This document shows, piece by piece, positions 1 through 18,265 of a stretch of DNA of 18,265 nt. The stretch lies in the IMG/VR virus record IMGVR_UViG_2541047922_000008. The stretch is one strand, 5' to 3'. Numbering within the stretch: the stretch's first letter is position 1; every line of letters begins with the position of its first letter. The notes under the pieces are model-generated. The model did no database searches, was not told where the DNA came from, and was given only the letters and a program-made list of their open reading frames with translations. Source of the DNA: a virus. Lineage: Duplodnaviria; Heunggongvirae; Uroviricota; Caudoviricetes. The translations under genes were made by a program, and so were the position numbers.

Positions 1-180
1 TTACCCAACGCAATTAAGTGCGTCAGAATCGATTACAGCGCGTTCCTGTGGCACGTTGTTGCCGTTCTCAGCAGTGAAAGGAGAGCGTGAAAAACGCATA
101 TCTATTACTGTTGAGGGGGGGGGGTAGCGGCATATATCGCGCATATCCACGCCGTTAATCCCGATACCGTCACGGCGCAT
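1..180 (-). CDS. small hypothetical protein, 59 aa, with an internal C10 (coding-strand) tract
   Basis: Hand translation gives MRRDGIGINGVDMRDICRYPPPSTVIDMRFSRSPFTAENGNNVPQERAVIDSDALNCVG, with ATG at 178-180 and TAA at 1-3. It is one residue below the 60-aa track cutoff. GGTGGA lies 5 nt upstream of the ATG, preceded by an AT-rich region. No recognisable family. Confidence 0.3.
   Translation of the reverse strand: MRRDGIGINGVDMRDICRYPPPSTVIDMRFSRSPFTAENGNNVPQERAVIDSDALNCVG
115..124. repeat. G10 homopolymer (C10 on the minus strand)
   Basis: Counted directly: ttga-GGGGGGGGGG-tagc. It lies inside the 1-180 ORF and encodes YPPP. Confidence 0.95.
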
Positions 181-425
181 TGAGATCCACCAGAAGATTA
201 AGATAGTTTACCTGAAATTATCCAAATAATTGTTTTAACTGATTAATTTTTCGAATATCTATTGTTAGGGAATAAATCATCAGATACACCATAAAACGAC
301 ATCTTTCAGGGTGTAGAAGATGCAAAGCTGGTATTGAAGAAAAGACAAAGAATATGAATGGCTGGCCACACGATGGAAGGATTGTCCATTGAGGGATAAA
401 TCCCCGTGGTACAAGTTTTGGTAAA

Positions 426-445
426 CCCGCGCTGCGGGCTTTTTT
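426..445 (+). terminator. candidate rho-independent terminator (orphan, + strand)
   Basis: cccgc-gct-gcggg is a 5-bp all-GC stem with a triloop, followed by c + T6. No convincing upstream + strand CDS. Confidence 0.4.
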
Positions 446-476
446 GTGGACGAAACAAAAGTCAGTGCTACACTCA

Positions 477-504
477 TTGACGCCACATCGAGGTGGCTTA
501 TAGA
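477..504 (+). promoter_or_regulatory. candidate sigma70 promoter
   Basis: TTGACG (477-482), 16-nt spacer, TATAGA (499-504). It points toward the 3' end of the minus-strand cassette, and only short or dubious ORFs lie downstream. Confidence 0.3.
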
Positions 505-663
505 TGGAAATGTCACAATGAAAAAAGCATTTGCTGCACTGTTCTCTGGTGGCTTCAACTCAGGCCTTTGCCGGTCGTTGTCAGCACGACAGCGATACTG
601 CCGCTGACGGCTCCCGCTGCGGTGGGCGTTCTGCTGATTCCCGCCCGGGCGGCGGTGGCATTC

Positions 664-691
664 GTTAAAAACAAGGCCGCGAAAGCGGCCT
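664..691 (-). terminator. rho-independent terminator of the large-protein cassette
   Basis: Minus strand reads aggccgc-tttc-gcggcct followed by tgttttta. It begins 9 nt after the TGA stop (700-702) of the 104-aa gene. Confidence 0.7.
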
Positions 692-699
692 GTGACATG

Positions 700-1014
700 T
701 CACGATAGTTCCGTTTTGTTGAATTCAATTATATCAAGGTCAGAACTTTCGTAATCCTTACCGAATAAAGCAAAACATATCGCGTCAAGTTCTCTCTTAT
801 GTTTGGACGCCCGATCATAATTACCACCCCAACAGCAAATGAATCCACCAAGTACTGCTGATTCAAAAAGTAATGATGCTGCATCAATATGTCTGAACCA
901 GGAGTCTATAAGTAAAGCAGAGAGTGATATTAATGTTCCCCACCCGCCAATCCTTCTCCATTTCTCAGCTTCATATTTAAGAGAAGCAATATATTCAATT
1001 TTATCTCTCGTCAT
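700..1014 (-). CDS. small membrane protein, 104 aa, two predicted TM helices
   Basis: Hydrophobic stretches IGGWGTLISLSALLIDSWF and AASLLFESAVLGGFICCWGG. Its start overlaps the upstream stop as ATGA, with a GGTGGGGA SD. AT-rich relative to the upstream gene. Confidence 0.75.
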   Translation of the reverse strand: MTRDKIEYIASLKYEAEKWRRIGGWGTLISLSALLIDSWFRHIDAASLLFESAVLGGFICCWGGNYDRASKHKRELDAICFALFGKDYESSDLDIIEFNKTELS

Positions 1015-3770
1015 CAGTTCCCCACCGCCTTTCCAAAATCCGGTGCTCTACGTGGCGCAATAGCACCCGGTTCCCACCAACTCGTTATGTCGAACTCCCG
1101 TTGCGAGCGGTCCCTTACTCGATCATTGTAACCAGGGTTTGCCATCTCCTGAAGTTGTTGCAATATCAGGTGATTGGTTATCGCTTTCGCATACCACAGG
1201 TTTGCGAATGGGGTGATCATGCGGGCTGTTTTCAGTGCATCGGCACCGAATGATGTTTCTTCACCCTGTAGAGCCTTCTGTGGGTTAGTAATCAGTAATT
1301 TTGTTAACTGCTCTGCAAAGCTCAACACAGGGCCCCCCATAGTGGCACCGATGCTGGAGCCATATTGCGTATGGTCCTGGAAAATAAAATCACCGTAGAT
1401 ACCGAACGAACCACCTTTCAGTAAAGCCTGAACCCATGTGGTTGGTTTTGTCATATCCAGCGGATCATTACCATTTAACAAACTGTTCATCTGGATCGCA
1501 AACATACCAGCAAGAGTTGTTCCCCCGATATATGAGGCCAGAAATTTAATGGCCGGAACGGTGTCCAAATCCCGTGTTCTGTTAACAAGTTGCCGAAATC
1601 CAGCAAATGGGGTTGTTTTGAAGAGCATGAAGCTCTTCATTAACTCGCCAGCATCATCACGGGCATATGTATCAATACCCGTAGCGGTGGTCACAGCATT
1701 GGTCATCTCACCGTGCGTAATTCCCAGCAATTTCTGGGCTGCTTCAGCGCGTGCATTACGAATCATGCGCGTGATGGTCTGCTCAGCCTCAGCGTCGAAT
1801 GCTTCTTTCATCCGTTTCAGGCGTTCTGGAGGGAGATCTCCAAGGGCTGCCAGTGCCTTTTCACTCCCGGCACGAATCCGGGTAATACGGTCTGCCATAA
1901 TGTCGGCTATTACGTTATCGGGCACAGCGTAAATCGCGTCTGGCGTCATCCCCATATGCCCGGCAGTAGTCATCGGCCTGAGTTCTGCCGCTGCCATGAT
2001 GGCCCAGTCCTCATTGCTCCATCCCTTGTTAGCCAGAATGGTTTTATCGGTTCCTTTCATATCGTCCAGCGTCTTAAATTTTCTGGTCAGCTCGCCAATG
2101 TTTTTGTACATCAGGAGACCAAACGACGCTTTGTTTGCGCGGTCCATAGCGATCAGCCCGGACCACTTCAGTGTCTTCTCTGCGAACCAGCCAGTTATGC
2201 CGCGAGACAAGTCAAACCCGCCCATTTTCGAAACCACAGCAGCATGTGAATCCACCAGCAGACCGAGTTCAGCATTCGCCTTTTTGGCATCTCCACTAAA
2301 CAGGTTTTTGATAGTGTTAACGGAAAGCCGCATTCCACCACGGGTAAAGCCCAGCGCCTGCGCATTTGCCCGCATAATTGCCTGGTCGCTGGTTGCTGTC
2401 AGTACGCTGGTGCCAAGCATGGCGCTGGTCATCAGGTTACGCAGACCACCAACTGCTGAAGAGAACACACTCGATGAAGCGACACCATTTAGGCCAGCCA
2501 TTGAGTTGAACATACGGGCAACTAATTTGGCCTCATCCTCCATTTCTTTTTTGCGTTTCCCGCCTGTTACTGCGCGCTTATAGATGCGATCCAGTACCAG
2601 GGAAAAGTTTCTTTCGGCGTCCGGACCAAAGGCTTTAACGACGCCCAAATCCCTGGATGATGATTGCAGGTGCGACATCATCACCCCCACCAGCGGCTGC
2701 TGAGTGTATCGCTCCATATAGGCGAAGTGTGACTGCGCATCCTTGAACGCCATCACCCTGTGCTGAGAACCACGGCTCTTTATTCCTCCGGCTCCCATAA
2801 ATGTACCAGGCTCAATTTTGTTTGCCCCATCAGTGGCCTTCGTTTCAAAGATCGCTTCCAGTGCCTGACGGTACTCGACGTCATTCATAATGCTGCCGTC
2901 AGGATTAACGTAATTGCTGCGATCCTGCGTGTTGTAAGCGTCATCAACCCATTTCTGGCGGGCAAACTCAATCGGTGGCTGGCGACCTGAAAGACGTGCT
3001 GTAGCTTGCTCTGCCACTGGTAACGATGCCAGCCATTCTTCGCGCCCGGCATTGCGAATAAGGTCAGCATCATCCACATATGGCGTATGCCAGTCTTCTC
3101 GCAGGCCTATGTCAAAGCCATTGTCGTTCATCTCATGACGAACACGGCCTGTTACATCCTTCCAAATCTGTGCAATTTTCTTCGCCAGGGGATTCCCGGT
3201 ATCTTCGCCATATATTTCTTTCAGGATCTGGAGTTGTGCAGACTTTGCCGCCTGCCTGTCGAATACACTCCGAAACCGCTGCTCTCCAAGCGCCCTGCTC
3301 TGCTCGAAGAATTTGCGGACGTCATCACCTGCTTTTAGAAGTTCAGCACTGAGCTGACGGGACCAGTCCTGATATGCCCCAATTGCAAGCTCTTCAGCAG
3401 AAGTAACGGAGATATCAGCTTTGTCTCTCGATCGTCGGCCAGCAAAAATAAACTGCTGCAAATTAACAGGTGTCTGCTGATCAGGCGGGATGTTAGCATC
3501 GAGAGTGTCAGTAATTTTACTGATGGCGATCGCATTCTGGGCAACACGCTGTCTTTTCTTGTACACATCATGAACCACACGCTGGCGAACCAGTTCTGCA
3601 GCATCCATGTATGTTTGAGCATCAGGAATACCACTTTTGCCTTCCATTGCATTCTTTCTGTGCACTTGCCGCACAGCTTCTTTGATACGATCTTCGATAT
3701 TTTTCAGCTCATCAGCCTTTGGCTGGCGACCAAGTGTCTGCGCAATAGCTTCAACACATGCCTGTTTCAT
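1014..3770 (-). CDS. large protein (918 aa from ATG 3770) of unknown function, phage internal-virion/ejection-like
   Basis: Long ORF. I prefer ATG at 3768-3770 (GAGGA SD 7 nt upstream, TAATG overlap with the upstream stop) over the GTG at 3791 used by the track. Contains Gly-rich hydrophobic segments (SSVFSSAVGGLRNLMTSAMLGTSVLTA; GGTTLAGMFAIQ; KGGSFGIYGDFIF; ATMGGPVLSF) and long helical charged regions. No catalytic motif recognised. Confidence 0.85.
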   Translation of the reverse strand: MKQACVEAIAQTLGRQPKADELKNIEDRIKEAVRQVHRKNAMEGKSGIPDAQTYMDAAELVRQRVVHDVYKKRQRVAQNAIAISKITDTLDANIPPDQQTPVNLQQFIFAGRRSRDKADISVTSAEELAIGAYQDWSRQLSAELLKAGDDVRKFFEQSRALGEQRFRSVFDRQAAKSAQLQILKEIYGEDTGNPLAKKIAQIWKDVTGRVRHEMNDNGFDIGLREDWHTPYVDDADLIRNAGREEWLASLPVAEQATARLSGRQPPIEFARQKWVDDAYNTQDRSNYVNPDGSIMNDVEYRQALEAIFETKATDGANKIEPGTFMGAGGIKSRGSQHRVMAFKDAQSHFAYMERYTQQPLVGVMMSHLQSSSRDLGVVKAFGPDAERNFSLVLDRIYKRAVTGGKRKKEMEDEAKLVARMFNSMAGLNGVASSSVFSSAVGGLRNLMTSAMLGTSVLTATSDQAIMRANAQALGFTRGGMRLSVNTIKNLFSGDAKKANAELGLLVDSHAAVVSKMGGFDLSRGITGWFAEKTLKWSGLIAMDRANKASFGLLMYKNIGELTRKFKTLDDMKGTDKTILANKGWSNEDWAIMAAAELRPMTTAGHMGMTPDAIYAVPDNVIADIMADRITRIRAGSEKALAALGDLPPERLKRMKEAFDAEAEQTITRMIRNARAEAAQKLLGITHGEMTNAVTTATGIDTYARDDAGELMKSFMLFKTTPFAGFRQLVNRTRDLDTVPAIKFLASYIGGTTLAGMFAIQMNSLLNGNDPLDMTKPTTWVQALLKGGSFGIYGDFIFQDHTQYGSSIGATMGGPVLSFAEQLTKLLITNPQKALQGEETSFGADALKTARMITPFANLWYAKAITNHLILQQLQEMANPGYNDRVRDRSQREFDITSWWEPGAIAPRRAPDFGKAVGN

Positions 3771-5830
3771 TATGGGTTCCTCAAGAAGCACGCTGCCGCT
3801 ACAGAATAAACCTTCGATTCGTTCTGGACTGTCTTAATCTGTTCATCCAACTCAGCCAGGAGATCAGAAAGTTTTGTCGGGTTTCCGGTTTCCGGGTGAG
3901 CTATAGTCAGCTCAGGATTGGCAACAGCCATGTCCCTAGCAGCCATAAGGTCATAGCTGTTGGATGAGAGAACCTGCCCTGTATCTGGATCAACGCTGAC
4001 GTCCCCTCTGTGTTCACCAGCCGATGAGAAAGCACTTTCAGCACGAGGGACAGGCGATTCACTAATTGGCTCTGATGATGTTTCATATCTGACACCATTT
4101 TCTTCAAAAACCTTTTGTATTTCATGGTATTGCTCTTGGTAAGTATCAGATATATCTGATCGCAATGGACCATCAAGCCCTCGCGCCATCCCCCCAACAT
4201 TTACAGGCTGACCATCATTAAGTTGCCTGTATGCTTCATCCATGGCGTCAACATGGCTGTTGATGCTCTCATTGCTGGTGTGAAGCACTGGTGACGATTC
4301 AATATCGTAATGAAGCCCCTCATTCAAAATGTGGGCTGCATCAATATCGCTTGGTTTTATTCTTTCCCTCGCCCGGATACCAAAAACTTTTTCTACTGCG
4401 GCTTCCAGTTTCATATTGCGAAGACGCATACTTACGAGTAACCGTAACTGCTCAGGTGTAACGGTTCCAACCTGAATACCACTGTATCTGAATATATAGG
4501 CTTTAAAACCTGAAATAATTTTTTCCCATGATGAAACGCTTGTCTTTAGAGATGGATTTACTGCATGTGCGGCAACTTCTTCAGCGTACAACCACTCAGG
4601 ATATGTTTCAGGGTACTCACCCCTTTTCTTATATTCATAATATTGTGACATCCCATATGCAAATTCAGGATAGTCAGAATGCTTGTTTGCAGATTTAAGT
4701 ACAGCATTAGCTAGCTTTCTGGCCTTCCAGTCAGGGTAATGGCGCTGCTCAAGATGAAGCGCCTCGTGATGAAGGGTTTCTAACAGTTCTTCATGGTCTT
4801 TTAATCCATTAATATTTATTCTTATTATTGGTTCTTTTCCAGAAGCTACTGTCACATGACCTTTATTCAGAAGTATTTCTCCATCACTATTTTTTATTGC
4901 TGGTTCATTAATAAGTTCTATTACTCCTGAATCAGATAAATCACGAACCATTGACTCAATGTTACCATCAGGAGATTGCTGATAATGTTCACCAAAAGTT
5001 GATTTTATTTCTTCTGCAGAAATGTTCGACTCTGTACCATCATGGTTATTATGGGTAGTCAGGTGATGAACGCCACCAAAGACCCCGCCTAAAACGGCAT
5101 CGACTAACATCGCCTGACCGTCAAATACCCGGTACTGTTTTGCCATCTCCGTGTAGCCTTTTTCCTCCAGTGTTGCGCCGACAGAGTAACGGTTCAGTCC
5201 ACCGAATCCGGTGTTGATTGCCACACCTGAGGCAATGCGCGTTGCCAGTGTGGTGCCGACGGCAGCGGGTAAGGCCATACCCACAGCATTGAAAAGGCTT
5301 TGCTGCGTTGCCAGGTTACGCGCCGTAGCCTCGTCTACTCCCTTCCCTTTAAAATCCTGATAGGACTGCTCATACGTAGAACTGAAAGCTGTAGCAGCGC
5401 CGATGAGGGGACCGCCAAACATAGTTGTTCCGATTGCAGGAACAAATTTACCAAGCTCATTTAATACCTCAGCCGCCATTCCCTGACTGCCTGCATCAGG
5501 CTTCACATAGCTGCGGGCATCCTGTAACTGTTTTCCGATCGTGTCGTATGTATCATTCAGTGTTTTGTCAGCATCAGGGAACATCTCCCGAAAAATATTA
5601 ACAGTCGGTGCCACGTCTGCGGTAAATGCCGGATCGCTAATCAGGCGCTTGCTGAATCCGACGGCAGACTGCGCGAGACCGAGAGTCCCCTCCGCCACGC
5701 CGCTCAAAAGTGCAGTACCTGAACCCTGGAAGGGAGTCGGATCGTAGTCTTCTGGCCTTGCTGGGTTGGCAACTGTTTTGTCGTCAATCCATGCCTGACC
5801 TTCTGGAGCCAAAGAAAAAACATCAGACAT
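3770..5830 (-). CDS. large protein (686 aa) with Gly-rich hydrophobic N-terminal third and a central HEXXH (zincin-like) region
   Basis: Long ORF. GAGGG SD 7 nt upstream and a TAATG overlap with the 843-aa gene stop. N-terminal segments PAIGTTMFGGPLIGAATAF, NAVGMALPAAVGTTLATRIASGVAINTGFGG and VDAVLGGVFGGV. HEALH at residues 355-359. Confidence 0.85.
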   Translation of the reverse strand: MSDVFSLAPEGQAWIDDKTVANPARPEDYDPTPFQGSGTALLSGVAEGTLGLAQSAVGFSKRLISDPAFTADVAPTVNIFREMFPDADKTLNDTYDTIGKQLQDARSYVKPDAGSQGMAAEVLNELGKFVPAIGTTMFGGPLIGAATAFSSTYEQSYQDFKGKGVDEATARNLATQQSLFNAVGMALPAAVGTTLATRIASGVAINTGFGGLNRYSVGATLEEKGYTEMAKQYRVFDGQAMLVDAVLGGVFGGVHHLTTHNNHDGTESNISAEEIKSTFGEHYQQSPDGNIESMVRDLSDSGVIELINEPAIKNSDGEILLNKGHVTVASGKEPIIRININGLKDHEELLETLHHEALHLEQRHYPDWKARKLANAVLKSANKHSDYPEFAYGMSQYYEYKKRGEYPETYPEWLYAEEVAAHAVNPSLKTSVSSWEKIISGFKAYIFRYSGIQVGTVTPEQLRLLVSMRLRNMKLEAAVEKVFGIRARERIKPSDIDAAHILNEGLHYDIESSPVLHTSNESINSHVDAMDEAYRQLNDGQPVNVGGMARGLDGPLRSDISDTYQEQYHEIQKVFEENGVRYETSSEPISESPVPRAESAFSSAGEHRGDVSVDPDTGQVLSSNSYDLMAARDMAVANPELTIAHPETGNPTKLSDLLAELDEQIKTVQNESKVYSVAAACFLRNP
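4754..4768 (-). other. HEXXH motif (HEALH) of the 686-aa protein
   Basis: The reverse complement of 4754-4768 is CAC GAG GCG CTT CAT = H E A L H, in the context LETLHHEALHLEQRH. The motif alone does not prove a metallopeptidase. Confidence 0.55.
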
Positions 5831-8361
5831 TATTCAACCCTCACGACAATAGCTTCATTGGTTCTGGGATCTGTTGCCCAGCGTCCGCTACCATTTACCA
5901 GCCGATACCGGTTATTGCCGATATTAACTGGTGTGAAGTTTGACACTGCATTTACGTTAAGTCCGGCTTCTTTCAGTGCTTGTTTCGCAGATGTGGTATA
6001 GCGATCTTTGAAAGTAGATTTATCCATGCCGAAAGGCATTACAACGTCGCCGCCATTAAAATCCTTGTATATACCGCCAGTAGCATACTTCACGGCATCA
6101 GCAACAGTGTCTGTATCAGGCATACTGGTTCTTACCGTAGATGCATCACCTGATTGATAAGCTATTCCTGCGTAAGCGGCTTTGAAAAGGCTATAACTGA
6201 TCTGACGTAACTGCGGGTTACGGGCAAATGCGTTACCTACCTGTTTGTCGAAAGCGTCTTTCATCTTATCTTCGCTCGGCAACTGTACCGGAGTTATGCC
6301 CGCATTCTTCATGGCCTTCGTCGGATTCAGTAGTTGGTCACCGGAAAGAATAACCTTTGCAACGTCGTACTTGTTCATCGTCGGCTTATACCCGATGAAC
6401 TGACTATATGGGATCGACGGTCTGGTGTTATCGTACTGATTATCCGGCGTGCCCAGCAGCAGCGCAGAATAGGCTGTTGCCGCACTGTTCGGAGCAATTA
6501 CAGATGCCACCTGCCGTATTGCTGGCGCAGGCAGCTTCTCCCCCATGCTCTGCAACAGTTTAATTGTCTGGTCAACGTTCTGAGTGCCGCGCACCTGCTG
6601 TGCCAGCGCAGCCGCCTCTTCACTGTTGAGGATTGGGGCATTAATTCCCAACGCGCGTAAGCTTTCCTGCGACGAGAAACGGTTAGCCACCTCGGCAGTG
6701 ATGTCGTCAGGGTTGTTGCTGGTGATCGGCTTATAGGCTCCGATTTCCACCGCTGCACTAAACGGATTATTCTGCCTCTGGGTTATTACCTTCGTGGCTG
6801 CCGCCGATACCCGGTCGAATAACTCCGCACGAGACGCATACCCCTCCCCTGTCTCACCAGTATCCGGGCGTAATTGCTCAACATATGCGGTAATGCTGCT
6901 TGTCGGCATGTTGCGGAAAGAGCCTATATACTGTCCGGCGATCTGCAAATTTCTGAACTCGGTATATCGCAGGTTTCCTTCTCTGACACCATAAGCAGCA
7001 ATGAACTCACCCTCACCAGGCGGGTTAGGAAATTCAACGCCACGCATATACGCAGCCGTTGCATCGCGAACCCGGCTTTCGAGCATCGTTCTATATTCAG
7101 CCTGCTGCTGTCTGGCTAATGCATCCGTCTGTCGCAACACGCTGGCCTGATCTGATTCACTTAAAGCATCGAACCAAGCTACACCGGTATAACGTTTATT
7201 TTTTGTCGGTAGCTGAGAAAGCCCCAGTGCGGCACTAACGCCAGCGGCCAATTGCTGATCACTGTACGGCTGACTGCCTTGCTCATGATGAATAATTGCT
7301 TTGCACAGAGATTTCAGTGTGTCAGGATTTGATGCGTCAAGCGGCTGGTCAGGAGTTACACCGAGCTGAGCACATACTGCCCGTATATAAGCATCAGTTT
7401 TATTATCATCACTGGCCGGTGCCCAGCGATTAATTATTTCGCTGATGGTGTCATAACCCTGACGCTGATACGACAGCAAATTGCGACCAAGCGCGCGAAT
7501 ACCGTGTTCAGGGGTTTCGAATTTGGCAAAGCGACCATCATCACCAGTCTGCCCAACCCACGGATTAGTTTTGCTGTATTCAAGATTGCCGGGGTTATTG
7601 TTGCGTATACCGCGGGTACGATCGGAAGAGCCACTATCTGCTACAGCACGGCGAGATCCAGCAGCAGTATCGCTTAACTCGCCGTTTTGCTGTCTTACCT
7701 GAAGATAGTTTGCTCCAATAGCATTTTGAGCAGTTGCTTTTGCTGTTGCTTCTTTAAACTCGATTTTCTTGGCCTGGATTTGCTCGTCGCTCCAGCCATG
7801 CGCAATACCGTAATCCTCAATTTGCTGGAAAGTTTGCGTATTAGCCAATATGTATGCTGCGTTGTCGCCATATAATGCTGAGGCATTTTTACCATTATTC
7901 AGCAGTGTCGCCTGAAACTGGCCTTCTTCGTAGGCATTTATTTGCCCTATCTCGTACCTCCCGGCCTGCGTAGCGAACTGAATACGCTGCTGCTGCGCCT
8001 GCTGCATGAAAGCATTACGAGCCTGTTCATCCGGCAGCGACATAGCCAGTTGTTCGATCTGAGCATCAAACTGCTGTGTATACTCATGGCCTTTTCCAAT
8101 AGCATTTTTCCCTTTCAGGTTAAGCAATCCTGTTTCAGGATTATTCAGCAGATCACTGCCTGTCTGACTGAGTTTAAGGGATGCCTCCTGAACCAAGGCA
8201 ATATTGGCGCGCTGTTTTGCCTGACCAAGAACATCAATTGCCTCTGTCCCTGCCCGAACAAAAGCATCACCAATACCTGGCTGAGAAAACGTCTGCAAGC
8301 CTGCTGACTGAACTCCACGGCTCTCAACCTGGCGTCCGGATACTGTTGGTACGACTGGCAT
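5830..8361 (-). CDS. large protein (843 aa) with a central RNNNPGN-type domain, phage virion-associated cell-wall-hydrolase-like
   Basis: Long ORF with AGGGGG SD. The N-terminus is Q/A-rich and helical (MPVVPTVSGRQVESRGVQSAGLQTF...). Residues ~250-372 read RGIRNNNPGNLEYSKTNPWVGQTGDDGRFAKFETPEHGIRALGRNLLSYQRQGYDTISEIINRWAP. I recall this pattern from phage structural or putative muramidase proteins (memory, unverified). Confidence 0.85.
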   Translation of the reverse strand: MPVVPTVSGRQVESRGVQSAGLQTFSQPGIGDAFVRAGTEAIDVLGQAKQRANIALVQEASLKLSQTGSDLLNNPETGLLNLKGKNAIGKGHEYTQQFDAQIEQLAMSLPDEQARNAFMQQAQQQRIQFATQAGRYEIGQINAYEEGQFQATLLNNGKNASALYGDNAAYILANTQTFQQIEDYGIAHGWSDEQIQAKKIEFKEATAKATAQNAIGANYLQVRQQNGELSDTAAGSRRAVADSGSSDRTRGIRNNNPGNLEYSKTNPWVGQTGDDGRFAKFETPEHGIRALGRNLLSYQRQGYDTISEIINRWAPASDDNKTDAYIRAVCAQLGVTPDQPLDASNPDTLKSLCKAIIHHEQGSQPYSDQQLAAGVSAALGLSQLPTKNKRYTGVAWFDALSESDQASVLRQTDALARQQQAEYRTMLESRVRDATAAYMRGVEFPNPPGEGEFIAAYGVREGNLRYTEFRNLQIAGQYIGSFRNMPTSSITAYVEQLRPDTGETGEGYASRAELFDRVSAAATKVITQRQNNPFSAAVEIGAYKPITSNNPDDITAEVANRFSSQESLRALGINAPILNSEEAAALAQQVRGTQNVDQTIKLLQSMGEKLPAPAIRQVASVIAPNSAATAYSALLLGTPDNQYDNTRPSIPYSQFIGYKPTMNKYDVAKVILSGDQLLNPTKAMKNAGITPVQLPSEDKMKDAFDKQVGNAFARNPQLRQISYSLFKAAYAGIAYQSGDASTVRTSMPDTDTVADAVKYATGGIYKDFNGGDVVMPFGMDKSTFKDRYTTSAKQALKEAGLNVNAVSNFTPVNIGNNRYRLVNGSGRWATDPRTNEAIVVRVE
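7246..7614 (-). other. RNNNPGN-containing conserved domain inside the 843-aa protein
   Basis: The reverse complement of 7585-7605 is CGC AAC AAT AAC CCC GGC AAT = R N N N P G N. Domain limits were estimated by eye. Confidence 0.5.
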
Positions 8362-8420
8362 CAGTAACCCCCTGTTTTGAATCGTGTACCAGAATTCATA
8401 AAACCTGATTTAAATAACAT
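8361..8420 (-). CDS. 19-aa upstream ORF (MLFKSGFMNSGTRFKTGGY) coupled to the 843-aa gene
   Basis: GGAGGG SD 6 nt upstream of ATG (8418-8420). Its TGA stop overlaps the ATG of the 843-aa gene (TGATG). Too short to judge coding by composition. Confidence 0.25.
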   Translation of the reverse strand: MLFKSGFMNSGTRFKTGGY

Positions 8421-8457
8421 TGGCGTCCCTCCGCTTTGATGCTGTACCAGCGATTCA

Positions 8458-8664
8458 TTACTCACCCCCCGATGCAAAACCATTCTGATTAAGCCAGGCG
8501 TTTACGGCATGTCTGACAATCTGCGCCACGCCTGGTAATGGCTGATCAGGGTGATTGTTCACATGGTCGATTCTGTACTGCTTAAGGCGCATCACGGTCT
8601 GTGCATCCAGATGAACGGAACCACCTCTGACATCGCCTGTGTTCAGGTCGTTAATACAATTCAC
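8458..8664 (-). CDS. small ribbon-helix-helix-like DNA-binding protein, 68 aa, GTG start
   Basis: AAGAGGA SD 7 nt upstream of the GTG. The pattern SVHLDAQTVMRLKQY (strand + helix) followed by GVAQIVRHAVNAWL (helix) is RHH-like. First gene of the cassette, preceded by ~100 bp of AT-rich DNA. Confidence 0.65.
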   Translation of the reverse strand: MNCINDLNTGDVRGGSVHLDAQTVMRLKQYRIDHVNNHPDQPLPGVAQIVRHAVNAWLNQNGFASGGE

Positions 8665-8766
8665 AGTAATTTCCTCTTACTGACTAAACTATGCACATTA
8701 TTGATCGAAAAAAGTGGTAGATAAATATATTTCTATCATAAAAACAGATTGATTGAGTTCAGATCC

Positions 8767-8790
8767 AAAAAAAGCCGGATTGCTCCGGCT
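8767..8790 (-). terminator. rho-independent terminator ending the replication operon
   Basis: Minus strand reads gccgga-gcaa-tccggc followed by T7. It separates the replication module from the cassette. Confidence 0.7.
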
Positions 8791-8796
8791 CTGTGC

Positions 8797-8946
8797 TTAC
8801 TTCTGGTAGTTACGCCATACTGATTTCCCGATCCCATCTATCCCCATTTCTTTTTCAGTGCGTTTAAGCGACCGTTTCAGGTCTTCTAAATTATCCGGTT
8901 GCTTTGGTGGCCTCTGTGCCTTGCTGGAACATTCCAGTCGTCGCAT
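8797..8946 (-). CDS. possible 49-aa basic protein (MRRLECSSKAQRPPKQPDNLEDLKRSLKRTEKEMGIDGIGKSVWRNYQK)
   Basis: Hand-found ORF below the track cutoff. Its stop lies 7 nt before the terminator. SD is weak and no family was recognised. Confidence 0.3.
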   Translation of the reverse strand: MRRLECSSKAQRPPKQPDNLEDLKRSLKRTEKEMGIDGIGKSVWRNYQK

Positions 8947-9030
8947 TGATATGCAATACCGTTCCTTGTCAGTACCCCAACTGCATTACTTCACCCCATC
9001 GCGCCGCCGCTCTTCGGTACAGGGTTTTAG

Positions 9031-9447
9031 TTAGCCTCCGACTCTTCCGTAGTGCTGTTCTGGTGGATTCACATAGCCCCTTTCTTGCAGGTATTCGCGA
9101 ATATCAGACATCAGGAGACGGTTAACCGTGCTCTTGTCTTTTCTCCGGTAAAGGCGTCTGGTGATCATGAAGTAGTTAGCAATGATCTCCGGTATATCCC
9201 TGACGCTGATACATGCTGTATGCTGGTCAATAGCTTCAATCATCTCTTCACGAGTTACAAAAGTCTGGCGTAAACGAGTGATCACACCATGTACATCTGA
9301 ATGATCATTTATACGCTTATTTTGGCGCTTCGCGCTCTCGACTGTGACACTGACAACAATGTCAACTCTTTGTTTTTCCGCAATTTCATCCACAATGTGA
9401 TCACCTGCACGGCGACCATGTGCGTGATCATTTCTTACTATTTCCAT
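9031..9447 (-). CDS. hypothetical protein, 138 aa
   Basis: ORF co-oriented with the operon, overlapping the proQ/finO-like stop by 20 nt. No family recognised. Confidence 0.65.
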
Positions 9448-9925
9448 TCATCTCCTCCAGTAGTTTTCCTGCGTGCGTCTGTTGTAGTGGTGTTACCTCG
9501 CCGCACGGCTGGCCTTTCAGGTCGTAACGCGCGCCACCAGCTACCAGGGCGCGGTAATAGCGCGGAGTCTGCACATAACGCGCCAGCGTTGCGCGTAGTG
9601 TTCCCTGTCCGAGTGAAATACCTCTCGCGGCAATATCCTGTATCAGGTCGTCAAATATCCCCACCTTAAGCGGCTTAGGTGATTCCGGGCTGAATAATTC
9701 AGGCCATAGCTCAATAAGACGGTTAACGCGTCTGCGGTTTTTACGCTGCTGTTTGGTCATACGCCGCCGCGGTGTTGCTCCTGTGAGCTTCTGCTGTGTG
9801 TTCTGGTTATCTGGCATCACTTTATGCGCCGATGTGGTTTTATTCTGCTGCTGCGCCGCCTGTGCTGTTTTCTGCGGCGTGCCGTAAATGCCCTTCGGTT
9901 TTCTGTTTATGGTCAGCTTTGTCAT
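9428..9925 (-). CDS. ProQ/FinO-domain RNA-binding protein, 165 aa
   Basis: Basic N-terminus followed by [29 protein letters not shown]...[35 protein letters not shown], the characteristic FinO/ProQ domain pattern. GGGGAAGG SD. Confidence 0.85.
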
Positions 9926-9961
9926 GCCTTCCCCTGTAATTACTCTGTTCGCTGTTGTGAA

Positions 9962-10387
9962 TTAAAACGGTATCCCGTCCCCGTACGGATCATCGTGCTG
10001 GCCTGTCTGTTGCTTTGCCCTGTTCAGTGCATCAGTAGCCTGCCCCTGCTGGCCTTTTTTGCCGCCCGGTCGCGCCGTTCGCGCACTGATTACGCTGTCT
10101 GCGATAACCTGCCATCCCTGCCTCGTTTCGCCGTTCTGGCCCGTCCACCGGCTCACCTGCATGTTACCGGCCACGCTTACCAGTTCGCCTTTGTGGTGTT
10201 TTGCCAGTGCGTCAGCCTGTCTGCCAAACGCCAGGACGGATAACCACATCGTCGCCGTTCCGTCATCTGCCTGATTGCATGGAAGGGGGACCGCCATACT
10301 CGCCATCGCCATTTGTGTGCCCTTGCTGGTGGTCTTTAACTGCGGGTCAGCCACCAGCCGCCCGTAAGCTGATATTTGCGCCGTCAT
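9962..10387 (-). CDS. ssb: single-stranded DNA-binding protein, 141 aa
   Basis: OB-fold-like N-terminal region, a Gly/Gln-rich linker, and an acidic tail ending DDPYGDGIPF (canonical SSB tip ...D-I-P-F). Confidence 0.9.
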   Translation of the reverse strand: MTAQISAYGRLVADPQLKTTSKGTQMAMASMAVPLPCNQADDGTATMWLSVLAFGRQADALAKHHKGELVSVAGNMQVSRWTGQNGETRQGWQVIADSVISARTARPGGKKGQQGQATDALNRAKQQTGQHDDPYGDGIPF

Positions 10388-10449
10388 GCTGTTTGTTCTC
10401 CGGTTTTAACGTGATAGTTACGCTTGTTTACACTCTTACAGTGAAATTT

Positions 10450-10574
10450 TGCGGGTTACAATCGCACATTTGCGGGTTATAACTGCCGTTTTGCGGGTTA
10501 CGTGCGGGTTATTGATTTCCTTTTTAATCATGCAGTTAATTAACTTATACACAGGATAACCCGCATAACCCGCA
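10450..10574. repeat. iteron array, putative replication origin
   Basis: TGCGGGTTA at 10450, 10471, 10492 and 10503 (spacings 21, 21, 11 bp). An AT-rich core follows (attgatttcctttttaatcatgcagttaattaacttatac). Two inverted copies TAACCCGCA sit at 10557 and 10566. The array lies directly downstream of the primase/helicase stop. Confidence 0.75.
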
Positions 10575-10597
10575 ACTTTTTACCTCACACAGGGAAG

Positions 10598-12724
10598 TTA
10601 ATCTTCTGCTTCAGGCTGGAACATCAGCACGTAAAAAATATGCTGCTTCCCGCCAATCCTGCCGAGCGCCTTTTTCTTGTAACGGCGGTCGCCTCCCGCT
10701 TCCAGCATTCCGGCAGCACTCAACGCGCGGGCAAAGTGAGACGGATTAAATCCCTGTGCTATCTCACCCTCAAACACATGCGGGAACGTGTAAAAACGGA
10801 ACTCGTCATCTTCGTTTCTGATACTCCCCTTTCTGTATCCGGCAAGGTCTTTAATCGGTAAATCACGCTCGTCGCTGTTTGGATAGGGAAGGTATCGACT
10901 GAACCCGAACGACGACAAAAACGCCTCAGCCTGTTCAACCATCTGTTTAAATTCCCTGTTGCCCGTGCCGAATTCCTTCACCCAGGCATTAAAGTTATGC
11001 TGAACTGCATCACGGCACGCCTGAACATCCCAGCCTGTAACATGACCGGAAAGCACAAGCGCGGCCTCCAGTACGGCGAATCTTTCCCCCACACGGTGAA
11101 CCTGCTCGCCGTAGCTCTCCGGTATCAGGTTGCGCCACCGCTCGCGACATGCCCTTACCGCGTCCTTTGCCTCCTGCTGGTGGCCTGCCAGCCATTTAAC
11201 CCACTCACGACCTGCCGCCCCGTGATTTTCTGTCCAGGCATCTTTTAACGCGTCTGCGTGCGCCTTTCCGGTGCTGTATTCGTGAAACTGCGAGGCCTTT
11301 TCCATCGGTACGTTAAGCAGACGGACAAGCTGCCCCGCTTTAATTTTTATCCCTTCCGTTTTGAGGAATGTTTCAACGTCCATTTCTCCGGTGCTGATTG
11401 CCACCGTGCGCCAGTGTTTTATCTCCCTGTTGCCGCCGTCCTTCGCCCCCTGTAATTTCCCGGAACCGTTAAACAGCGTATAGGCTGACGTGGACACCTC
11501 CCGTGCGTTTCCGGCCTGGCCTATTTCATCCAGGGGTAACAGCCCGTCATTATGTGCTTCGGCCTCGTTGGCGATACCTAACGCCGTTCCGTACCAGGTC
11601 AGCCGTTGCGCGTCCGGCTCTCCCCATAAACTTGATGCAATGTTCTGTGTGGTGGTTTTACCTGCTGATGATTGCTCAAAAAGATGAACCCCGAAGCCGT
11701 CAGCACCCACCAGCCCGATTAATGGTGCAGATAGCGATACCGCCACACCCAGCATCATGGACGGATTACCACCAGCCAGCCGTGCCACGGTATCGCGCCA
11801 GCCCTCCGCTGTTCCCGCCACGGAATAGCCATTAACAGCGGCAGTTTTTCCGGTAAACAGGATGGGTTTCTCTGATTCACCAATGACCGAACCGTCCGGC
11901 ATGATGTACGCACCAAAATGCCACCCCGTTGTTGTGCTTAACTGCCATTCCTCATGGTTTCCGCTTAACTGCATCCAGTCAGCCAGGATAGCCCTGTATT
12001 TGCCGTTGGTCGTCACGTTAAGGCCGTGGTCTTTCAGCAACCGCCAGCCGTCACGGTCACCAATGCCTCCGCACGGGACCGCCATTGTAATGACCTCATG
12101 GTTTGCTGGTTTTTTCCAGCGCATTACGCGGTAATGCTCTTTTCCGATTGTTCCTGTTCCCAGTAGTTCAAGCGGAGAACATAACCACGTCTCAGGCCGG
12201 ATAATTTCGCCTGACTGCTTGTCCACTTTGGGCGTTACCCAGAAAACACCATCGACGCGACTTTCAACACGAGGCTTTAATTCGTCATCATAATTTCCGG
12301 TGAAATTTGTCTTCGCCGGAAGGTTGATCACCAGACTGTTACCGTGTTCCGCATCATCCTTCAGTCCAGCCATGCGCGGTGTCCAGTCCTCCGGCTGCTG
12401 ATCAACAAAGCTGCGGTAGCAACGCGCCTCCTTCACACCCGCCACTGCAAGCAGTGTCGCTATCTGTGTAAGGTGCTGCTCTGATATTTCACCAGCACGA
12501 TAAACGCGCACGTAATAGCGCCCTTTGTCGATGATTTGCGTGTCTGCCAGACTCGCCAGTTGTTCCGGTCCAAGAATAACTGGATGTGTATCATCTGCCG
12601 CAATATGCTTTCCGGCCCATTCGCTCCACTCTTTCGCATGTGCCCAGGCATCACTACCCGCAAAGATAATCACCTCCGTCATTTTGTCTTTCGGCTGGTG
12701 CTTTAAATTCGGTGCGCGTTTCAT
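10598..12724 (-). CDS. DUF927-type P-loop primase/helicase (functional analogue of P4 alpha / PICI Pri-Rep), 708 aa
   Basis: Walker A is FEQSSAGKTT; the reverse complement of 11654-11662 is GGT AAA ACC = GKT. Walker B-like LLPLDEIGQ. Overall resemblance to DUF927 replication proteins of islands. ATGA overlap with the upstream gene and iterons immediately downstream. Confidence 0.85.
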   Translation of the reverse strand: MKRAPNLKHQPKDKMTEVIIFAGSDAWAHAKEWSEWAGKHIAADDTHPVILGPEQLASLADTQIIDKGRYYVRVYRAGEISEQHLTQIATLLAVAGVKEARCYRSFVDQQPEDWTPRMAGLKDDAEHGNSLVINLPAKTNFTGNYDDELKPRVESRVDGVFWVTPKVDKQSGEIIRPETWLCSPLELLGTGTIGKEHYRVMRWKKPANHEVITMAVPCGGIGDRDGWRLLKDHGLNVTTNGKYRAILADWMQLSGNHEEWQLSTTTGWHFGAYIMPDGSVIGESEKPILFTGKTAAVNGYSVAGTAEGWRDTVARLAGGNPSMMLGVAVSLSAPLIGLVGADGFGVHLFEQSSAGKTTTQNIASSLWGEPDAQRLTWYGTALGIANEAEAHNDGLLPLDEIGQAGNAREVSTSAYTLFNGSGKLQGAKDGGNREIKHWRTVAISTGEMDVETFLKTEGIKIKAGQLVRLLNVPMEKASQFHEYSTGKAHADALKDAWTENHGAAGREWVKWLAGHQQEAKDAVRACRERWRNLIPESYGEQVHRVGERFAVLEAALVLSGHVTGWDVQACRDAVQHNFNAWVKEFGTGNREFKQMVEQAEAFLSSFGFSRYLPYPNSDERDLPIKDLAGYRKGSIRNEDDEFRFYTFPHVFEGEIAQGFNPSHFARALSAAGMLEAGGDRRYKKKALGRIGGKQHIFYVLMFQPEAED

Positions 12725-13023
12725 TTCTTGCCCCTGAATGCGTTAATCATGTTCTTTATTACCTGAATATTTGCCTGTGCTTTCTCTTTACTGGTGGGCT
12801 TACTGCGTGGTACTGCACATACCAGTGAAAAATCACGCCGGAACTGATGAACGGGCATCACACAGTCATAGTCGTACCCTGCGCGGCGGTATGTAATGTG
12901 CCGTTCATACACGGAATTAATAACCACGCTGTCGCCATATTTATCCCGGAAAATATCCCCGATCCTGATTTTCGGGCGAGTCTGTCCGCTGGCATTTAAG
13001 CCAGTAAATTTAATCTTCTTCAT
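12721..13023 (-). CDS. hypothetical protein, 100 aa
   Basis: Operon position and ATGA coupling to the primase gene. No family recognised. Confidence 0.65.
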   Translation of the reverse strand: MKKIKFTGLNASGQTRPKIRIGDIFRDKYGDSVVINSVYERHITYRRAGYDYDCVMPVHQFRRDFSLVCAVPRSKPTSKEKAQANIQVIKNMINAFRGKK

Positions 13024-13025
13024 GT

Positions 13026-13283
13026 TTATTTCCCGGTATGGGGTTCTTCTTTATATTTATGGGCTAACAAATCTGGTAATTGCCTGTATTTATCCTCGGC
13101 AATATATTCAGAATAATCGACAGCACTGTTCAGTATATCTAACGCCGTTTCATGCTCCAGATTCGAAACTATAAGGAACGTTGCTACTTTTAGCATATTC
13201 GCGATATGCAAAAGAGCATCAATTTCATTTTTTGGCGCTTCACTGAATTTTTGCTCCAGAAGAATAAATCGTTCATCACGCAT
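13026..13283 (-). CDS. hypothetical protein, 85 aa, AT-rich
   Basis: AGGGGGA SD. Its start overlaps the Icd-like stop (ATGCGTGA). No family recognised. Confidence 0.6.
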   Translation of the reverse strand: MRDERFILLEQKFSEAPKNEIDALLHIANMLKVATFLIVSNLEHETALDILNSAVDYSEYIAEDKYRQLPDLLAHKYKEEPHTGK

Positions 13284-13479
13284 AGTATTCCCCCTGACGG
13301 ATGCGGGCAGTAAATACCATCACGCAGCCAGTCGGGGATTGCTGACGGGCTTCCTGTTCGCTGGCGGCCTCGATGTGTATTACGCGTGGTTGTGCGGTGC
13401 TCAGGGCGATAAAACGCCAGATGTATTTATTCAGGTTGTGCGAGTCCCGCCCTTGCGGGTGTGTGGTATGATTTAACAT
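13276..13479 (-). CDS. icd: Icd-like (host cell division inhibitor family) small protein, 67 aa
   Basis: Internal ATG (13477-13479) of the spurious 396-aa track ORF, with a GAGGT SD. The sequence MLNHTTHPQGRDSHNLNKYIWRFIALSTAQPRVIHIEAASEQEARQQSPTGCVMVFTARIRQGEYYA has the Y-I-W-x-F ... SE-x-EAR ... F-x-AR pattern I associate with Icd-like proteins of P4-like elements (memory). Confidence 0.65.
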   Translation of the reverse strand: MLNHTTHPQGRDSHNLNKYIWRFIALSTAQPRVIHIEAASEQEARQQSPTGCVMVFTARIRQGEYYA

Positions 13480-13484
13480 AGCTA

Positions 13485-13582
13485 CCTCGATACGCTTTCT
13501 ATCGTTGGTGGTTAGACGCCCTGCATGTGTTGCGAGCACTGCGGGGCGTTGCTTAATTTGAGCAATGCAACCCAAACTGTGC
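13485..13582 (-). ncRNA. structured leader, candidate C4/CI/IsrK-type antisense immunity RNA
   Basis: ~100-nt leader between the predicted start site and icd. A 9-bp stem with one mismatch and a 14-nt loop spans 13517-13548. A 5-bp hairpin at 13488-13504 abuts the SD. In P1 and P4-like elements a C4/CI RNA precedes icd. No covariance-model search was possible. Confidence 0.35.
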
Positions 13583-13588
13583 GCACAG

Positions 13589-13616
13589 ATTAAAATCATG
13601 TGTGCGCACATGTCAA
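13589..13616 (-). promoter_or_regulatory. strong sigma70-like promoter of the icd-primase operon
   Basis: Minus strand reads TTGACA (13616-13611), 16-nt spacer, TTTAAT (13594-13589). Confidence 0.6.
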
Positions 13617-13619
13617 TAC

Positions 13620-13648
13620 TTAACTTCTCACTTTTTTTGCTGTATTGT
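13620..13648 (+). promoter_or_regulatory. candidate promoter of the + strand RHH gene
   Basis: TTAACT (13620-13625), 17-nt spacer, TATTGT (13643-13648). Back-to-back with the minus-strand promoter. Confidence 0.4.
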
Positions 13649-13684
13649 GTGCGCCCATCAAATCCATTTAAGTGAGGTGTACCA

Positions 13685-13882
13685 ATGTCTAGCGGAAACA
13701 CAAACAACAAATCAGCAAAGAAAAATATTCGATTCCCGCACGAGCTTATAGATGGGATTGATGCCAGTGTTGAACAAGAAAAATTAACTAATCCTAGTGC
13801 TAATTTTTCCGCATGGGTCTTAGATGCCTGTGGACGCAAATTAAAATATGAACAGCGCCGGAAGGCCAAAGAGCAGGAGTAA
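13685..13882 (+). CDS. small RHH-type regulator (YlcI/YnfO-DUF3950-like), 65 aa; likely repressor acting at the TGTGCGCACA sites
   Basis: GAGGTG SD 5 nt upstream. KNIRFPHELIDGIDASV (strand + helix) and NFSAWVLDACGRKL (helix) fit an RHH fold. Divergent from the operator-bearing promoter. Confidence 0.65.
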   Translation: MSSGNTNNKSAKKNIRFPHELIDGIDASVEQEKLTNPSANFSAWVLDACGRKLKYEQRRKAKEQE

Positions 13883-13909
13883 CCATCACCAGCGCCGTGG
13901 TGCGGTGAA

Positions 13910-13922
13910 CTGTGGCGCACAG
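13910..13922. promoter_or_regulatory. fourth operator-like site (CTGTGgCGCACAG)
   Basis: Same sequence as the 13577-13588 palindrome with one inserted G. Located between the two small + strand ORFs. Confidence 0.4.
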
Positions 13923-13939
13923 GGTTACAGGTATCTACG

Positions 13940-14137
13940 ATGACTGACAAATCATTAAAGAAATTATCCTCATCCAGGAAAAAACAACGCAAAAATGCGG
14001 TAAGCGAACAAGAACAGGAAAGATTTGCGCCATGTGCGTTTGTCCTTGAGAAGTTCTTAAAAGAGTACAGGCGCACAAAAATGGAATCGCATACCTGGAA
14101 AACATCGCAGTATGGCGATGCTAAAGAGCAGGAATAG
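13940..14137 (+). CDS. possible small basic protein, 65 aa
   Basis: ORF with a weak SD, ending with the same AKEQE-stop as the upstream gene. A + strand terminator follows at 14228. Confidence 0.35.
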   Translation: MTDKSLKKLSSSRKKQRKNAVSEQEQERFAPCAFVLEKFLKEYRRTKMESHTWKTSQYGDAKEQE

Positions 14138-14227
14138 CCCACCAGCAAGCCAGCACACTGATCACATTGCCCACCAGCCGCAAATCTGGCATTGTTGGCG
14201 ATGCGTTTGATTTCCTTTGTTCCCACT

Positions 14228-14256
14228 GGCGACCTATCCCGGTCGCCTTTGTTTTG
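14228..14256 (+). terminator. rho-independent terminator of the + strand small-gene unit
   Basis: ggcgacc-tatccc-ggtcgcc followed by tttgttttg. Confidence 0.7.
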
Positions 14257-14305
14257 CCTGTTATCCAGCAACGGGGCGCTTTTTCTTTCTGTAACGTTCG
14301 GATCG

Positions 14306-14863
14306 TTACACATTGCTTTCACCCTCCAGAAAATCAGGCTGATATTTACGCCATAGCGCCCGCTCTTCTCGTTCCAGTGCATCTTTTGCCTCTTTGCATT
14401 GCTGTAACCTGTAACCGCGTTTGCTGGCTTCCTGTTGATATGCAGCCTGACGTTTACTGAAATCATTCAGCATGGCAAACGGAACACCATAACCCCCCGT
14501 TTTGCGGATTGAAGGAATCACCTCGCGGAATACCCAGTTACTGAAACGGTGCGCAAATGTGCCTGGTGTGGAAGCTTTACGGCTGCGGGCGATCAGTTTG
14601 TAGAAACCTGATTCAGAGACAACATTCCAGCTTCTGGCACCACCACGCTTACCGGAATGACCCTCGGTTAAAGCTAGGGTCATTACCTCATCGTTATCCA
14701 GAACTGAAACGGCATCAGTAACATTGCTGATTTCCAGCGCGGCACACACATCAGCGCCAACAAACCACGGCTCGCCGTTGATACTCACTATGCGCACCTG
14801 AATGTCATCGAATTTAATGACAGAGATTTCAGTGCGACCAGCATAAAAGACAGGTTTACGCAT
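14306..14863 (-). CDS. Bro-N domain protein (prophage antirepressor family), 185 aa
   Basis: IKFDDIQVRIVSINGEPWFVGADVCAALEISNVTDAVSVLDNDE matches the Bro-N pattern. 8-nt overlap with the upstream gene. Confidence 0.85.
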   Translation of the reverse strand: MRKPVFYAGRTEISVIKFDDIQVRIVSINGEPWFVGADVCAALEISNVTDAVSVLDNDEVMTLALTEGHSGKRGGARSWNVVSESGFYKLIARSRKASTPGTFAHRFSNWVFREVIPSIRKTGGYGVPFAMLNDFSKRQAAYQQEASKRGYRLQQCKEAKDALEREERALWRKYQPDFLEGESNV

Positions 14864-15656
14864 GGCTGCTCACCTCCATGCGGCGGGCTAACCAGCGTTG
14901 CGAAAGGCGAATTAATTCAGCTTTCCGCTGGTGGTAGTCCAGGCCTAACTCAATCAGCGTGATATTGCTCTGCTCAAGGTAAGAAAGGTGCTCAAGCTGC
15001 AACACGCTCATGTGGTCGCGTGGTTCACCTGTGATGCCGTTCGCCTGCGCCCACTGTTTTGCAGTCATGCCACCCAGCACGATACGCGCCAGCATATTAG
15101 CTTCCGTAGTGTAGTGGTGCTGGAGCGTGTTTTTACCCAGTTCAGCCCGGTACGCCTCCAGCGCGGCACACATTGGCTTAAAGTAGCTGGCTACGGTGAT
15201 ACGGGCTTTCAGTTCCCGGCGTAACGCTGCGGAACGTACAGGCGCTACCTTGTGTAGCTCCTCCTCGCATTTGATGAAGTACTGACGAACGGCGCGGCCC
15301 TGTTCGGTGCGTTCGATCATTGCCAGTTCTTTCGCCATATTCAGGGTGAGTAAGTAATCATGAGCAAGCTGCTGGCGAGATTTTGCGCTCGCCGAATTGG
15401 GTGAGGTCAAATATTTGACGACTTCAAAATCTACTCCCTTTTTAAATCCATACTCCTCAATGCGCCCTTTAATCCAATTGGTGAAATCACGGCCTACCCC
15501 GAGCGCATTATGCAACGTTCTAGCGCTAACAATATTGGTTTCACGCCCGCCAATAACGCCGGAAATAACCGGGATAATTTCGCCAAAATTTTGCAGATTC
15601 TGGTTTTCAGGCCGAACGAAGCCCTGCCCCTGTACGGGCGTTTTTCGCAGTTTCAT
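14856..15656 (-). CDS. AntA/AntB-type antirepressor-family protein, 266 aa
   Basis: VSARTLHNALGVGRDFTNWIKGRIEEYGFKKGVDFEV ... DYLLTLNMAKELAMIERTEQGRAVRQYFIKCEE is the AntA N-terminal domain pattern. Confidence 0.85.
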   Translation of the reverse strand: MKLRKTPVQGQGFVRPENQNLQNFGEIIPVISGVIGGRETNIVSARTLHNALGVGRDFTNWIKGRIEEYGFKKGVDFEVVKYLTSPNSASAKSRQQLAHDYLLTLNMAKELAMIERTEQGRAVRQYFIKCEEELHKVAPVRSAALRRELKARITVASYFKPMCAALEAYRAELGKNTLQHHYTTEANMLARIVLGGMTAKQWAQANGITGEPRDHMSVLQLEHLSYLEQSNITLIELGLDYHQRKAELIRLSQRWLARRMEVSSHA

Positions 15657-15731
15657 AAAAACACCTGCTGTCGAATTAAGTTACTTTTATTTGCTAGTGG
15701 ATAGCTTGGGCAATAACCCGTAGCTATTTAA

Positions 15732-15929
15732 TCAGGCAGCCGTTCCGCGTGATTCGGCAATACGCTGATTGATCCATTCGTCAATTTCACTTTCAACGAA
15801 AGCAATCGCTCGCGAGCCAATTTTAACTGATGCAGGAAATTTACCTTGCCCCATAAGGCGATAAATCCATGCCTTGCTATATCCAGTTCTACGCTGAACT
15901 TCTGTTAAACGAATAAGCGTATTTGACAT
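15732..15929 (-). CDS. alpA: AlpA/Vis-family transcriptional regulator/excisionase, 65 aa
   Basis: LIRLTEVQRRTGYSKAWIYRLMGQGKFPASVKIGSRAIAFVESEIDEWI is the classic AlpA helix-turn-helix. GAGGT SD. Confidence 0.9.
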   Translation of the reverse strand: MSNTLIRLTEVQRRTGYSKAWIYRLMGQGKFPASVKIGSRAIAFVESEIDEWINQRIAESRGTAA

Positions 15930-15998
15930 CTATTTACCTCATAACGTCTACTCAATTTGACGAGGTAATCATGGCACAGAAATAACGAATATTTTCAT

Positions 15999-16109
15999 AC
16001 CCTCAGGCCTAATGGTTACCGGAAGGAAATTAACCCTAAGGGTGATGGTAAAATTGACGGGGAAGATAAAAAAAATACCCTCAGGGTAACAGTAAATCAC
16101 CCTCAGGGT
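15999..16109. repeat. four copies of the 11-bp palindrome ACCCTNAGGGT upstream of alpA
   Basis: accctcaggcc at 15999 (imperfect), accctaagggt at 16033, accctcagggt at 16077, accctcagggt at 16099. Spacings are 34, 44 and 22 bp. Confidence 0.7.
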
Positions 16110-16124
16110 ATGTGGTATGGTGCG

Positions 16125-16928
16125 TTAATCCGGCTTTGCGTTCTTTTGGCTGTTGTCTCGGTTAATAGGGCAGGCAGTCCTCTCTATGAGCGTTGCAAGA
16201 GCATTACTTGCCCCCCACTGCTTAAGCTCCCTGGTTATCGCTTCTTGATTTCCCCTGGTGGCAAAATCATTTTCTGGATCGTAATTGGCCCACTCTCTGT
16301 TTCTAATCTCAATAGCCTTAGCTAATGGGTCTTTATCCCAGTATTTATATAAGTGTATCGGGCGCTCTTGCTCTAACTGCTCTATCCTTGCCCTTAACTC
16401 TGCGTTTTCTCTTTCCAGCATTGCGATTTGGGATAATAAATCATCCTCTGTACGCAACTCTTTCTTTTCAATATCGCGTCCTTGTGCCTCGTCATTTTCA
16501 GAAGAGTTAGCGCCTTCCAGCTTCGTTAACGCGTCAAGGACATCGGGAAAAATTGCGAAAATTTCACCCCTTATAAATCCAATGTTCTCAAATTCGGGAT
16601 CTTCCCAATAACCGGACACCAGAAAACCATTTTCATCCCTCTCACCAGGTAAACAACCATGTTTCCGAACCGCATCCAGATTTCTATAAAGAACATCATA
16701 ATCAAATTCATCCCGATACGGGTTACAAAAAGATTCCAACAGCTTAAATTCATTTACTGTGTACAGGCGGATATGTTCTCCGCTTATTCTCCTGAGTATC
16801 CAAGTTATGAGATCTGAAACATCATAATCATCACCAGCGACCTTAAGCACGACCTCAAGAAATTCACGTAAAGAAATAAAATCTTTTTTGTATTCGTTTA
16901 ATTCGGCATGAATATCAATCATACGCAC
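16125..16928 (-). CDS. hypothetical protein, 267 aa, AT-rich, central coiled-coil; cargo gene between int and alpA
   Basis: GAGGTG SD. LSQIAMLERENAELRARIEQLEQE is coiled-coil-like. No family recognised. Two 60-nt lines hand-counted gave 25/60 and 19/60 GC, visibly lower than neighbouring genes. Confidence 0.8.
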   Translation of the reverse strand: MRMIDIHAELNEYKKDFISLREFLEVVLKVAGDDYDVSDLITWILRRISGEHIRLYTVNEFKLLESFCNPYRDEFDYDVLYRNLDAVRKHGCLPGERDENGFLVSGYWEDPEFENIGFIRGEIFAIFPDVLDALTKLEGANSSENDEAQGRDIEKKELRTEDDLLSQIAMLERENAELRARIEQLEQERPIHLYKYWDKDPLAKAIEIRNREWANYDPENDFATRGNQEAITRELKQWGASNALATLIERTACPINRDNSQKNAKPD

Positions 16929-17032
16929 ACCTCAGCGTCCTCTACTGTAGTGGCTGTGCCAGCCCGTCGAGGTATACGGTTTTTCGGGAGCGACCCTAGA
17001 CACAGCCTTTTCTTTCGTCGCTCAAAGTCTAC

Positions 17033-17052
17033 TACTGTATACTCAACCAGTC
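17033..17052. promoter_or_regulatory. LexA (SOS) box-like sequence
   Basis: TACTGTATACTCAACCAGTC has CTG-N10-CAG and 14/20 identity to TACTGTATATATATACAGTA by my count. It lies ~105 nt upstream of the 267-aa gene and overlaps the integrase stop codon. Confidence 0.35.
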
Positions 17053-18265
17053 ATCCACATTTTCCGAACTTGCCATGCACCACGTTGCCGCCCTGTTCCA
17101 GTGAGTCCATATAGTCGGCGTACCACTGGAGCATCTCGCGCCGCCCGTCCAGATATTGCGCATGATTGTACGTGCCACGAATTGAGTTCTTATCAACGTG
17201 TGCAAGCTGCGTTTCTATCCACGCGGTGTTATAGCCCTGCTCATGTAAAATCGTGCTCATCGTGTGCCGGAACCCATGACCAGTAACGCGCCCAGAATAG
17301 CCAATACGACGAATAAGCACGTTCATCGCCATTTCACTCATCGGCTTACTGTGCTGGATTCGACCAGGGAAAATAAACTGATACTGCCCCGTCATGTGTT
17401 TTAACTGTTCCAGAATAGCGATCGCCTGTTCTGAAAGCGGCACACAATGAGGACGGCGCATCTTCATTCGTTCTTTAGGCACTTCCCACAAACGATTATC
17501 AAAATCGATCTCCTGCCATTCTGCCTGTCGTAATTCCCCTGGCCGGAGCCCTGTCAGAATCAATAATCGCATACCCAGCTTGACGATCTGGCTTCCGGTG
17601 TACGTATTAAGAACGCGGAAAAATTCCGGCAGTTCGTCGGCCTTCAAATAGGCATAATGCTCTTTTTTGTGTGGAGCAAATGCGCTTGCCAGATCTGGTG
17701 CGGGGTTATATTCAGCGCGTCCGGTGATGATTGCGTACCGGAACACCTCGCCGCATCGCTGGCGAACCTTACGCAATTTTTCGGTCGCCCCACGGTCATT
17801 AAGACGGGAGAGAACCGCAAGCAACTCCATTGGCTTAATTTCTGCGATCGGCCTGCCGCCAATGTACGGAAAAACGTCTTTTTCAAACGTCTCGATCATT
17901 TCCTCGGCGTATGACGATGACCACCTGTCGATCCGCTTTTCATACCATTCGCGAGCGATACCCTCAAAAGTATTGCCAAATTTGCTCGCCTGTTCTCGCT
18001 TTTGAGCTTTTCTGGCCTCACTTGGATTTATACCACCAGCAAGAAGCCTTTTAGCCTCATCCCTTGCCGCTCTGGCATCAGACAGAGACACATCAGGGTA
18101 CACGCCCAACGACAACATTTTGGGCTTTCCTGCAAATCTGTAACGTAGTCGCCACCCTTTCGAGCCGTTCGGCTCAATGAGTAACGAAAGCCCGTTACCG
18201 TCATTGAGTGTATAAGCCTTTTCTTTCGGCTTCGCGCGCCTGATAGCAAGGTCTGAAAGCAGCAT
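17051..18265 (-). CDS. int: P4-type tyrosine integrase, 404 aa
   Basis: N-terminus LSDLAIRRAKPKEKAYTLNDGNGLSLLIEPNGSKGWRLRYRFAGKPKMLSLGVYPDVSLSDAR is typical of P4-family integrases. The C-terminal catalytic region contains RPGELRQAEW, HGFRHT and RGTYNHAQY. Confidence 0.95.
   Translation of the reverse strand: MLLSDLAIRRAKPKEKAYTLNDGNGLSLLIEPNGSKGWRLRYRFAGKPKMLSLGVYPDVSLSDARAARDEAKRLLAGGINPSEARKAQKREQASKFGNTFEGIAREWYEKRIDRWSSSYAEEMIETFEKDVFPYIGGRPIAEIKPMELLAVLSRLNDRGATEKLRKVRQRCGEVFRYAIITGRAEYNPAPDLASAFAPHKKEHYAYLKADELPEFFRVLNTYTGSQIVKLGMRLLILTGLRPGELRQAEWQEIDFDNRLWEVPKERMKMRRPHCVPLSEQAIAILEQLKHMTGQYQFIFPGRIQHSKPMSEMAMNVLIRRIGYSGRVTGHGFRHTMSTILHEQGYNTAWIETQLAHVDKNSIRGTYNHAQYLDGRREMLQWYADYMDSLEQGGNVVHGKFGKCG

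Follow-up and report, generated by a model that had tools for sequence, protein, structure and literature searches.

The window, the whole stretch of 18,265 nucleotides analysed here, lies within what is very probably a phage-inducible chromosomal island (PICI), a satellite-type element, at tRNA-Gly in Escherichia coli. The element is larger than the window, extending over ~19.3 kb from a degenerate tRNA-Gly copy (L001 11157-11175; a window coordinate equals the L001 coordinate minus 12009) to glyU, the tRNA-Gly gene whose 3' end, immediately right of the window, is the integration target. A mostly non-coding left arm (1-673), 96-99% conserved in four sister copies compared directly, continues past window base 1 into the ~850 bp of the left end that lie beyond the window and hold a second iteron cluster, a phiP27-type cos-like site and attL. 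The same element is also found with a different integrase between yicC and dinD, and in copies with the alternative integrase a different gene replaces the 267-amino acid ORF described below.

The Backbone

Unless stated otherwise, all genes lie on the minus strand and are given from right to left. The P4-type tyrosine integrase (17051-18265; Pfam Arm-DNA-bind_3, Phage_int_M, and Phage_integrase) is separated from the next gene by an int-alpA RNA motif (16939-17006, minus strand; L001 28948-29015; Rfam RF02996, scored by cmscan at 46.9 bits vs a gathering score of 35.8, E = 4.4e-07). That gene encodes a 267-amino acid protein (16125-16928), labelled coiled-coil or bZIP in some records, for which no Pfam, NCBIfam, or PADLOC match was found. 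An AlpA-family regulator follows (15732-15929; Pfam Phage_AlpA, E = 2.4e-19), the presumed master activator by analogy with other Gram-negative PICIs, and then two antirepressor-family genes, AntA (14856-15656; Pfam AntA, E = 7.6e-25) and Bro-N (14306-14863; Pfam Bro-N, E = 5.1e-18); in Uetakeviruses, Bro-N homologues adjoin the ejection genes. Between bro and icd lies a divergent control region (13578-14137) with two small plus-strand genes, DUF3950/YlcI (13685-13882) and a 65-amino acid ORF (13940-14137), and two TGTGCGCACA palindromes within the leader (13578-13587 and 13601-13610) that look like operators. The Icd-like gene (13276-13479; NCBIfam NF033153 phage_ICD_like, E = 3.4e-19; phrog_6196), an 85-amino acid ORF (13026-13283), and a DUF4222 gene (12721-13023; profile match) lead to the DUF927 primase-helicase, pri-rep (10598-12724; Pfam DUF927, E = 2.5e-46). 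PGAP does not call a 396-amino acid ORF at 13276-14466, which overlaps both bro and the Icd-like gene and is most likely spurious.

Directly downstream of the DUF927 gene, iteron cluster A (10441-10583) marks the replication origin, with three direct copies of the core TGCGGGTTA at 21-bp spacing plus inverted copies. A second set of the same iterons, cluster B, lies beyond the window at the extreme left of the element (L001 11658-11813). The two clusters are adjacent in the cf-PICI EcCIEDL933. The replication block goes on with SSB (9962-10387; Pfam SSB), ProQ/FinO (9428-9925; Pfam ProQ), a 138-amino acid ORF with weak matches to PHROG 63 and 1711 (9031-9447), and a PerC pseudogene (8797-9022) that PGAP reports as frameshifted in all copies seen. 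A hairpin resembling an intrinsic terminator (8771-8792, minus strand; a 9-bp stem, then a T run) divides this block from the virion-protein block. The latter begins with the gene for a 68-amino acid protein, which opens the morphogenesis slot (8458-8664; phrog_4934, E = 1.9e-31); in classical PICIs the stretch homologous to this gene (~88-90% at the nucleotide level) directly adjoins a ClpP-protease/major-capsid fusion gene. By eye, the 68-amino acid protein has a ribbon-helix-helix appearance.

The analysis bore out the genes listed in a preliminary description of this DNA (P4-type int, AlpA, AntA, Bro-N, Icd-like, DUF4222, DUF927, and the iterons), as well as its view of an integrative satellite-type element that the P4 scheme does not fit. 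That description went on to propose a novel hybrid of P4/P1-type immunity and PICI-type replication, devoid of virion-related genes. A P4-type integrase, AlpA, an Icd-like gene, and antirepressor genes are indeed present, yet they are standard in Gram-negative PICIs, with identities to that normal backbone reaching 82% (DUF927 over its full length against the EcCIEDL933 protein). The order Int, AlpA, Icd-like, DUF4222, DUF927, iterons matches EcCIEDL933, a classical E. coli PICI, and EcCIMP1, with the Icd-like/85-amino acid/DUF4222 gene order recurring in EcCIEDL933; the PICI set here also includes the int-alpA RNA, antA/bro, ssb, the perC remnant, and the 68-amino acid gene. The structured leader, supposed to work by the logic of P1 immI or P4 CI, folds with a z of only -1.75, and an Rfam search detected no C4/CI-type RNA in the element. 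Moreover, 40% of the window (7.3 kb) consists of genes for large internal virion proteins. The hybrid is thus very improbable; judged from gene order and protein identities, the backbone is that of an ordinary enterobacterial PICI.

The Ejection-Protein Cassette

Window 700-8361 (minus strand) carries intact homologues of gp15, gp16, and gp17 of the Salmonella phage epsilon15 and a small putative membrane protein, with a phiV10-like terminator beyond. In the short-tailed phages of the epsilon15/phiV10 type, gp15, gp16, and gp17 are the large internal core/ejection proteins that build the trans-envelope DNA-delivery channel, and a review counts epsilon15 as one of the podophages whose internal proteins, arranged in a core stack, are ejected (PMC8954989). 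The gp15-like protein (5830-8361; 843 amino acids; phrog_992, E = 1e-289) is 79% identical to epsilon15 gp15 (tblastn/blastp) and contains a peptidoglycan-hydrolase domain at about residues 248-403 (PDB matches 9vvp_L and 7q47_A). Its gene is chimeric: the first ~1527 nt (~509 amino acids) are an E. coli phiV10-type allele, the remainder epsilon15-type. The gp16-like protein (3770-5830; 686 amino acids; phrog_1145, E = 5.5e-137) shares 84% identity with epsilon15 gp16 at the N-terminus and 74% at the C-terminus, while its centre (~200 amino acids, window ~4390-5000; G+C 0.41, with an HExxH motif) is unrelated to that of epsilon15 and without a homologue in a set of 1.84 billion representative proteins. 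The gp17-like virion structural/ejection protein (1014-3770; 918 amino acids; phrog_684, E = 1.6e-295) shows 89% identity with epsilon15 gp17 and only 27% with the phiV10 homologue. Next comes the gene for a 104-amino acid protein (700-1014); in Erwinia dacicola, a Uetakevirus prophage has an ORF 82% identical to it after gp17. The assignment of the 104-amino acid protein as a putative membrane protein was made by eye from the sequence. A terminator scan placed the cassette terminator at 674-691 (minus strand), and the phiV10 terminator region matches window 646-704 at 96.6% identity. The surrounding segment, 426-718, is common to phiV10-like phages and includes a small signal-peptide ORF, frameshifted in this window.

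HMM searches, the check that the preliminary description had itself proposed as a refutation, turned 7.3 kb of ORFs previously left as unknown into podophage ejection-protein genes, and the statement that no virion genes are present falls with PHROGs 992, 1145, and 684. The companion statement holds: profile searches of the window found no Sid/Delta/Psu, terminase (small terminase included), portal, major capsid, or capsid-size-redirection genes, and the cassette lacks the phage gp13, gp14, portal, capsid, tail, terminase, and lysis genes.

Phage similarity is confined to window 426-8361. Prophage homology ends at the gp15 ATG (8361) and classical-PICI homology begins at ~8428; the homology break points leave a unique 66-nt joint (8362-8427) between PICI and phage-derived DNA. 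By its position, the cassette is in the slot after the 68-amino acid gene where classical PICIs and cf-PICIs hold capsid and packaging genes. Could the region instead be a decayed Uetakevirus prophage and no satellite at all? Uetakeviruses likewise have a P4-type integrase, AlpA, PerC, and Bro-N, and SatelliteFinder has mistaken intact Uetakevirus prophages for PICIs (PMC10121019). Nonetheless, this is barely credible: the sole Uetakevirus similarity beyond the segment above is a weak stretch of 69% nucleotide identity in bro (14504-14619), and Uetakevirus prophages integrate beside guaA and replicate with DnaT/P-type proteins, whereas the present element sits at glyU or yicC-dinD and carries a cf-PICI-like DUF927.

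Maintenance and Allele Exchange

In no copy examined is any of the three large cassette ORFs disrupted, and pairwise dN/dS values are low (0.02-0.25), which may in part reflect imported phage alleles. Meanwhile perC, bro in one copy, and a small ORF have decayed. A sister copy in strain F11 has a 99% identical backbone and a cassette of the phiV10 type, matching phiV10 at 95.5% identity across 6.8 kb, and the N-terminal halves of satellite gp15 reach 99.9% identity with phiV10 alleles. On these identities, the cassette is one that exchanges alleles with E. coli Uetakeviruses.

An alternative is that the cassette is functionless recombination debris that a PICI picked up from a co-resident Uetakevirus prophage and has kept. 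Short homologies shared by satellites and prophages (the gp15 N-terminus; the terminator/small-ORF region) allow exchange, the junction is present in only 45 of 5426 E. coli genomes, and other genes of the element are decaying. Yet 7.3 kb of ORFs have stayed open although ~3.8% of random substitutions would produce a stop codon in them; the cassette edges fall precisely at the gp15 ATG and at the phage terminator; the cassette travels with the element, carried by two integrases to two chromosomal sites; the same slot holds two allelic cassette types; and EcCIMP1 offers an independent parallel with a different ejection-protein family. We therefore regard debris as quite unlikely.

Proposed Helper and Packaging Route

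A Uetakevirus portal-to-capsid match occurs in 26 of the 37 cassette-bearing genomes vs 523 of 5389 others (9.7%), an odds ratio of 22 (Fisher p 2e-18, kinship among strains being ignored). An intact co-resident Uetakevirus prophage was verified in strain AH19D088, and none was seen in the strain from which the window comes or in strains nearly identical to it. The preliminary description held that neither helper nor packaging route could be deduced. The latter part stands; as to the former, the cassette itself, allelic recombination with Uetakeviruses, and co-occurrence all point to epsilon15/phiV10-type phages as helper. The element is thus likely to be associated with Uetakeviruses, and we lean modestly towards a Uetakevirus as its inducer.

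In AH19D088, the one pair examined for allele matching, none was seen: the satellite gp15 N-terminus is 99% identical to phiV10 vs 90-92% to its own co-resident prophage, and in co-resident pairs satellite and helper gp16 and gp17 are only 27-31% identical. The sole recognisable packaging-type signal is the cos-like site homologous to the phiP27 cos region, ~390-470 bp left of window base 1, with a flank 23/23 identical to phiP27; the reported absence of cos is correct inside the window and fails just outside it. phiP27 is a myovirus with an HK97-type head; in phiV10, on the other hand, the small terminase belongs to PF03592 and the large one is PacB-like, and no satellite sequence resembles the phiV10 terS region. 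Carriers more often have P27-type terminase genes (16/37 vs 12.5%, again ignoring kinship), and the window's own strain is among those that do.

Some of these observations would also fit a different role, an immunity or interference module in a PICI whose true packaging helper would be a phiP27-type cos phage, or such a terminase, using the cos site to mobilise the element as is usual for PICIs. The ejection homologues would act in the carrier cell against Uetakeviruses; they could block or mis-assemble the incoming channel, or become incorporated into Uetakevirus progeny as ill-fitting components. In line with this reading, gp16 and gp17 of satellite and prophage differ in type in AH19D088. 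EcCIMP1 confers superinfection immunity against its podophage without a known defence system (PMC11773190), and PADLOC found no system in the present element either. Against this stand the strongly positive co-occurrence with apparently intact Uetakevirus prophages, the F11 cassette, too close to a working phage's genes for a poison copy, and the location of the cassette downstream of a terminator, where other PICIs place virion genes expressed on induction, with no sigma-70-like promoter found ahead of it. On induction, Kapi1, the podophage of EcCIMP1, is not reduced in titre by the island (PMC11773190). An immunity module is accordingly rather unlikely, if the most serious of the alternatives.

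We favour, by a small degree, a Uetakevirus-associated PICI that provides its own ejection proteins, with role and packaging route as proposals only. A phiV10/epsilon15-type temperate podophage would turn on alpA, as in EcCIMP1 and other Gram-negative PICIs, and AlpA would in turn bring about excision, replication by DUF927 and the iterons, and distal-block expression. Satellite gp15-gp16-gp17 would then be loaded into procapsids built by the helper, docking through the phiV10-type N-terminal half of gp15, and particles with satellite DNA, packaged perhaps as roughly dimeric concatemers, would deliver it through a satellite-specified ejection apparatus. That the cassette proteins enter virions for the satellite's own transfer is the more tentative part, possible but somewhat short of an even chance.

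Comparison with Known Satellites

The nearest relative, EcCIMP1, has been described (PMC11773190), and its gene content is not identical. Identity with EcCIMP1 proteins amounts to 78% for AlpA, 66% for the integrase, 62% for DUF927, and 60% for AntA. EcCIMP1 excises only with the podophage Kapi1 present, and Kapi1 transduces it, at very low frequency only; its AlpA is needed for both excision and transfer (PMC11773190). Downstream of its primase, in the equivalent position, EcCIMP1 holds a P22-type ejection cassette (genes 14, 7, 20, and 16), where the present element has epsilon15/phiV10-type genes.

A PICI Backbone

On gene content and order, the backbone of this element is that of an ordinary enterobacterial PICI. 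All substantial genes of the window lie on the minus strand, from the P4-type tyrosine integrase (17051-18265) through a 267-aa protein of unknown function (16125-16928), AlpA (15732-15929), AntA (14856-15656), Bro-N (14306-14863), an Icd-like gene (13276-13479), an 85-aa ORF with a DUF4222 gene (12721-13283) and a 708-aa DUF927 primase-helicase (10598-12724) to SSB (9962-10387), ProQ/FinO (9428-9925), a 138-aa ORF (9031-9447), a frameshifted PerC gene (8797-9022) and a 68-aa ORF (8458-8664). The genes that the preliminary description had listed (integrase, AlpA, AntA, Bro-N, Icd-like, DUF4222, and DUF927) were borne out by Pfam, PHROG, and NCBIfam, and the iterons that it placed downstream of the primase are real, with copies of TGCGGGTTA at 10441-10583. 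An int-alpA RNA motif (RF02996; 16939-17006, minus strand; Rfam score 46.9 bits, gathering threshold 35.8) occupies the gap between the integrase gene and the gene that follows it. The same gene order occurs in the capsid-forming PICI (cf-PICI) EcCIEDL933, in EcCIMP1, a PICI mobilised by the podophage Kapi1, and in one classical PICI. Protein identities to EcCIEDL933 reach 82% over the full length of the DUF927 protein, 67% for DUF4222, 68% for SSB, and 45% for the Icd-like protein; those to EcCIMP1 are 66% (Int), 78% (AlpA), 60% (AntA), and 62% (DUF927). The perC frameshift recurs in every examined copy of the element, whereas EcCIMP1, EcCIEDL933, and Uetakevirus prophages have an intact gene.

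Set against the definition of PICIs (Fillol-Salom et al. 2018), the element shows an integrase at its end and an att site with flanking repeats, alpA lying downstream of int and leading into a single long operon of the same orientation, and its own pri-rep gene with an adjoining iteron origin (DUF927 and the iterons at 10441-10583). PICIs span ~10-20 kb and lack structural and lysis genes; the element, at ~19.3 kb, carries three genes for virion internal proteins, a kind of exception that cf-PICIs have already been granted and that EcCIMP1 shows as well. Neither lysis, capsid, tail, nor terminase genes were found in it by PHROG and tblastn. Of the packaging determinants named in the definition (a cos or pac site, TerS or Rpp), the candidate is the phiP27-type cos-like sequence outside the window; for helper-dependent excision, replication, and high-frequency transfer, co-occurrence with Uetakevirus prophages and the EcCIMP1 precedent offer indirect evidence. 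It is not a cf-PICI, as Pfam, PHROG, and tblastn recovered no major capsid protein, protease, portal, connectors, or terminase of its own, and nor is it a P4-like satellite, there being no sid, delta, or psu family match in Pfam, PHROG, or NCBIfam, an absence already remarked in the preliminary description. What it does share with EcCIMP1-like PICIs is an int-alpA-antA-icd-DUF927 backbone free of capsid and terminase genes and, beyond the primase, a set of podophage ejection-protein genes. The window had been described as a hybrid of P4/P1-style immunity and PICI-style replication. Yet the same P4-type genes are standard in PICIs, and with no sid/delta/psu and no CI/C4-type RNA (no Rfam match at E <= 0.1) the P4/P1 elements are not a hybrid feature; order and identities are those of EcCIEDL933 and EcCIMP1. 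The initial observation was right in part, and the interpretation placed on it, partly supported, was misdirected.

The structured leader credited with P1/P4 logic corresponds to a divergent control region, with two palindromes TGTGCGCACA and two small opposite-strand genes. The palindrome occurs in two exact copies at 13578-13610, 23 bp apart, and in a third with one mismatch at 13648, all sited between the icd operon and the DUF3950 gene; these copies look like operator sites. A P1/P4-type antisense RNA was rejected, given the lack of an Rfam match and an unremarkable leader fold in a folding test. In Uetakeviruses, the epsilon15/phiV10-type temperate podophages, a Bro-N gene lies downstream of the ejection genes (19646-20230 and 35165-35875 in the loci L009 and L021; 24358-25053 in L023, the prophage of strain AH19D088). 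Its product is ~44-45% identical to satellite Bro-N (14306-14863, minus strand), a resemblance that could allow satellite-helper cross-talk in regulation. Among known defence systems, PADLOC returned only a weak match to a candidate family, PDC-S22, at the C-terminus of AntA (residues 172-254; E = 1.3e-10).

An Ejection-Protein Cassette in the Morphogenesis Slot

The claim that the element lacks capsid and virion genes holds for capsid, portal, and terminase; it overlooked three ORFs for ejection proteins (PHROGs 992, 1145, and 684). These are a gp15-like ORF of 843 aa (5830-8361, minus strand; PHROG 992, E = 1e-289; 79% protein identity to epsilon15 gp15), a gp16-like ORF of 686 aa (3770-5830, minus strand; PHROG 1145, E = 5.5e-137; 74-84% to epsilon15 gp16), and a gp17-like ORF of 918 aa (1014-3770, minus strand; PHROG 684, E = 1.6e-295; 89% to epsilon15 gp17). 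The three are translationally coupled and ordered as in epsilon15, a phage classed among podophages whose internal proteins form a core stack that is ejected to build a trans-envelope channel (PMC8954989). Within gp15 there is a peptidoglycan-hydrolase domain. A 104-aa ORF (700-1014, minus strand), which follows gp17 in a related prophage too, and a terminator (674-691, minus strand) complete the cassette; window 646-704 is 96.6% identical to the late-operon terminator region of phiV10. Beyond it, a small plus-strand ORF with a signal-peptide-like start (426-718) is frameshifted in the window by a small deletion; the NZ_CP122454 locus (L001, which extends left of the window; window coordinate = L001 coordinate minus 12009) and Uetakevirus prophages encode the same protein there, WP_000708858.1, and the ORF shares 93% DNA identity with Stx phage TL-2011b. 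Similarity to Uetakeviruses is confined to 426-8361, save for a weak stretch (69% nt) in bro at 14504-14619, and tblastn found no portal, capsid, gp11-gp14, tailspike, or terminase gene of theirs in the element. An intact or defective Uetakevirus prophage was accordingly rejected, only gp15-17 and the downstream genes being present; genuine Uetakevirus prophages carry head, tail, terminase, lysis, and DnaT/P replication genes and are inserted next to guaA.

In epsilon15-type copies gp15 is a chimera, its first ~1500 nt phiV10-type (up to 99.9% identity to phiV10) and its remainder, like gp16 and gp17, epsilon15-type. The centre of gp16 (window ~4390-5000, minus strand; residues ~278-479) has a G+C content of 0.41 and an HExxH motif (HEALH), and replaces the unrelated centre of epsilon15 gp16. 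For this domain Pfam gave no match at E <= 1, a PDB sequence search a single marginal match lying outside it, and a word-indexed protein search nothing, while an exhaustive search of 1.84 billion representative proteins recovered only fragments and the conserved flank; an AlphaFold2 single-sequence model (pLDDT 45) was unusable. The domain could be a cargo injected into the recipient cell.

The boundaries of the cassette are precise. Prophage homology stops exactly at the gp15 start codon (8361), and homology to classical PICIs begins at ~8428 and spans the 68-aa gene, which in those PICIs directly adjoins the protease/capsid fusion gene; the 66 nt between the two zones are unique to this kind of element. 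Judged by these junctions, the cassette occupies the PICI morphogenesis slot, where other PICIs carry capsid genes. The joint is present in 45 of 5426 complete Escherichia coli genomes, and a scan of IMG/VR with the junction sequence retrieved two contigs, one a provirus call and the other a metagenome fragment, neither of them informative about packaging. Since a terminator-like hairpin (8771-8792) stands ahead of the 68-aa gene, the stretch running from that gene through the 104-aa ORF resembles a late unit of its own.

Both the integration site and the cassette vary among copies. Strain 82.0311 carries the element between yqeG and tRNA-Gly, with a degenerate copy of the tRNA-Gly end ~850 bp beyond the window's left edge (L001 11157-11175). 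Strains ExPEC XM and MS 196-1 have this backbone and cassette between yicC and dinD instead, with another integrase and other arm repeats. A sister satellite in E. coli F11, 99% identical in backbone and at the same glyU site, carries a phiV10-type cassette instead (L017 11437-18232; NZ_CP184143), with 95.5% nt identity to phiV10 over 6.8 kb, from gp15 start to gp17 end. The three cassette genes are intact in all examined copies, with pairwise dN/dS of 0.02-0.25, and ~3.8% of random substitutions in the cassette would be expected to create a stop codon; elsewhere there is decay, namely the perC frameshift in all copies, an internal stop in one bro copy, and the frameshifted small ORF of the window. 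By these comparisons, the cassette is a stable, exchangeable part of a mobile element. A functionless relic, for which such decay in neighbouring genes might be invoked, is unlikely because the ORFs are intact, the boundaries precise, the integration sites two, and the cassette alleles two, with an independent parallel in EcCIMP1. As to other genera, four loci found with gp17 as candidates for the same satellite were all complete Uetakevirus prophages.

Origin, cos-Like Site, and Packaging

The iterons, with core TGCGGGTTA at 21-bp spacing plus inverted copies, form two clusters, at window 10441-10583 and L001 11658-11813. These are 10.9 kb apart, at opposite ends of the segment from SSB to the cassette; in EcCIEDL933 both clusters are adjacent (L010 18187-18510). 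The split layout may mark the insertion point of that segment. The element's left arm is conserved and contains little coding sequence. Beside the second cluster, ~390-470 bp left of window base 1, lies a cos-like site (L001 11544-11625), in which ~82 nt show homology (84.5%, E = 2e-11) to the cos region annotated in the Stx2e phage phiP27. The two share a flank identical at 23 of 23 positions, TCAAATTTTTACACCCGCGAAAT, which is the same in every examined satellite copy, and a near-identical G+C-rich core (CGCC(C)GCCTC in the satellite, CGCCCGCCCC in phiP27), reading CGCCGCCTC in window-type copies and CGCCCGCCTC in AH19D088. PhiP27, a myovirus, has a head of HK97 type and a small terminase of the P27 family; its site lies between an HNH gene and terS. 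The satellite's site may be functional or may be a relic of a cos-type PICI ancestor.

P27-type terminase genes occur in 16 of 37 carrier genomes, the window's own strain among them, compared with 12.5% of the others; the terminase of phiV10 differs in type. No TerS-like or DUF1441-type gene was found in the element by Pfam or PHROG. Mimicry of a pac site was rejected, as nothing in the satellite resembles the terS region of phiV10. The cassette type thus points to a podophage and the cos-like homology to a P27-type terminase, both within one element. It is here that the main rival explanation enters, according to which the cassette serves as an immunity or interference module and a cos phage does the packaging; the cos-like homology and the P27-type terminase genes are consistent with its second half, and the association with Uetakeviruses set out below agrees better with a cassette used together with a podophage helper. 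As to size, the element (~19.3 kb) is about half of phiV10 and epsilon15 (39.1-39.7 kb), and two copies (38.6 kb) would about fill a helper head, or amount to 91% of the 42.6 kb of phiP27.

Association with Uetakeviruses

Co-occurrence was examined with a chimeric query, in which the satellite gp16-gp17 region was joined to the portal-to-capsid region of phiV10. The second match was present in 26 of 37 genomes with an epsilon15-type cassette and in 523 of the 5389 others (odds ratio 22, Fisher p 2e-18, kinship among genomes being ignored); it was located and verified in one genome, AH19D088, and the window's own strain has no Uetakevirus prophage. The AH19D088 prophage looks complete, adjoins guaA, and carries a phiV10-type gp15-17 set, so that satellite gp16 and gp17 are only 27-31% identical to those of the helper candidate. 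A strict rule of allele matching between the gp15 N-termini of satellite and co-resident prophage was unsupported in the single pair compared, that of AH19D088, where the satellite's N-terminus is closer to phiV10 than to the prophage. The same prophage, from a blood isolate, encodes an endosialidase-type tailspike (L023 25822-28941), which suggests specificity for the K1 capsule.

Overall, it is well supported that the element is a PICI-family satellite linked to Uetakeviruses, with which it exchanges DNA, and that it maintains an ejection-protein cassette. We suggest that a Uetakevirus would induce the element through AlpA, that the cassette proteins would be loaded into helper capsids via the phiV10-type half of gp15, and that, once loaded, they would serve the delivery of satellite DNA. 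At 27-31% identity, satellite and helper gp16 and gp17 would be distinguishable in particles. A myovirus-type cos-like site set against a podovirus-type cassette raises the possibility of one satellite drawing on two kinds of phage. That the window element, its F11 sister, and EcCIMP1 represent an unrecognised class of PICIs, parasitising temperate podophages with an exchangeable ejection apparatus of their own instead of capsid remodelling, is a speculative proposal to which we give rather low odds. Were it true, the satellite's channel proteins would decide where and how its DNA is delivered, including an injected gp16 with its orphan HExxH domain, and one possible benefit would be access to cells closed to the ejection proteins of the helper. 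A bolder form of this proposal brings in the P27-type cos-like site: with ejection proteins from the satellite, heads packed by a cos terminase might function together with short podophage tails, yielding chimeric particles. Known satellites exploit their helpers in three ways: by resizing capsids, redirecting terminases, or building their own heads. A satellite carrying its helper's DNA-delivery proteins would add a fourth kind of piracy, acting not at assembly but at the step of entry into the next cell. The pattern is a repeated one, with an epsilon15-type set here, a phiV10-type set in F11, and a P22-type set in EcCIMP1; on this basis the many E. coli PICIs now called "incomplete" (Type C) could be reassigned, and their helpers predicted from the type of cassette.

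Comparison with Known Systems

Classical E. coli PICIs of the EcCICFT073 type share the int-alpA-pri-ori arrangement and, over the 68-aa gene region, ~88-90% nt identity. They carry a cos site, and full-size helper heads take up their DNA as multimers (Fillol-Salom 2018, PMC6092414). Their slot, on the other hand, contains a ClpP-protease/capsid fusion and a DUF1441 gene, without ejection proteins, and their helpers are lambdoid cos siphophages. EcCIEDL933 agrees in backbone order, in the iteron core TGCGGGTTA, in a related cos architecture, and in having PerC and a small ORF just ahead of the virion module, but its slot contains an HK97-type capsid protein, protease, portal, connectors, HNH, and terS/terL, all absent here, and its iteron clusters are adjacent rather than 10.9 kb apart. 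With P4 the element shares insertion at a tRNA gene, an integrase from the same family, and an AlpA-like regulator, and its two-cluster origin recalls P4 ori/crr; it differs in lacking sid, delta, psu, and CI RNA, and its DUF927 protein, compared by family profiles, has no P4-specific match. The only cos-like match was to phiP27, in a comparison that did not include the P2/P4 cos; the phiP27 site lies within a myovirus HNH-terS region, whereas that of the satellite stands alone at the element's end, outside the window. From epsilon15 and phiV10 it retains the gp15-gp16-gp17 order, the overlapping start and stop codons, and the downstream small genes and terminator, yet only as a sub-module, gp13, gp14, and the other head, tail, packaging, lysis, and replication genes being missing, and with a phiV10/epsilon15 chimera as gp15 and an orphan central domain in gp16.

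The closest parallel is EcCIMP1, an E. coli PICI of 19,963 bp that depends on the temperate podophage vB_EcoP_Kapi1 for its excision (Pick, Stadel & Raivio 2025, PMC11773190). Its transduction by Kapi1 is infrequent, and in Kapi1 lysogens EcCIMP1 adds superinfection immunity (PMC11773190). Its authors, who place such PICIs in the SatelliteFinder category "Type C var01", reported no structural genes but three hypothetical proteins resembling "DNA transfer proteins" and Kapi1 proteins, perhaps involved in packaging (PMC11773190); on re-examination, the genes after its primase are a P22-type set 14, 7, 20, 16. The two elements are alike in size (19,963 bp and ~19.3 kb), insertion at a tRNA gene, the Icd-like gene and DUF4222, the absence of capsid and terminase genes, and a block of podophage ejection genes after the primase, and EcCIMP1 too has a weak cos-like match. 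They differ in that the cassette is epsilon15-type here and P22-type there, with no blastp similarity and different PHROG families, and in that EcCIMP1 has an added TOPRIM part in its primase, an intact PerC, and a second alpA; its mobilisation was shown by experiment, and the present element is described from its sequence. Our literature search found no paper, other than that on EcCIMP1, linking satellites with ejection proteins, and none presenting an ejection cassette as a general satellite feature. The design is that of EcCIMP1 built with an unrelated family of ejection proteins, a feature previously unreported.

Follow-up and report, generated by a model that had tools for sequence, protein, structure and literature searches.

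The window, which is the whole 18,265-nt stretch of DNA analyzed here, carries on its minus strand a 686-aa ORF that matched the phrog_1145 family with an E value of 5.5e-137. It lies between ORFs of 843 and 925 aa, and the three follow a gp15-, gp16- and gp17-like order (843, 686 and 925 aa), which is the gene order (gp15-gp16-gp17) found in Salmonella phage epsilon15 (Table 1). In the epsilon15 record, the annotation 'internal virion protein' is given to gp13 and gp14, and gp15 and gp17 are labelled as head and virion proteins. In full prophages (L004), a T7_gp14-like protein and proteins of 842, 634 and 918 aa are encoded in that order.

Table 1. Features at the locus of the 686-aa ORF (aa numbers refer to the 686-aa protein; A2-A5 are alignments of the central domain)
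Feature	Position (nt)	Strand	Basis or remark
Terminator-like hairpin upstream of the gp15-gp16-gp17 block	8771-8792	-	9-bp stem, then T run
843-aa gp15-like gene	5830-8361	-	79% identity to epsilon15 gp15, which is annotated as lytic-transglycosylase-like
686-aa ORF, epsilon15 gp16 orthologue (internal virion/ejection protein family, phrog_1145)	3770-5830	-	Homology and synteny
N-terminal module, aa 1-277, conserved, Gly/Ala-rich	5000-5830	-	Conservation, hydropathy, G+A = 25%
Replaced central block, aa 278-479, AT-rich	4394-4999	-	Homology break, GC 0.37, HEXXH-domain homology
Core HEXXH domain, about aa 289-478	4397-4966	-	Homology to polyvalent-protein HEXXH domain
HEALH, H355/E356/H359, proposed two zinc ligands and catalytic base	4754-4768	-	Invariant in A2; predicted helix
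E417-E418 in YAEEVAAHAV, candidate third zinc ligand, second conserved helix	4577-4582	-	Invariant in A2-A5
C-terminal module, aa 480-686 and stop codon, acidic, conserved	3770-4393	-	Conservation, charge
925-aa gp17-like virion structural protein gene	1014-3791	-	89% identity to epsilon15 gp17
104-aa ORF, end of four-gene block	700-1014	-	No match to epsilon15 gp18 detected
Terminator-like hairpin directly after the 104-aa ORF, closing the block	674-691	-	

We compared the 686-aa protein with epsilon15 gp16 (NP_848224, 634 aa) using BLASTP, and found 84% identity over aa 1-277, 74% identity over aa 480-686 and no similarity over aa 278-479. The two proteins are therefore orthologous over the N-terminal 277 aa and the C-terminal 207 aa, whereas the middle of epsilon15 gp16 is unrelated, consisting of a Pro/Ala linker and a helical insert of ~110 aa without an HEXXH motif. 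Because homology breaks at residues 277/278 and resumes at 479/480, we placed the replaced block at aa 278-479 (4394-4999); a preliminary description of this DNA had rightly recognized an AT-rich block within the ORF, but its boundaries of about aa 256-450 did not hold. The flanks are GC-normal and otherwise as that description had them: the N-terminal module (G+A = 25%) contains four moderately hydrophobic Gly/Ala-rich segments (aa 39-59, 126-150, 173-205 and 235-259), which probably insert into a membrane, and the C-terminal module has a net charge of about -21. Within the gp16 family, at least three unrelated and interchangeable middles occur between the conserved ends, namely a short Pro/Ala linker (521-aa proteins), the ~110-aa helical insert (~630 aa, including epsilon15 itself) and the HEXXH block (686/690 aa). 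With ends that are 74-84% identical and three unrelated middles, the central block is indeed swappable, as had been suspected.

The replaced block also stands out in nucleotide composition. The GC content of positions 4480-5065 was 0.370 (37.0%), compared with 0.489 (48.9%) for the whole window, and 0.16% of all 586-nt windows were as GC-poor or poorer, the lowest value (0.367) being that at position 4465. In bins of 30 codons, GC at third codon positions (GC3) was 0.13, 0.07 and 0.20 in the three bins of aa 271-360 and ranged over 0.20-0.40 in those of aa 361-450, compared with mostly 0.33-0.63 in the flanks of the ORF, where a single C-terminal bin had 0.17. Because GC3 is as low as 0.07-0.20, the dip reflects more than amino-acid usage, and its position is that of the homology break with epsilon15 gp16. 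The hand counts from which a sharp change inside one ORF had been proposed (17/60 GC at 4801-4860 and 34/60 at 5281-5340) were exact, and the change extends to third codon positions; computed properly, the composition is not uniform, and the trough at 4480-5065 is real.

Within the block, HEALH (aa 355-359) sits within LETLHHEALHLEQRH, and recomputing the coordinates reproduced both its reported position and the residue numbers H355, E356 and H359. An HEXXH motif is expected 0.046 times by chance in the 686-aa protein, and 4.3% of shuffled sequences contain one; the motif alone is thus weak, and its evidential weight comes from being kept in distant homologues. In an alignment of six sequences with 24-63% identity (A2), H355, E356, H359, W368, E417, E418, A421, A423 and W435 were invariant. 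E417 and E418 were invariant in the alignments A3, A4 and A5 as well, and are located in a predicted helix (128-139) of an AlphaFold2 model (pLDDT 55). Conservation of HEXXH among homologues, on which the earlier proposal of a peptidase depended, was thus found both in a divergent orthologue of the whole protein (P0003; 63% identity over the block) and in domains that are only 24-28% identical.

These more distant domains belong to giant phage proteins. A tblastn search with the block matched proteins annotated as 'DarB-like' or 'PLxRFG' (E values from 2e-3 to 1e-2), and the translated loci contained the same helix, strands, HEXXH motif, EE helix and 'VTPxQLRALA' tail as the block. When the window and P0003 sequences were compared with nine such polyvalent-protein domains using hhalign, the probability was 97.7% (E = 2e-12, 166 columns). 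The N-terminal two-thirds of the domain, which had no role in picking the tblastn matches, also aligned HEXXH to HEXXH when used alone (P = 2.9e-5). Similarly, the profile phrog_10089 matched the domain end to end, with aa 1-184 of the domain corresponding to profile positions 3427-3611 of 4647. The 'DarB-like antirestriction' and 'PLxRFG' proteins of phrog_10089 share with the block, at 24-28% identity over the entire domain, the N-terminal helix, the strands and L-[LM]-HE-x-[FL]-H, the helix EE-[FLV]-[GA]-A-[YH]-A and the tail G-x-Q-[ILV]-G-x-[VI]-TP-x-QLR. Examples are found in the Ralstonia phages AhaGv and UAM5 (Gervaisevirus), Klebsiella phage vB_KpnP_ZX1, Serratia phage Parlo and Ochrobactrum phage POI1126.

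These proteins are 3,700-4,800 aa long and are encoded by phages of ~60 kb, and the domain is one module among many (in the order SLT, SNF2 helicase, methyltransferase, GNAT, HEXXH domain and LPD39). In the 686-aa protein, by contrast, the HEXXH domain is the sole insert in a gp16 scaffold, and this version differs from the giant-protein domains in having an additional strand region of 18 residues ahead of HEXXH and a different insert between the helices. In the searches that we ran, the 686-aa protein and P0003 apart, the domain was met only in the giant polyvalent virion proteins and in small proteins or short fragments that carry it. The preliminary description had named polyvalent proteins as the class to which such an insert would belong, and the distant homologues do lie in giant virion-associated proteins of the 'DarB-like' and 'PLxRFG' kind. 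The plasmid collection gave a single weak match, again to a PLxRFG protein, and the link to conjugative elements was not found there; a literature search on PLxRFG found nothing on a protease domain.

We further examined the assignment of the domain to the zincins. The predicted secondary structure (AlphaFold2, pLDDT 53-55) begins with an N-terminal helix and four to five strands; the HEXXH helix comes next, followed by two insert helices and then the EE helix. Among structural matches in BFVD, the best eight aligned at full length with segments of large phage proteins, and two of these eight were named as polyvalent-protein-associated; a PolyVal ADP-ribosyltransferase ranked 13th, and the best match (E = 0.04, probability 0.92) is suggestive only. 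Several results count against the assignment. The AlphaFold2 models (pLDDT 53 with a single sequence and 55 with an 11-row alignment) are too poor for confirming the fold, no NCBIfam model matched the block, and a comparison of the domain profile with PDB returned nothing. A phmmer match of the whole protein to a C39-like PDB entry (E = 0.03) was located in the N-terminal module and was rejected as spurious. At E ≤ 10, the block and 12-13 relatives of the domain reached no peptidase family in Pfam, the best match being WLM (E = 0.1, one member), and PF18818 (MPTase-PolyVal) did not match; since no peptidase model was reached even at this threshold, we did not file the domain under PF18818. The clade of this module is thus without a Pfam or NCBIfam model. 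A word-index homology search gave no scoring match for the central block on its own, an exhaustive phmmer search against 1.84 billion representatives recovered only an identical fragment of 74 aa, and the A2 profile yielded only 9 matches, mostly short fragments, in a set of 5.8 billion proteins; the family is invisible to single-sequence HMMER. Nevertheless, the motifs, the predicted secondary structure and the homology to HEXXH domains of polyvalent proteins support a zincin-like domain, and the invariant HEXXH and downstream EE, together with a low-confidence predicted order of helices and strands that would fit a zincin, agree with the peptidase initially suggested.

Polyvalent proteins are defined as single polypeptides that combine 2 to 15 domains of unrelated function and enter the cell in the course of an invasion, and 12 MPTase clades have been described in them (Iyer, Burroughs, Anand, de Souza and Aravind 2017, PMC5512222). 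The 686-aa protein has three modules, a single one of which looks enzymatic, and its orthology suggests that it would be delivered. In the MPTase domains (PMC5512222; PF18818; the C-terminus of ArdC, N4 virion RNAP and P1 DdrB), the first of the C-terminal helices bears HEXXH and the second a Glu, an N-terminal helix and a small, three-stranded sheet precede HEXXH, and the inserts between the helices vary, an arrangement that the low-confidence models would resemble; their carriers are delivered with the invading DNA, as would be the case here. These carriers, however, are classic multi-enzyme polyvalent proteins, whereas the carrier here is a dedicated ejection-conduit protein.

Enzyme domains in ejection proteins have precedents. 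The record of epsilon15 gp15 contains a lytic transglycosylase-like region, which follows the same principle although the catalytic family differs. T7 gp16 is a further ejection protein with an embedded enzyme domain. The 2,811-aa polyvalent protein gp47 of phi24B carries a MuF-C metallopeptidase domain (bioRxiv 10.64898/2026.04.10.717836), and here too a protein that exits the capsid before or with the DNA carries a catalytic module; MuF-C is a different catalytic family from the HEXXH module, whose activity is predicted. The building principle is already known, and the version in the gp16 linker is new.

Nine of the 13 copies of the gene were intact at 686 aa; two were shortened (611 and 642 aa) at loci ending soon after the match, one was disrupted (L020), and the window itself completes the 13. 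The divergent orthologue P0003 shares 63% identity with the window protein over the block and 69-77% over the flanks, and adjoins a T7_gp14-like gene in an apparently ordinary phage late operon (L003). Since P0003 has both the block and the flanks, the insertion predates the split between it and the window, and a recent import of the block was rejected. Scans for HEXXH-type gp16 in IMG/VR and metagenomes returned only copies that were at least 97% identical to the island described below, and a scan of the GTDB species representatives returned none; an AT-rich donor was therefore not found in these sets. Horizontal acquisition of a domain by a carrier protein, as first proposed, is supported by the composition and the swap, but it was not recent.

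The composition anomaly, the module swap, the homology to polyvalent HEXXH domains and the invariant catalytic-type residues led us to a reading to which we assign a probability of about 0.62: the 686-aa protein is an ejection protein of the epsilon15 gp16 type whose flexible linker gave way to a zincin-like HEXXH...E metallopeptidase module of ~200 aa that was acquired laterally. Thanks to its conserved N- and C-terminal modules, the protein could still be loaded into an epsilon15-like capsid and ejected along with the DNA, and the Gly/Ala-rich hydrophobic helices of the N-terminal module would then enter the envelope. The central module may coordinate Zn with H355 and H359 plus either E417 or E418, E356 being the putative general base, and would cleave a protein at the entry site. 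There are two candidate targets: the ejection proteins, or a host protein that serves in the envelope or in defence.

Alternatively, the module could act before ejection, as a processing protease that trims gp16 or the co-packaged gp15- and gp17-like proteins in the producing cell or in the capsid. Iyer et al. (PMC5512222) proposed that MPTases in polyvalent proteins, P1 DdrB included, serve by default in autoproteolytic processing. The position of the domain in the giant homologues, between GNAT upstream and LPD39 downstream, would suit the freeing of neighbouring domains, and in gp16 the HEXXH block occupies the linker that joins two modules. However, the 521-aa and ~630-aa variants of gp16 function without any protease, so that processing of gp16 is not intrinsically needed, and we consider this role unlikely.

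The gene block is the cargo of a ~20-kb integrative, satellite-like island of E. coli, present for example in strains 82.0311 and STEC388, that carries an integrase, a DUF927 primase and an SSB. The same island was found at yicC/dinD and at tRNA-Gly with two different integrases; it thus combines several hallmarks of a satellite, namely an integrase and its own replication module without a full morphogenesis set, and mobility between sites. At odds with the preferred reading, the island contains no capsid, portal, terminase, gp14-like or tailspike genes, and no second gp16 match was present in any island-bearing genome. The gp14-like gene is present in full prophages (L004) and in the P0003 contig (L003) and absent from the island, whose junction is found a short way upstream of the start codon of the gp15-like gene. 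Related islands hold other cargo at the same place (HEPN and GIY-YIG proteins and DUF2213). Because the island is without capsid, portal and terminase, packaging into virions would need a helper phage. The island might be a satellite of epsilon15/phiV10-like podoviruses that brings its own gp15-, gp16- and gp17-like ejection set, one member of which has a polyvalent-type zinc protease; particles loaded in this way would help the DNA of the island to cross barriers of the envelope or of host defence, or would cripple the progeny of the helper. We regard this possibility as unlikely.

A separate reading, in which the gp15, gp16 and gp17 look-alikes, one of them with a protease, serve as interference cargo that enters particles of infecting epsilon15-like phages, for sabotage (defence) or for satellite piracy and not for a phage of the island's own, appears quite improbable. 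It accommodates the presence of these three genes on a mobile int-primase island without morphogenesis genes, the two chromosomal sites and integrases, the alternative cargo of related islands and the failure to capture the gp14-like gene. However, P0003, the only other HEXXH variant, is located beside a T7_gp14-like gene in what appears to be an ordinary late operon, so that the module was probably born in a phage and is not island-specific weaponry; nor did we find pertinent literature on such islands or on satellites with ejection proteins.

Another view holds that the block is a non-catalytic spacer that only determines how long the ejection conduit is or what geometry it has, with HEXXH as a relic of the donor domain. 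In relatives, the same position is filled by a non-enzymatic Pro/Ala linker or by a helical insert, the latter of which (in the ~630-aa variants) may likewise set conduit length or geometry, and the zincin fold of the block is predicted from low-confidence models. However, all four residues of catalytic type, along with several more, are invariant among homologues that are 24-63% identical and occur in unrelated protein contexts, and in the intact copies every substitution lies outside the block, although the counts are small; we therefore judge a mere spacer to be very improbable. Finally, that the trough merely reflects local amino-acid usage or mutational drift without foreign origin is scarcely credible, for although Lys, Asn, Ile and Glu codons are abundant in the block and the P0003 orthologue dips mildly (GC 0.38-0.42), the third-position bias exceeds what amino-acid usage explains, and the trough is the GC minimum of the window and coincides with the homology break.

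The preferred reading, in which a zincin-like module replaced the linker of an ejection protein, connects a small ejection protein to the giant DarB-like and PLxRFG proteins through a clade beyond the reach of Pfam, NCBIfam and a phmmer search with the block. The same domain carries no annotation in those giants, and a protein of 686 aa is far more tractable for finding its substrate than proteins of 4,000 aa. The island context also offers a testable idea, namely that satellites can carry ejection proteins. If the satellite reading is true, it would represent a new satellite strategy, 'ejectosome replacement' instead of capsid remodelling, and the first polyvalent-type protease acting within a podovirus ejection conduit. 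In gp16 of the epsilon15 type, the linker between the two modules takes up cargo in nature, and as such provides a defined scaffold for probing what an injected protease does when the DNA enters and for engineering podophages that deliver cargo.

We compared the 686-aa protein, an epsilon15 gp16 orthologue, with gp16 itself and found 84% identity over aa 1–277 and 74% over aa 480–686, whereas similarity was zero over aa 278–479; this gap accordingly defines the replaced block listed in the table. Both end parts matched phrog_1145 (PHROGs), and the adjoining 843-aa and 925-aa ORFs matched PHROGs families annotated as head or virion structural, transglycosylase-like. In the epsilon15 reference record, two internal virion proteins, gp13 and gp14, are followed by gp15 (842 aa, lytic-transglycosylase-like), gp16 (634 aa) and gp17 (918 aa); identity of the window counterparts is 79% for gp15 and 89% for gp17. 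As the preliminary description stated, the flanks are Gly-rich at the N-terminus (Gly/Ala 25%, with four moderately hydrophobic segments) and acidic at the C-terminus (net charge –21).

In an alignment of 14 gp16-family members, the ends were near-invariant and the middles, in alignment columns 258–513, were of three kinds. The 521-aa proteins have a Pro/Ala linker of ~65 aa; those of ~630 aa, including epsilon15 gp16, which resembles the window protein at its ends but differs in the middle, add to this linker a helical insert of ~110 aa; and the HEXXH block is carried within the alignment only by the window protein and P0003, a divergent 690-aa orthologue. The central block is thus variable and swappable among homologues. 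The helical insert of the ~630-aa proteins has at least two sequence types (e.g. P0004 and P0007 versus P0035 and P0118).

The sharp compositional change described within this ORF was borne out by computed windows: GC was 37.0% in the AT-rich trough compared with 48.9% window-wide, and 0.16% of equally long windows were as low, the lowest (36.7%) starting at position 4465. The earlier hand counts (17/60 and 34/60 GC) and the HEALH position were exact; the trough itself was confirmed, and the replaced block, where gp16 similarity is absent, is aa 278–479 rather than aa ~256–450. GC3 fell to 0.13, 0.07 and 0.20 across aa 271–360, compared with mostly 0.33–0.63 in flanking parts of the ORF. The trough therefore reaches third codon positions and reflects more than Lys/Asn/Ile usage; that it is not of foreign origin is highly improbable.

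Coordinates of the features in the window and in related loci
Feature	Locus	Position	Strand	Residues
686-aa ORF	window	3770-5830	minus	
Replaced block	window	4394-4999		aa 278-479
AT-rich trough	window	4480-5065		
HEALH	window	4754-4768	minus	aa 355-359
PerC-family gene	window	~8797-9022		
PerC-family gene	L001	25028-25253		
ProQ/FinO-family gene	window	9428-9925	minus	
396-aa mechanical ORF	window	13276-14466	minus	
Island	window	whole		
Island copy	L001	15.2-35.3 kb		
Island copy	L012	11.2-29.3 kb		
Related island (E. coli cq9)	L013	5.7-8.9 kb		
P0003 gene	L003	3433-5505		
IMG/VR copy	L020	2285-2848		

Because HEXXH arises in 4.3% of shuffles of the 686-aa protein, the HEALH motif by itself is weak evidence. 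In searches for relatives of the block, no Pfam or NCBIfam model matched, a word-index homology search returned nothing, and exhaustive phmmer against 1.84 billion representatives yielded just one identical 74-aa fragment. With tblastn against phage genomes, aa 414–472 weakly matched (E 2e-3 to 1e-2) giant proteins that carry the annotation 'DarB-like antirestriction' or 'PLxRFG' and come from ~60-kb phages of Ralstonia, Klebsiella, Serratia and Ochrobactrum. Translation of the target loci revealed that the entire domain is shared: an N-terminal helix ending D-x-G-x-[VIL]-x-L, a DG-x-I strand, L-[LM]-HE-x-[FL]-H, EE-[FLV]-[GA]-A-[YH]-A at 55–75 residues past the HEXXH element, and a tail G-x-Q-[ILV]-G-x-[VI]-TP-x-QLR. 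H355, E356, H359, W368, E417, E418, A421, A423 and W435 were invariant in a six-sequence alignment, so that the HEXXH residues are conserved among homologues. A profile of the window protein and P0003 aligned with a nine-member profile of polyvalent-protein domains by hhalign (probability 97.7%, E 2e-12, 166 columns). Because tblastn had selected the giant proteins through the C-terminal third alone, we repeated the comparison with the N-terminal two-thirds only, and HEXXH again aligned to HEXXH (P 2.9e-5). Moreover, phrog_10089 ('DarB-like antirestriction') spans the window domain end to end; all three results support the suggested kinship to polyvalent-protein domains.

Within the giant proteins, SLT, SNF2-helicase and methyltransferase modules come first, followed by a GNAT-like region, the shared domain and then LPD39. 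In the giant proteins of Serratia phage Parlo and Klebsiella phage ZX1 (3,764 and 3,867 aa), the domain is uncovered by any Pfam model and is left unannotated in the records; it may be their sole recognisable protease-like module.

In the polyvalent-protein MPTase, HEXXH and a Glu occupy the first and second C-terminal helices, respectively, and variable inserts separate these helices (Iyer et al., PMC5512222). The secondary structure that AlphaFold2 predicts for the block, at low pLDDT (53 and 55), follows this order, with a helix, 4–5 strands, the HEXXH helix, two helices in the insert and the EE helix. Fold searches with so uncertain a model could not settle the matter: Foldseek found nothing in the PDB, and the best eight BFVD matches aligned over their full length to segments of large phage proteins, of which two are named polyvalent-protein-associated (top E 0.04, probability 0.92), a suggestive result but no proof. 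The proposed zincin-like metallopeptidase is therefore well supported in motifs and homology, its fold being unconfirmed. Pfam PF18818 did not match the block, and we accordingly keep the domain out of that family.

Between P0003 and the window protein, identity is 77% in the N-terminal part, 63% in the middle and 69% in the C-terminal part; the insertion is thus older than the split of the two lineages, and a very recent insertion is ruled out. The GC dip in the P0003 gene is mild, much weaker than in the window gene. This gene, the only divergent HEXXH-type gp16 (Logan run SRR29202206; contig GC 47.6%), belongs to a late operon that looks normal and has a T7_gp14-like neighbour, an arrangement shared with ordinary epsilon15-like prophages. 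No donor emerged: IMG/VR and metagenomes otherwise yielded only copies with at least 97% identity to the window, and there were none in GTDB species representatives. Among 13 fetched copies, the window included, nine were intact at 686 aa, two were shorter (611 and 642 aa, their loci ending soon past the match) and one was disrupted; every amino-acid substitution in intact copies fell outside the block. In the last (L020, 97% identical), the ORF around HEXXH is only 111 aa long, so that the copy is disrupted or its sequence contains an error.

The window is a satellite-like, integrative chromosomal island of ~20 kb rather than a phage genome. Genes for an integrase, HTH regulator, Rha, AntA/B, BRO-N, Icd-like protein, DUF4222, DUF927 primase, SSB, ProQ/FinO and a frameshifted PerC are followed by the gp15-gp16-gp17-like block and a 104-aa ORF. 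This trio is the only virion-type set; capsid, portal, terminase, gp14-like and tailspike genes are absent from the island. The same island (gp16-like gene at least 99% identical) occupies two chromosomal sites with different integrases, one between yicC and dinD and the other adjoining tRNA-Gly and actS, with a 404-aa integrase as in the window. The gp16-like gene is present in 37 of 5,426 complete E. coli genomes, and the backbone is widespread with other cargo. A related island in E. coli cq9, at the same tRNA-Gly site, has different cargo past PerC, including a DUF2213 protein, and in others the cargo includes HEPN or GIY-YIG proteins; the position after PerC looks like a variable cargo slot. 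In both island copies examined, RefSeq gives a frameshift in the PerC-family regulator gene, which precedes the three-gene block. The ProQ/FinO-family RNA chaperone gene lies beside SSB and primase, an arrangement kept in related islands. The 396-aa ORF is probably not a single gene: in RefSeq its 3' end bears just a partial Icd-like fragment, the opposite strand carries a YlcI/YnfO gene, and PHROG matches span only aa 305–392.

Similarity between the epsilon15-like segment and full E. coli prophages (85–94%) is confined to ~347/426 to ~8361/8374. The segment's start at ~8361–8374, just upstream of the gp15-like start codon, marks the capture junction; the T7_gp14-family gene, a neighbour in real prophages, was left out. 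Terminator-like hairpins lie on both sides of the three-gene block.

In the best-supported reading, the conserved ends would keep the 686-aa protein fit for packaging and ejection by an epsilon15-like particle, and the predicted zinc-protease module would ride in the linker slot and act at entry on itself, partner ejection proteins or a host protein. Processing confined to the stage before ejection is unlikely. Less likely still is a role of the three genes as cargo by which a satellite interferes with or pirates a phage, and marginally less likely again is that the block is a non-catalytic spacer, against which its invariant catalytic-type residues argue. Enzyme-bearing ejection proteins are an established theme, as are zincin modules in injected polyvalent proteins (PMC5512222). 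What is new is this unmodelled clade of the HEXXH domain, its insertion in the gp16 linker slot, and the housing of a gp15/gp16/gp17-like gene set in a capsid-less mobile island.

Follow-up and report, generated by a model that had tools for sequence, protein, structure and literature searches.

The DNA stretch of 18 265 nt that was analysed (the window) contains, at positions 9031-10387, the promoter-distal part of the early/replication operon that belongs to a phage-inducible chromosomal island (PICI). The succession of ssb, a ProQ/FinO-domain gene (finO) and a 138-aa ORF downstream of the replication origin, from which the original prediction set out, is confirmed on the minus strand, with the exact coordinates listed in Table 1. 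The operon consists of the icd-like gene, an 85-aa ORF, DUF4222, DUF927, the origin, ssb, finO, the 138-aa ORF, which is a chimera, and a remnant of perC, in this order, and is closed by an intrinsic terminator, the 28-nt core of which is 96% conserved 3' of perC or ssb in three related islands (L011, L012 and L024). The RefSeq annotation of an identical sequence agrees with these gene calls.

Table 1. Features of the early/replication operon and of the candidate antisense RNA, in window coordinates
Feature	Position	Strand	Description or basis
Early/replication operon	promoter near 13610 to terminator 8771-8792	minus	RefSeq, sequence
Intrinsic terminator closing the operon	8771-8792	minus	9-bp GC-rich stem, then TTTTTTT
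perC pseudogene	8797-9022	minus	'frameshifted' in RefSeq; alignment to intact PerC genes
49-aa ORF	8797-8946	minus	3' remnant of perC
138-aa chimeric ORF	9031-9447	minus	GGAGGAG ribosome-binding site; overlaps finO stop by 20 nt
ant-derived DNA	9067-9261	minus	first ~68 codons of P1/RCS47-type Ant; RCS47 comparison
pacA-derived DNA	9275-9430	minus	156 nt, spans P1 pac core; 84% identical to P1, 83% to RCS47
Cleavage region	9346-9355		in pacA-derived segment
IHF-like site	9363-9375		in pacA-derived segment
TGATCA hexamers	9425-9430, 9398-9403, 9302-9307, 9279-9284		4 of the 7 of P1
finO	9428-9925	minus	165 aa, ProQ/FinO domain; PF04352
ssb	9962-10387	minus	141 aa; PF00436, TIGR00621, phrog_44
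Replication origin	10448-10578		three tandem 21-nt iterons (TTTGCGGGTTA...) at 10448-10510; direct-repeat search
Inverted iteron copies	near 10556-10578		ATAACCCGCA; origin region
DUF927 primase-helicase gene	10598-12724		upstream of ssb and iterons
icd-like gene	13276-13479	minus	first gene of the operon; RefSeq annotation, sequence
Extended -10 of anti-icd RNA	13464-13472	plus	TGGTATGAT
Candidate anti-icd RNA	13479-13560	plus	~80 nt, cis-antisense; 72-island alignment, covariation
Palindromes	13579-13586 and 13602-13609		GTGCGCAC; sense-promoter region of icd operon
Sense promoter of icd operon	13610-13615		TTGACA; sequence

The element is a PICI of Escherichia coli that belongs to the EcCICFT073 family, is ~18 kb long and lies beside tRNA-Gly. 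According to Pfam and the RefSeq annotation, the window encodes the hallmark proteins of these islands (int, AlpA, AntA/Bro-N, Icd-like, DUF4222 and DUF927), and it has all the features by which the Gram-negative PICIs, of ~10-18 kb, are defined (PMC6092414), that is, int, alpA, pri-rep with an origin, a single orientation, a specific attachment site and no lysis or tail genes. By analogy with this type of PICI, induction and packaging by a helper phage would be expected. In EcCICFT073, over-expressed AlpA causes replication to become uncontrolled. The window shares with EcCICFT073 and the other Gram-negative PICIs, including the capsid-forming ones, the order int, alpA, (antirepressor-like genes), YlcI/YnfO divergent from the icd-like gene, and then the icd-like gene, DUF4222, replicase, origin, ssb and perC, the icd regions of the window and EcCICFT073 being 90-92% identical. 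In EcCICFT073, however, finO is absent, and downstream of the intact perC lie capsid-like and decoration genes as well as two cos sites, the position after the replication module being that of the packaging signal or module in EcCICFT073-type PICIs (PMC6092414), whereas the window has finO, the P1-derived chimera, a dead perC and three large cargo genes; the replicases also differ, with the DUF927 type in the window and the 'DNA primase family' type in EcCICFT073. For the three large cargo ORFs, there were no matches in Pfam, NCBIfam or PADLOC, and the Rfam scan of the window yielded only the int-alpA motif.

The ssb gene encodes the island's own SSB and is a core part of the PICI replication module, being present in 59 of the 62 islands that were collected with DUF4222 as the anchor. 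The OB-fold is readily recognized (PF00436, E 2.4e-16, 60.1 bits against a cut-off of 26), the similarity to E. coli SSB is only remote (1eqq, 3e-5), and the protein ends in an acidic tip, ...DDPYGDGIPF. The IPF tip would have the same significance as in E. coli SSB. The intergenic region that contains the origin is 95% identical to its counterpart in a related island that lacks finO (L010).

The product of finO contains a conserved N-terminal motif, a basic stretch and a FinO domain that spans residues 64-162 (PF04352, E 6.8e-24, 84.4 bits against a cut-off of 27). Its nearest solved structures are the N-terminal domain of ProQ (5nb9, 2e-14) and then FinO (4e-11), and the protein misses the cut-offs of both equivalog models, with 55.7 against 136 bits for FinO (NF010317) and 57.5 against 127 bits for ProQ (NF003434). 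Two residues, Y123 and R133, are invariant in 17 members of the family and align with 'RYLY...TRVDL' of ProQ as the equivalents of Y70 and R80; this Tyr and Arg are needed for RNA binding by ProQ/FinO (PMC7491321). The island protein appears to keep the RNA-binding residues of the family and is predicted to bind RNA. Compared with the chromosomal ProQ, the RY...R.DL motif is conserved but the C-terminal domain is missing, and the protein is encoded by an island and found in only ~20% of the genomes. The allele in the window is without the Lys/Arg-rich C-terminal tail that its relatives keep, the DNA homology to these relatives stopping at nucleotide 481 of 498.

A scan with the FinO profile of one genome per species recovered only 5 loci, and therefore, IMG/VR and E. 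coli genomes were used to trace the distribution of the gene. It is present in 1078 of 5426 E. coli genomes, and none of the 1543 places in which the family occurs in these genomes is on a plasmid. Only 4 of the 62 DUF4222-anchored islands carry finO, and in a sample of 80 loci anchored on finO itself, all 71 that extend upstream of the gene have the PICI layout. The gene occurs with or without ssb (34 loci with) and mostly directly ahead of perC (61 of the 80 loci; 18 have hyp82 and capsid genes). In the islands L015 (O104:H4) and L009 (Citrobacter), the two genes overlap by 4 nt, the start of perC lying within the end of finO. A comparison of the islands L010 and L007 indicates that the insertion adds nothing but the gene itself, and the flanks are not conserved between island classes. 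The gene finO is an optional accessory whose place is constant: it lies between the origin/ssb on one side and perC, or in capsid-forming PICIs the capsid genes, on the other. In the 80-locus sample, it comes after three unrelated types of replicase, which argues against an antisense RNA that would be specific to one replicase.

Previously described FinO-domain proteins include those of conjugative plasmids (FinO, FopA and PcnR) and of chromosomes (ProQ and RocC). The large family that is present in ~20% of E. coli genomes and confined to phage satellites has so far only been noted in annotations (PMC13612085), and functional studies did not turn up in literature searches on PICI and ProQ/FinO, on PICI and antisense RNA, or on P1 pac and satellites. 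The search of plasmids for this family recovered only similarity at the level of FinO (~31%) and a few relatives that are 40-58% identical. Judged by the published descriptions, FopA (IncI1 pCol1B9) and PcnR (IncI2) resemble the island protein in being small FinO-domain proteins with basic N-terminal stretches on a mobile element, and the island finO also lies in a replication module beside the origin; the difference is that the island family is exclusively chromosomal, its best plasmid relatives, ~40-58% identical over the domain, being limited to a few small plasmids.

On the plus strand, opposite the leader of the icd-like gene, there is a strongly supported candidate for an antisense RNA that is conserved across the PICI family (anti-icd RNA). 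The predicted RNA consists of stem-loop I, with a variable 7-nt loop, and stem-loop II, a terminator hairpin followed by a U-rich tail, and is complementary to the Shine-Dalgarno sequence and start codon of icd. In the alignment of 72 islands (A5), 8 of the 13 pairs of hairpin II show double compensatory changes, and the covariation score for this hairpin together with the inner stem of stem-loop I is 0.245, compared with 0.120 in shuffled alignments, with none of the 500 shuffles reaching 0.245. The alignment contains 108 G·U and no A·C cells, and this asymmetry assigns the structure to the plus strand; the outer stem of stem-loop I likewise pairs through G·U. The 10 nt 3' of the stem contain 6 T on average, RNAalifold recovers the same terminator hairpin, and the minimum free energy is -38 kcal/mol (z -5.6), in contrast to the minus-strand (sense) leader that folds no better than shuffled sequences (z -1.6). 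A covariance model finds a single copy per PICI, on the strand opposite the operon, and the RNA is present in 67 of the 67 finO-bearing PICI loci that include icd, always opposite the finO strand, as well as in EcCICFT073. Being conserved and covarying, and lying across the ribosome-binding site of the first early gene, this antisense RNA is a concrete candidate that lends itself readily to testing. A same-strand immunity RNA of the P1/P4 type was rejected for the island in the window because the Rfam scan contains no C4, CI or isrK RNA; neither C4/P4-CI RNA (RF01695) nor isrK (RF01394) has a match in the window at E up to 1, and both are present in the related island L007.

The predicted RNA has the layout of the FinOP system: it is cis-antisense, faces the 5' UTR and ribosome-binding site of the gene to be controlled, and folds into stem-loops with a terminator tail. 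As in the FinO/FinP system of F-like plasmids, there is a FinO-domain protein, and its candidate partner is a cis-antisense RNA of ~80 nt with two stem-loops and a terminator tail that likewise complements the ribosome-binding site of the gene at the head of the controlled operon. In the F plasmid, the gene for the FinO-type protein is distal in the same controlled operon. The gene finO lies inside the operon that the RNA would target, so that the arrangement would amount to a negative feedback in the style of FinOP, in which FinO would be unable to act before induction. The island system departs from FinOP in that the host element is a phage satellite, the target is icd and replication rather than traJ, the protein is only ~31% identical to FinO of F-like plasmids, over the domain only, and the RNA and the protein do not strictly co-occur. 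FinO domains prefer terminator hairpins with 3' tails (PMC9977716, PMC9674577 and PMC7367173), and the predicted RNA is laid out like a ligand of this kind. FopA works with one cis-antisense RNA, Inc, that controls the mRNA of the replication initiator (PMC7491321, PMC9977716), and PcnR likewise controls plasmid copy number (PMC8053102).

By the proposed mechanism, the FinO protein would bind the terminator stem-loop and U-rich tail of the anti-icd RNA and would either stabilise this RNA or speed its pairing with the icd ribosome-binding site, with the outcome that expression of Icd and the replication genes would be limited after induction, or that the island would be silenced again. We regard such binding as possible but doubtful. 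If true, this would be a FinOP-type RNA switch on a phage satellite rather than on a conjugative plasmid, and the island FinO offers an experimental handle on the anti-icd RNA. The islands with and without finO have the same anti-icd RNA, with seven hairpin types common to both and an equal U content of the tail; the RNA is found in islands without finO (L010-L012, L024 and also EcCICFT073), and conversely, FinO homologues occur without a copy of the RNA in the available sequence of four islands (L008, L009, L016 and L017), so the protein and the RNA are not co-inherited as a pair. Because every PICI of the family has the RNA, whether or not it carries finO, the partnership is plausible but not proven. 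Of the original prediction of an antisense leader RNA with a FinO-domain protein as its dedicated partner, the first part finds support, in the form of a predicted cis-antisense RNA backed by covariation, G·U strand asymmetry, the U-rich tail and an extended -10, and 'dedicated' is not demonstrated, given that the RNA is universal in the family, FinO also occurs without it and the RNA variants are the same with and without FinO. The host ProQ could itself serve the anti-icd RNA. The lack of the basic tail in the window allele of FinO weakens the case for the partnership.

FinO might instead act on other RNAs, such as the 3' terminator of its own operon, perC or late transcripts, or RNAs of the helper phage or host, with possible roles in mRNA protection, in a switch from replication to packaging or in interference between satellite and helper. 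This is a serious possibility although we would stop short of calling it probable. The gene is linked most tightly to perC and is found in islands that have no anti-icd RNA, a strong conserved terminator ends the operon, and the targets of chromosomal ProQ number in the hundreds, mostly bound through terminators, and include phage and island RNAs (PMC9977716). Against this, no specific alternative RNA was found, finO is inserted as a gene alone between unconserved flanks, and in the window, perC is dead yet finO is intact.

The two ORFs at the end of the operon, in contrast to the original view of them as candidate anti-restriction or anti-SOS factors, are a P1-derived chimera and a pseudogene fragment. 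The perC pseudogene lacks the first ~14 codons and has a frame-shifting 2-nt deletion, so that the intact PerC frame of ~90 aa is absent from the window, and the 49-aa ORF matches only positions 41-88 of the 90 positions of the PerC profile (PF06069), that is, the C-terminal half. The 138-aa ORF had no match in Pfam, NCBIfam or PADLOC, and a sequence search of PDB was empty as well. Comparison by tblastn with phages and by blastn and tblastx with RCS47 traced residues ~7-58 to pacA of P1 and residues ~59-127 to the 5' end of ant, the antirepressor gene of the P1/RCS47 type. Homologues that cover the full length come exclusively from Escherichia, with identities of 86% or more; in IMG/VR, the ORF is found in only 4 loci, all of the same island, and the pacA-derived segment and the chimera are confined to one island lineage with ~45 genomes.

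The gene order in RCS47 is pacA-pacB-ant, and the two segments listed in Table 1 are the only parts of the island that match the 10-kb pacA-to-c1 region of RCS47; the icd-like gene has no match in this stretch, which includes the place where icd of RCS47 itself should lie. Relative to the pac site of P1 and to ant of P1/RCS47, the two adjoining segments are 82-84% identical and retain the IHF site and cleavage region, but the ~2.9 kb between the pieces is deleted, no pacA or pacB function is left, and Ant is reduced to its first ~68 residues and fused to a PacA-derived peptide that is unconstrained. In the pacA-derived segment, the differences are distributed over the codon positions as 6/15/12, with 4 synonymous versus 19 nonsynonymous changes, which means no constraint on the protein, whereas in the ant-derived segment, which is 82% identical to RCS47 ant in nucleotides and 70% in amino acids, the distribution is 15/9/25.

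Recombination has left a scar here, which comprises the chimera and the dead perC: a piece of ~365 nt from a P1-like phage-plasmid, with an internal deletion, has taken the place of the basic FinO tail and of the perC 5' end. We are inclined, with some reservation, to consider the chimera to be a scar without a necessary function of its own. For the interval as a whole, the explanation that we somewhat favour is the end of a PICI operon with an optional finO gene, a possible feedback by an antisense RNA and a P1-derived scar.

Apart from a scar, the pacA-derived segment could be a working, even if weakened, pac site of the P1 type, from which P1-like phage-plasmids would package the island headful, towards the cargo; in this lineage, which has no capsid or terminase genes, it would correspond, for a pac phage, to the helper cos sites that EcCICFT073 carries. 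P1 pac is ~161 bp long and consists of seven TGATCA/G Dam hexamers, in groups of 4 and 3, that flank the IHF site and cleavage region (PMC10028697); of seven P1-like phages that were aligned, six have the complete set, and the remaining one differs by a single substitution in hexamer 4. Besides the IHF site and cleavage region, located by the P1 annotation, the segment retains 4 of the 7 hexamers; it is 84% identical in nucleotides without being constrained as protein, and sits where relatives have their packaging module, EcCICFT073 being packaged through helper-like cos sites (PMC6092414). In addition, mutation of the P1 hexamers cut the titre only ~9-fold (PMC10028697), chromosomal P1 pac sites raise packaging, as stated in the title of Huang & Masters 2014 (via PMC10028697), and plasmids of the P1 type occur frequently in E. 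coli (548 places). However, hexamers 1, 3 and 6 are gone from the island, leaving an arrangement of 2+2, with the left end of the homology inside the four-hexamer block, and retention of 4 of 6 hexamers is no more than expected by chance at 84% identity (estimated p about 0.1). Furthermore, the segment is ~16% diverged from every P1-like plasmid in the 5426 genomes, without intermediates, and is confined to a single lineage, the decay of perC and the internal deletion in the P1 piece have the appearance of a scar, and the island and a P1-like plasmid occur together in at most 9 genomes, against ~6 expected. On this evidence, a functional pac site seems unlikely. Should the remnant work, PICIs would for the first time be connected, through a mimic of a pac site, with the P1-like phage-plasmids that often carry resistance genes. 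A comprehensive scheme, by which the anti-icd RNA would be the missing negative regulator of Gram-negative PICIs, FinO its chaperone and, in this lineage, a P1 pac mimic the replacement of the packaging module, also appears rather improbable; if none of this holds, what remains is a replication module of the usual PICI kind that bears a recombination scar.

Function could also reside in the protein, through an N-terminal domain of the Ant1 type with which the 138-aa product would modulate the C1/Ant immunity of P1-like elements, as a decoy or in a dominant-negative manner. This domain has 15 relatives among 1.84 billion representative proteins, and in the 10 that align over most of it, it starts at residue 2 or 3, the domain being confined to the very beginning of P1-type Ant proteins; the specificity of the domain, the retained amino acid identity and the third-position bias of the ant half, the strong ribosome-binding site and the translational coupling of the ORF to finO are all compatible with a functional product. 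The codon bias, however, may predate the capture and stem from the time in the phage, the reading frame of the N-terminal half is not conserved between the variants P0007 and P0009, and the structure is poorly predicted (pLDDT 51 by AlphaFold2 with an alignment of 14 sequences); a role of this kind is, in our estimate, very unlikely. The good ribosome-binding site and the third-position-biased divergence of the ant half, which could mean that this half is still used, weaken the interpretation of the chimera as a scar.

The likeness to a plasmid leading region, in which ssb and the small ORFs would form an early anti-restriction or anti-SOS cluster, comes down to the presence of ssb beside short ORFs of unassigned function and can be dismissed as hardly credible: the ORFs of the window that were scanned have no Pfam match to the relaxase, T4SS, psiB or ardA families, PADLOC gives no matches in the window, almost every PICI of the family has ssb downstream of the replicase and origin, and the element, a phage satellite, arrives in the cell as double-stranded DNA. 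With a P1 chimera, a perC remnant, a core ssb and a FinO family that is absent from plasmids, the anti-defence interpretation is not supported, and ssb takes its place as a regular component of PICI replication.

The genes of the window are arranged as in Gram-negative phage-inducible chromosomal islands (PICIs) of the EcCICFT073 type, and the region of interest is the replication module of such an island, to which an accessory gene of the FinO family is added. The ssb, ProQ/FinO and 138-aa genes are present as originally predicted, the first two being assigned by Pfam, and all genes are encoded on the minus strand, the exception listed being a divergent YlcI/YnfO gene. The gene order of the CFT073 island (int, alpA, YlcI/YnfO, icd-like, DUF4222, primase, ssb, perC, capsid-like genes) matches that of the window, with 90-92% identity in the icd region; relatives in which ssb/finO is followed by HK97-type capsid, portal and terminase genes are capsid-forming PICIs. 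The window is 100% identical to Escherichia coli FDAARGOS_1298; in that genome the island sits between a tRNA-Gly gene and yqeG. Given the PICI layout and the lack of any match to relaxase or type IV secretion system families among the window ORFs scanned, the likeness to a plasmid leading region proposed in the original prediction fails on the defining features.

Features of the window in gene order, with coordinates where assigned
Feature	Position	Strand	Remark
Integrase	17051-18265	-	
267-aa protein	between integrase and AlpA	-	
AlpA	15732-15929	-	
AntA- and Bro-N-domain proteins	between AlpA and YlcI/YnfO	-	
YlcI/YnfO-family gene	13685-13882	+	divergent
Candidate cis-antisense RNA (~80 nt)	13462-13570	+	opposite icd leader; position includes extended -10
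Icd-like gene	13276-13479	-	
85-aa gene, then DUF4222	between Icd-like and DUF927	-	
DUF927 primase-helicase	10598-12724	-	
Three iterons	10448-10510		21 nt each
ssb	9962-10387	-	Pfam match far above cut-off
ProQ/FinO gene	9428-9925	-	Pfam match far above cut-off
138-aa ORF	9031-9447	-	
perC pseudogene	8797-9022	-	
Strong terminator	8771-8792		
68-aa gene and three large ORFs	after terminator	-	large ORFs: no match to any family

A 396-aa entry in the mechanical ORF list (13276-14466, minus strand) is spurious: it spans the true icd-like gene, the promoter region and two RefSeq plus-strand genes. A match to the Rfam int-alpA RNA motif (RF02996) falls between the integrase and the gene that follows it (16939-17006, minus strand; 46.9 bits, gathering score 35.8), and the motif also occurs in the Escherichia ruysiae relative (L002, 3442-3510).

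The distribution of the three genes was traced in two samples of IMG/VR loci annotated by tblastn with reference proteins, one anchored on FinO (80 loci) and the other on DUF4222 (62 loci with sufficient downstream sequence). The PICI layout is found in all 71 FinO-anchored loci that reach upstream of finO, and the replicases in this sample are of three types, primase-like (52), DUF927 (20) and RepA-helicase (10), the first two partly overlapping. The third ORF is present in only 4 of the 80 loci, all representing the window's own island, and 18 loci have an 82-aa gene and capsid genes 3' of finO. In the DUF4222-anchored sample, 59 loci encode ssb and four encode finO, three of these being the window's island. 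All four presence-absence combinations of ssb and finO occur; the E. coli O104:H4 island (L015) has DUF927-finO-perC without ssb, and the CFT073 island has ssb-perC without finO. Among 5426 complete E. coli genomes, the finO family is present in 1078, at 1543 places, none of them on a plasmid, and finO is also found in a second, AlpA/YagK-type island class. Given these separate distributions, the three genes do not form a conserved functional unit: ssb is a core gene, finO an independent accessory that always takes up the same position, and the third ORF is specific to one lineage. The linkage of finO is tighter to perC (adjacent in 61/80 FinO-anchored loci) than to ssb (34/80), the finO stop and perC start overlapping by 4 nt in the O104:H4 and Citrobacter (L009) islands; in many islands finO sits in the slot used elsewhere by ssb, and four loci have the order ssb-perC-finO.

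The most valuable by-product of this analysis is a candidate conserved antisense RNA in the EcCICFT073-type family of satellites, for which we know of no repressor. The final ~75 nt of the icd leader are conserved whether or not an island has finO. Aligned and read on the plus strand, antisense to the operon, 72 distinct islands show an extended -10 with hardly any variation (TGGTATGAT or TGGTATAAT), a stem-loop (I) with a variable 7-nt loop, and a GC-rich hairpin whose stem is followed by a T-rich tract (mean of 6 T in 10 nt), the U-rich terminator tail of the candidate RNA, past which the sequences are completely divergent. The GC-rich hairpin, recovered independently by RNAalifold, comprises 13 pairs, of which 8 show double compensatory changes; 95% of its cells are paired. 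Covariation across this hairpin and the inner stem of stem-loop I is strong, at 0.245, compared with 0.120 ± 0.007 in shuffles (0/500) and at most 0.08 in slid controls. The presence of 108 G·U cells and no A·C cells on the plus strand, a strong asymmetry between the strands, implies that selection acts on the structure as plus-strand RNA; stem-loop I likewise depends on G·U pairs in its outer stem. The 83-nt window sequence folds with -38 kcal/mol (z = -5.6), compared with z = -1.6 for the sense leader. A covariance model detects exactly one copy per PICI, always on the strand opposite the operon, and does so in all 67 loci that carry finO and include icd; the candidate extends across the whole PICI family, EcCICFT073 included. 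No Rfam family matches this RNA and a literature search found no paper describing it; judged by its sequence, it is a concrete, well-supported candidate that would cover the Shine-Dalgarno sequence and start codon of icd.

Some family members also have a same-strand immunity RNA of the P1/P4 type, as indicated by isrK and C4 antisense RNA matches directly 3' of a truncated icd in a capsid-forming, ssb-finO relative (L007, 956-1141); such RNAs (isrK, C4) are absent from the window. The early operon's sense promoter (TTGACA, 16 nt, TTTAAT; 13577-13615) is flanked by GTGCGCAC palindromes (13579-13586 and 13602-13609), at which the YlcI/YnfO-family protein encoded by the divergent gene probably acts, the palindromes being its operators. 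This promoter region differs completely from island to island, which suggests immunity types.

FinO-domain proteins recognize terminator hairpins with 3' tails (PMC9977716, PMC9674577, PMC7367173), and the plasmid members FinO and FopA have one cis-antisense RNA each (PMC9977716, PMC7491321). The anti-icd RNA shares the hairpin-plus-3'-tail architecture. In F, finO is distal in the operon targeted by its antisense RNA, and the island finO is likewise distal in the operon that the anti-icd RNA would target. As the best guess at a mechanism, the two would provide negative feedback of the FinOP kind on the early operon. With slightly higher probability, though still below even odds, FinO instead acts on other RNAs, such as transcripts of perC or the late genes, the terminator of the operon, or RNAs of the helper or host. 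A partnership of FinO with the anti-icd RNA is plausible but less likely than not: the RNA needs no island FinO, given that most islands lack finO, finO homologs persist in islands without the RNA, the same RNA variants occur with and without finO, and host ProQ is always on hand. The originally proposed link between the FinO-domain protein and an antisense leader RNA is plausible and now has a conserved, structured antisense candidate, but these distributions do not demonstrate a dedicated pairing.

The 138-aa ORF is a chimera of pieces from P1-like phages. Residues 7-68 resemble PacA (63-68% at the amino acid level), and residues 59-127 resemble Ant proteins of the P1/RCS47 type at their very N-terminus (55-73%); the corresponding DNA is 83-84% identical to pacA (9275-9430, minus strand) and 82% identical to ant (9067-9261), with a 13-nt gap between the pieces. 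Because the gene order in the P1-like phage-plasmid RCS47 is pacA-pacB-(immI)-ant, capture of a single fragment, with ~2.9 kb deleted from its interior, accounts for both. The differences between the pacA piece and P1 show no sign of constraint on coding (codon positions, 6/15/12; 4 synonymous versus 19 nonsynonymous codon changes), and in some chimera variants this part is in another reading frame. The ant piece shows a third-position bias (15/9/25), and its divergence could be older than the capture. Through the P1 insertion FinO lost its basic tail and perC its first ~14 codons; the perC pseudogene also carries a 2-nt frameshift, and the 49-aa ORF (8797-8946) is its leftover. At 9428-9447, finO takes its stop codon from the first TGATCA hexamer that the P1 fragment has kept, and the chimera starts 20 nt upstream of this stop; the Lys/Arg-rich C-terminal tail missing from the window FinO allele is present in most relatives.

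The pacA piece takes in the IHF site annotated in P1 as well as the pac cleavage positions, and it retains four of the seven Dam hexamers; hexamer mutations reduce P1 packaging only ~9-fold (PMC10028697), and a packaging-signal mimic would make sense in a lineage that lost any packaging module; EcCICFT073 itself is packaged via helper-like cos sites (PMC6092414). Nevertheless, a functional pac site is unlikely: the three hexamers that are gone are retained by nearly all P1-like phages (of the seven compared, six have the full set and one a single substitution in the fourth hexamer), the captured piece is internally deleted, the neighboring perC is decayed, the pacA segment occurs in a single lineage only (about 45 genomes), and the island and P1-like plasmids co-occur no more than expected, all of which favors a recombination scar.

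Being a P1 chimera and a perC remnant, respectively, the 138-aa and 49-aa products do not look like the anti-restriction or anti-SOS factors originally envisaged, and the anti-defense interpretation of the trio is rejected. At the cargo position of the island in the window are four ORFs that directly follow or overlap one another (843, 686, 925 and 104 aa; 1014-8361, minus strand, plus 700-1014), none of which has a match in Pfam, NCBIfam or PADLOC; these are a candidate defense system because related satellites carry anti-phage systems at that position. In the island of the O104:H4 outbreak strain 2011C-3493 (L015, 11438-13394), which is of the same family as that in the window, the cargo consists of an AAA ATPase and a DUF4435 protein, a combination that we take to resemble a PARIS-like defense pair.

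Follow-up and report, generated by a model that had tools for sequence, protein, structure and literature searches.

How is the replication operon of an integrated satellite kept silent, and is it a protein, an RNA or both that do the work? The question is raised by the DNA that separates the icd-like gene from the divergent gene ylcI in the window, by which we mean the whole 18,265-nt stretch that was analysed. A first-pass annotation had placed here a switch in which a leader RNA of the P1 c4-icd-ant or P4 CI kind is joined to a protein repressor. The idea of an RNA layer added to a protein layer survives our analysis; the RNA would be another one, made from the other strand and acting by another mechanism.

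We read the window as a PICI-like integrative satellite inserted at an E. coli tRNA-Gly gene, and the site as the control region of its replication operon; together with the two layers of control proposed below, this whole reading seems to us probable, if well short of certain. In fact, the locus is found, identical, in E. coli chromosomes, those of strains 82.0311 and FDAARGOS_1298 among them, where it adjoins tRNA-Gly, and the island encodes integrase, AlpA, AntA, BRO-N, Icd-like, DUF4222, DUF927, SSB, ProQ/FinO and PerC proteins. Several marks of a Gram-negative PICI are there: an integrase at tRNA-Gly, AlpA and a primase, in a phage-free island of the ~10-20 kb type. A profile search of the window ORFs gave 69 bits for AlpA (PF05930) and 159 bits for DUF927, the island's ProQ/FinO-family protein scores 84 bits (PF04352), and Rfam recognises the int-alpA RNA (RF02996) in the window with 46.9 bits. 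Among the window ORFs scanned there were no structural genes, and the window showed no recognisable packaging gene. The Psu, Delta, Sid and Epsilon families, which would mark a P4-like satellite, had no Pfam match in the 17 window ORFs scanned, and blastn of the window against phage records, P4 included, gave no match. One long open frame (396 codons, 13276-14466, minus strand) was discarded as an artefact: its translation is Cys-rich and of low complexity, matches no family, and lies antisense to two real genes. Relatives for comparison were taken from E. coli genomes, such as O157:H7, with its locus beside roxA (compare L003), and O104:H4 2011C-3493 (L005), and from a pattern scan of IMG/VR; a profile scan of genome contigs with the Icd alignment yielded one locus only, in Edwardsiella. 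The features that matter here are the following.

13276..13479, minus strand: icd-like gene of 67 aa, with ATG at 13479 and the SD GAGGU at 13484-13488
13426..13477, plus strand: candidate antisense promoter region, with an extended -10 TGgTATGAT at 13464-13472, inside icd codons 3-6
13478..13559, plus strand: candidate cis-antisense RNA of ~80 nt, complementary throughout to the leader, SD and start codon of icd
13479..13514, plus strand: 5' stem-loop, with outer stem 13479-13486/13507-13514, inner stem 13488-13492/13500-13504 and apical loop 13493-13499
13480..13582, minus strand: icd mRNA leader (~100 nt), whose 5' hairpin spans 13555-13578
13515..13559, plus strand: terminator-like hairpin (13515-13550) and U-rich tail (to 13559)
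13577..13588: O2, CTGTGCGCACAG, a perfect palindrome of 12 bp that covers the edge of the -10 and the predicted start site; its centre is 23 bp from that of O1
13587..13594, minus strand: predicted -10 region of P_icd, either TTTAAT (13589-13594, 16-bp spacer) or TAATCT (13587-13592, 18-bp spacer)
13601..13610: O1, perfect palindrome TGTGCGCACA, in the P_icd spacer, abutting the -35
13611..13616, minus strand: -35 hexamer TTGACA of P_icd, the promoter of the icd-primase operon, as read from the sequence
13620..13648, plus strand: putative ylcI promoter TTAACT-17-TATTGT, 8/12 consensus, from sequence only
13648..13657: O3, TGTGCGCCCA, a 9/10 copy overlapping the -10/+1 of the putative ylcI promoter
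13685..13882, plus strand: ylcI, gene of the ylcI/ynfO family (DUF3950), 65 aa, candidate ribbon-helix-helix repressor
13910..13922: palindrome of 13 bp, CTGTGGCGCACAG, resembling the operators but for one added base
13940..14137, plus strand: second 65-aa ORF of the rightward operon, with a homologue in 53 of 135 loci
14228-14247: terminator-like hairpin after the second 65-aa ORF
14306-14863, minus strand: BRO-N gene, antirepressor
14856-15656, minus strand: AntA gene, antirepressor

From P_icd, the operon runs through the leader to icd, orf85, DUF4222, the DUF927 primase(-helicase), SSB and ProQ/FinO. Its first gene has the SD (13484-13488) and ATG (13479) assigned to it from the start, and by family its 67-aa product is an Icd-like protein (NCBIfam NF033153, 68.6 bits over residues 19-62, cut-off 25 bits), for which inhibition of cell division is a putative role. 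Forms of 67-68 aa predominate among icd homologues. PGAP sets the icd start at 13611, within O1/-35, and so runs the gene over its own promoter, at 111 aa instead of 67. Related loci also hold pseudogenes annotated as 'Ash family protein'. The promoter had been described as a near-consensus TTGACA-16-TTTAAT on the minus strand. The hexamers are present and the -35 is perfect, with TTGACA or TTGACG at the same place in 64 of 86 distinct related control regions. "Near-consensus" says too much, since a two-hexamer consensus scan of 13200-14400 called no promoter on either strand, P_icd being missed because TTTAAT has no A at position 2 of the -10. Relatives have a -10 of the form TAnnnT, 17-18 bp away from the -35, and TAATCT (13587-13592) is its counterpart in the window; assignment of the -10 to either hexamer is a prediction.

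What could gate this promoter? The perfect 10-bp palindrome reported in its spacer (13601-13610) and the 12-bp palindrome reported over the predicted +1, just past the -10 (13577-13588), are both in place, and two exact copies of TGTGCGCACA flank the -10. This 10-mer occurs twice in the window against 0.04 copies expected, and at least two copies appeared in 1 of 200 shuffles. The site at the divergent promoter, O3, does lie where it had been noticed, but to call it a half-site undersells it: the copy matches at 9 of 10 bases, and agrees with O1 at 12 of 13 once flanks are counted. The YlcI/DUF3950-type relatives where this was read also have a third copy of the repeat, placed on the divergent promoter or immediately upstream of it. 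In two loci with the same repressor (L135 and L024), O1, O2 and O3 are invariant though flanking bases vary, whereas the one-base-insertion copy at 13910-13922 is not kept; this copy is present in the window as described, and is probably a chance occurrence with no function.

The protein that would bind these sites belongs to the YlcI/YnfO family (NF041551, 59 bits, cut-off 30; PF13132, 28.3 bits, cut-off 25), and its fold model is that of a ribbon-helix-helix (RHH) protein, a domain of ~45 residues in which two helices come after an N-terminal strand. That the YlcI/DUF3950 protein is an RHH repressor, with putative binding to O1-O3, is well supported by the model and by sequence comparison; literature searches by name and sequence string returned nothing on YlcI function. 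The layout of the control region is uniform in 86 of 86 related regions and the sequence of the repeat differs between them. Among pairs of loci whose repressor N-termini are at least 90% identical, 86% differ at no more than one of the 12 nt that follow the -35; this falls to 1.9% of pairs at 50-90% identity and to 0% below 50%. The repeat thus changes together with the small divergent protein across the 86 regions, which supports a repressor/operator switch, although the co-variation could partly reflect linkage because repressor and operator are adjacent. Comparative data and fold model therefore agree with the compact divergent switch first described, an RHH-type repressor gene facing a palindrome-gated promoter, and, as had been said, the antirepressor genes AntA (14856-15656) and BRO-N (14306-14863), which are both minus-strand genes, belong to a different operon. 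In L013 the operator pair reads GTGTACCCCCAC. TTAACT-17-TATTGT might serve as the ylcI promoter, a weak suggestion from the sequence, as it falls under the threshold of the consensus scan. DNA repeats are common to the second 65-aa ORF (13940..14137) and both ends of ylcI. Since each relative has its own repressor/operator pair, the repressor layer would define immunity types. In the published Gram-negative PICI model it is AlpA, not a repressor, that tops the cascade (PMC11773190), and this weakens the repressor model.

Does the leader carry a regulatory fold as well? Both hairpins that had been described in it are present, at 13515-13550 and 13488-13504. The loop of the larger one is 7 nt, closed by three more pairs, and not the 14 nt first given. 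Nor does the word "strong" suit the sense strand, on which the leader folds moderately better than its shuffles (z = -2.06); the RNA of the opposite strand reaches -38 kcal/mol and z = -4.63, equalled by 0 of 200 shuffles. In the relatives, the terminator-like hairpin is stabler on the + strand in 82 of 82 variants (mean -24.6 vs -17.2 kcal/mol); standard pairs make up 98.2% of its pair cells on this strand vs 83.4% on the icd-sense strand, and G-U cells number 159 vs 3. There are 45 distinct hairpin sequences, and 6 of 13 pairs have changed on both sides (74 cells), a degree of covariation that 0 of 500 shuffles reach and that also exceeds all slid controls. The 82 sequences are related and were gathered by means of a pattern in which the GGGCNTCTRACCA...AACG segment was fixed, so that the invariance of this segment carries no weight. 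After GGG[CU], the + strand has on average 7.0 U in 12 nt vs 1.0 in 10 on the sense strand. The tract of the window itself, GUUGCUUAAUUU, is interrupted, and a few distant relatives have poor tracts; a simple terminator scan of the window did not list the + strand hairpin 13515-13550. With such an interrupted tract, termination may be partial and transcripts could run into ylcI.

The 5' stem-loop tells the same story. In 55 sequences of the main class, 99.6% of its pair cells are standard on the + strand vs 82.9% on the sense strand, 14 different apical loops are held between invariant stems, and one compensatory change, A-U to C-G, is seen in L085. The hairpin at the 5' end of the leader (13555-13578) varies among relatives and its strand preference is inconsistent (41 sense, 22 antisense), with a G-U to A-U change in L135. 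As judged from these alignments, the fold under selection belongs to the + strand, opposite the leader, as a countertranscript would require.

The most likely product of this strand is, we infer, a candidate antisense RNA of ~80 nt over the icd start. Model R1 scores 92.4 bits at its site, the single match in the window, and has no match in P4; Rfam has no match for the RNA on either strand, and literature searches by name and sequence string found nothing. Where would it start? Synonymous diversity of icd is 0.006 in codons 2-8 vs 0.10 in codons 9-63, and stays low to about codon 25, beyond what a -10 alone explains. Within codons 2-15 nonsynonymous change exceeds synonymous change, and the amino-acid changes spare -15T, -14G, -12T, -11A and -7T; His4Tyr, for instance, gives TATAAT. 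Of 14 divergent classes of icd N-terminus, 12 have a TAnnnT hexamer where the antisense -10 lies. No -35 was found for this promoter, and the consensus scan does not call the extended -10.

Two mosaics, L008 and L012, delimit the unit. Their identity to the window ends exactly at icd nt 54, that is at 13426, and the block left intact, from 13426 to ~13553, comprises the candidate promoter, RNA and terminator, in loci where the icd ORF itself is destroyed! This conserved block occurs in 1,575 of 5,426 complete E. coli genomes, at up to 6 places per genome. Its usual limit falls near 13546-13559, at the terminator hairpin or slightly beyond it, and in a subset it stops near 13521.

We envision that two predicted layers, an RHH repressor and, across the icd ribosome site, a cis-antisense RNA of ~80 nt, control the operon together, and we consider this rather likely. 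YlcI bound to O1 and O2, on either side of the P_icd -10, would turn the leftward operon off, and YlcI bound to O3 at its own promoter would provide autoregulation. A + strand unit would start at the extended -10 in icd codons 3-6 and produce the ~80-nt RNA (13478 to ~13559), formed of the 5' stem-loop and the intrinsic-terminator-like hairpin. Because it is cis-encoded, it is complementary without a mismatch to the icd mRNA at the start codon, the SD and the leader, and pairing would block icd translation; as the downstream ORFs overlap each other, polarity or duplex cleavage would then silence the primase genes. The two promoters stand face to face, ~100 bp apart, and would add transcriptional interference. 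After induction, the antisense RNA could act as a dosage-dependent brake on replication.

How do other explanations fare against the same observations? In the model of the first-pass annotation, a sense-strand c4/CI-like RNA would be processed from the operon transcript and find its targets, in cis or in trans, in boxes close to the ribosome site of icd. Position agrees with this, the leader (13480-13582) directly preceding icd (13479) much as the C4/CI RNA of P4 directly precedes an ORF (from an ATG near 8365) that is icd-like as judged by eye only (cf. the L005 ORF), and the sense leader does fold into hairpins. Family membership does not follow. The search with C4 and IsrK models that had itself been suggested came back empty: Rfam cmscan of 13200-14300 on both strands found no C4, isrK or c4-a1b1 at E<=10, C4 and isrK had no match in the entire window at the gathering threshold, and with c4-a1b1 silent in 13200-14300 the separate a1b1/a2b2 target boxes of a C4 system did not appear. 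Yet the same models (gathering scores 45 bits for C4, RF01695; 50 for isrK, RF01394; 46.7 for c4-a1b1, RF03163) give 44-81 bits on positive controls: 74.9, 60.8 and 44.1 bits, the last just under its threshold, in P4; 75.8 for C4 and 81.4 for isrK in L008; 75.4 and 61.8 in L012. In these two mosaics the true isrK-C4 pair lies downstream of a window-type leader and 18 icd codons, which makes leader and isrK-C4 different RNAs rather than homologues. Moreover, 16.6% of the hairpin pair cells are mismatched on the sense strand, 91% of these being A-C/C-A, that is G-U on the opposite strand; the hairpin loop varies among relatives and so cannot be a conserved antisense box; and ARAGORN finds no tRNA-like element. 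This sequence comparison leaves the leader outside the c4/CI class of processed RNAs, and we regard the sense-strand model as most improbable.

Three further explanations concern the + strand element itself. Its promoter within icd might mainly serve ylcI, as a second promoter with a long leader whose hairpin is an attenuator; lambda P_RE, whose transcript crosses cro in antisense before it enters cI, is comparable. The hairpin and ylcI share a strand and are 125 bp apart, the window U tract is interrupted and the local ylcI promoter is weak (8/12), but in most relatives the stem is stable and GC-rich with U-rich sequence behind it, the block mostly ends at or just past the hairpin and beyond it repressor modules are swapped freely, the ATG of some exchanged repressor types overlaps the P_icd -35, and read-through would have to cross repressor-occupied O2 and O1; we find this unlikely. 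More doubtful still is an explanation that dispenses with the RNA layer: the block between the hairpin and icd codon 18 would be conserved only as a recombination junction common to mosaics, and the repressor (with AlpA) would regulate alone. The block is a mosaic boundary, and its overall diversity is low; 45 hairpin sequences with compensatory changes at 6 of 13 pairs and 98% pairing in one strand only are hard to square with a mere junction, and the excess of nonsynonymous over synonymous change in icd codons 2-15 argues for constraint at the nucleotide level, not for recent common ancestry. Could the strand-specific hairpin act instead as single-stranded DNA, in priming or initiation by the primase-helicase, in packaging or in recombination? 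G-T pairs stabilise DNA hairpins too, so strand asymmetry alone cannot separate RNA from ssDNA, and the island encodes both a primase-helicase and SSB. Against such a role, which we think very unlikely, the hairpin goes with icd rather than with the type of replicase (DUF927, RepA-helicase or DNA-primase-family in relatives), its overlap with the first gene's ribosome site is exact, and a -10-like element at fixed distance and a T tract accompany it on the same strand.

Other candidates for the element were tried and rejected. As to a tRNA-like minihelix or RNase P substrate, the CCA stands 5 nt past the helix, and ARAGORN finds none. Weak Rfam matches to the R1162 antisense RNA (18.3 bits, gathering 55), CRISPR-DR57 and microRNA models are far below threshold and were taken as chance. 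The hairpin followed by GC(N)UCUAACCA was compared by eye with boxB/boxA as a nut-like site; ~7 of 13 rrn boxA positions agree and the CUCUUU core is absent. A loop GGA that could serve CsrA is found in many, not all, variants. An IHF or DnaA box in TCTAACCACCAACG is a poor match by eye, and the covariation indicates a nucleic-acid fold, not a protein site.

If the reading of a repressor with a cis-antisense RNA is right, it may extend beyond this island. We tentatively suggest, giving the idea slightly less than even weight, that a widespread, unannotated family of ~80-nt cis-antisense RNAs, akin to plasmid countertranscripts, covers the ribosome site of the replication operon's first gene in enterobacterial PICI, cf-PICI and P4-like satellites; that these RNAs, with their invariant stems and hypervariable apical loop, set quiescence, copy number and satellite-satellite incompatibility; and that they stand beside interchangeable RHH immunity cassettes, independently of the AlpA pathway. 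Gram-negative satellites are now described as AlpA-switched, so a cassette of many specificities and an antisense RNA would, if true, be two unrecognised layers of control, and both layers could explain immunity and incompatibility among several satellites in one genome. Annotation deserves a word too: Pfam Phage_ASH matches the translation of the P4 C4 RNA gene, and some such protein families would therefore be translated RNA genes.

Which known systems does this one resemble? The island agrees with published descriptions of PICIs (PMC11773190, PMC13612085) and shares with the Gram-negative EcCICFT073, EcCIEDL933 and EcCIMP1 an integrase, AlpA, antirepressor, Ash/Icd, primase, PerC and chromosomal integration; it differs in regulation, for which AlpA is the published master activator (PMC11773190). 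The cf-PICI vB_KppS-Ant (L013) has the same switch and the same RNA, and neither a repressor/operator module nor an icd antisense RNA in PICIs is described in the literature searched. With P1 c4-icd-ant and P4 CI, as had been noted, it has in common an RNA element immediately upstream of an icd-like ORF heading an early operon (the P4 ORF by eye), and RNA-level control of icd translation as the presumed point of action. C4/CI are sense RNAs, processed from the transcript and pairing with separate target boxes, whereas the selected fold here is on the opposite strand, and RF01695, RF03163 and RF01394 are all without match here, though they work on P4, L008 and L012.

FinP of F-like plasmids is an antisense RNA of ~80 nt with two stem-loops, directed against the traJ 5' UTR and ribosome site. 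The candidate RNA is of that size and likewise has two stem-loops, over the 5' UTR and ribosome site of a first regulatory gene, and the island encodes a ProQ/FinO-family protein (PF04352); Rfam FinP has no match here, and a FinO-family gene in just 12 of 135 loci means that such a protein is not an obligatory partner. In P22 immI (mnt, P_ant/O_mnt, arc, ant and sar RNA), studied by Susskind and colleagues, RHH repressors reportedly act at a palindromic operator over a strong promoter. There the repressor's divergent promoter faces the strong one, and a sar-type antisense RNA from inside the operon covers a downstream ribosome site. Our reading shares with it an RHH repressor, a palindrome at a promoter facing a divergent one, and a small antisense RNA over a ribosome site. 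There is no sequence relationship, the antisense target here is the first, icd-like gene of a primase operon and not ant, the antisense promoter lies inside the coding sequence of its target, and the antirepressor genes form a separate operon.

Finally, pMV158/pLS1 (CopG and RNAII) and pIP501 (CopR and RNAIII) place a replication operon under dual copy control. Our element is chromosomal, integrative and satellite-like, its repressor is divergent and not the operon's first gene, and its RNA belongs to an unrelated family, with no Rfam match on either strand. In fact, the logic is much the same: a dually controlled replication operon, with an RHH protein on a promoter palindrome and a short countertranscript against the translation start region, in our case a candidate one with a terminator-like hairpin at its end, acting in a dosage-dependent way.

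The control region opposite ylcI, the gene of the candidate ribbon-helix-helix (RHH) repressor, holds every element that the first-pass annotation had placed there, and that description was mostly right, needing correction in its -10 reading, a hairpin loop size and an operator copy. The window contains exactly two copies of the 10-mer TGTGCGCACA, 23 bp apart, where 0.04 would be expected. A third operator copy, O3 (13648-13657), matches it at 9 of 10 positions and, with its flanks, is identical to the candidate operator O1 (13601-13610) at 12 of 13 bases. At P_icd, the promoter of the icd-primase operon, TTGACA and TTTAAT are both present, but TTTAAT lacks the key A at -10 position 2, and a consensus scan of 13200-14400 called no promoter. 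In relatives the -10 reads TAnnnT, 17-18 bp from the -35; its equivalent in the window is TAATCT (13587-13592). The loop of the large leader hairpin is 7 nt, not 14 nt, and the supposed operator copy at 13910-13922 is absent from two relatives with the same repressor and the same O1-O3.

The proposal of a repressor-gated switch is supported by relatives drawn from complete E. coli genomes, one cf-PICI deposited as a phage and IMG/VR contigs. Eighty-six distinct upstream regions share one layout, with a -10 flanked by two inverted-repeat copies and a small divergent ORF; the -35 is TTGAC(A/G) in 64 of them, and YlcI/DUF3950-type relatives, where read, carry a further repeat copy toward the divergent gene. 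The repeat sequence varies between elements and tracks the divergent protein, of which there are at least five types, although part of the co-variation listed here could come from linkage between neighbouring stretches of DNA.

Pairs with at most one mismatch in the 12 nt after the -35, by identity of repressor N-termini
N-termini at least 90% identical: 86% of pairs
N-termini 50-90% identical: 1.9% of pairs
N-termini below 50% identical: 0% of pairs

YlcI-family proteins vary most in the N-terminal arm, directly before the conserved IRFPHE segment. These comparisons lend good support to a predicted RHH repressor and its cognate operators. In some types the ATG of the divergent gene is the reverse complement of the -35: in L003, L007, L015, L029, L034 and other loci, the RHH gene opens ATGTCAA over the -35 TTGACAT, so its mRNA has to begin inside the promoter that faces it and may lack a leader. 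One IMG/VR contig (L069) carries the window's repressor type, differing at two of the first 30 residues, and lacks the 23 bp between O1 and O2 (13577-13588), losing the -10, apparently by a repeat-to-repeat deletion.

The icd start codon is a separate matter. RefSeq/PGAP annotates a 111-aa icd (13276-13611, minus strand) whose ATG lies inside O1 and the -35, and the same start-annotation problem explains the spread of lengths among database homologues, 52 to 118 aa. Consistency favours the 67-aa form, which has the SD GAGGU.

Part of the leader is widely conserved: among 5,426 complete E. coli genomes, 1,575 carry the stretch that spans icd codon 18 through the large hairpin. Similarity mostly runs out near 13546-13559, where the hairpin ends or slightly beyond it, and in a subset near 13521. 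Hairpin covariation is real: 6 of 13 pairs have changed on both sides (74 cells), and 0 of 500 shuffles and none of the slid controls come close. The decisive point for the hairpin's identity is the strand.

Conserved structure read on each strand
Mean hairpin energy, 82 variants: + strand -24.6 kcal/mol; icd-sense -17.2 kcal/mol
Variants more stable: + strand 82; icd-sense 0
Standard pair cells, hairpin: + strand 98.2%; icd-sense 83.4%
G-U cells, hairpin: + strand 159; icd-sense 3
U after hairpin: + strand 7.0 of 12 nt; icd-sense 1.0 of 10 nt
Standard cells, main-class 5' stem-loop: + strand 99.6%; icd-sense 82.9%
Fold z-score: + strand -4.63; icd-sense -2.06

As many as 91% of the sense-strand mismatches are A-C or C-A, which become wobble pairs on the + strand. 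There, the RNA at 13478-13562 folds into a 5' stem-loop, with 14 apical-loop variants on invariant stems, followed by a terminator-like hairpin. The leader segment CUAACCACC is invariant among relatives, part of it being fixed by the collection pattern; on the + strand it reads GGUGGUUAG, which pairs with the complement of the SD/AUG region, two G-U pairs included.

The first-pass annotation had instead read the leader as a c4/CI-type RNA, a reading that we reject. The C4, isrK and c4-a1b1 covariance models give no match here at E<=10 on either strand, and the library is sensitive, since phage P4 scores 74.9, 60.8 and 44.1 bits, respectively. Moreover, two relatives, L008 and L012, carry a true isrK-C4 pair (C4 about 75 bits, isrK 62-81 bits) downstream of this same leader, joined after exactly 54 nt of icd. 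Thus, the leader is not a diverged C4. The conserved structure finds its best explanation in a different and probably new antisense RNA. A model of this candidate (R1), built on a seed of 82 sequences, hits the window once and P4 not at all, and recovers relatives outside the seed (L005, 62.8 bits; L106, 36.8 bits); the family matches no Rfam model and was not found in the searchable literature.

L008 and L012 are mosaics: at 2247-2540 an isrK-like RNA, a C4 RNA and another icd-like gene, a divergent one, have been joined to the leader and icd fragment, and therefore both kinds of RNA element can share one operon. DNA coding for the C4/CI RNA, when translated, matches Pfam Phage_ASH (PF10554) in P4 (8330-8521) and L008 (2226-2741); in P4 the match is residues 22-85 of the old "cI protein", and the C4 model matches 8420-8507. 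Annotations as "Ash family protein" thus stem, at least in part, from translating RNA genes.

A candidate promoter for the antisense RNA lies inside icd:

13464-13472, + strand, TGgTATGAT, opposite icd codons 3-6

Transcripts from it would begin across from the icd ATG. In codons 9-63 of icd, synonymous diversity is 0.10; in codons 2-8 it is 0.006, and the amino-acid changes seen there (R2L, H4Y, H4N, T5I, T6I/R) spare -15T, -14G, -12T, -11A and -7T; H4Y even yields TATAAT. A TAnnnT hexamer occupies the same place in 12 of 14 divergent icd N-terminal classes. L008 and L012 retain 13426 to the hairpin end with the icd ORF destroyed, a piece that appears to be a complete small transcription unit. 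The candidate promoter has no -35, and the consensus scan made no call there. At about -33 to -20, a small GC palindrome or hairpin (CCCGC-CCTT-GCGGG, 13446-13459, icd codons 7-12) shows zero synonymous variation in 51 coding variants.

Several E. coli strains carry a chromosomal island identical to the window, adjoining a tRNA-Gly gene:

Minus strand: integrase, 267-aa ORF, AlpA, AntA and BRO-N, in order
16939-17006, minus: int-alpA RNA motif RF02996, between the integrase gene and the 267-aa ORF preceding alpA (46.9 bits; gathering score 35.8)
Plus strand, between the two minus-strand blocks: two 65-aa ORFs, YlcI/YnfO (DUF3950; 13685-13882) and, downstream, a second (13940-14137)
14228-14247: terminator-like hairpin ending this ORF pair
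Minus strand, past the control region: icd-like gene, 85-aa ORF, DUF4222 gene
Minus strand, past the DUF4222 gene: DUF927 primase-helicase, SSB, ProQ/FinO-family protein, PerC pseudogene
9428-9925, minus: the ProQ/FinO-family RNA-chaperone gene (PF04352, 84 bits), in the operon of the candidate antisense target
700-8361, minus: four co-directional ORFs (843, 686, 925, 104 aa), ends abutting or overlapping, the three large ones following the PerC pseudogene

The same gene set occurs in Gram-negative PICIs (PMC11773190, PMC13612085). No Psu, Sid or Delta genes were found in the window, and at the DNA level it resembles none of the phage records. The second 65-aa ORF may be a diverged duplicate: its DNA has repeats in common with both ylcI ends (13707-13723 with 13947-13963; 13865-13884 with 14120-14139). 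The four ORFs at 700-8361, which have no Pfam or PADLOC match, are island cargo and may represent a defence or accessory system not yet described.

The sequence itself shows the anatomy, covariation and strand asymmetry, and that the C4 models fail. We envision that YlcI dimers on O1 and O2 would occlude P_icd, while binding at O3 would autoregulate ylcI. The candidate antisense RNA, of about 80 nt, would pair with the icd leader, SD and AUG and, because downstream ORFs overlap, could shut down the primase operon by loss of coupling, by polarity or by cleavage of the duplex. More speculatively, the convergent promoters might interfere with each other, the RNA might act as a copy-number brake after induction, apical-loop diversity might avoid cross-talk between co-resident satellites, and the island's ProQ/FinO protein, with homologues in 12 of 135 loci, might possibly assist the RNA. 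The same logic is found in P22 immI, where the RHH repressors Mnt and Arc are combined with sar RNA, in pMV158, with CopG and RNAII, and in FinP/FinO.

What the first reader, a model, noticed from the sequence alone, without database searches (positions are those of the whole stretch)
15999..16109. Array of four ACCCTNAGGGT palindromes between the cargo gene and alpA
- Three perfect copies and one imperfect copy of an 11-bp palindrome occur within 111 bp, at spacings of 34, 44 and 22 bp. An A8 tract lies among them.
- Four copies of an 11-mer in a non-coding stretch are far beyond chance.
- The motif differs from the TGTGCGCACA operators, so a second DNA-binding protein controls alpA or excision. 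Candidates are AlpA/Vis itself, the integrase arm-binding domain, or the 267-aa protein.
Basis: seen in the sequence. Interest (0 to 1): 0.5.

Follow-up and report, generated by a model that had tools for sequence, protein, structure and literature searches.

The report
Operator array upstream of satellite alpA
The repeated ACCCTNAGGGT palindromes are real and conserved, and they most likely serve as docking sites for the uncharacterised 267-aa protein encoded just upstream, which would then control the alpA master switch of this E. coli phage-satellite island.

Summary
There are three perfect ACCCTNAGGGT dyads (16033, 16077, 16099), one two-mismatch copy (15999), spacings of 34/44/22 bp and an A8 tract. 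None of 200 shuffles reached three matches.

The window is an EcCIMP1-like Gram-negative PICI inserted next to a tRNA-Gly gene. The array lies between a 267-aa ORF ("ORF-X") and alpA.

Across related islands the dyads are footprint-conserved while the DNA between them diverges. Their spacings stay near multiples of about 10.5-11 bp, and copy number varies by 22- and 33-bp units.

The array tracks the conserved ~70-aa C-terminal domain of ORF-X, not AlpA, Int, AntA or Bro-N. Among 65 unique alpA upstream regions with AlpA at least 75% identical, the counts were 31/0/0/34. Physical linkage and shared ancestry inflate this association.

Islands without ORF-X carry other int-alpA genes, each with its own repeats.

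In this E. coli lineage the two distal dyads plus T8 also form a strong intrinsic-terminator-like hairpin (-23.9 kcal/mol) after ORF-X. The T-run is not conserved family-wide.

Best reading: the array is the operator set of a new, unannotated regulator that gates the alpA promoter. Whether it activates or represses is unresolved, and binding itself is inferred, not shown.

The parts
16099..16109 (.). Dyad 1 (most distal from alpA), perfect ACCCTCAGGGT
   Evidence: conserved position in relatives
16077..16087 (.). Dyad 2, perfect ACCCTCAGGGT, 22 bp from dyad 1
   Evidence: the 22-bp unit is gained or lost between E. coli strains
16068..16075 (-). A8 on the plus strand, which is a U-tract on the minus strand directly after the dyad1/dyad2 hairpin
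16075..16111 (-). Intrinsic-terminator-like hairpin made by dyad 1 pairing with dyad 2. It begins 13 nt after the ORF-X stop codon. Folding energy is -23.9 kcal/mol, z = -5.3.
   Evidence: the T-run is present only in the E. coli lineages
16033..16043 (.). Dyad 3, perfect ACCCTAAGGGT. Its centre is 109 bp upstream of the alpA ATG, the most position-conserved dyad in the family. The 33-bp unit containing it is duplicated once or twice in most E. coli alleles.
15999..16016 (.). On the minus strand its AGGGTA half abuts the -35-like hexamer.
15968..15998 (-). Predicted alpA promoter, read directly from the sequence: -35-like ATGAAA (15998-15993) and extended -10 TGcCATGAT (15976-15968). The TGn + (C/A)AT(C/G/T)AT block is conserved in relatives. 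The tool's sigma-70 scan found nothing here.
   Evidence: direct reading; negative scan; inference, no TSS data
15935..15969 (-). alpA leader hairpin pairing UUACCUCGU with AUGAGGUAA, which sequesters the Shine-Dalgarno sequence. It is kept by compensatory changes in unrelated leaders.
15732..15929 (-). alpA (65 aa, PF05930 Phage_AlpA), the gene downstream of the array
   Evidence: role as PICI master activator taken from PMC6092414 and PMC11773190
16125..16928 (-). ORF-X (267 aa from GTG 16928; 265 aa from ATG 16922 as in RefSeq). It has a variable N-domain, a coiled coil (about 16365-16448) and a conserved four-helix C-domain (about 16155-16364). It is the proposed binder of the dyads.

Best explanation
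**Proposal.** The dyads are the operator set of the island's own ORF-X protein. ORF-X has a variable N-terminal domain, a central coiled coil that would make it a dimer, and a conserved ~70-aa C-terminal four-helix domain.

**Mechanism (inferred).**
- Dimers bind TACCCT-N-AGGGTA dyads placed about 2, 3 and 4 helical turns apart, so they lie on roughly one face of the DNA.
- The array runs from about -150 to a composite site that abuts the -35 region of a weak, extended -10 alpA promoter.
- Occupancy of the array therefore decides whether alpA, the master activator of the satellite cycle, is transcribed.
- The exchangeable N-domain is the likely input, for example a helper-phage protein.

**Second job in this E. 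coli lineage.** On the mRNA strand the two distal dyads pair into a -23.9 kcal/mol hairpin followed by U8. This forms an intrinsic terminator that would insulate alpA from int/ORF-X read-through.

**Sign of control.** This cannot be read from sequence.
- All sites lie upstream of and touching a promoter with a poor -35, which slightly favours activation or recruitment (my estimate about 45%).
- A constitutive dimer plus a terminator and possible roadblock fits an Stl-like gatekeeper repressor (about 35%).

**Shown:** the sites, their conservation, phasing and co-occurrence with the ORF-X C-domain, and the hairpin.

**Inferred:** binding, the promoter, the direction of regulation and the input signal.
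For: - **Non-random and local.** There are 3 matches against 0.24 expected, and 0 of 200 shuffles reach 3. No other cluster of half-sites exists in the island.
- **Footprint conservation.** In an alignment of 16 divergent spacers the dyad columns are conserved while the DNA between dyads is not. The promoter and leader are also conserved.
- **Taxonomic reach.** Dyads are retained in Salmonella, Citrobacter, Yersinia, Raoultella and Aeromonas modules.
- **Phasing.** Adjacent spacings cluster at 21-24, 32-34 and 42-44 bp. Vector strength is 0.86 at a 10.5-bp period. Copy-number changes come as 22- or 33-bp units.
- **Association.** Among 65 unique alpA upstream regions with AlpA at least 75% identical, the ORF-X C-domain versus array counts are 31/0/0/34. 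There is no association with AntA, Bro-N or the ORF-X N-domain. AlpA and Int identity ranges overlap between the two classes.
- **Unbiased scan.** Of 48 double-dyad stretches in 2.9 M viral contigs, 36 lie in ORF-X-alpA spacers.
- **Synteny.** All 66 ORF-X C-domain loci have an AlpA-family gene 70-260 bp downstream.
- **Domain architecture.** The N-domain is swapped (33-100% identity) while the C-domain and array are kept. Coiled-coil-plus-C-domain (144 aa) and C-domain-only (66-72 aa) versions exist.
- **Specificity covariation.** TRGNQ-type C-domains have 80 of 91 dyads as ACCCT/AGGGT. TxPS-type have 11 of 21. Pasteurellaceae APKA-type have 0 of 4 and use ACTAT halves. The KPTQ-type locus L138 has TACTATNATAGTA.
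- **Module logic.** Islands without ORF-X carry other int-alpA ORFs, each followed by its own repeats upstream of alpA. One of these is a distant homologue of the C-domain and has ATGGTGG/CCACCAT repeats.
- **Terminator.** Shown.
Against: - No binding data exist.
- The perfect co-occurrence is partly trivial. The array is the 3' flank of ORF-X, so the two are inherited as one cassette, and the loci are phylogenetically related.
- One C-domain variant (L131, TKPKST segment) keeps ACCCT dyads despite divergence. This weakens the covariation argument.
- The promoter is my own reading, and the tool's sigma-70 scan found none.
- In EcCIMP1 the alpA promoter responds to the helper phage without any ORF-X. 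An ORF-X-type regulator is therefore not universally needed.
Confidence: 0.62

Rival explanations
1. The dyads act only at the RNA level. They are hairpin elements of the ORF-X 3' UTR (an intrinsic terminator or attenuator) and have no protein operator function.
For: - Dyads 1 and 2 fold into a -23.9 kcal/mol hairpin (z = -5.3) followed by U8, 13 nt after the ORF-X stop.
- Dyad 3 and the proximal site can also pair in the full spacer fold.
- The array always lies at the 3' end of ORF-X.
Against: - The T-run after the distal pair reaches at least 6 of 8 in only 13 spacers (at least 5 of 8 in 15) out of 27 that have such a pair. Fourteen further spacers have no 21-25-bp pair at all.
- What is conserved is the exact sequence ACCCT/AGGGT, not merely pairing.
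- Spacing keeps helical phase.
- Single dyads, direct-repeat half-sites (TACCCT-N-ACCCT-N-AGGGTA) and a site abutting the -35 do not fit a terminator.
Confidence: 0.1
2. The dyads are bound by a factor not encoded next to them, such as a helper-phage activator or repressor, or a host protein. ORF-X is merely linked to them.
For: - Published work shows that alpA promoters of Gram-negative PICIs are switched on by helper-phage induction, and the phage inducer is unknown (PMC6092414, PMC11773190).
- ORF-X has no recognisable DNA-binding fold.
Against: - Half-site type changes along with the ORF-X C-domain variant.
- Other int-alpA ORF types come with other repeats.
- EcCIMP1, the one relative with demonstrated helper induction, has neither ORF-X nor the dyads.
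- A host factor would not explain why 34 sister islands in the same hosts lack the dyads.
Confidence: 0.12
3. The dyads are AlpA autoregulatory sites.
For: - AlpA activates its own promoter in EcCICFT073 and probably in EcCIMP1.
- The array lies upstream of alpA.
Against: - Thirty-four unique islands with AlpA 75-97% identical have no dyad with at most 1 mismatch within 330 bp upstream of alpA.
- Dyads co-occur with three AlpA types that are only about 25-40% alike.
- The AlpA recognition region is nearly identical in EcCIMP1, which lacks the dyads.
Confidence: 0.06
4. The dyads are integrase arm-type or excisionase sites for recombination, or iterons of the replication origin.
For: - The integrase has an Arm-DNA-bind_3 domain.
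- Repeats phased at 22 bp resemble iterons.
Against: - The sites are dyads, and no cluster of half-sites occurs anywhere else in the island, including towards its ends.
- A separate iteron-type origin (TTGCGGGTTA x4 direct plus inverted copies flanking an AT-rich core) lies directly downstream of the DUF927 primase at 10448-10583.
- The array persists in islands with different replication genes: DUF927, a Zn_ribbon_DnaG ORF (L139) and D5_N/DUF5906 (L141).
Confidence: 0.03

Closest known systems
SaPI/PICI master repressor Stl (Rpr) and its operators in Gram-positive phage-inducible chromosomal islands
   Same: - The regulator gene lies next to int.
- It would control the first gene of the satellite's lytic programme.
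- It pairs a conserved DNA-binding part with a highly variable part, the logic Stl uses to sense different helper-phage proteins (Stl biology as summarised in PMC6092414).
   Different: - ORF-X is co-oriented with its target rather than divergent.
- It has no detectable HTH or similarity to Stl.
- Its sites lie upstream of the -35 rather than over the promoter.
- Repression and phage-protein binding are untested.
- The literature I could search says a global repressor in Gram-negative PICIs is 'unclear'.
EcCIMP1, the E. coli MP1 PICI mobilised by phage Kapi1 (PMC11773190)
   Same: - Same island type: P4-like int at a tRNA, alpA, AntA, Icd-like, a DUF927 primase and PerC (present in this island as a frameshifted pseudogene).
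- Both carry large ORFs downstream of the replication genes. In EcCIMP1 these are annotated as ejection-protein-like (lytic transglycosylase, phage DNA ejection protein). I did not compare the window's three large ORFs with them.
- AlpA is close to the window's across the aligned region.
- Its alpA promoter region is helper-inducible and AlpA-autoactivated.
   Different: EcCIMP1 has a 427-bp int-alpA spacer with no ORF-X and no ACCCTNAGGGT dyads. The module studied here is therefore an alternative regulatory cassette.
Phased multi-site activator promoters (OmpR at ompF/ompC, PhoB pho boxes, Mu Mor/C), from general knowledge
   Same: - The -35 is poor.
- The proximal site abuts or overlaps the -35.
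- Further sites lie upstream at integral helical turns.
   Different: The resemblance was recalled, not tested. ORF-X is unrelated in sequence, and activation is unproven.
Intrinsic (Rho-independent) terminators
   Same: Dyads 1 and 2 plus U8 give a canonical hairpin and U-tract right after a stop codon.
   Different: - The stem is built from two copies of a sequence-conserved dyad.
- The U-tract is missing in many relatives that keep the dyads.
- Termination is therefore an add-on, not the conserved function.
Rfam RF02996 int-alpA RNA motif
   Same: It occurs in the same int-to-alpA regulatory zone of these islands.
   Different: The hit is at 16939-17006, upstream of ORF-X. It does not overlap the dyad array, and no Rfam family matches the array.

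Membership tests
Gram-negative PICI (EcCIMP1-like phage satellite) - for the island that hosts the array | Co-oriented int, alpA and primase genes, inserted at a tRNA gene | tested here: met
   int 17051-18265, alpA 15732-15929 and DUF927 primase 10598-12724 are all on the minus strand. A tRNA-Gly gene lies next to int in the identical record NZ_CP070115.
Gram-negative PICI (EcCIMP1-like phage satellite) - for the island that hosts the array | Induction, excision and packaging dependent on a helper phage | not testable with these tools
   Only shown experimentally for EcCIMP1 and EcCICFT073.
Transcription-factor operator array | Repeated sequence-specific sites conserved against diverged flanks, placed at a promoter | tested here: met
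   Footprint alignment; symmetrised site matrix with A-C-C-C-T / A-G-G-G-T at 90-100%; the site abuts the predicted -35.
Transcription-factor operator array | Demonstrated binding by a cognate protein | not testable with these tools
   Only co-occurrence (31/0/0/34) and half-site/C-domain covariation are available.
Stl/Rpr-type PICI master repressor system | Regulator transcribed divergently from the operon it represses, with operators over the divergent promoters | tested here: not met
   ORF-X and alpA are co-oriented. All dyads lie upstream of the predicted -35.
Stl/Rpr-type PICI master repressor system | Recognisable HTH DNA-binding domain | tested here: inconclusive
Stl/Rpr-type PICI master repressor system | Derepression by direct binding of a helper-phage protein | not testable with these tools
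   Suggested only by N-domain swapping.
Intrinsic terminator | Stable GC-containing hairpin immediately followed by a U-tract, downstream of a gene | tested here: met
   -23.9 kcal/mol hairpin at 16075-16111 followed by a U-tract, 13 nt after the ORF-X stop.
Intrinsic terminator | Feature retained in homologous loci (needed if it is to explain the array as a whole) | tested here: not met
   The T-run reaches at least 6 of 8 in only 13 spacers. Twelve spacers with a dyad pair lack it and 14 have no such pair.
Integrase arm-type / RDF sites | Direct repeats flanking the att core, bound by the Int N-domain or Xis | tested here: not met
   The sites are dyad-symmetric, and no half-site clusters occur anywhere else in the island, including towards its ends.
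Iteron replication origin | Directly repeated initiator sites next to an AT-rich region, linked to the rep/pri gene | tested here: not met
   An element of that kind lies at 10448-10583, next to the primase. The dyad array persists with different replication genes.
AlpA (PF05930) binding site | Presence wherever the same AlpA is present | tested here: not met
   None of 34 unique ORF-X-less islands with AlpA 75-97% identical carry a dyad.

The most novel reading that the evidence does not exclude
ORF-X may define an unannotated family of satellite-encoded, helper-phage-sensing regulators. The conserved C-terminal domain would be a new DNA-binding fold reading TACYMT-N-AKRGTA dyads. The swappable N-domains would each recognise a different helper-phage protein. 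More generally, the gene slot between int and alpA in Gram-negative PICIs would be an exchangeable 'regulator + operator' cassette. That cassette would be the missing layer explaining how these satellites couple alpA, and hence their whole cycle, to helper infection. It would be the functional counterpart of Stl in Gram-positive PICIs.
Probability: 0.3. Interest if true: 0.75.

Novelty: new variant of a known kind. Interest (0 to 1): 0.55.

Why it matters
AlpA is the master activator of Gram-negative phage-inducible chromosomal islands. How helper phages switch alpA on, and whether these islands have any regulator above AlpA, is stated as open in the papers I could read (PMC6092414; still not resolved in PMC11773190).

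This locus offers a concrete, testable candidate: a protein family without any annotation, its precisely mapped sites, and natural variants. The variants include N-domain swaps, copy-number alleles of 3-6 dyads, and changes in half-site type.

If confirmed, it would give three things:
- a handle on helper specificity of a widespread class of E. coli, Salmonella, Yersinia, Aeromonas and Pasteurellaceae satellites;
- a new small DNA-binding domain;
- a compact example of one sequence serving as both operator and terminator.

Tried and rejected
- **Genome-wide pattern scan.** Only Raoultella (L087), L117 and Aeromonas (L077) were relevant.
- **Sequence profiles.** Pfam, NCBIfam, PHROGs and PDB sequence profiles returned only coiled-coil noise.
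- **N-terminal domains of the family.** A Pfam scan of 100 family members found no recurrent N-terminal domain.
- **The antiterminator 'AlpA' of P. aeruginosa.** It is a larger, Q-like protein that reads the site GGGACG, so it offers no model for the 65-aa PF05930 AlpA here. I rejected it as an analogue.
- **Literature search for the motif strings.** It returned only unrelated primers.
- **Phage genomes.** tblastn of ORF-X against 50,697 phage genomes gave no match.
- **Restriction site.** The core CCTNAGG matches, from my own memory, the Bsu36I/Eco81I recognition site. I judged this a coincidence, because conservation extends to the outer A/T positions and ACTAT half-sites break it.
- **Leader alignment.** RNAalifold on a heterogeneous alpA-leader alignment gave no consensus. 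The compensatory hairpin variants were read by eye.
- **Activator versus repressor.** I could not decide this from sequence.

Full report
**1. What is in the sequence**

The window matches E. coli FDAARGOS_1298 (NZ_CP070115) at 100% over the 1.3-kb stretch I queried. There it is an ~18-kb island inserted beside a tRNA-Gly gene, next to actS. All island genes relevant here are on the minus strand, in this order:
- a P4-type integrase (17051-18265);
- a 267-aa ORF with no family match, called ORF-X here (16125-16928);
- a 195-bp spacer;
- alpA (15732-15929, PF05930);
- then AntA, Bro-N, an Icd-like/YlcI region, DUF4222, a DUF927 primase, SSB, ProQ, a frameshifted PerC and three large ORFs.

This is the gene set of EcCIMP1, a recently described E. 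coli phage-inducible chromosomal island (PMC11773190).

The spacer holds the reported array:
- perfect ACCCTNAGGGT dyads at 16033, 16077 and 16099;
- a two-mismatch copy at 15999;
- spacings of 34, 44 and 22 bp;
- an A8 run at 16068-16075.

Shuffles give 0.24 matches per window, and none of 200 reaches three. The imperfect copy is better described as half of an 18-bp imperfect palindrome, 15999-16016, which recurs in relatives.

**2. The array is conserved as sites, not as sequence**

About 148 of 5,426 complete E. coli genomes carry this spacer. Alleles differ by gain or loss of a 33-bp unit (one dyad) or a 22-bp unit (one dyad). This gives 3-6 sites and spacer lengths of 194, 205, 227 and 260 bp. 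The window's four-site allele is the minority. The 227-bp, five-site allele dominates.

I then fetched more distant modules through ORF-X homologues, from Salmonella, Citrobacter, Yersinia and metagenomes, and through IMG/VR. In an alignment of 16 spacers that share few 8-mers, the ACCCT and AGGGT columns are conserved while the DNA between dyads is not. Downstream, the promoter-like block and the alpA leader are conserved again.

A symmetrised matrix from 127 sites gives A-C-C-C-T-N-A-G-G-G-T at 90-100% per position, with a weaker T/A preference one and two positions outside. Adjacent spacings cluster at 21-24, 32-34 and 42-44 bp, so phase coherence is highest near 10.5-10.8 bp. The sites therefore sit on roughly one face of the helix. 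These loci are related, so the counts are not independent. Even so, the contrast between conserved dyads and scrambled inter-dyad DNA is a classical footprint.

**3. Which protein goes with the array**

I asked which neighbouring gene predicts the array. IMG/VR yielded 80 loci encoding AlpA at least 75% identical to the window's, giving 65 unique alpA-upstream regions.

| Gene / domain | present, array | present, no array | absent, array | absent, no array |
|---|---|---|---|---|
| ORF-X C-terminal domain | 31 | 0 | 0 | 34 |
| ORF-X N-domain | 14 | 0 | 17 | 34 |
| AntA | 17 | 15 | 14 | 19 |
| Bro-N | 2 | 5 | 29 | 29 |

"Array" here means at least two dyads with at most 1 mismatch in the 330 bp upstream of alpA. 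Further points:
- The 34 islands without the domain include some whose AlpA is 97% identical.
- Int and AlpA identity ranges overlap between the two classes.
- EcCIMP1 itself has an AlpA close to the window's across the aligned region, but no ORF-X and no dyads.
- Conversely, the dyads accompany the C-domain next to three very different AlpA types. In Aeromonas sobria the AlpA is only 39% identical, and the 271-aa upstream protein matches the C-domain only by profile comparison (hhalign probability 86%).
- An unbiased scan of 2.9 million viral contigs for two dyads within 45 bp found 48 stretches. Thirty-six are ORF-X-alpA spacers and the other 12 are unrelated tandem repeats.

A caveat applies. 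The array is the 3' flank of ORF-X, so co-inheritance alone would produce much of this association. The more telling points are these:
- Recombination has swapped the N-domain (down to 33% identity, or removed it altogether) while leaving the C-domain and array together.
- Half-site preference shifts with C-domain type. TRGNQ-type has 80 of 91 dyads as ACCCT/AGGGT. TxPS-type has 11 of 21, the rest being hybrids with ACTAT. Pasteurellaceae APKA-type has none. The KPTQ-type locus has TACTATNATAGTA.
- Islands lacking ORF-X carry other genes in the same int-alpA slot, each followed by its own repeats just upstream of alpA. Examples are TACCGCAATTGCGGTA x2, TTTGCATGCAG repeats, GTTCCAAAA repeats, and ATGGTGG/CCACCAT repeats behind a distant homologue of the C-domain.

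This is the signature of exchangeable regulator-operator cassettes.

**4. What ORF-X looks like**

The family is small. There are 113 cluster representatives at E <= 1e-3 among 1.84 billion proteins. The conserved domain is always C-terminal, and the N-termini are diverse with no recurrent Pfam domain. It is absent from 50,697 phage genomes.

AlphaFold2 (pLDDT 77) predicts three parts:
- an alpha/beta N-domain;
- a disordered linker followed by a 28-residue helix that scores as coiled coil;
- a four-helix C-domain.

No sequence or fold library gave a significant match. DNA binding by the C-domain is therefore an inference from genomic context, not from homology. The invariant residues are a P, D, R, W and the ACPI-R tail, with an RN-EW helix and the TRGNQ segment as candidate specificity determinants.

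**5. Position relative to alpA expression signals**

Reading the minus strand gives these features:
- a conserved TGn-(C/A)AT(C/G/T)AT block (15976-15968), which looks like an extended -10;
- a weak -35-like ATGAAA (15998-15993), whose first base is the last base of the proximal AGGGTA half-site.

On that reading the sites span roughly -38 to -150. The proximal composite palindrome is centred near -46, and nothing lies over the -10 or the start site. The tool's generic sigma-70 scan found no promoter, so this is my inference and needs a mapped TSS.

Published work on related islands shows that alpA promoters are silent without a helper phage. They are induced on helper induction and boosted by AlpA itself. 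The phage signal, and any regulator above AlpA, are unknown (PMC6092414, PMC11773190). An island-encoded site-specific regulator with a variable sensor-like domain, bound at this promoter, fits that gap.

**6. A second function in this lineage**

On the mRNA strand, dyads 1 and 2 pair with each other. The stem has one central mismatch, the energy is -23.9 kcal/mol and z = -5.3. A U-tract follows, and the hairpin starts 13 nt after the ORF-X stop codon. This is a textbook intrinsic terminator that would insulate alpA from int/ORF-X transcription.

The T-run is found only in the E. coli lineages. It reaches at least 6 of 8 in 13 spacers. Twelve spacers with a 21-25-bp dyad pair lack it, and 14 have no such pair. 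Termination therefore explains the A8 tract and the 22-bp pair here. It does not explain why the dyad sequence and phasing are conserved from E. coli to Aeromonas.

**7. Rivals**

- *AlpA autoregulatory sites, Int arm or RDF sites, and origin iterons* are each contradicted by a specific test: the association tables, the absence of other half-site clusters in the island, and a separate iteron origin at 10448-10583 next to the primase.
- *A purely RNA-level role* is contradicted by sequence-level conservation and by family members without a U-tract.
- *Binding by a helper-phage or host factor* cannot be excluded, but it does not explain the covariation with the C-domain or the cassette pattern.

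**8. Direction of control**

The site layout (poor -35, proximal site touching it, phased upstream sites) resembles activator-dependent promoters. A constitutively dimeric protein, a terminator or possible roadblock between it and its target, and the Stl precedent all suggest a gatekeeper repressor. I put activation at about 45%, repression at about 35% and something else at about 20%. Sequence alone cannot settle this.

**9. Verdict**

The finding is real and more interesting than a generic repeat. It is a conserved, phased operator-like array tied to an unannotated protein family at the control point of a phage satellite. AlpA, Int and an excision role are not supported, and the terminator was missed. 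Novelty: a new variant of a known kind (a regulator-operator module of a mobile element). Interest is moderate to high for the satellite field, conditional on experiments that are simple to run.

Noticed in passing
window 16939-17006 (- strand): There is an Rfam RF02996 'int-alpA RNA' hit (46.9 bits, gathering score 35.8) between the int stop and the ORF-X start. It lies directly upstream of ORF-X and does not overlap the dyad array.
   Followed up: partly
window 15935-15969 (- strand); also L164, L172, L175, L179, L181, L184 leaders: The alpA leader forms a hairpin in which an anti-SD arm (UUACCUCGU) pairs with the Shine-Dalgarno region (AUGAGGUAA). Unrelated leaders keep the pairing through different sequences (CUCCUGUAG/CUACAGGAG, ACACCUU/AAGGUG, CUUCUUAGUAU/AUACUAAGGAG). 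If the TSS lies after the predicted -10 (15968-15973), promoter-initiated transcripts would lack the anti-SD arm. Only read-through transcripts would then be translationally silent. This is speculative.
   Followed up: partly
window 10448-10583: An iteron-type origin lies directly downstream of the DUF927 primase gene. It has four direct TTGCGGGTTA repeats in a 21-bp register (10448-10512) and two or three inverted TAACCCGCA copies (10556-10583), flanking an AT-rich palindrome (10532-10546).
   Followed up: partly
window 13276-14466 and 13578-13657: The 396-aa ORF listed mechanically here is almost certainly spurious. RefSeq annotates an Icd-like gene, a YlcI/YnfO gene and a small hypothetical gene in this ~1-kb zone. 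TGTGCGCACA dyads sit at 13578, 13601 and 13648 (the last with 1 mismatch), so there is a second, different operator-like set. At the <=1-mismatch level this count was not beyond chance: 16 of 200 shuffles gave at least 3.
   Followed up: no
L164, L172, L174, L181 (IMG/VR loci), spacers upstream of alpA: Islands without ORF-X have other ORFs in the int-alpA slot, each with its own repeats just upstream of alpA:
- a 238-aa protein, a distant homologue of the ORF-X C-domain, with ATGGTGG/CCACCAT repeats;
- a 219-aa protein with TACCGCAATTGCGGTA x2;
- a 346-aa protein with TTTGCATGCAG repeats;
- a 255-aa protein with GTTCCAAAA-type direct repeats.
This suggests a general swappable regulator-operator cassette.
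   Followed up: partly
L139/L140 (Salmonella) 3699-4435; L136 (Yersinia) 2659-3462: In these islands the ORF-X function appears split into two genes: a ~101-108-aa ORF followed by a 144-153-aa protein carrying the coiled coil and C-domain. In Salmonella the two overlap by 4 nt. The Salmonella form is very widespread (listed in more than 1,800 index blocks).
   Followed up: no
window 1014-8361 (- strand): There are three large co-oriented ORFs (843, 686 and 925 aa) annotated as hypothetical. The equivalent zone of EcCIMP1 holds genes annotated 'lytic transglycosylase domain' and 'phage DNA ejection protein'. I did not compare them. Their role (hijacked virion or ejection proteins versus defence) was not examined.
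   Followed up: no
window about 8797-9022 (L001 13148-13373): The PerC-family regulator gene of the island is annotated as frameshifted in the identical RefSeq record. PerC of EcCIMP1 was reported to repress LEE expression.
   Followed up: no
L005 (E. coli C9) and L007 (E. coli 52F4): These are decayed islands that retain int, ORF-X and the dyad array but have lost downstream genes. One has an IS5 after alpA. In the other, alpA is truncated to its first ~23 nt and fused to a RepA-helicase fragment.
   Followed up: no
dyad core, e.g. window 16079-16085: The core CCTNAGG equals, from my own memory, the Bsu36I/Eco81I restriction site. I judged this coincidental, because conservation extends beyond it and ACTAT half-site variants break it.
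   Followed up: no

What the first reader, a model, noticed from the sequence alone, without database searches (positions are those of the whole stretch)
16125..17052. AT-rich orphan gene in the int-alpA slot with an SOS-box-like site upstream: candidate defence or abortive-infection cargo
- The 267-aa ORF has clearly lower GC than its neighbours and no recognisable domain apart from a coiled coil.
- It occupies the integrase-proximal position where P4-like and PICI elements commonly carry variable anti-phage cargo.
- About 105 nt upstream lies TACTGTATACTCAACCAGTC, which has CTG-N10-CAG and 14/20 identity to the LexA consensus. This suggests damage- or induction-linked expression.
Basis: partly seen in the sequence, partly recalled or inferred. 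Interest (0 to 1): 0.6.

Follow-up and report, generated by a model that had tools for sequence, protein, structure and literature searches.

The report
Satellite gene module upstream of alpA
The ORF is a real gene of an uncharacterised family that, in phage-satellite islands, always sits just upstream of the master activator gene alpA, with a LexA-type operator, a structured RNA leader and its own palindrome array, so it looks more like a damage-linked regulatory module than stand-alone anti-phage cargo.

Summary
There is a 265-aa gene (ATG 16922 to 16125, minus strand) at 41.6% GC, with no Pfam, NCBIfam, PHROG or PADLOC domain. The best LexA-like site in the window lies about 105 nt upstream.

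It is not an orphan. About 120 clusters (50% identity) share a 70-aa C-terminal domain preceded by a leucine zipper, while the N-terminal domains are swapped.

In about 80 loci from Enterobacterales, Orbaceae and Pasteurellaceae the gene lies directly upstream of alpA. This holds even where int is elsewhere. In most loci the Rfam "int-alpA RNA" precedes it by 0-20 nt.

In enteric loci the LexA-like box is conserved and overlaps a conserved predicted promoter. ACCCTnAGGGT palindromes upstream of alpA occur only with this C-domain. They are absent from an island whose AlpA is 97% identical.

My best reading (about 0.4) is an SOS- and RNA-controlled dimeric regulator that gates alpA, with a variable sensor domain. 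Defence cargo remains possible (about 0.25). The slot does vary between islands, but nothing here supports an effector.

The parts
17033..17052 (-). LexA-operator-like box (minus strand GACTGGTTGAGTATACAGTA). It overlaps the int stop codon at 17053..17051.
   Evidence: Scores 18.1 bits with a LexA weight matrix and is the best site in the window; 9/500 shuffles reach it. It is conserved at the same position in 12 other loci (9-27 bits) and in enteric IMG/VR loci.
17026..17054 (-). Predicted sigma-70 promoter of the gene: -35 ATGACT (17054..17049), 17-nt spacer holding the LexA box, -10 TAGACT (17031..17026).
   Evidence: 8/12 match here. In most relatives it is TAGACA-17-TAGACT (9/12), with the -35 inside the LexA box and the -10 ending 18-22 nt before the RNA motif. 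This is a prediction only; the stricter scan found none.
16939..17006 (-). Rfam RF02996 'int-alpA RNA': three-helix leader with a loop-to-tail pseudoknot (P3 loop 16976..16967 pairing with tail AGAGG near 16943..16939).
   Evidence: 46.9 bits against a gathering score of 35.8. 13/16 pairs covary in 44 distinct sequences. The pseudoknot is 5 bp in 42/44 sequences, in three covarying forms. The start codon follows 16 nt after the motif.
16930..16933 (-). Shine-Dalgarno GAGG, 7 nt before the ATG at 16922.
   Evidence: Read from the sequence. The minimum-free-energy fold pairs this region with the CACCUC-like P3 loop; that fold has a weak z-score of -1.7.
16125..16922 (-). Protein-coding gene, 265 aa plus stop (called X in this report).
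   Evidence: AF2 gives mean pLDDT 74.
16518..16922 (-). N-terminal domain (aa 1-135). It is variable and swapped between relatives.
   Evidence: pLDDT is about 85-90. It is found with another C-terminus in P0096, P0101 and others. In some islands it is a separate ORF ending DFDDDIPF.
16365..16448 (-). Leucine zipper / coiled coil (aa 159-186). L169, L176 and L183 are invariant or nearly so.
16158..16364 (-). Conserved C-terminal four-helix domain (aa 187-255), with the motif ..DPL..AI.IRN.EW..YDP...TRGNQ.AI..L....A..IE.VACPI.R.
   Evidence: Invariant W, I, E and P. It is always C-terminal, in 143 of 159 proteins. AF2 gives pLDDT 84.5. No solved relative was found by sequence or fold.
16033..16109 (.). 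Three perfect ACCCTnAGGGT palindromes (16099-16109, 16077-16087, 16033-16043) between the stop codon and the alpA promoter.
   Evidence: They are present only in loci with this C-domain. They are absent from 9 loci without it, including one whose AlpA is 97% identical.
15995..16015 (-). Promoter-proximal hybrid palindrome CCATTAGGCCTGAGGGTATGA, abutting the predicted -35 of the alpA promoter.
   Evidence: A CCATT...AATGG version is also present in L025, which lacks the distal array.
15968..15978 (-). Predicted extended -10 of the alpA promoter (TGTGCCATGAT).
   Evidence: Conserved as TG-n-CATCAT/AATCAT in relatives. This is an inference from sequence.
15732..15929 (-). alpA, the master activator of Gram-negative PICIs.
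   Evidence: Pfam Phage_AlpA, E 2.4e-19. Its role is described in PMC6092414.
17051..18265 (-). Tyrosine integrase next to tRNA-Gly (the tRNA lies outside the window).

Best explanation
The gene (X) encodes a member of an uncharacterised, satellite-specific protein family. The family forms one unit with alpA in PICI-type phage satellites. The unit runs in this order:
- a LexA-type operator overlapping the promoter;
- a pseudoknotted leader RNA (Rfam int-alpA) ending just before the ribosome-binding site;
- X itself, made of a swappable N-terminal domain, a leucine zipper and a conserved 70-aa C-terminal domain;
- an array of 11-13-bp palindromes;
- the alpA promoter and alpA.

I propose that X is a zipper-dimerised DNA-binding regulator. 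Its conserved C-domain would bind the palindrome array and so gate transcription of alpA, the activator that starts the satellite's excision-replication cycle. The variable N-domain would be the input side, sensing a phage or host protein. Synthesis of X would be limited to DNA damage by LexA and tuned at translation by the leader RNA.

Shown here: family membership, modular architecture, fixed synteny with alpA, the RNA leader, the conserved LexA-like box and predicted promoter, and exclusive co-occurrence of the palindromes with the C-domain.

Inferred: DNA binding by the C-domain, any effect on alpA and its sign (repressor or activator), LexA binding, and the sensor role of the N-domain.
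For: 1. In 21 species-representative loci the homologue is immediately upstream of alpA on the same strand wherever alpA was detected (14 of the 21). This holds in Pasteurellaceae too, where int lies at the far end on the other strand. In 59/59 IMG/VR loci that carry the leader RNA, an AlpA-like ORF follows.

2. ACCCTnAGGGT palindromes (up to 2 mismatches) in the 300 nt upstream of alpA number 3-6 in the 10 intact enteric loci with the C-domain. Two degenerate loci have 1-2. The count is 0 in 9 loci without the C-domain, including L025 (AlpA 97% identical) and L028 (83% identical). So the sites go with X and not with AlpA.

3. The half-site drifts from TACCCT to TACTAT in Orbaceae and Pasteurellaceae. 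Over the same range the C-domain motif changes from TRGNQ to TRPTQ/APKA.

4. A heptad leucine zipper directly precedes the C-domain. That fits dimeric binding to palindromes. In the window two of the palindromes are 22 bp apart.

5. The leader RNA lies 0-20 nt before the start codon in the window, in 14 GTDB loci and in 59/63 IMG/VR loci. It shows strong covariation and a covarying pseudoknot.

6. The LexA-like box scores 18.1 bits and is conserved (14-27 bits) in enteric loci. It overlaps the -35 or the spacer of a conserved predicted promoter.

7. There is no match in 50,697 GenBank phage records. The family looks satellite-specific.

8. The literature leaves this role open. How helper phages switch on alpA is unknown, and whether Gram-negative PICIs have a master repressor is unclear (PMC6092414).
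Against: - The palindromes are physically next to the gene, so co-inheritance alone could produce the association. They could serve another factor or act at the RNA level; one copy is followed by T8 and resembles a weak terminator.
- Related, functional PICIs such as EcCIMP1 have an empty slot. In EcCICFT073 and EcCIMP1, alpA responds to the helper phage and not to SOS alone. X therefore cannot be a universal core regulator.
- Other islands carry unrelated genes in the same slot. In L028 such a gene sits behind the same leader. That looks like cargo exchange.
Confidence: 0.4

Rival explanations
1. X is stand-alone anti-phage defence or abortive-infection cargo carried in the integrase-proximal accessory slot of the satellite. 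The variable N-domain would reflect an arms race with phages.
For: - PICIs are reported to carry immune systems at their 5' or 3' ends (PMC11364771).
- The slot content differs among related E. coli islands: a type-B C-terminus, unrelated 309-aa and 260-aa proteins, DUF6387, or nothing. It differs even where AlpA is 97% identical.
- GC content is low.
- N-domains are hypervariable and shuffled.
- EcCIMP1 completes its cycle without such a gene.
Against: - The window protein has no PADLOC hit. Ten divergent relatives give only weak coiled-coil/SMC-like matches, E 0.0008-0.009.
- No enzymatic or membrane effector domain was found; the protein is a small all-helical protein with a zipper.
- A LexA-repressed promoter plus a translational leader is unusual for a constitutive guard.
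- The gene stays fixed next to alpA even when int is elsewhere.
- It has a dedicated palindrome array in the alpA upstream region.
- The two readings are not exclusive. SaPI2 Stl is both a repressor and an immunity factor (PMC11846896 abstract).
Confidence: 0.25
2. X acts in the DNA-damage, replication or SSB protein network. For example it could recruit or compete for host proteins that bind the SSB C-terminal tail, helping satellite replication or modulating SOS. On this view it is not a transcription factor.
For: - The LexA-type operator is conserved.
- In about 20 of 59 IMG/VR loci and 5 GTDB loci the N-domain is a separate ORF ending in PMDFDDDIPF/IWPGDIPF, the SSB C-terminal tip motif (the motif identity is from my own knowledge).
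- The island encodes its own SSB and a DUF927 primase.
Against: - The window protein has no SSB-like tail.
- This reading explains neither the fixed pairing with alpA nor the C-domain-specific palindromes.
Confidence: 0.15
3. The LexA-like box is a chance match, or a site for another factor, and the ORF is a decaying remnant.
For: - Simple CTG-N10-CAG or CTGT-N8-ACAG counts are not above chance for the motif with one mismatch.
- 9/500 shuffles reach the weight-matrix score.
- Some relatives are truncated or reduced to the C-domain only.
Against: - The box is conserved at one position across genera while the flanks diverge. In Raoultella it reads AACTGTATATAAATACAGTT, scoring 27 bits.
- The ORF is intact and at least 99% conserved in about 140 E. 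coli genomes.
- The ORF folds confidently.
Confidence: 0.03

Closest known systems
SaPI/PICI master repressor Stl (Rpr) of Gram-positive satellites
   Same: Both are satellite-encoded. Both lie next to int and in front of the genes that start the satellite cycle. Both combine a conserved DNA-side module with a highly variable module, which in Stl captures helper-phage proteins. Stl can double as an immunity factor.
   Different: No HTH was detected in X, and the two are not sequence-related. X is co-directional with the gene it would control, not divergent. X sits behind a LexA-type operator and a structured leader, whereas Stl is SOS-insensitive. X is not universal among Gram-negative PICIs. 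The function of X is untested.
Rfam RF02996 int-alpA RNA (listed in Rfam as an sRNA candidate)
   Same: The motif at 17006..16939 is a bona fide member: 46.9 bits with covarying helices.
   Different: Here it behaves as the 5' leader of one gene family. The start codon lies 0-20 nt downstream. The motif keeps this position in Pasteurellaceae, where int is not upstream. It has a loop-to-tail pseudoknot next to the ribosome-binding site. I did not see this link stated in the papers I could read.
E. coli SOS-regulon genes with a LexA operator over the promoter (e.g. dinB, recN, sulA)
   Same: The site is a 20-bp box of the CTG-N10-CAG type, scoring like median known operators and placed over the -35 or spacer of the predicted promoter. 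By my recollection it is closest to the dinB operator CACTGTATACTTTACCAGTG.
   Different: LexA binding is untested. The gene is on a mobile satellite. Published alpA reporters in other PICIs are not induced by SOS alone.
Accessory / immune hotspots of PICIs and P4-like satellites
   Same: The position is integrase-proximal and the content varies between related islands.
   Different: The occupants seen here are a few families of about 200-340-aa helical proteins that share shuffled domains. None matches a known defence family at a convincing level. The slot brings its own cis elements: leader RNA and palindromes.
YfjH / DUF6387 proteins next to alpA in CP4-57-like islands
   Same: They are uncharacterised genes adjacent to alpA in P4-related islands.
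   Different: There is no detectable homology: BLASTP against YfjH gives E 0.22. yfjH is divergent from alpA. Those loci have no leader RNA and no ACCCTnAGGGT sites.

Membership tests
Rfam RF02996 int-alpA RNA | Covariance-model score at or above the gathering threshold | tested here: met
   46.9 bits against 35.8, E 4e-7, full-length match at 17006..16939.
Rfam RF02996 int-alpA RNA | Helices supported by compensatory changes | tested here: met
   96.7% of cells are paired and 13/16 pairs change on both sides; 0/500 shuffles reach this. The alignment was fitted to the model.
LexA (SOS) regulon gene | 20-bp operator resembling TACTGT(AT)4ACAGTA with CTG-N10-CAG | tested here: met
   14/20 to consensus and 18.1 bits with a matrix of 24 known operators (recalled from memory; leave-one-out range 7.6-26.4). 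Orthologous positions score 9-27 bits.
LexA (SOS) regulon gene | Operator overlaps the promoter of the regulated gene | tested here: inconclusive
   The box lies in the spacer (window) or over the -35 (most relatives) of a conserved predicted promoter, TAGACA-17-TAGACT. No transcription start is known, and the stricter scan found no promoter.
LexA (SOS) regulon gene | LexA binding and induction by DNA damage | not testable with these tools
   Needs EMSA or ChIP and reporters in lexA mutants.
Known anti-phage defence systems (PADLOC-DB 2.0) | Profile match to a protein of a known or candidate system | tested here: not met
   No family matches the window protein at E<=0.1. Ten divergent relatives give only weak coiled-coil/SMC-like matches, E 0.0008-0.009.
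Known anti-phage defence systems (PADLOC-DB 2.0) | Location in a variable hotspot of a mobile element | tested here: met
   The int-alpA slot holds at least five different contents in related E. coli islands.
Known anti-phage defence systems (PADLOC-DB 2.0) | Protection against phage infection | not testable with these tools
   Needs plaque assays.
Gram-negative PICI (host element) | int, alpA and pri/rep co-directional; about 10-20 kb; tRNA-adjacent; no virion or lysis genes | tested here: met
   int, alpA, antA, BRO-N, DUF4222, DUF927 primase, SSB, ProQ and PerC are all on one strand. The island is about 19 kb and lies at tRNA-Gly between actS and yqeG.
Gram-negative PICI (host element) | Helper-phage-dependent induction and packaging | not testable with these tools
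   Shown only for relatives such as EcCIMP1 and EcCICFT073.
Stl/Rpr-type satellite master repressor | Recognisable HTH DNA-binding domain | tested here: not met
Stl/Rpr-type satellite master repressor | Transcribed divergently from the operon it represses | tested here: not met
   X is co-directional with alpA in all loci.
Stl/Rpr-type satellite master repressor | Variable domain that binds a helper-phage protein | not testable with these tools
   Domain variability is shown. Binding is unknown.
bZIP transcription factor (name given to some homologues in RefSeq) | Basic DNA-contact region immediately N-terminal to the zipper | tested here: not met
   Pfam bZIP_2 scores E 0.022, 15.3 bits against a cut-off of 22.3, and covers only the zipper end. 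The preceding segment is acidic.
SSB C-terminal-tail mimic | C-terminal ...D-F-D-D-D-I-P-F peptide | tested here: not met
   Absent from the window protein. Present on the separate N-domain ORF of split relatives.

The most novel reading that the evidence does not exclude
X could be the missing link between helper phage and alpA in a large subset of Gram-negative PICIs.

On this reading it is an SOS-gated, riboregulated sensor-regulator. Its swappable N-domain would capture a phage-encoded protein. In some islands that domain is a separate bait carrying the SSB C-terminal tail, so the target could be an SSB-tail-binding recombinase or replication protein. Capture would change occupancy of the C-domain on the palindrome array and switch on alpA. 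Titrating the phage protein could at the same time interfere with the phage.

It would also reassign the Rfam 'int-alpA sRNA' as the translational leader of this sensor.
Probability: 0.15. Interest if true: 0.85.

Novelty: new variant of a known kind. Interest (0 to 1): 0.6.

Why it matters
How Gram-negative phage-inducible islands sense their helper phage and switch on AlpA is an acknowledged open question (PMC6092414).

This gene family is absent from every domain library tested here. It lies directly upstream of alpA at every locus where an alpA gene was detected. It comes with three concrete cis elements: a LexA-type operator, a pseudoknotted leader RNA and a C-domain-specific palindrome array.

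That makes the question testable with a handful of reporter, EMSA and deletion experiments in strains such as E. coli 55989 or O104:H4, which carry this allele. It also gives a probable role to an orphan Rfam motif.

If the gene instead proves to be defence cargo, it would be a new SOS-controlled type.

Tried and rejected
- Homology to K-12 YfjH, the neighbour of alpA in CP4-57: BLASTP E 0.22, and yfjH is on the opposite strand. Rejected.
- EcCIMP1_002 as a C-domain-only relative: the EcCIMP1 int-alpA gap holds only unrelated short ORFs. Rejected.
- Profile searches of PDB sequences with C-domain and N-domain alignments were negative.
- tblastn against GenBank phages found no match.
- AlpA as the binder of the ACCCTnAGGGT sites: rejected, because L025 (AlpA 97% identical) and L028 (83% identical) have none.
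- The palindromes as plain terminators: only one copy has a T-run, and relatives lack it. Judged unlikely.
- P0075, a C-domain fragment fused to a LacI-type sugar-binding domain: judged a chimera or truncation and not informative.
- Pfam scans of the other slot occupants and of divergent N-domains found only DUF6387 and coiled-coil noise.
- The Cell 2022 PICI-immunity paper and the supplement of the Rfam motif paper could not be read.
- Literature searches for the SSB-tail motif in satellites found nothing relevant.
Full report
WHAT IS THERE

The window is part of an approximately 19-kb island in the E. coli chromosome. The island is inserted at tRNA-Gly between actS and yqeG. Almost all of its genes are on the minus strand. 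In order they are:
- int (18265..17051);
- the ORF in question;
- alpA (15929..15732);
- antA, BRO-N and an Icd-like gene;
- DUF4222;
- a DUF927 primase;
- SSB, ProQ/FinO and PerC;
- three large unknown ORFs.

This is the layout of a Gram-negative phage-inducible chromosomal island (PICI), as described in PMC6092414 and PMC11773190.

The ORF listed from the GTG at 16928 has 267 codons. The ATG at 16922 has GAGG 7 nt upstream and is the annotated start, giving 265 aa.

GC content is 41.6% for the gene. int is 50.7% and antA is 52.3%.

Pfam, NCBIfam, PHROGs and PADLOC return nothing except sub-threshold coiled-coil matches.

THE LEXA-LIKE SITE

TACTGTATACTCAACCAGTC lies at 17033-17052. It matches the consensus at 14/20 positions and overlaps the int stop codon.

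Crude pattern counts are not above chance. A weight matrix built from 24 E. coli operators, which I recalled from memory, gives 18.1 bits. That is the median of known sites left out one at a time. The next best site in the window scores 9.4. Nine of 500 shuffles of the window reach 18.1.

Conservation is the stronger evidence. A CTG[GT]-N8-ACAG box sits directly after the int stop codon in Kluyvera, Raoultella, Pantoea, Symbiopectobacterium, Xenorhabdus, Cedecea, Photorhabdus and Atlantibacter, and in other E. coli islands. Scores are mostly 14-27 bits, and the Raoultella box reads AACTGTATATAAATACAGTT. The same box is found in the enteric-type IMG/VR loci at a fixed 39-47 nt from the RNA motif, or 22 nt in the window type.

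A conserved predicted promoter goes with the box. In most loci it is -35 TAGACA, inside the box, then 17 nt, then -10 TAGACT. In the window type a short deletion puts the box in the spacer between ATGACT and TAGACT. This is a prediction and not a mapped promoter; the stricter scan found none.

THE GENE IS NOT AN ORPHAN

A search of 5.8 billion proteins gave 43 relatives at 98-25% identity. A profile search of 1.84 billion cluster representatives gave 123 clusters.

The alignment shows three parts:
- a hypervariable N-terminal half;
- a heptad leucine zipper, with L169, L176 and L183 invariant or nearly so;
- a strongly conserved C-terminal domain of about 70 aa, always at the very C-terminus, in 143 of 159 collected proteins.

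The window's N-domain type also occurs with a different C-terminus, in P0096, P0101 and the slot proteins of L026 and L027. Domains are therefore shuffled.

AlphaFold models are confident for the N-domain (pLDDT about 85-90) and for the C-domain (84.5, four helices). Neither has a convincing solved relative.

This exact allele is at least 99% identical over its C-terminal part in about 140 of 5426 complete E. coli genomes. These include 55989 and O104:H4 strains. The family has no match in 50,697 GenBank phage records.

SYNTENY

In 21 species-representative loci the homologue is immediately upstream of alpA on the same strand, wherever alpA could be detected (14 of the 21). In Enterobacterales the order is int, X, alpA. 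In Pasteurellaceae int lies at the far end on the opposite strand, yet X still precedes alpA.

In the 59 IMG/VR loci that have the C-domain and the leader RNA, an AlpA-like ORF follows in all 59. The gene is therefore linked to alpA and not to int.

THE LEADER RNA

Rfam's int-alpA RNA (RF02996) matches 17006..16939 at 46.9 bits. It ends 16 nt before the ATG.

The same motif precedes the X gene in 14 of the GTDB loci, including Pasteurellaceae. A model built here finds it in 59 of 63 IMG/VR loci, and two of the four misses are truncated contigs.

The gap from the motif to the start codon is 0-20 nt throughout.

Thirteen of 16 base pairs show changes on both sides. The P3 loop pairs with the conserved purine tail in 42 of 44 distinct sequences, in three covarying forms: CCUCU/AGAGG, CCUUA/UAAGG and CCCUA/UAGGG. 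That is a pseudoknot next to the ribosome-binding site.

In the window the same loop can alternatively pair with the Shine-Dalgarno region (weak z-score).

The motif thus behaves as a translational leader of this gene rather than as a free-standing sRNA. It is absent from islands whose slot holds other genes (L003, L025, L026, L027, L029-L031). The exception is L028, where the same LexA box and leader precede an unrelated 309-aa ORF.

THE PALINDROMES

Between the stop codon of X and the alpA promoter the window has three perfect ACCCTnAGGGT palindromes, plus a hybrid site next to the predicted -35.

Counting sites with up to 2 mismatches in the 300 nt upstream of alpA gives a clean split:
- The 10 intact enteric loci with the C-domain have 3-6.
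- Two degenerate loci, one C-domain-only and one pseudogenised, have 1-2.
- All nine loci without the C-domain have 0. These include L025 (AlpA 97% identical) and L028 (83% identical).

The sites therefore do not belong to AlpA. They travel with X.

In Orbaceae and Pasteurellaceae the half-site becomes TACTAT. There the C-domain motif TRGNQ is replaced by TRPTQ or APKA-type sequences.

A zipper dimer placed in front of a conserved small domain, together with arrays of short palindromes (two of the window's copies are 22 bp apart), is the anatomy of a DNA-binding regulator. This step is inference. No DNA-binding fold was recognised.

THE SLOT VARIES

Related E. coli islands hold several different contents between int and alpA:
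- proteins with the type-B C-terminus (L026, L027);
- a 260-aa protein with only a faint C-domain resemblance (L025; HMM E about 1e-5);
- an unrelated protein (L028);
- DUF6387 proteins (L029, L031);
- nothing at all (EcCIMP1/L003, L030).

EcCIMP1 is a functional PICI without such a gene. Its alpA, and that of EcCICFT073, respond to the helper phage and not to SOS alone. X therefore cannot be a universal core regulator.

The literature places immune genes at the 5' end of PICIs. This keeps the defence reading alive, but nothing in the protein supports it.

SPLIT RELATIVES

In five GTDB loci and about 20 IMG/VR loci the gene is split. ORF1 is the N-domain and ends in PMDFDDDIPF, or in variants such as IWPGDIPF. 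By my own knowledge this is the C-terminal tip of E. coli SSB. ORF2 is the zipper plus the C-domain.

This fusion/fission pattern says the two halves work together. It also hints that the N-domain side deals with proteins that bind the SSB tail. The window protein has no such tail.

VERDICT

The SOS link is supported by comparative evidence. The 'orphan' label is wrong.

The defence-cargo interpretation is neither supported nor excluded. The best-supported model, at about 0.4, is a LexA- and RNA-controlled modular regulator that acts on the palindrome array in front of alpA. The rivals are defence cargo at about 0.25 and an SSB/replication-network role at about 0.15.

The family, its tie to the int-alpA RNA and the operator array appear undescribed in the papers I could search.

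Noticed in passing
window 16939-17006 (minus strand); L004-L016, L022, L023, L028, L032-L094: The Rfam 'int-alpA RNA', listed as an sRNA, sits 0-20 nt before the start codon of this gene family. This holds even where int is not upstream. It has a covarying loop-to-tail pseudoknot beside the ribosome-binding site. It looks like a cis-acting translational leader.
   Followed up: yes
L004:5651-5971, L005:6001-6369, L006:5633-5953, L007:5537-5842, L014:5108-5428; about 20 IMG/VR loci (e.g. L037, L041, L044): In split versions of the gene the N-domain ORF ends in PMDFDDDIPF, DFDDLIPF or IWPGDIPF, which is the SSB C-terminal tip motif. A separate zipper plus C-domain ORF follows.
   Followed up: partly
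window 700-8361 (minus strand: 8361..5830, 5830..3770, 3791..1014, 1014..700): Three overlapping or abutting large ORFs (843, 686 and about 920 aa) plus a 104-aa ORF lie at the island's 3' end. They have no Pfam or PADLOC match. This is a more typical place and size for unknown accessory or defence cargo than the int-alpA gene. A Photorhabdus locus (L013:1219-1629) has a 41%-identical fragment of the first ORF.
   Followed up: partly
L028 (E. coli EC2001, same tRNA-Gly/actS site): 3362-4440: The same LexA box (TACTGTATGAATAGACAGTA, 22.8 bits) and leader RNA (94 bits) precede an unrelated ORF of about 309 aa. So the operator plus leader can act as an expression platform for swapped genes.
   Followed up: partly
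window 17026-17031 and 15937-15953; equivalent sites in L004-L012, L025, L026: A TAGAC(T/G) motif recurs in the -10 region of the X promoter (often as TAGTAGAC-N-TAGTAGAC) and just before the alpA ribosome-binding site (GAGTAGACGTTATGAGG). It is present whatever the slot content, so it may be an AlpA site or another shared site.
   Followed up: no
L026:4340-4930, L027:3339-4079; proteins P0096, P0097, P0101, P0104, P0110: A second C-terminal module (..FAGK.TA...IAG.A.AL.....KY.RG.KLN.S..) replaces the conserved C-domain behind the same kind of N-domain, in the same int-alpA slot. These loci lack the leader RNA and the ACCCTnAGGGT sites.
   Followed up: partly
window 9962-10387 and 9428-9925 (minus strand): The island encodes its own short SSB (141 aa), whose tail ends ..DDPYGDGIPF rather than DFDDDIPF, and a ProQ/FinO-family RNA chaperone. 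Both could connect to the SSB-tail variants and to the leader RNA.
   Followed up: no
window 14856-15656 (minus strand): The C-terminal part of the AntA-family protein matches the PADLOC candidate family PDC-S22 (E 1.3e-10, aa 172-254).
   Followed up: no
window 15995-16015; L025 upstream of alpA: A wider palindrome (CCATTAGG-CCTGAGGG here, CCATTCATAATGG in L025) abuts the predicted -35 of the alpA promoter. Unlike the distal array, it is also present in an island without the C-domain protein.
   Followed up: no
protein P0075 (344 aa): This protein is a chimera. Zipper and half a C-domain, identical in type to P0034, are joined to a LacI-family sugar-binding domain. It is probably an insertion or truncation artefact rather than a real architecture.
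   Followed up: partly
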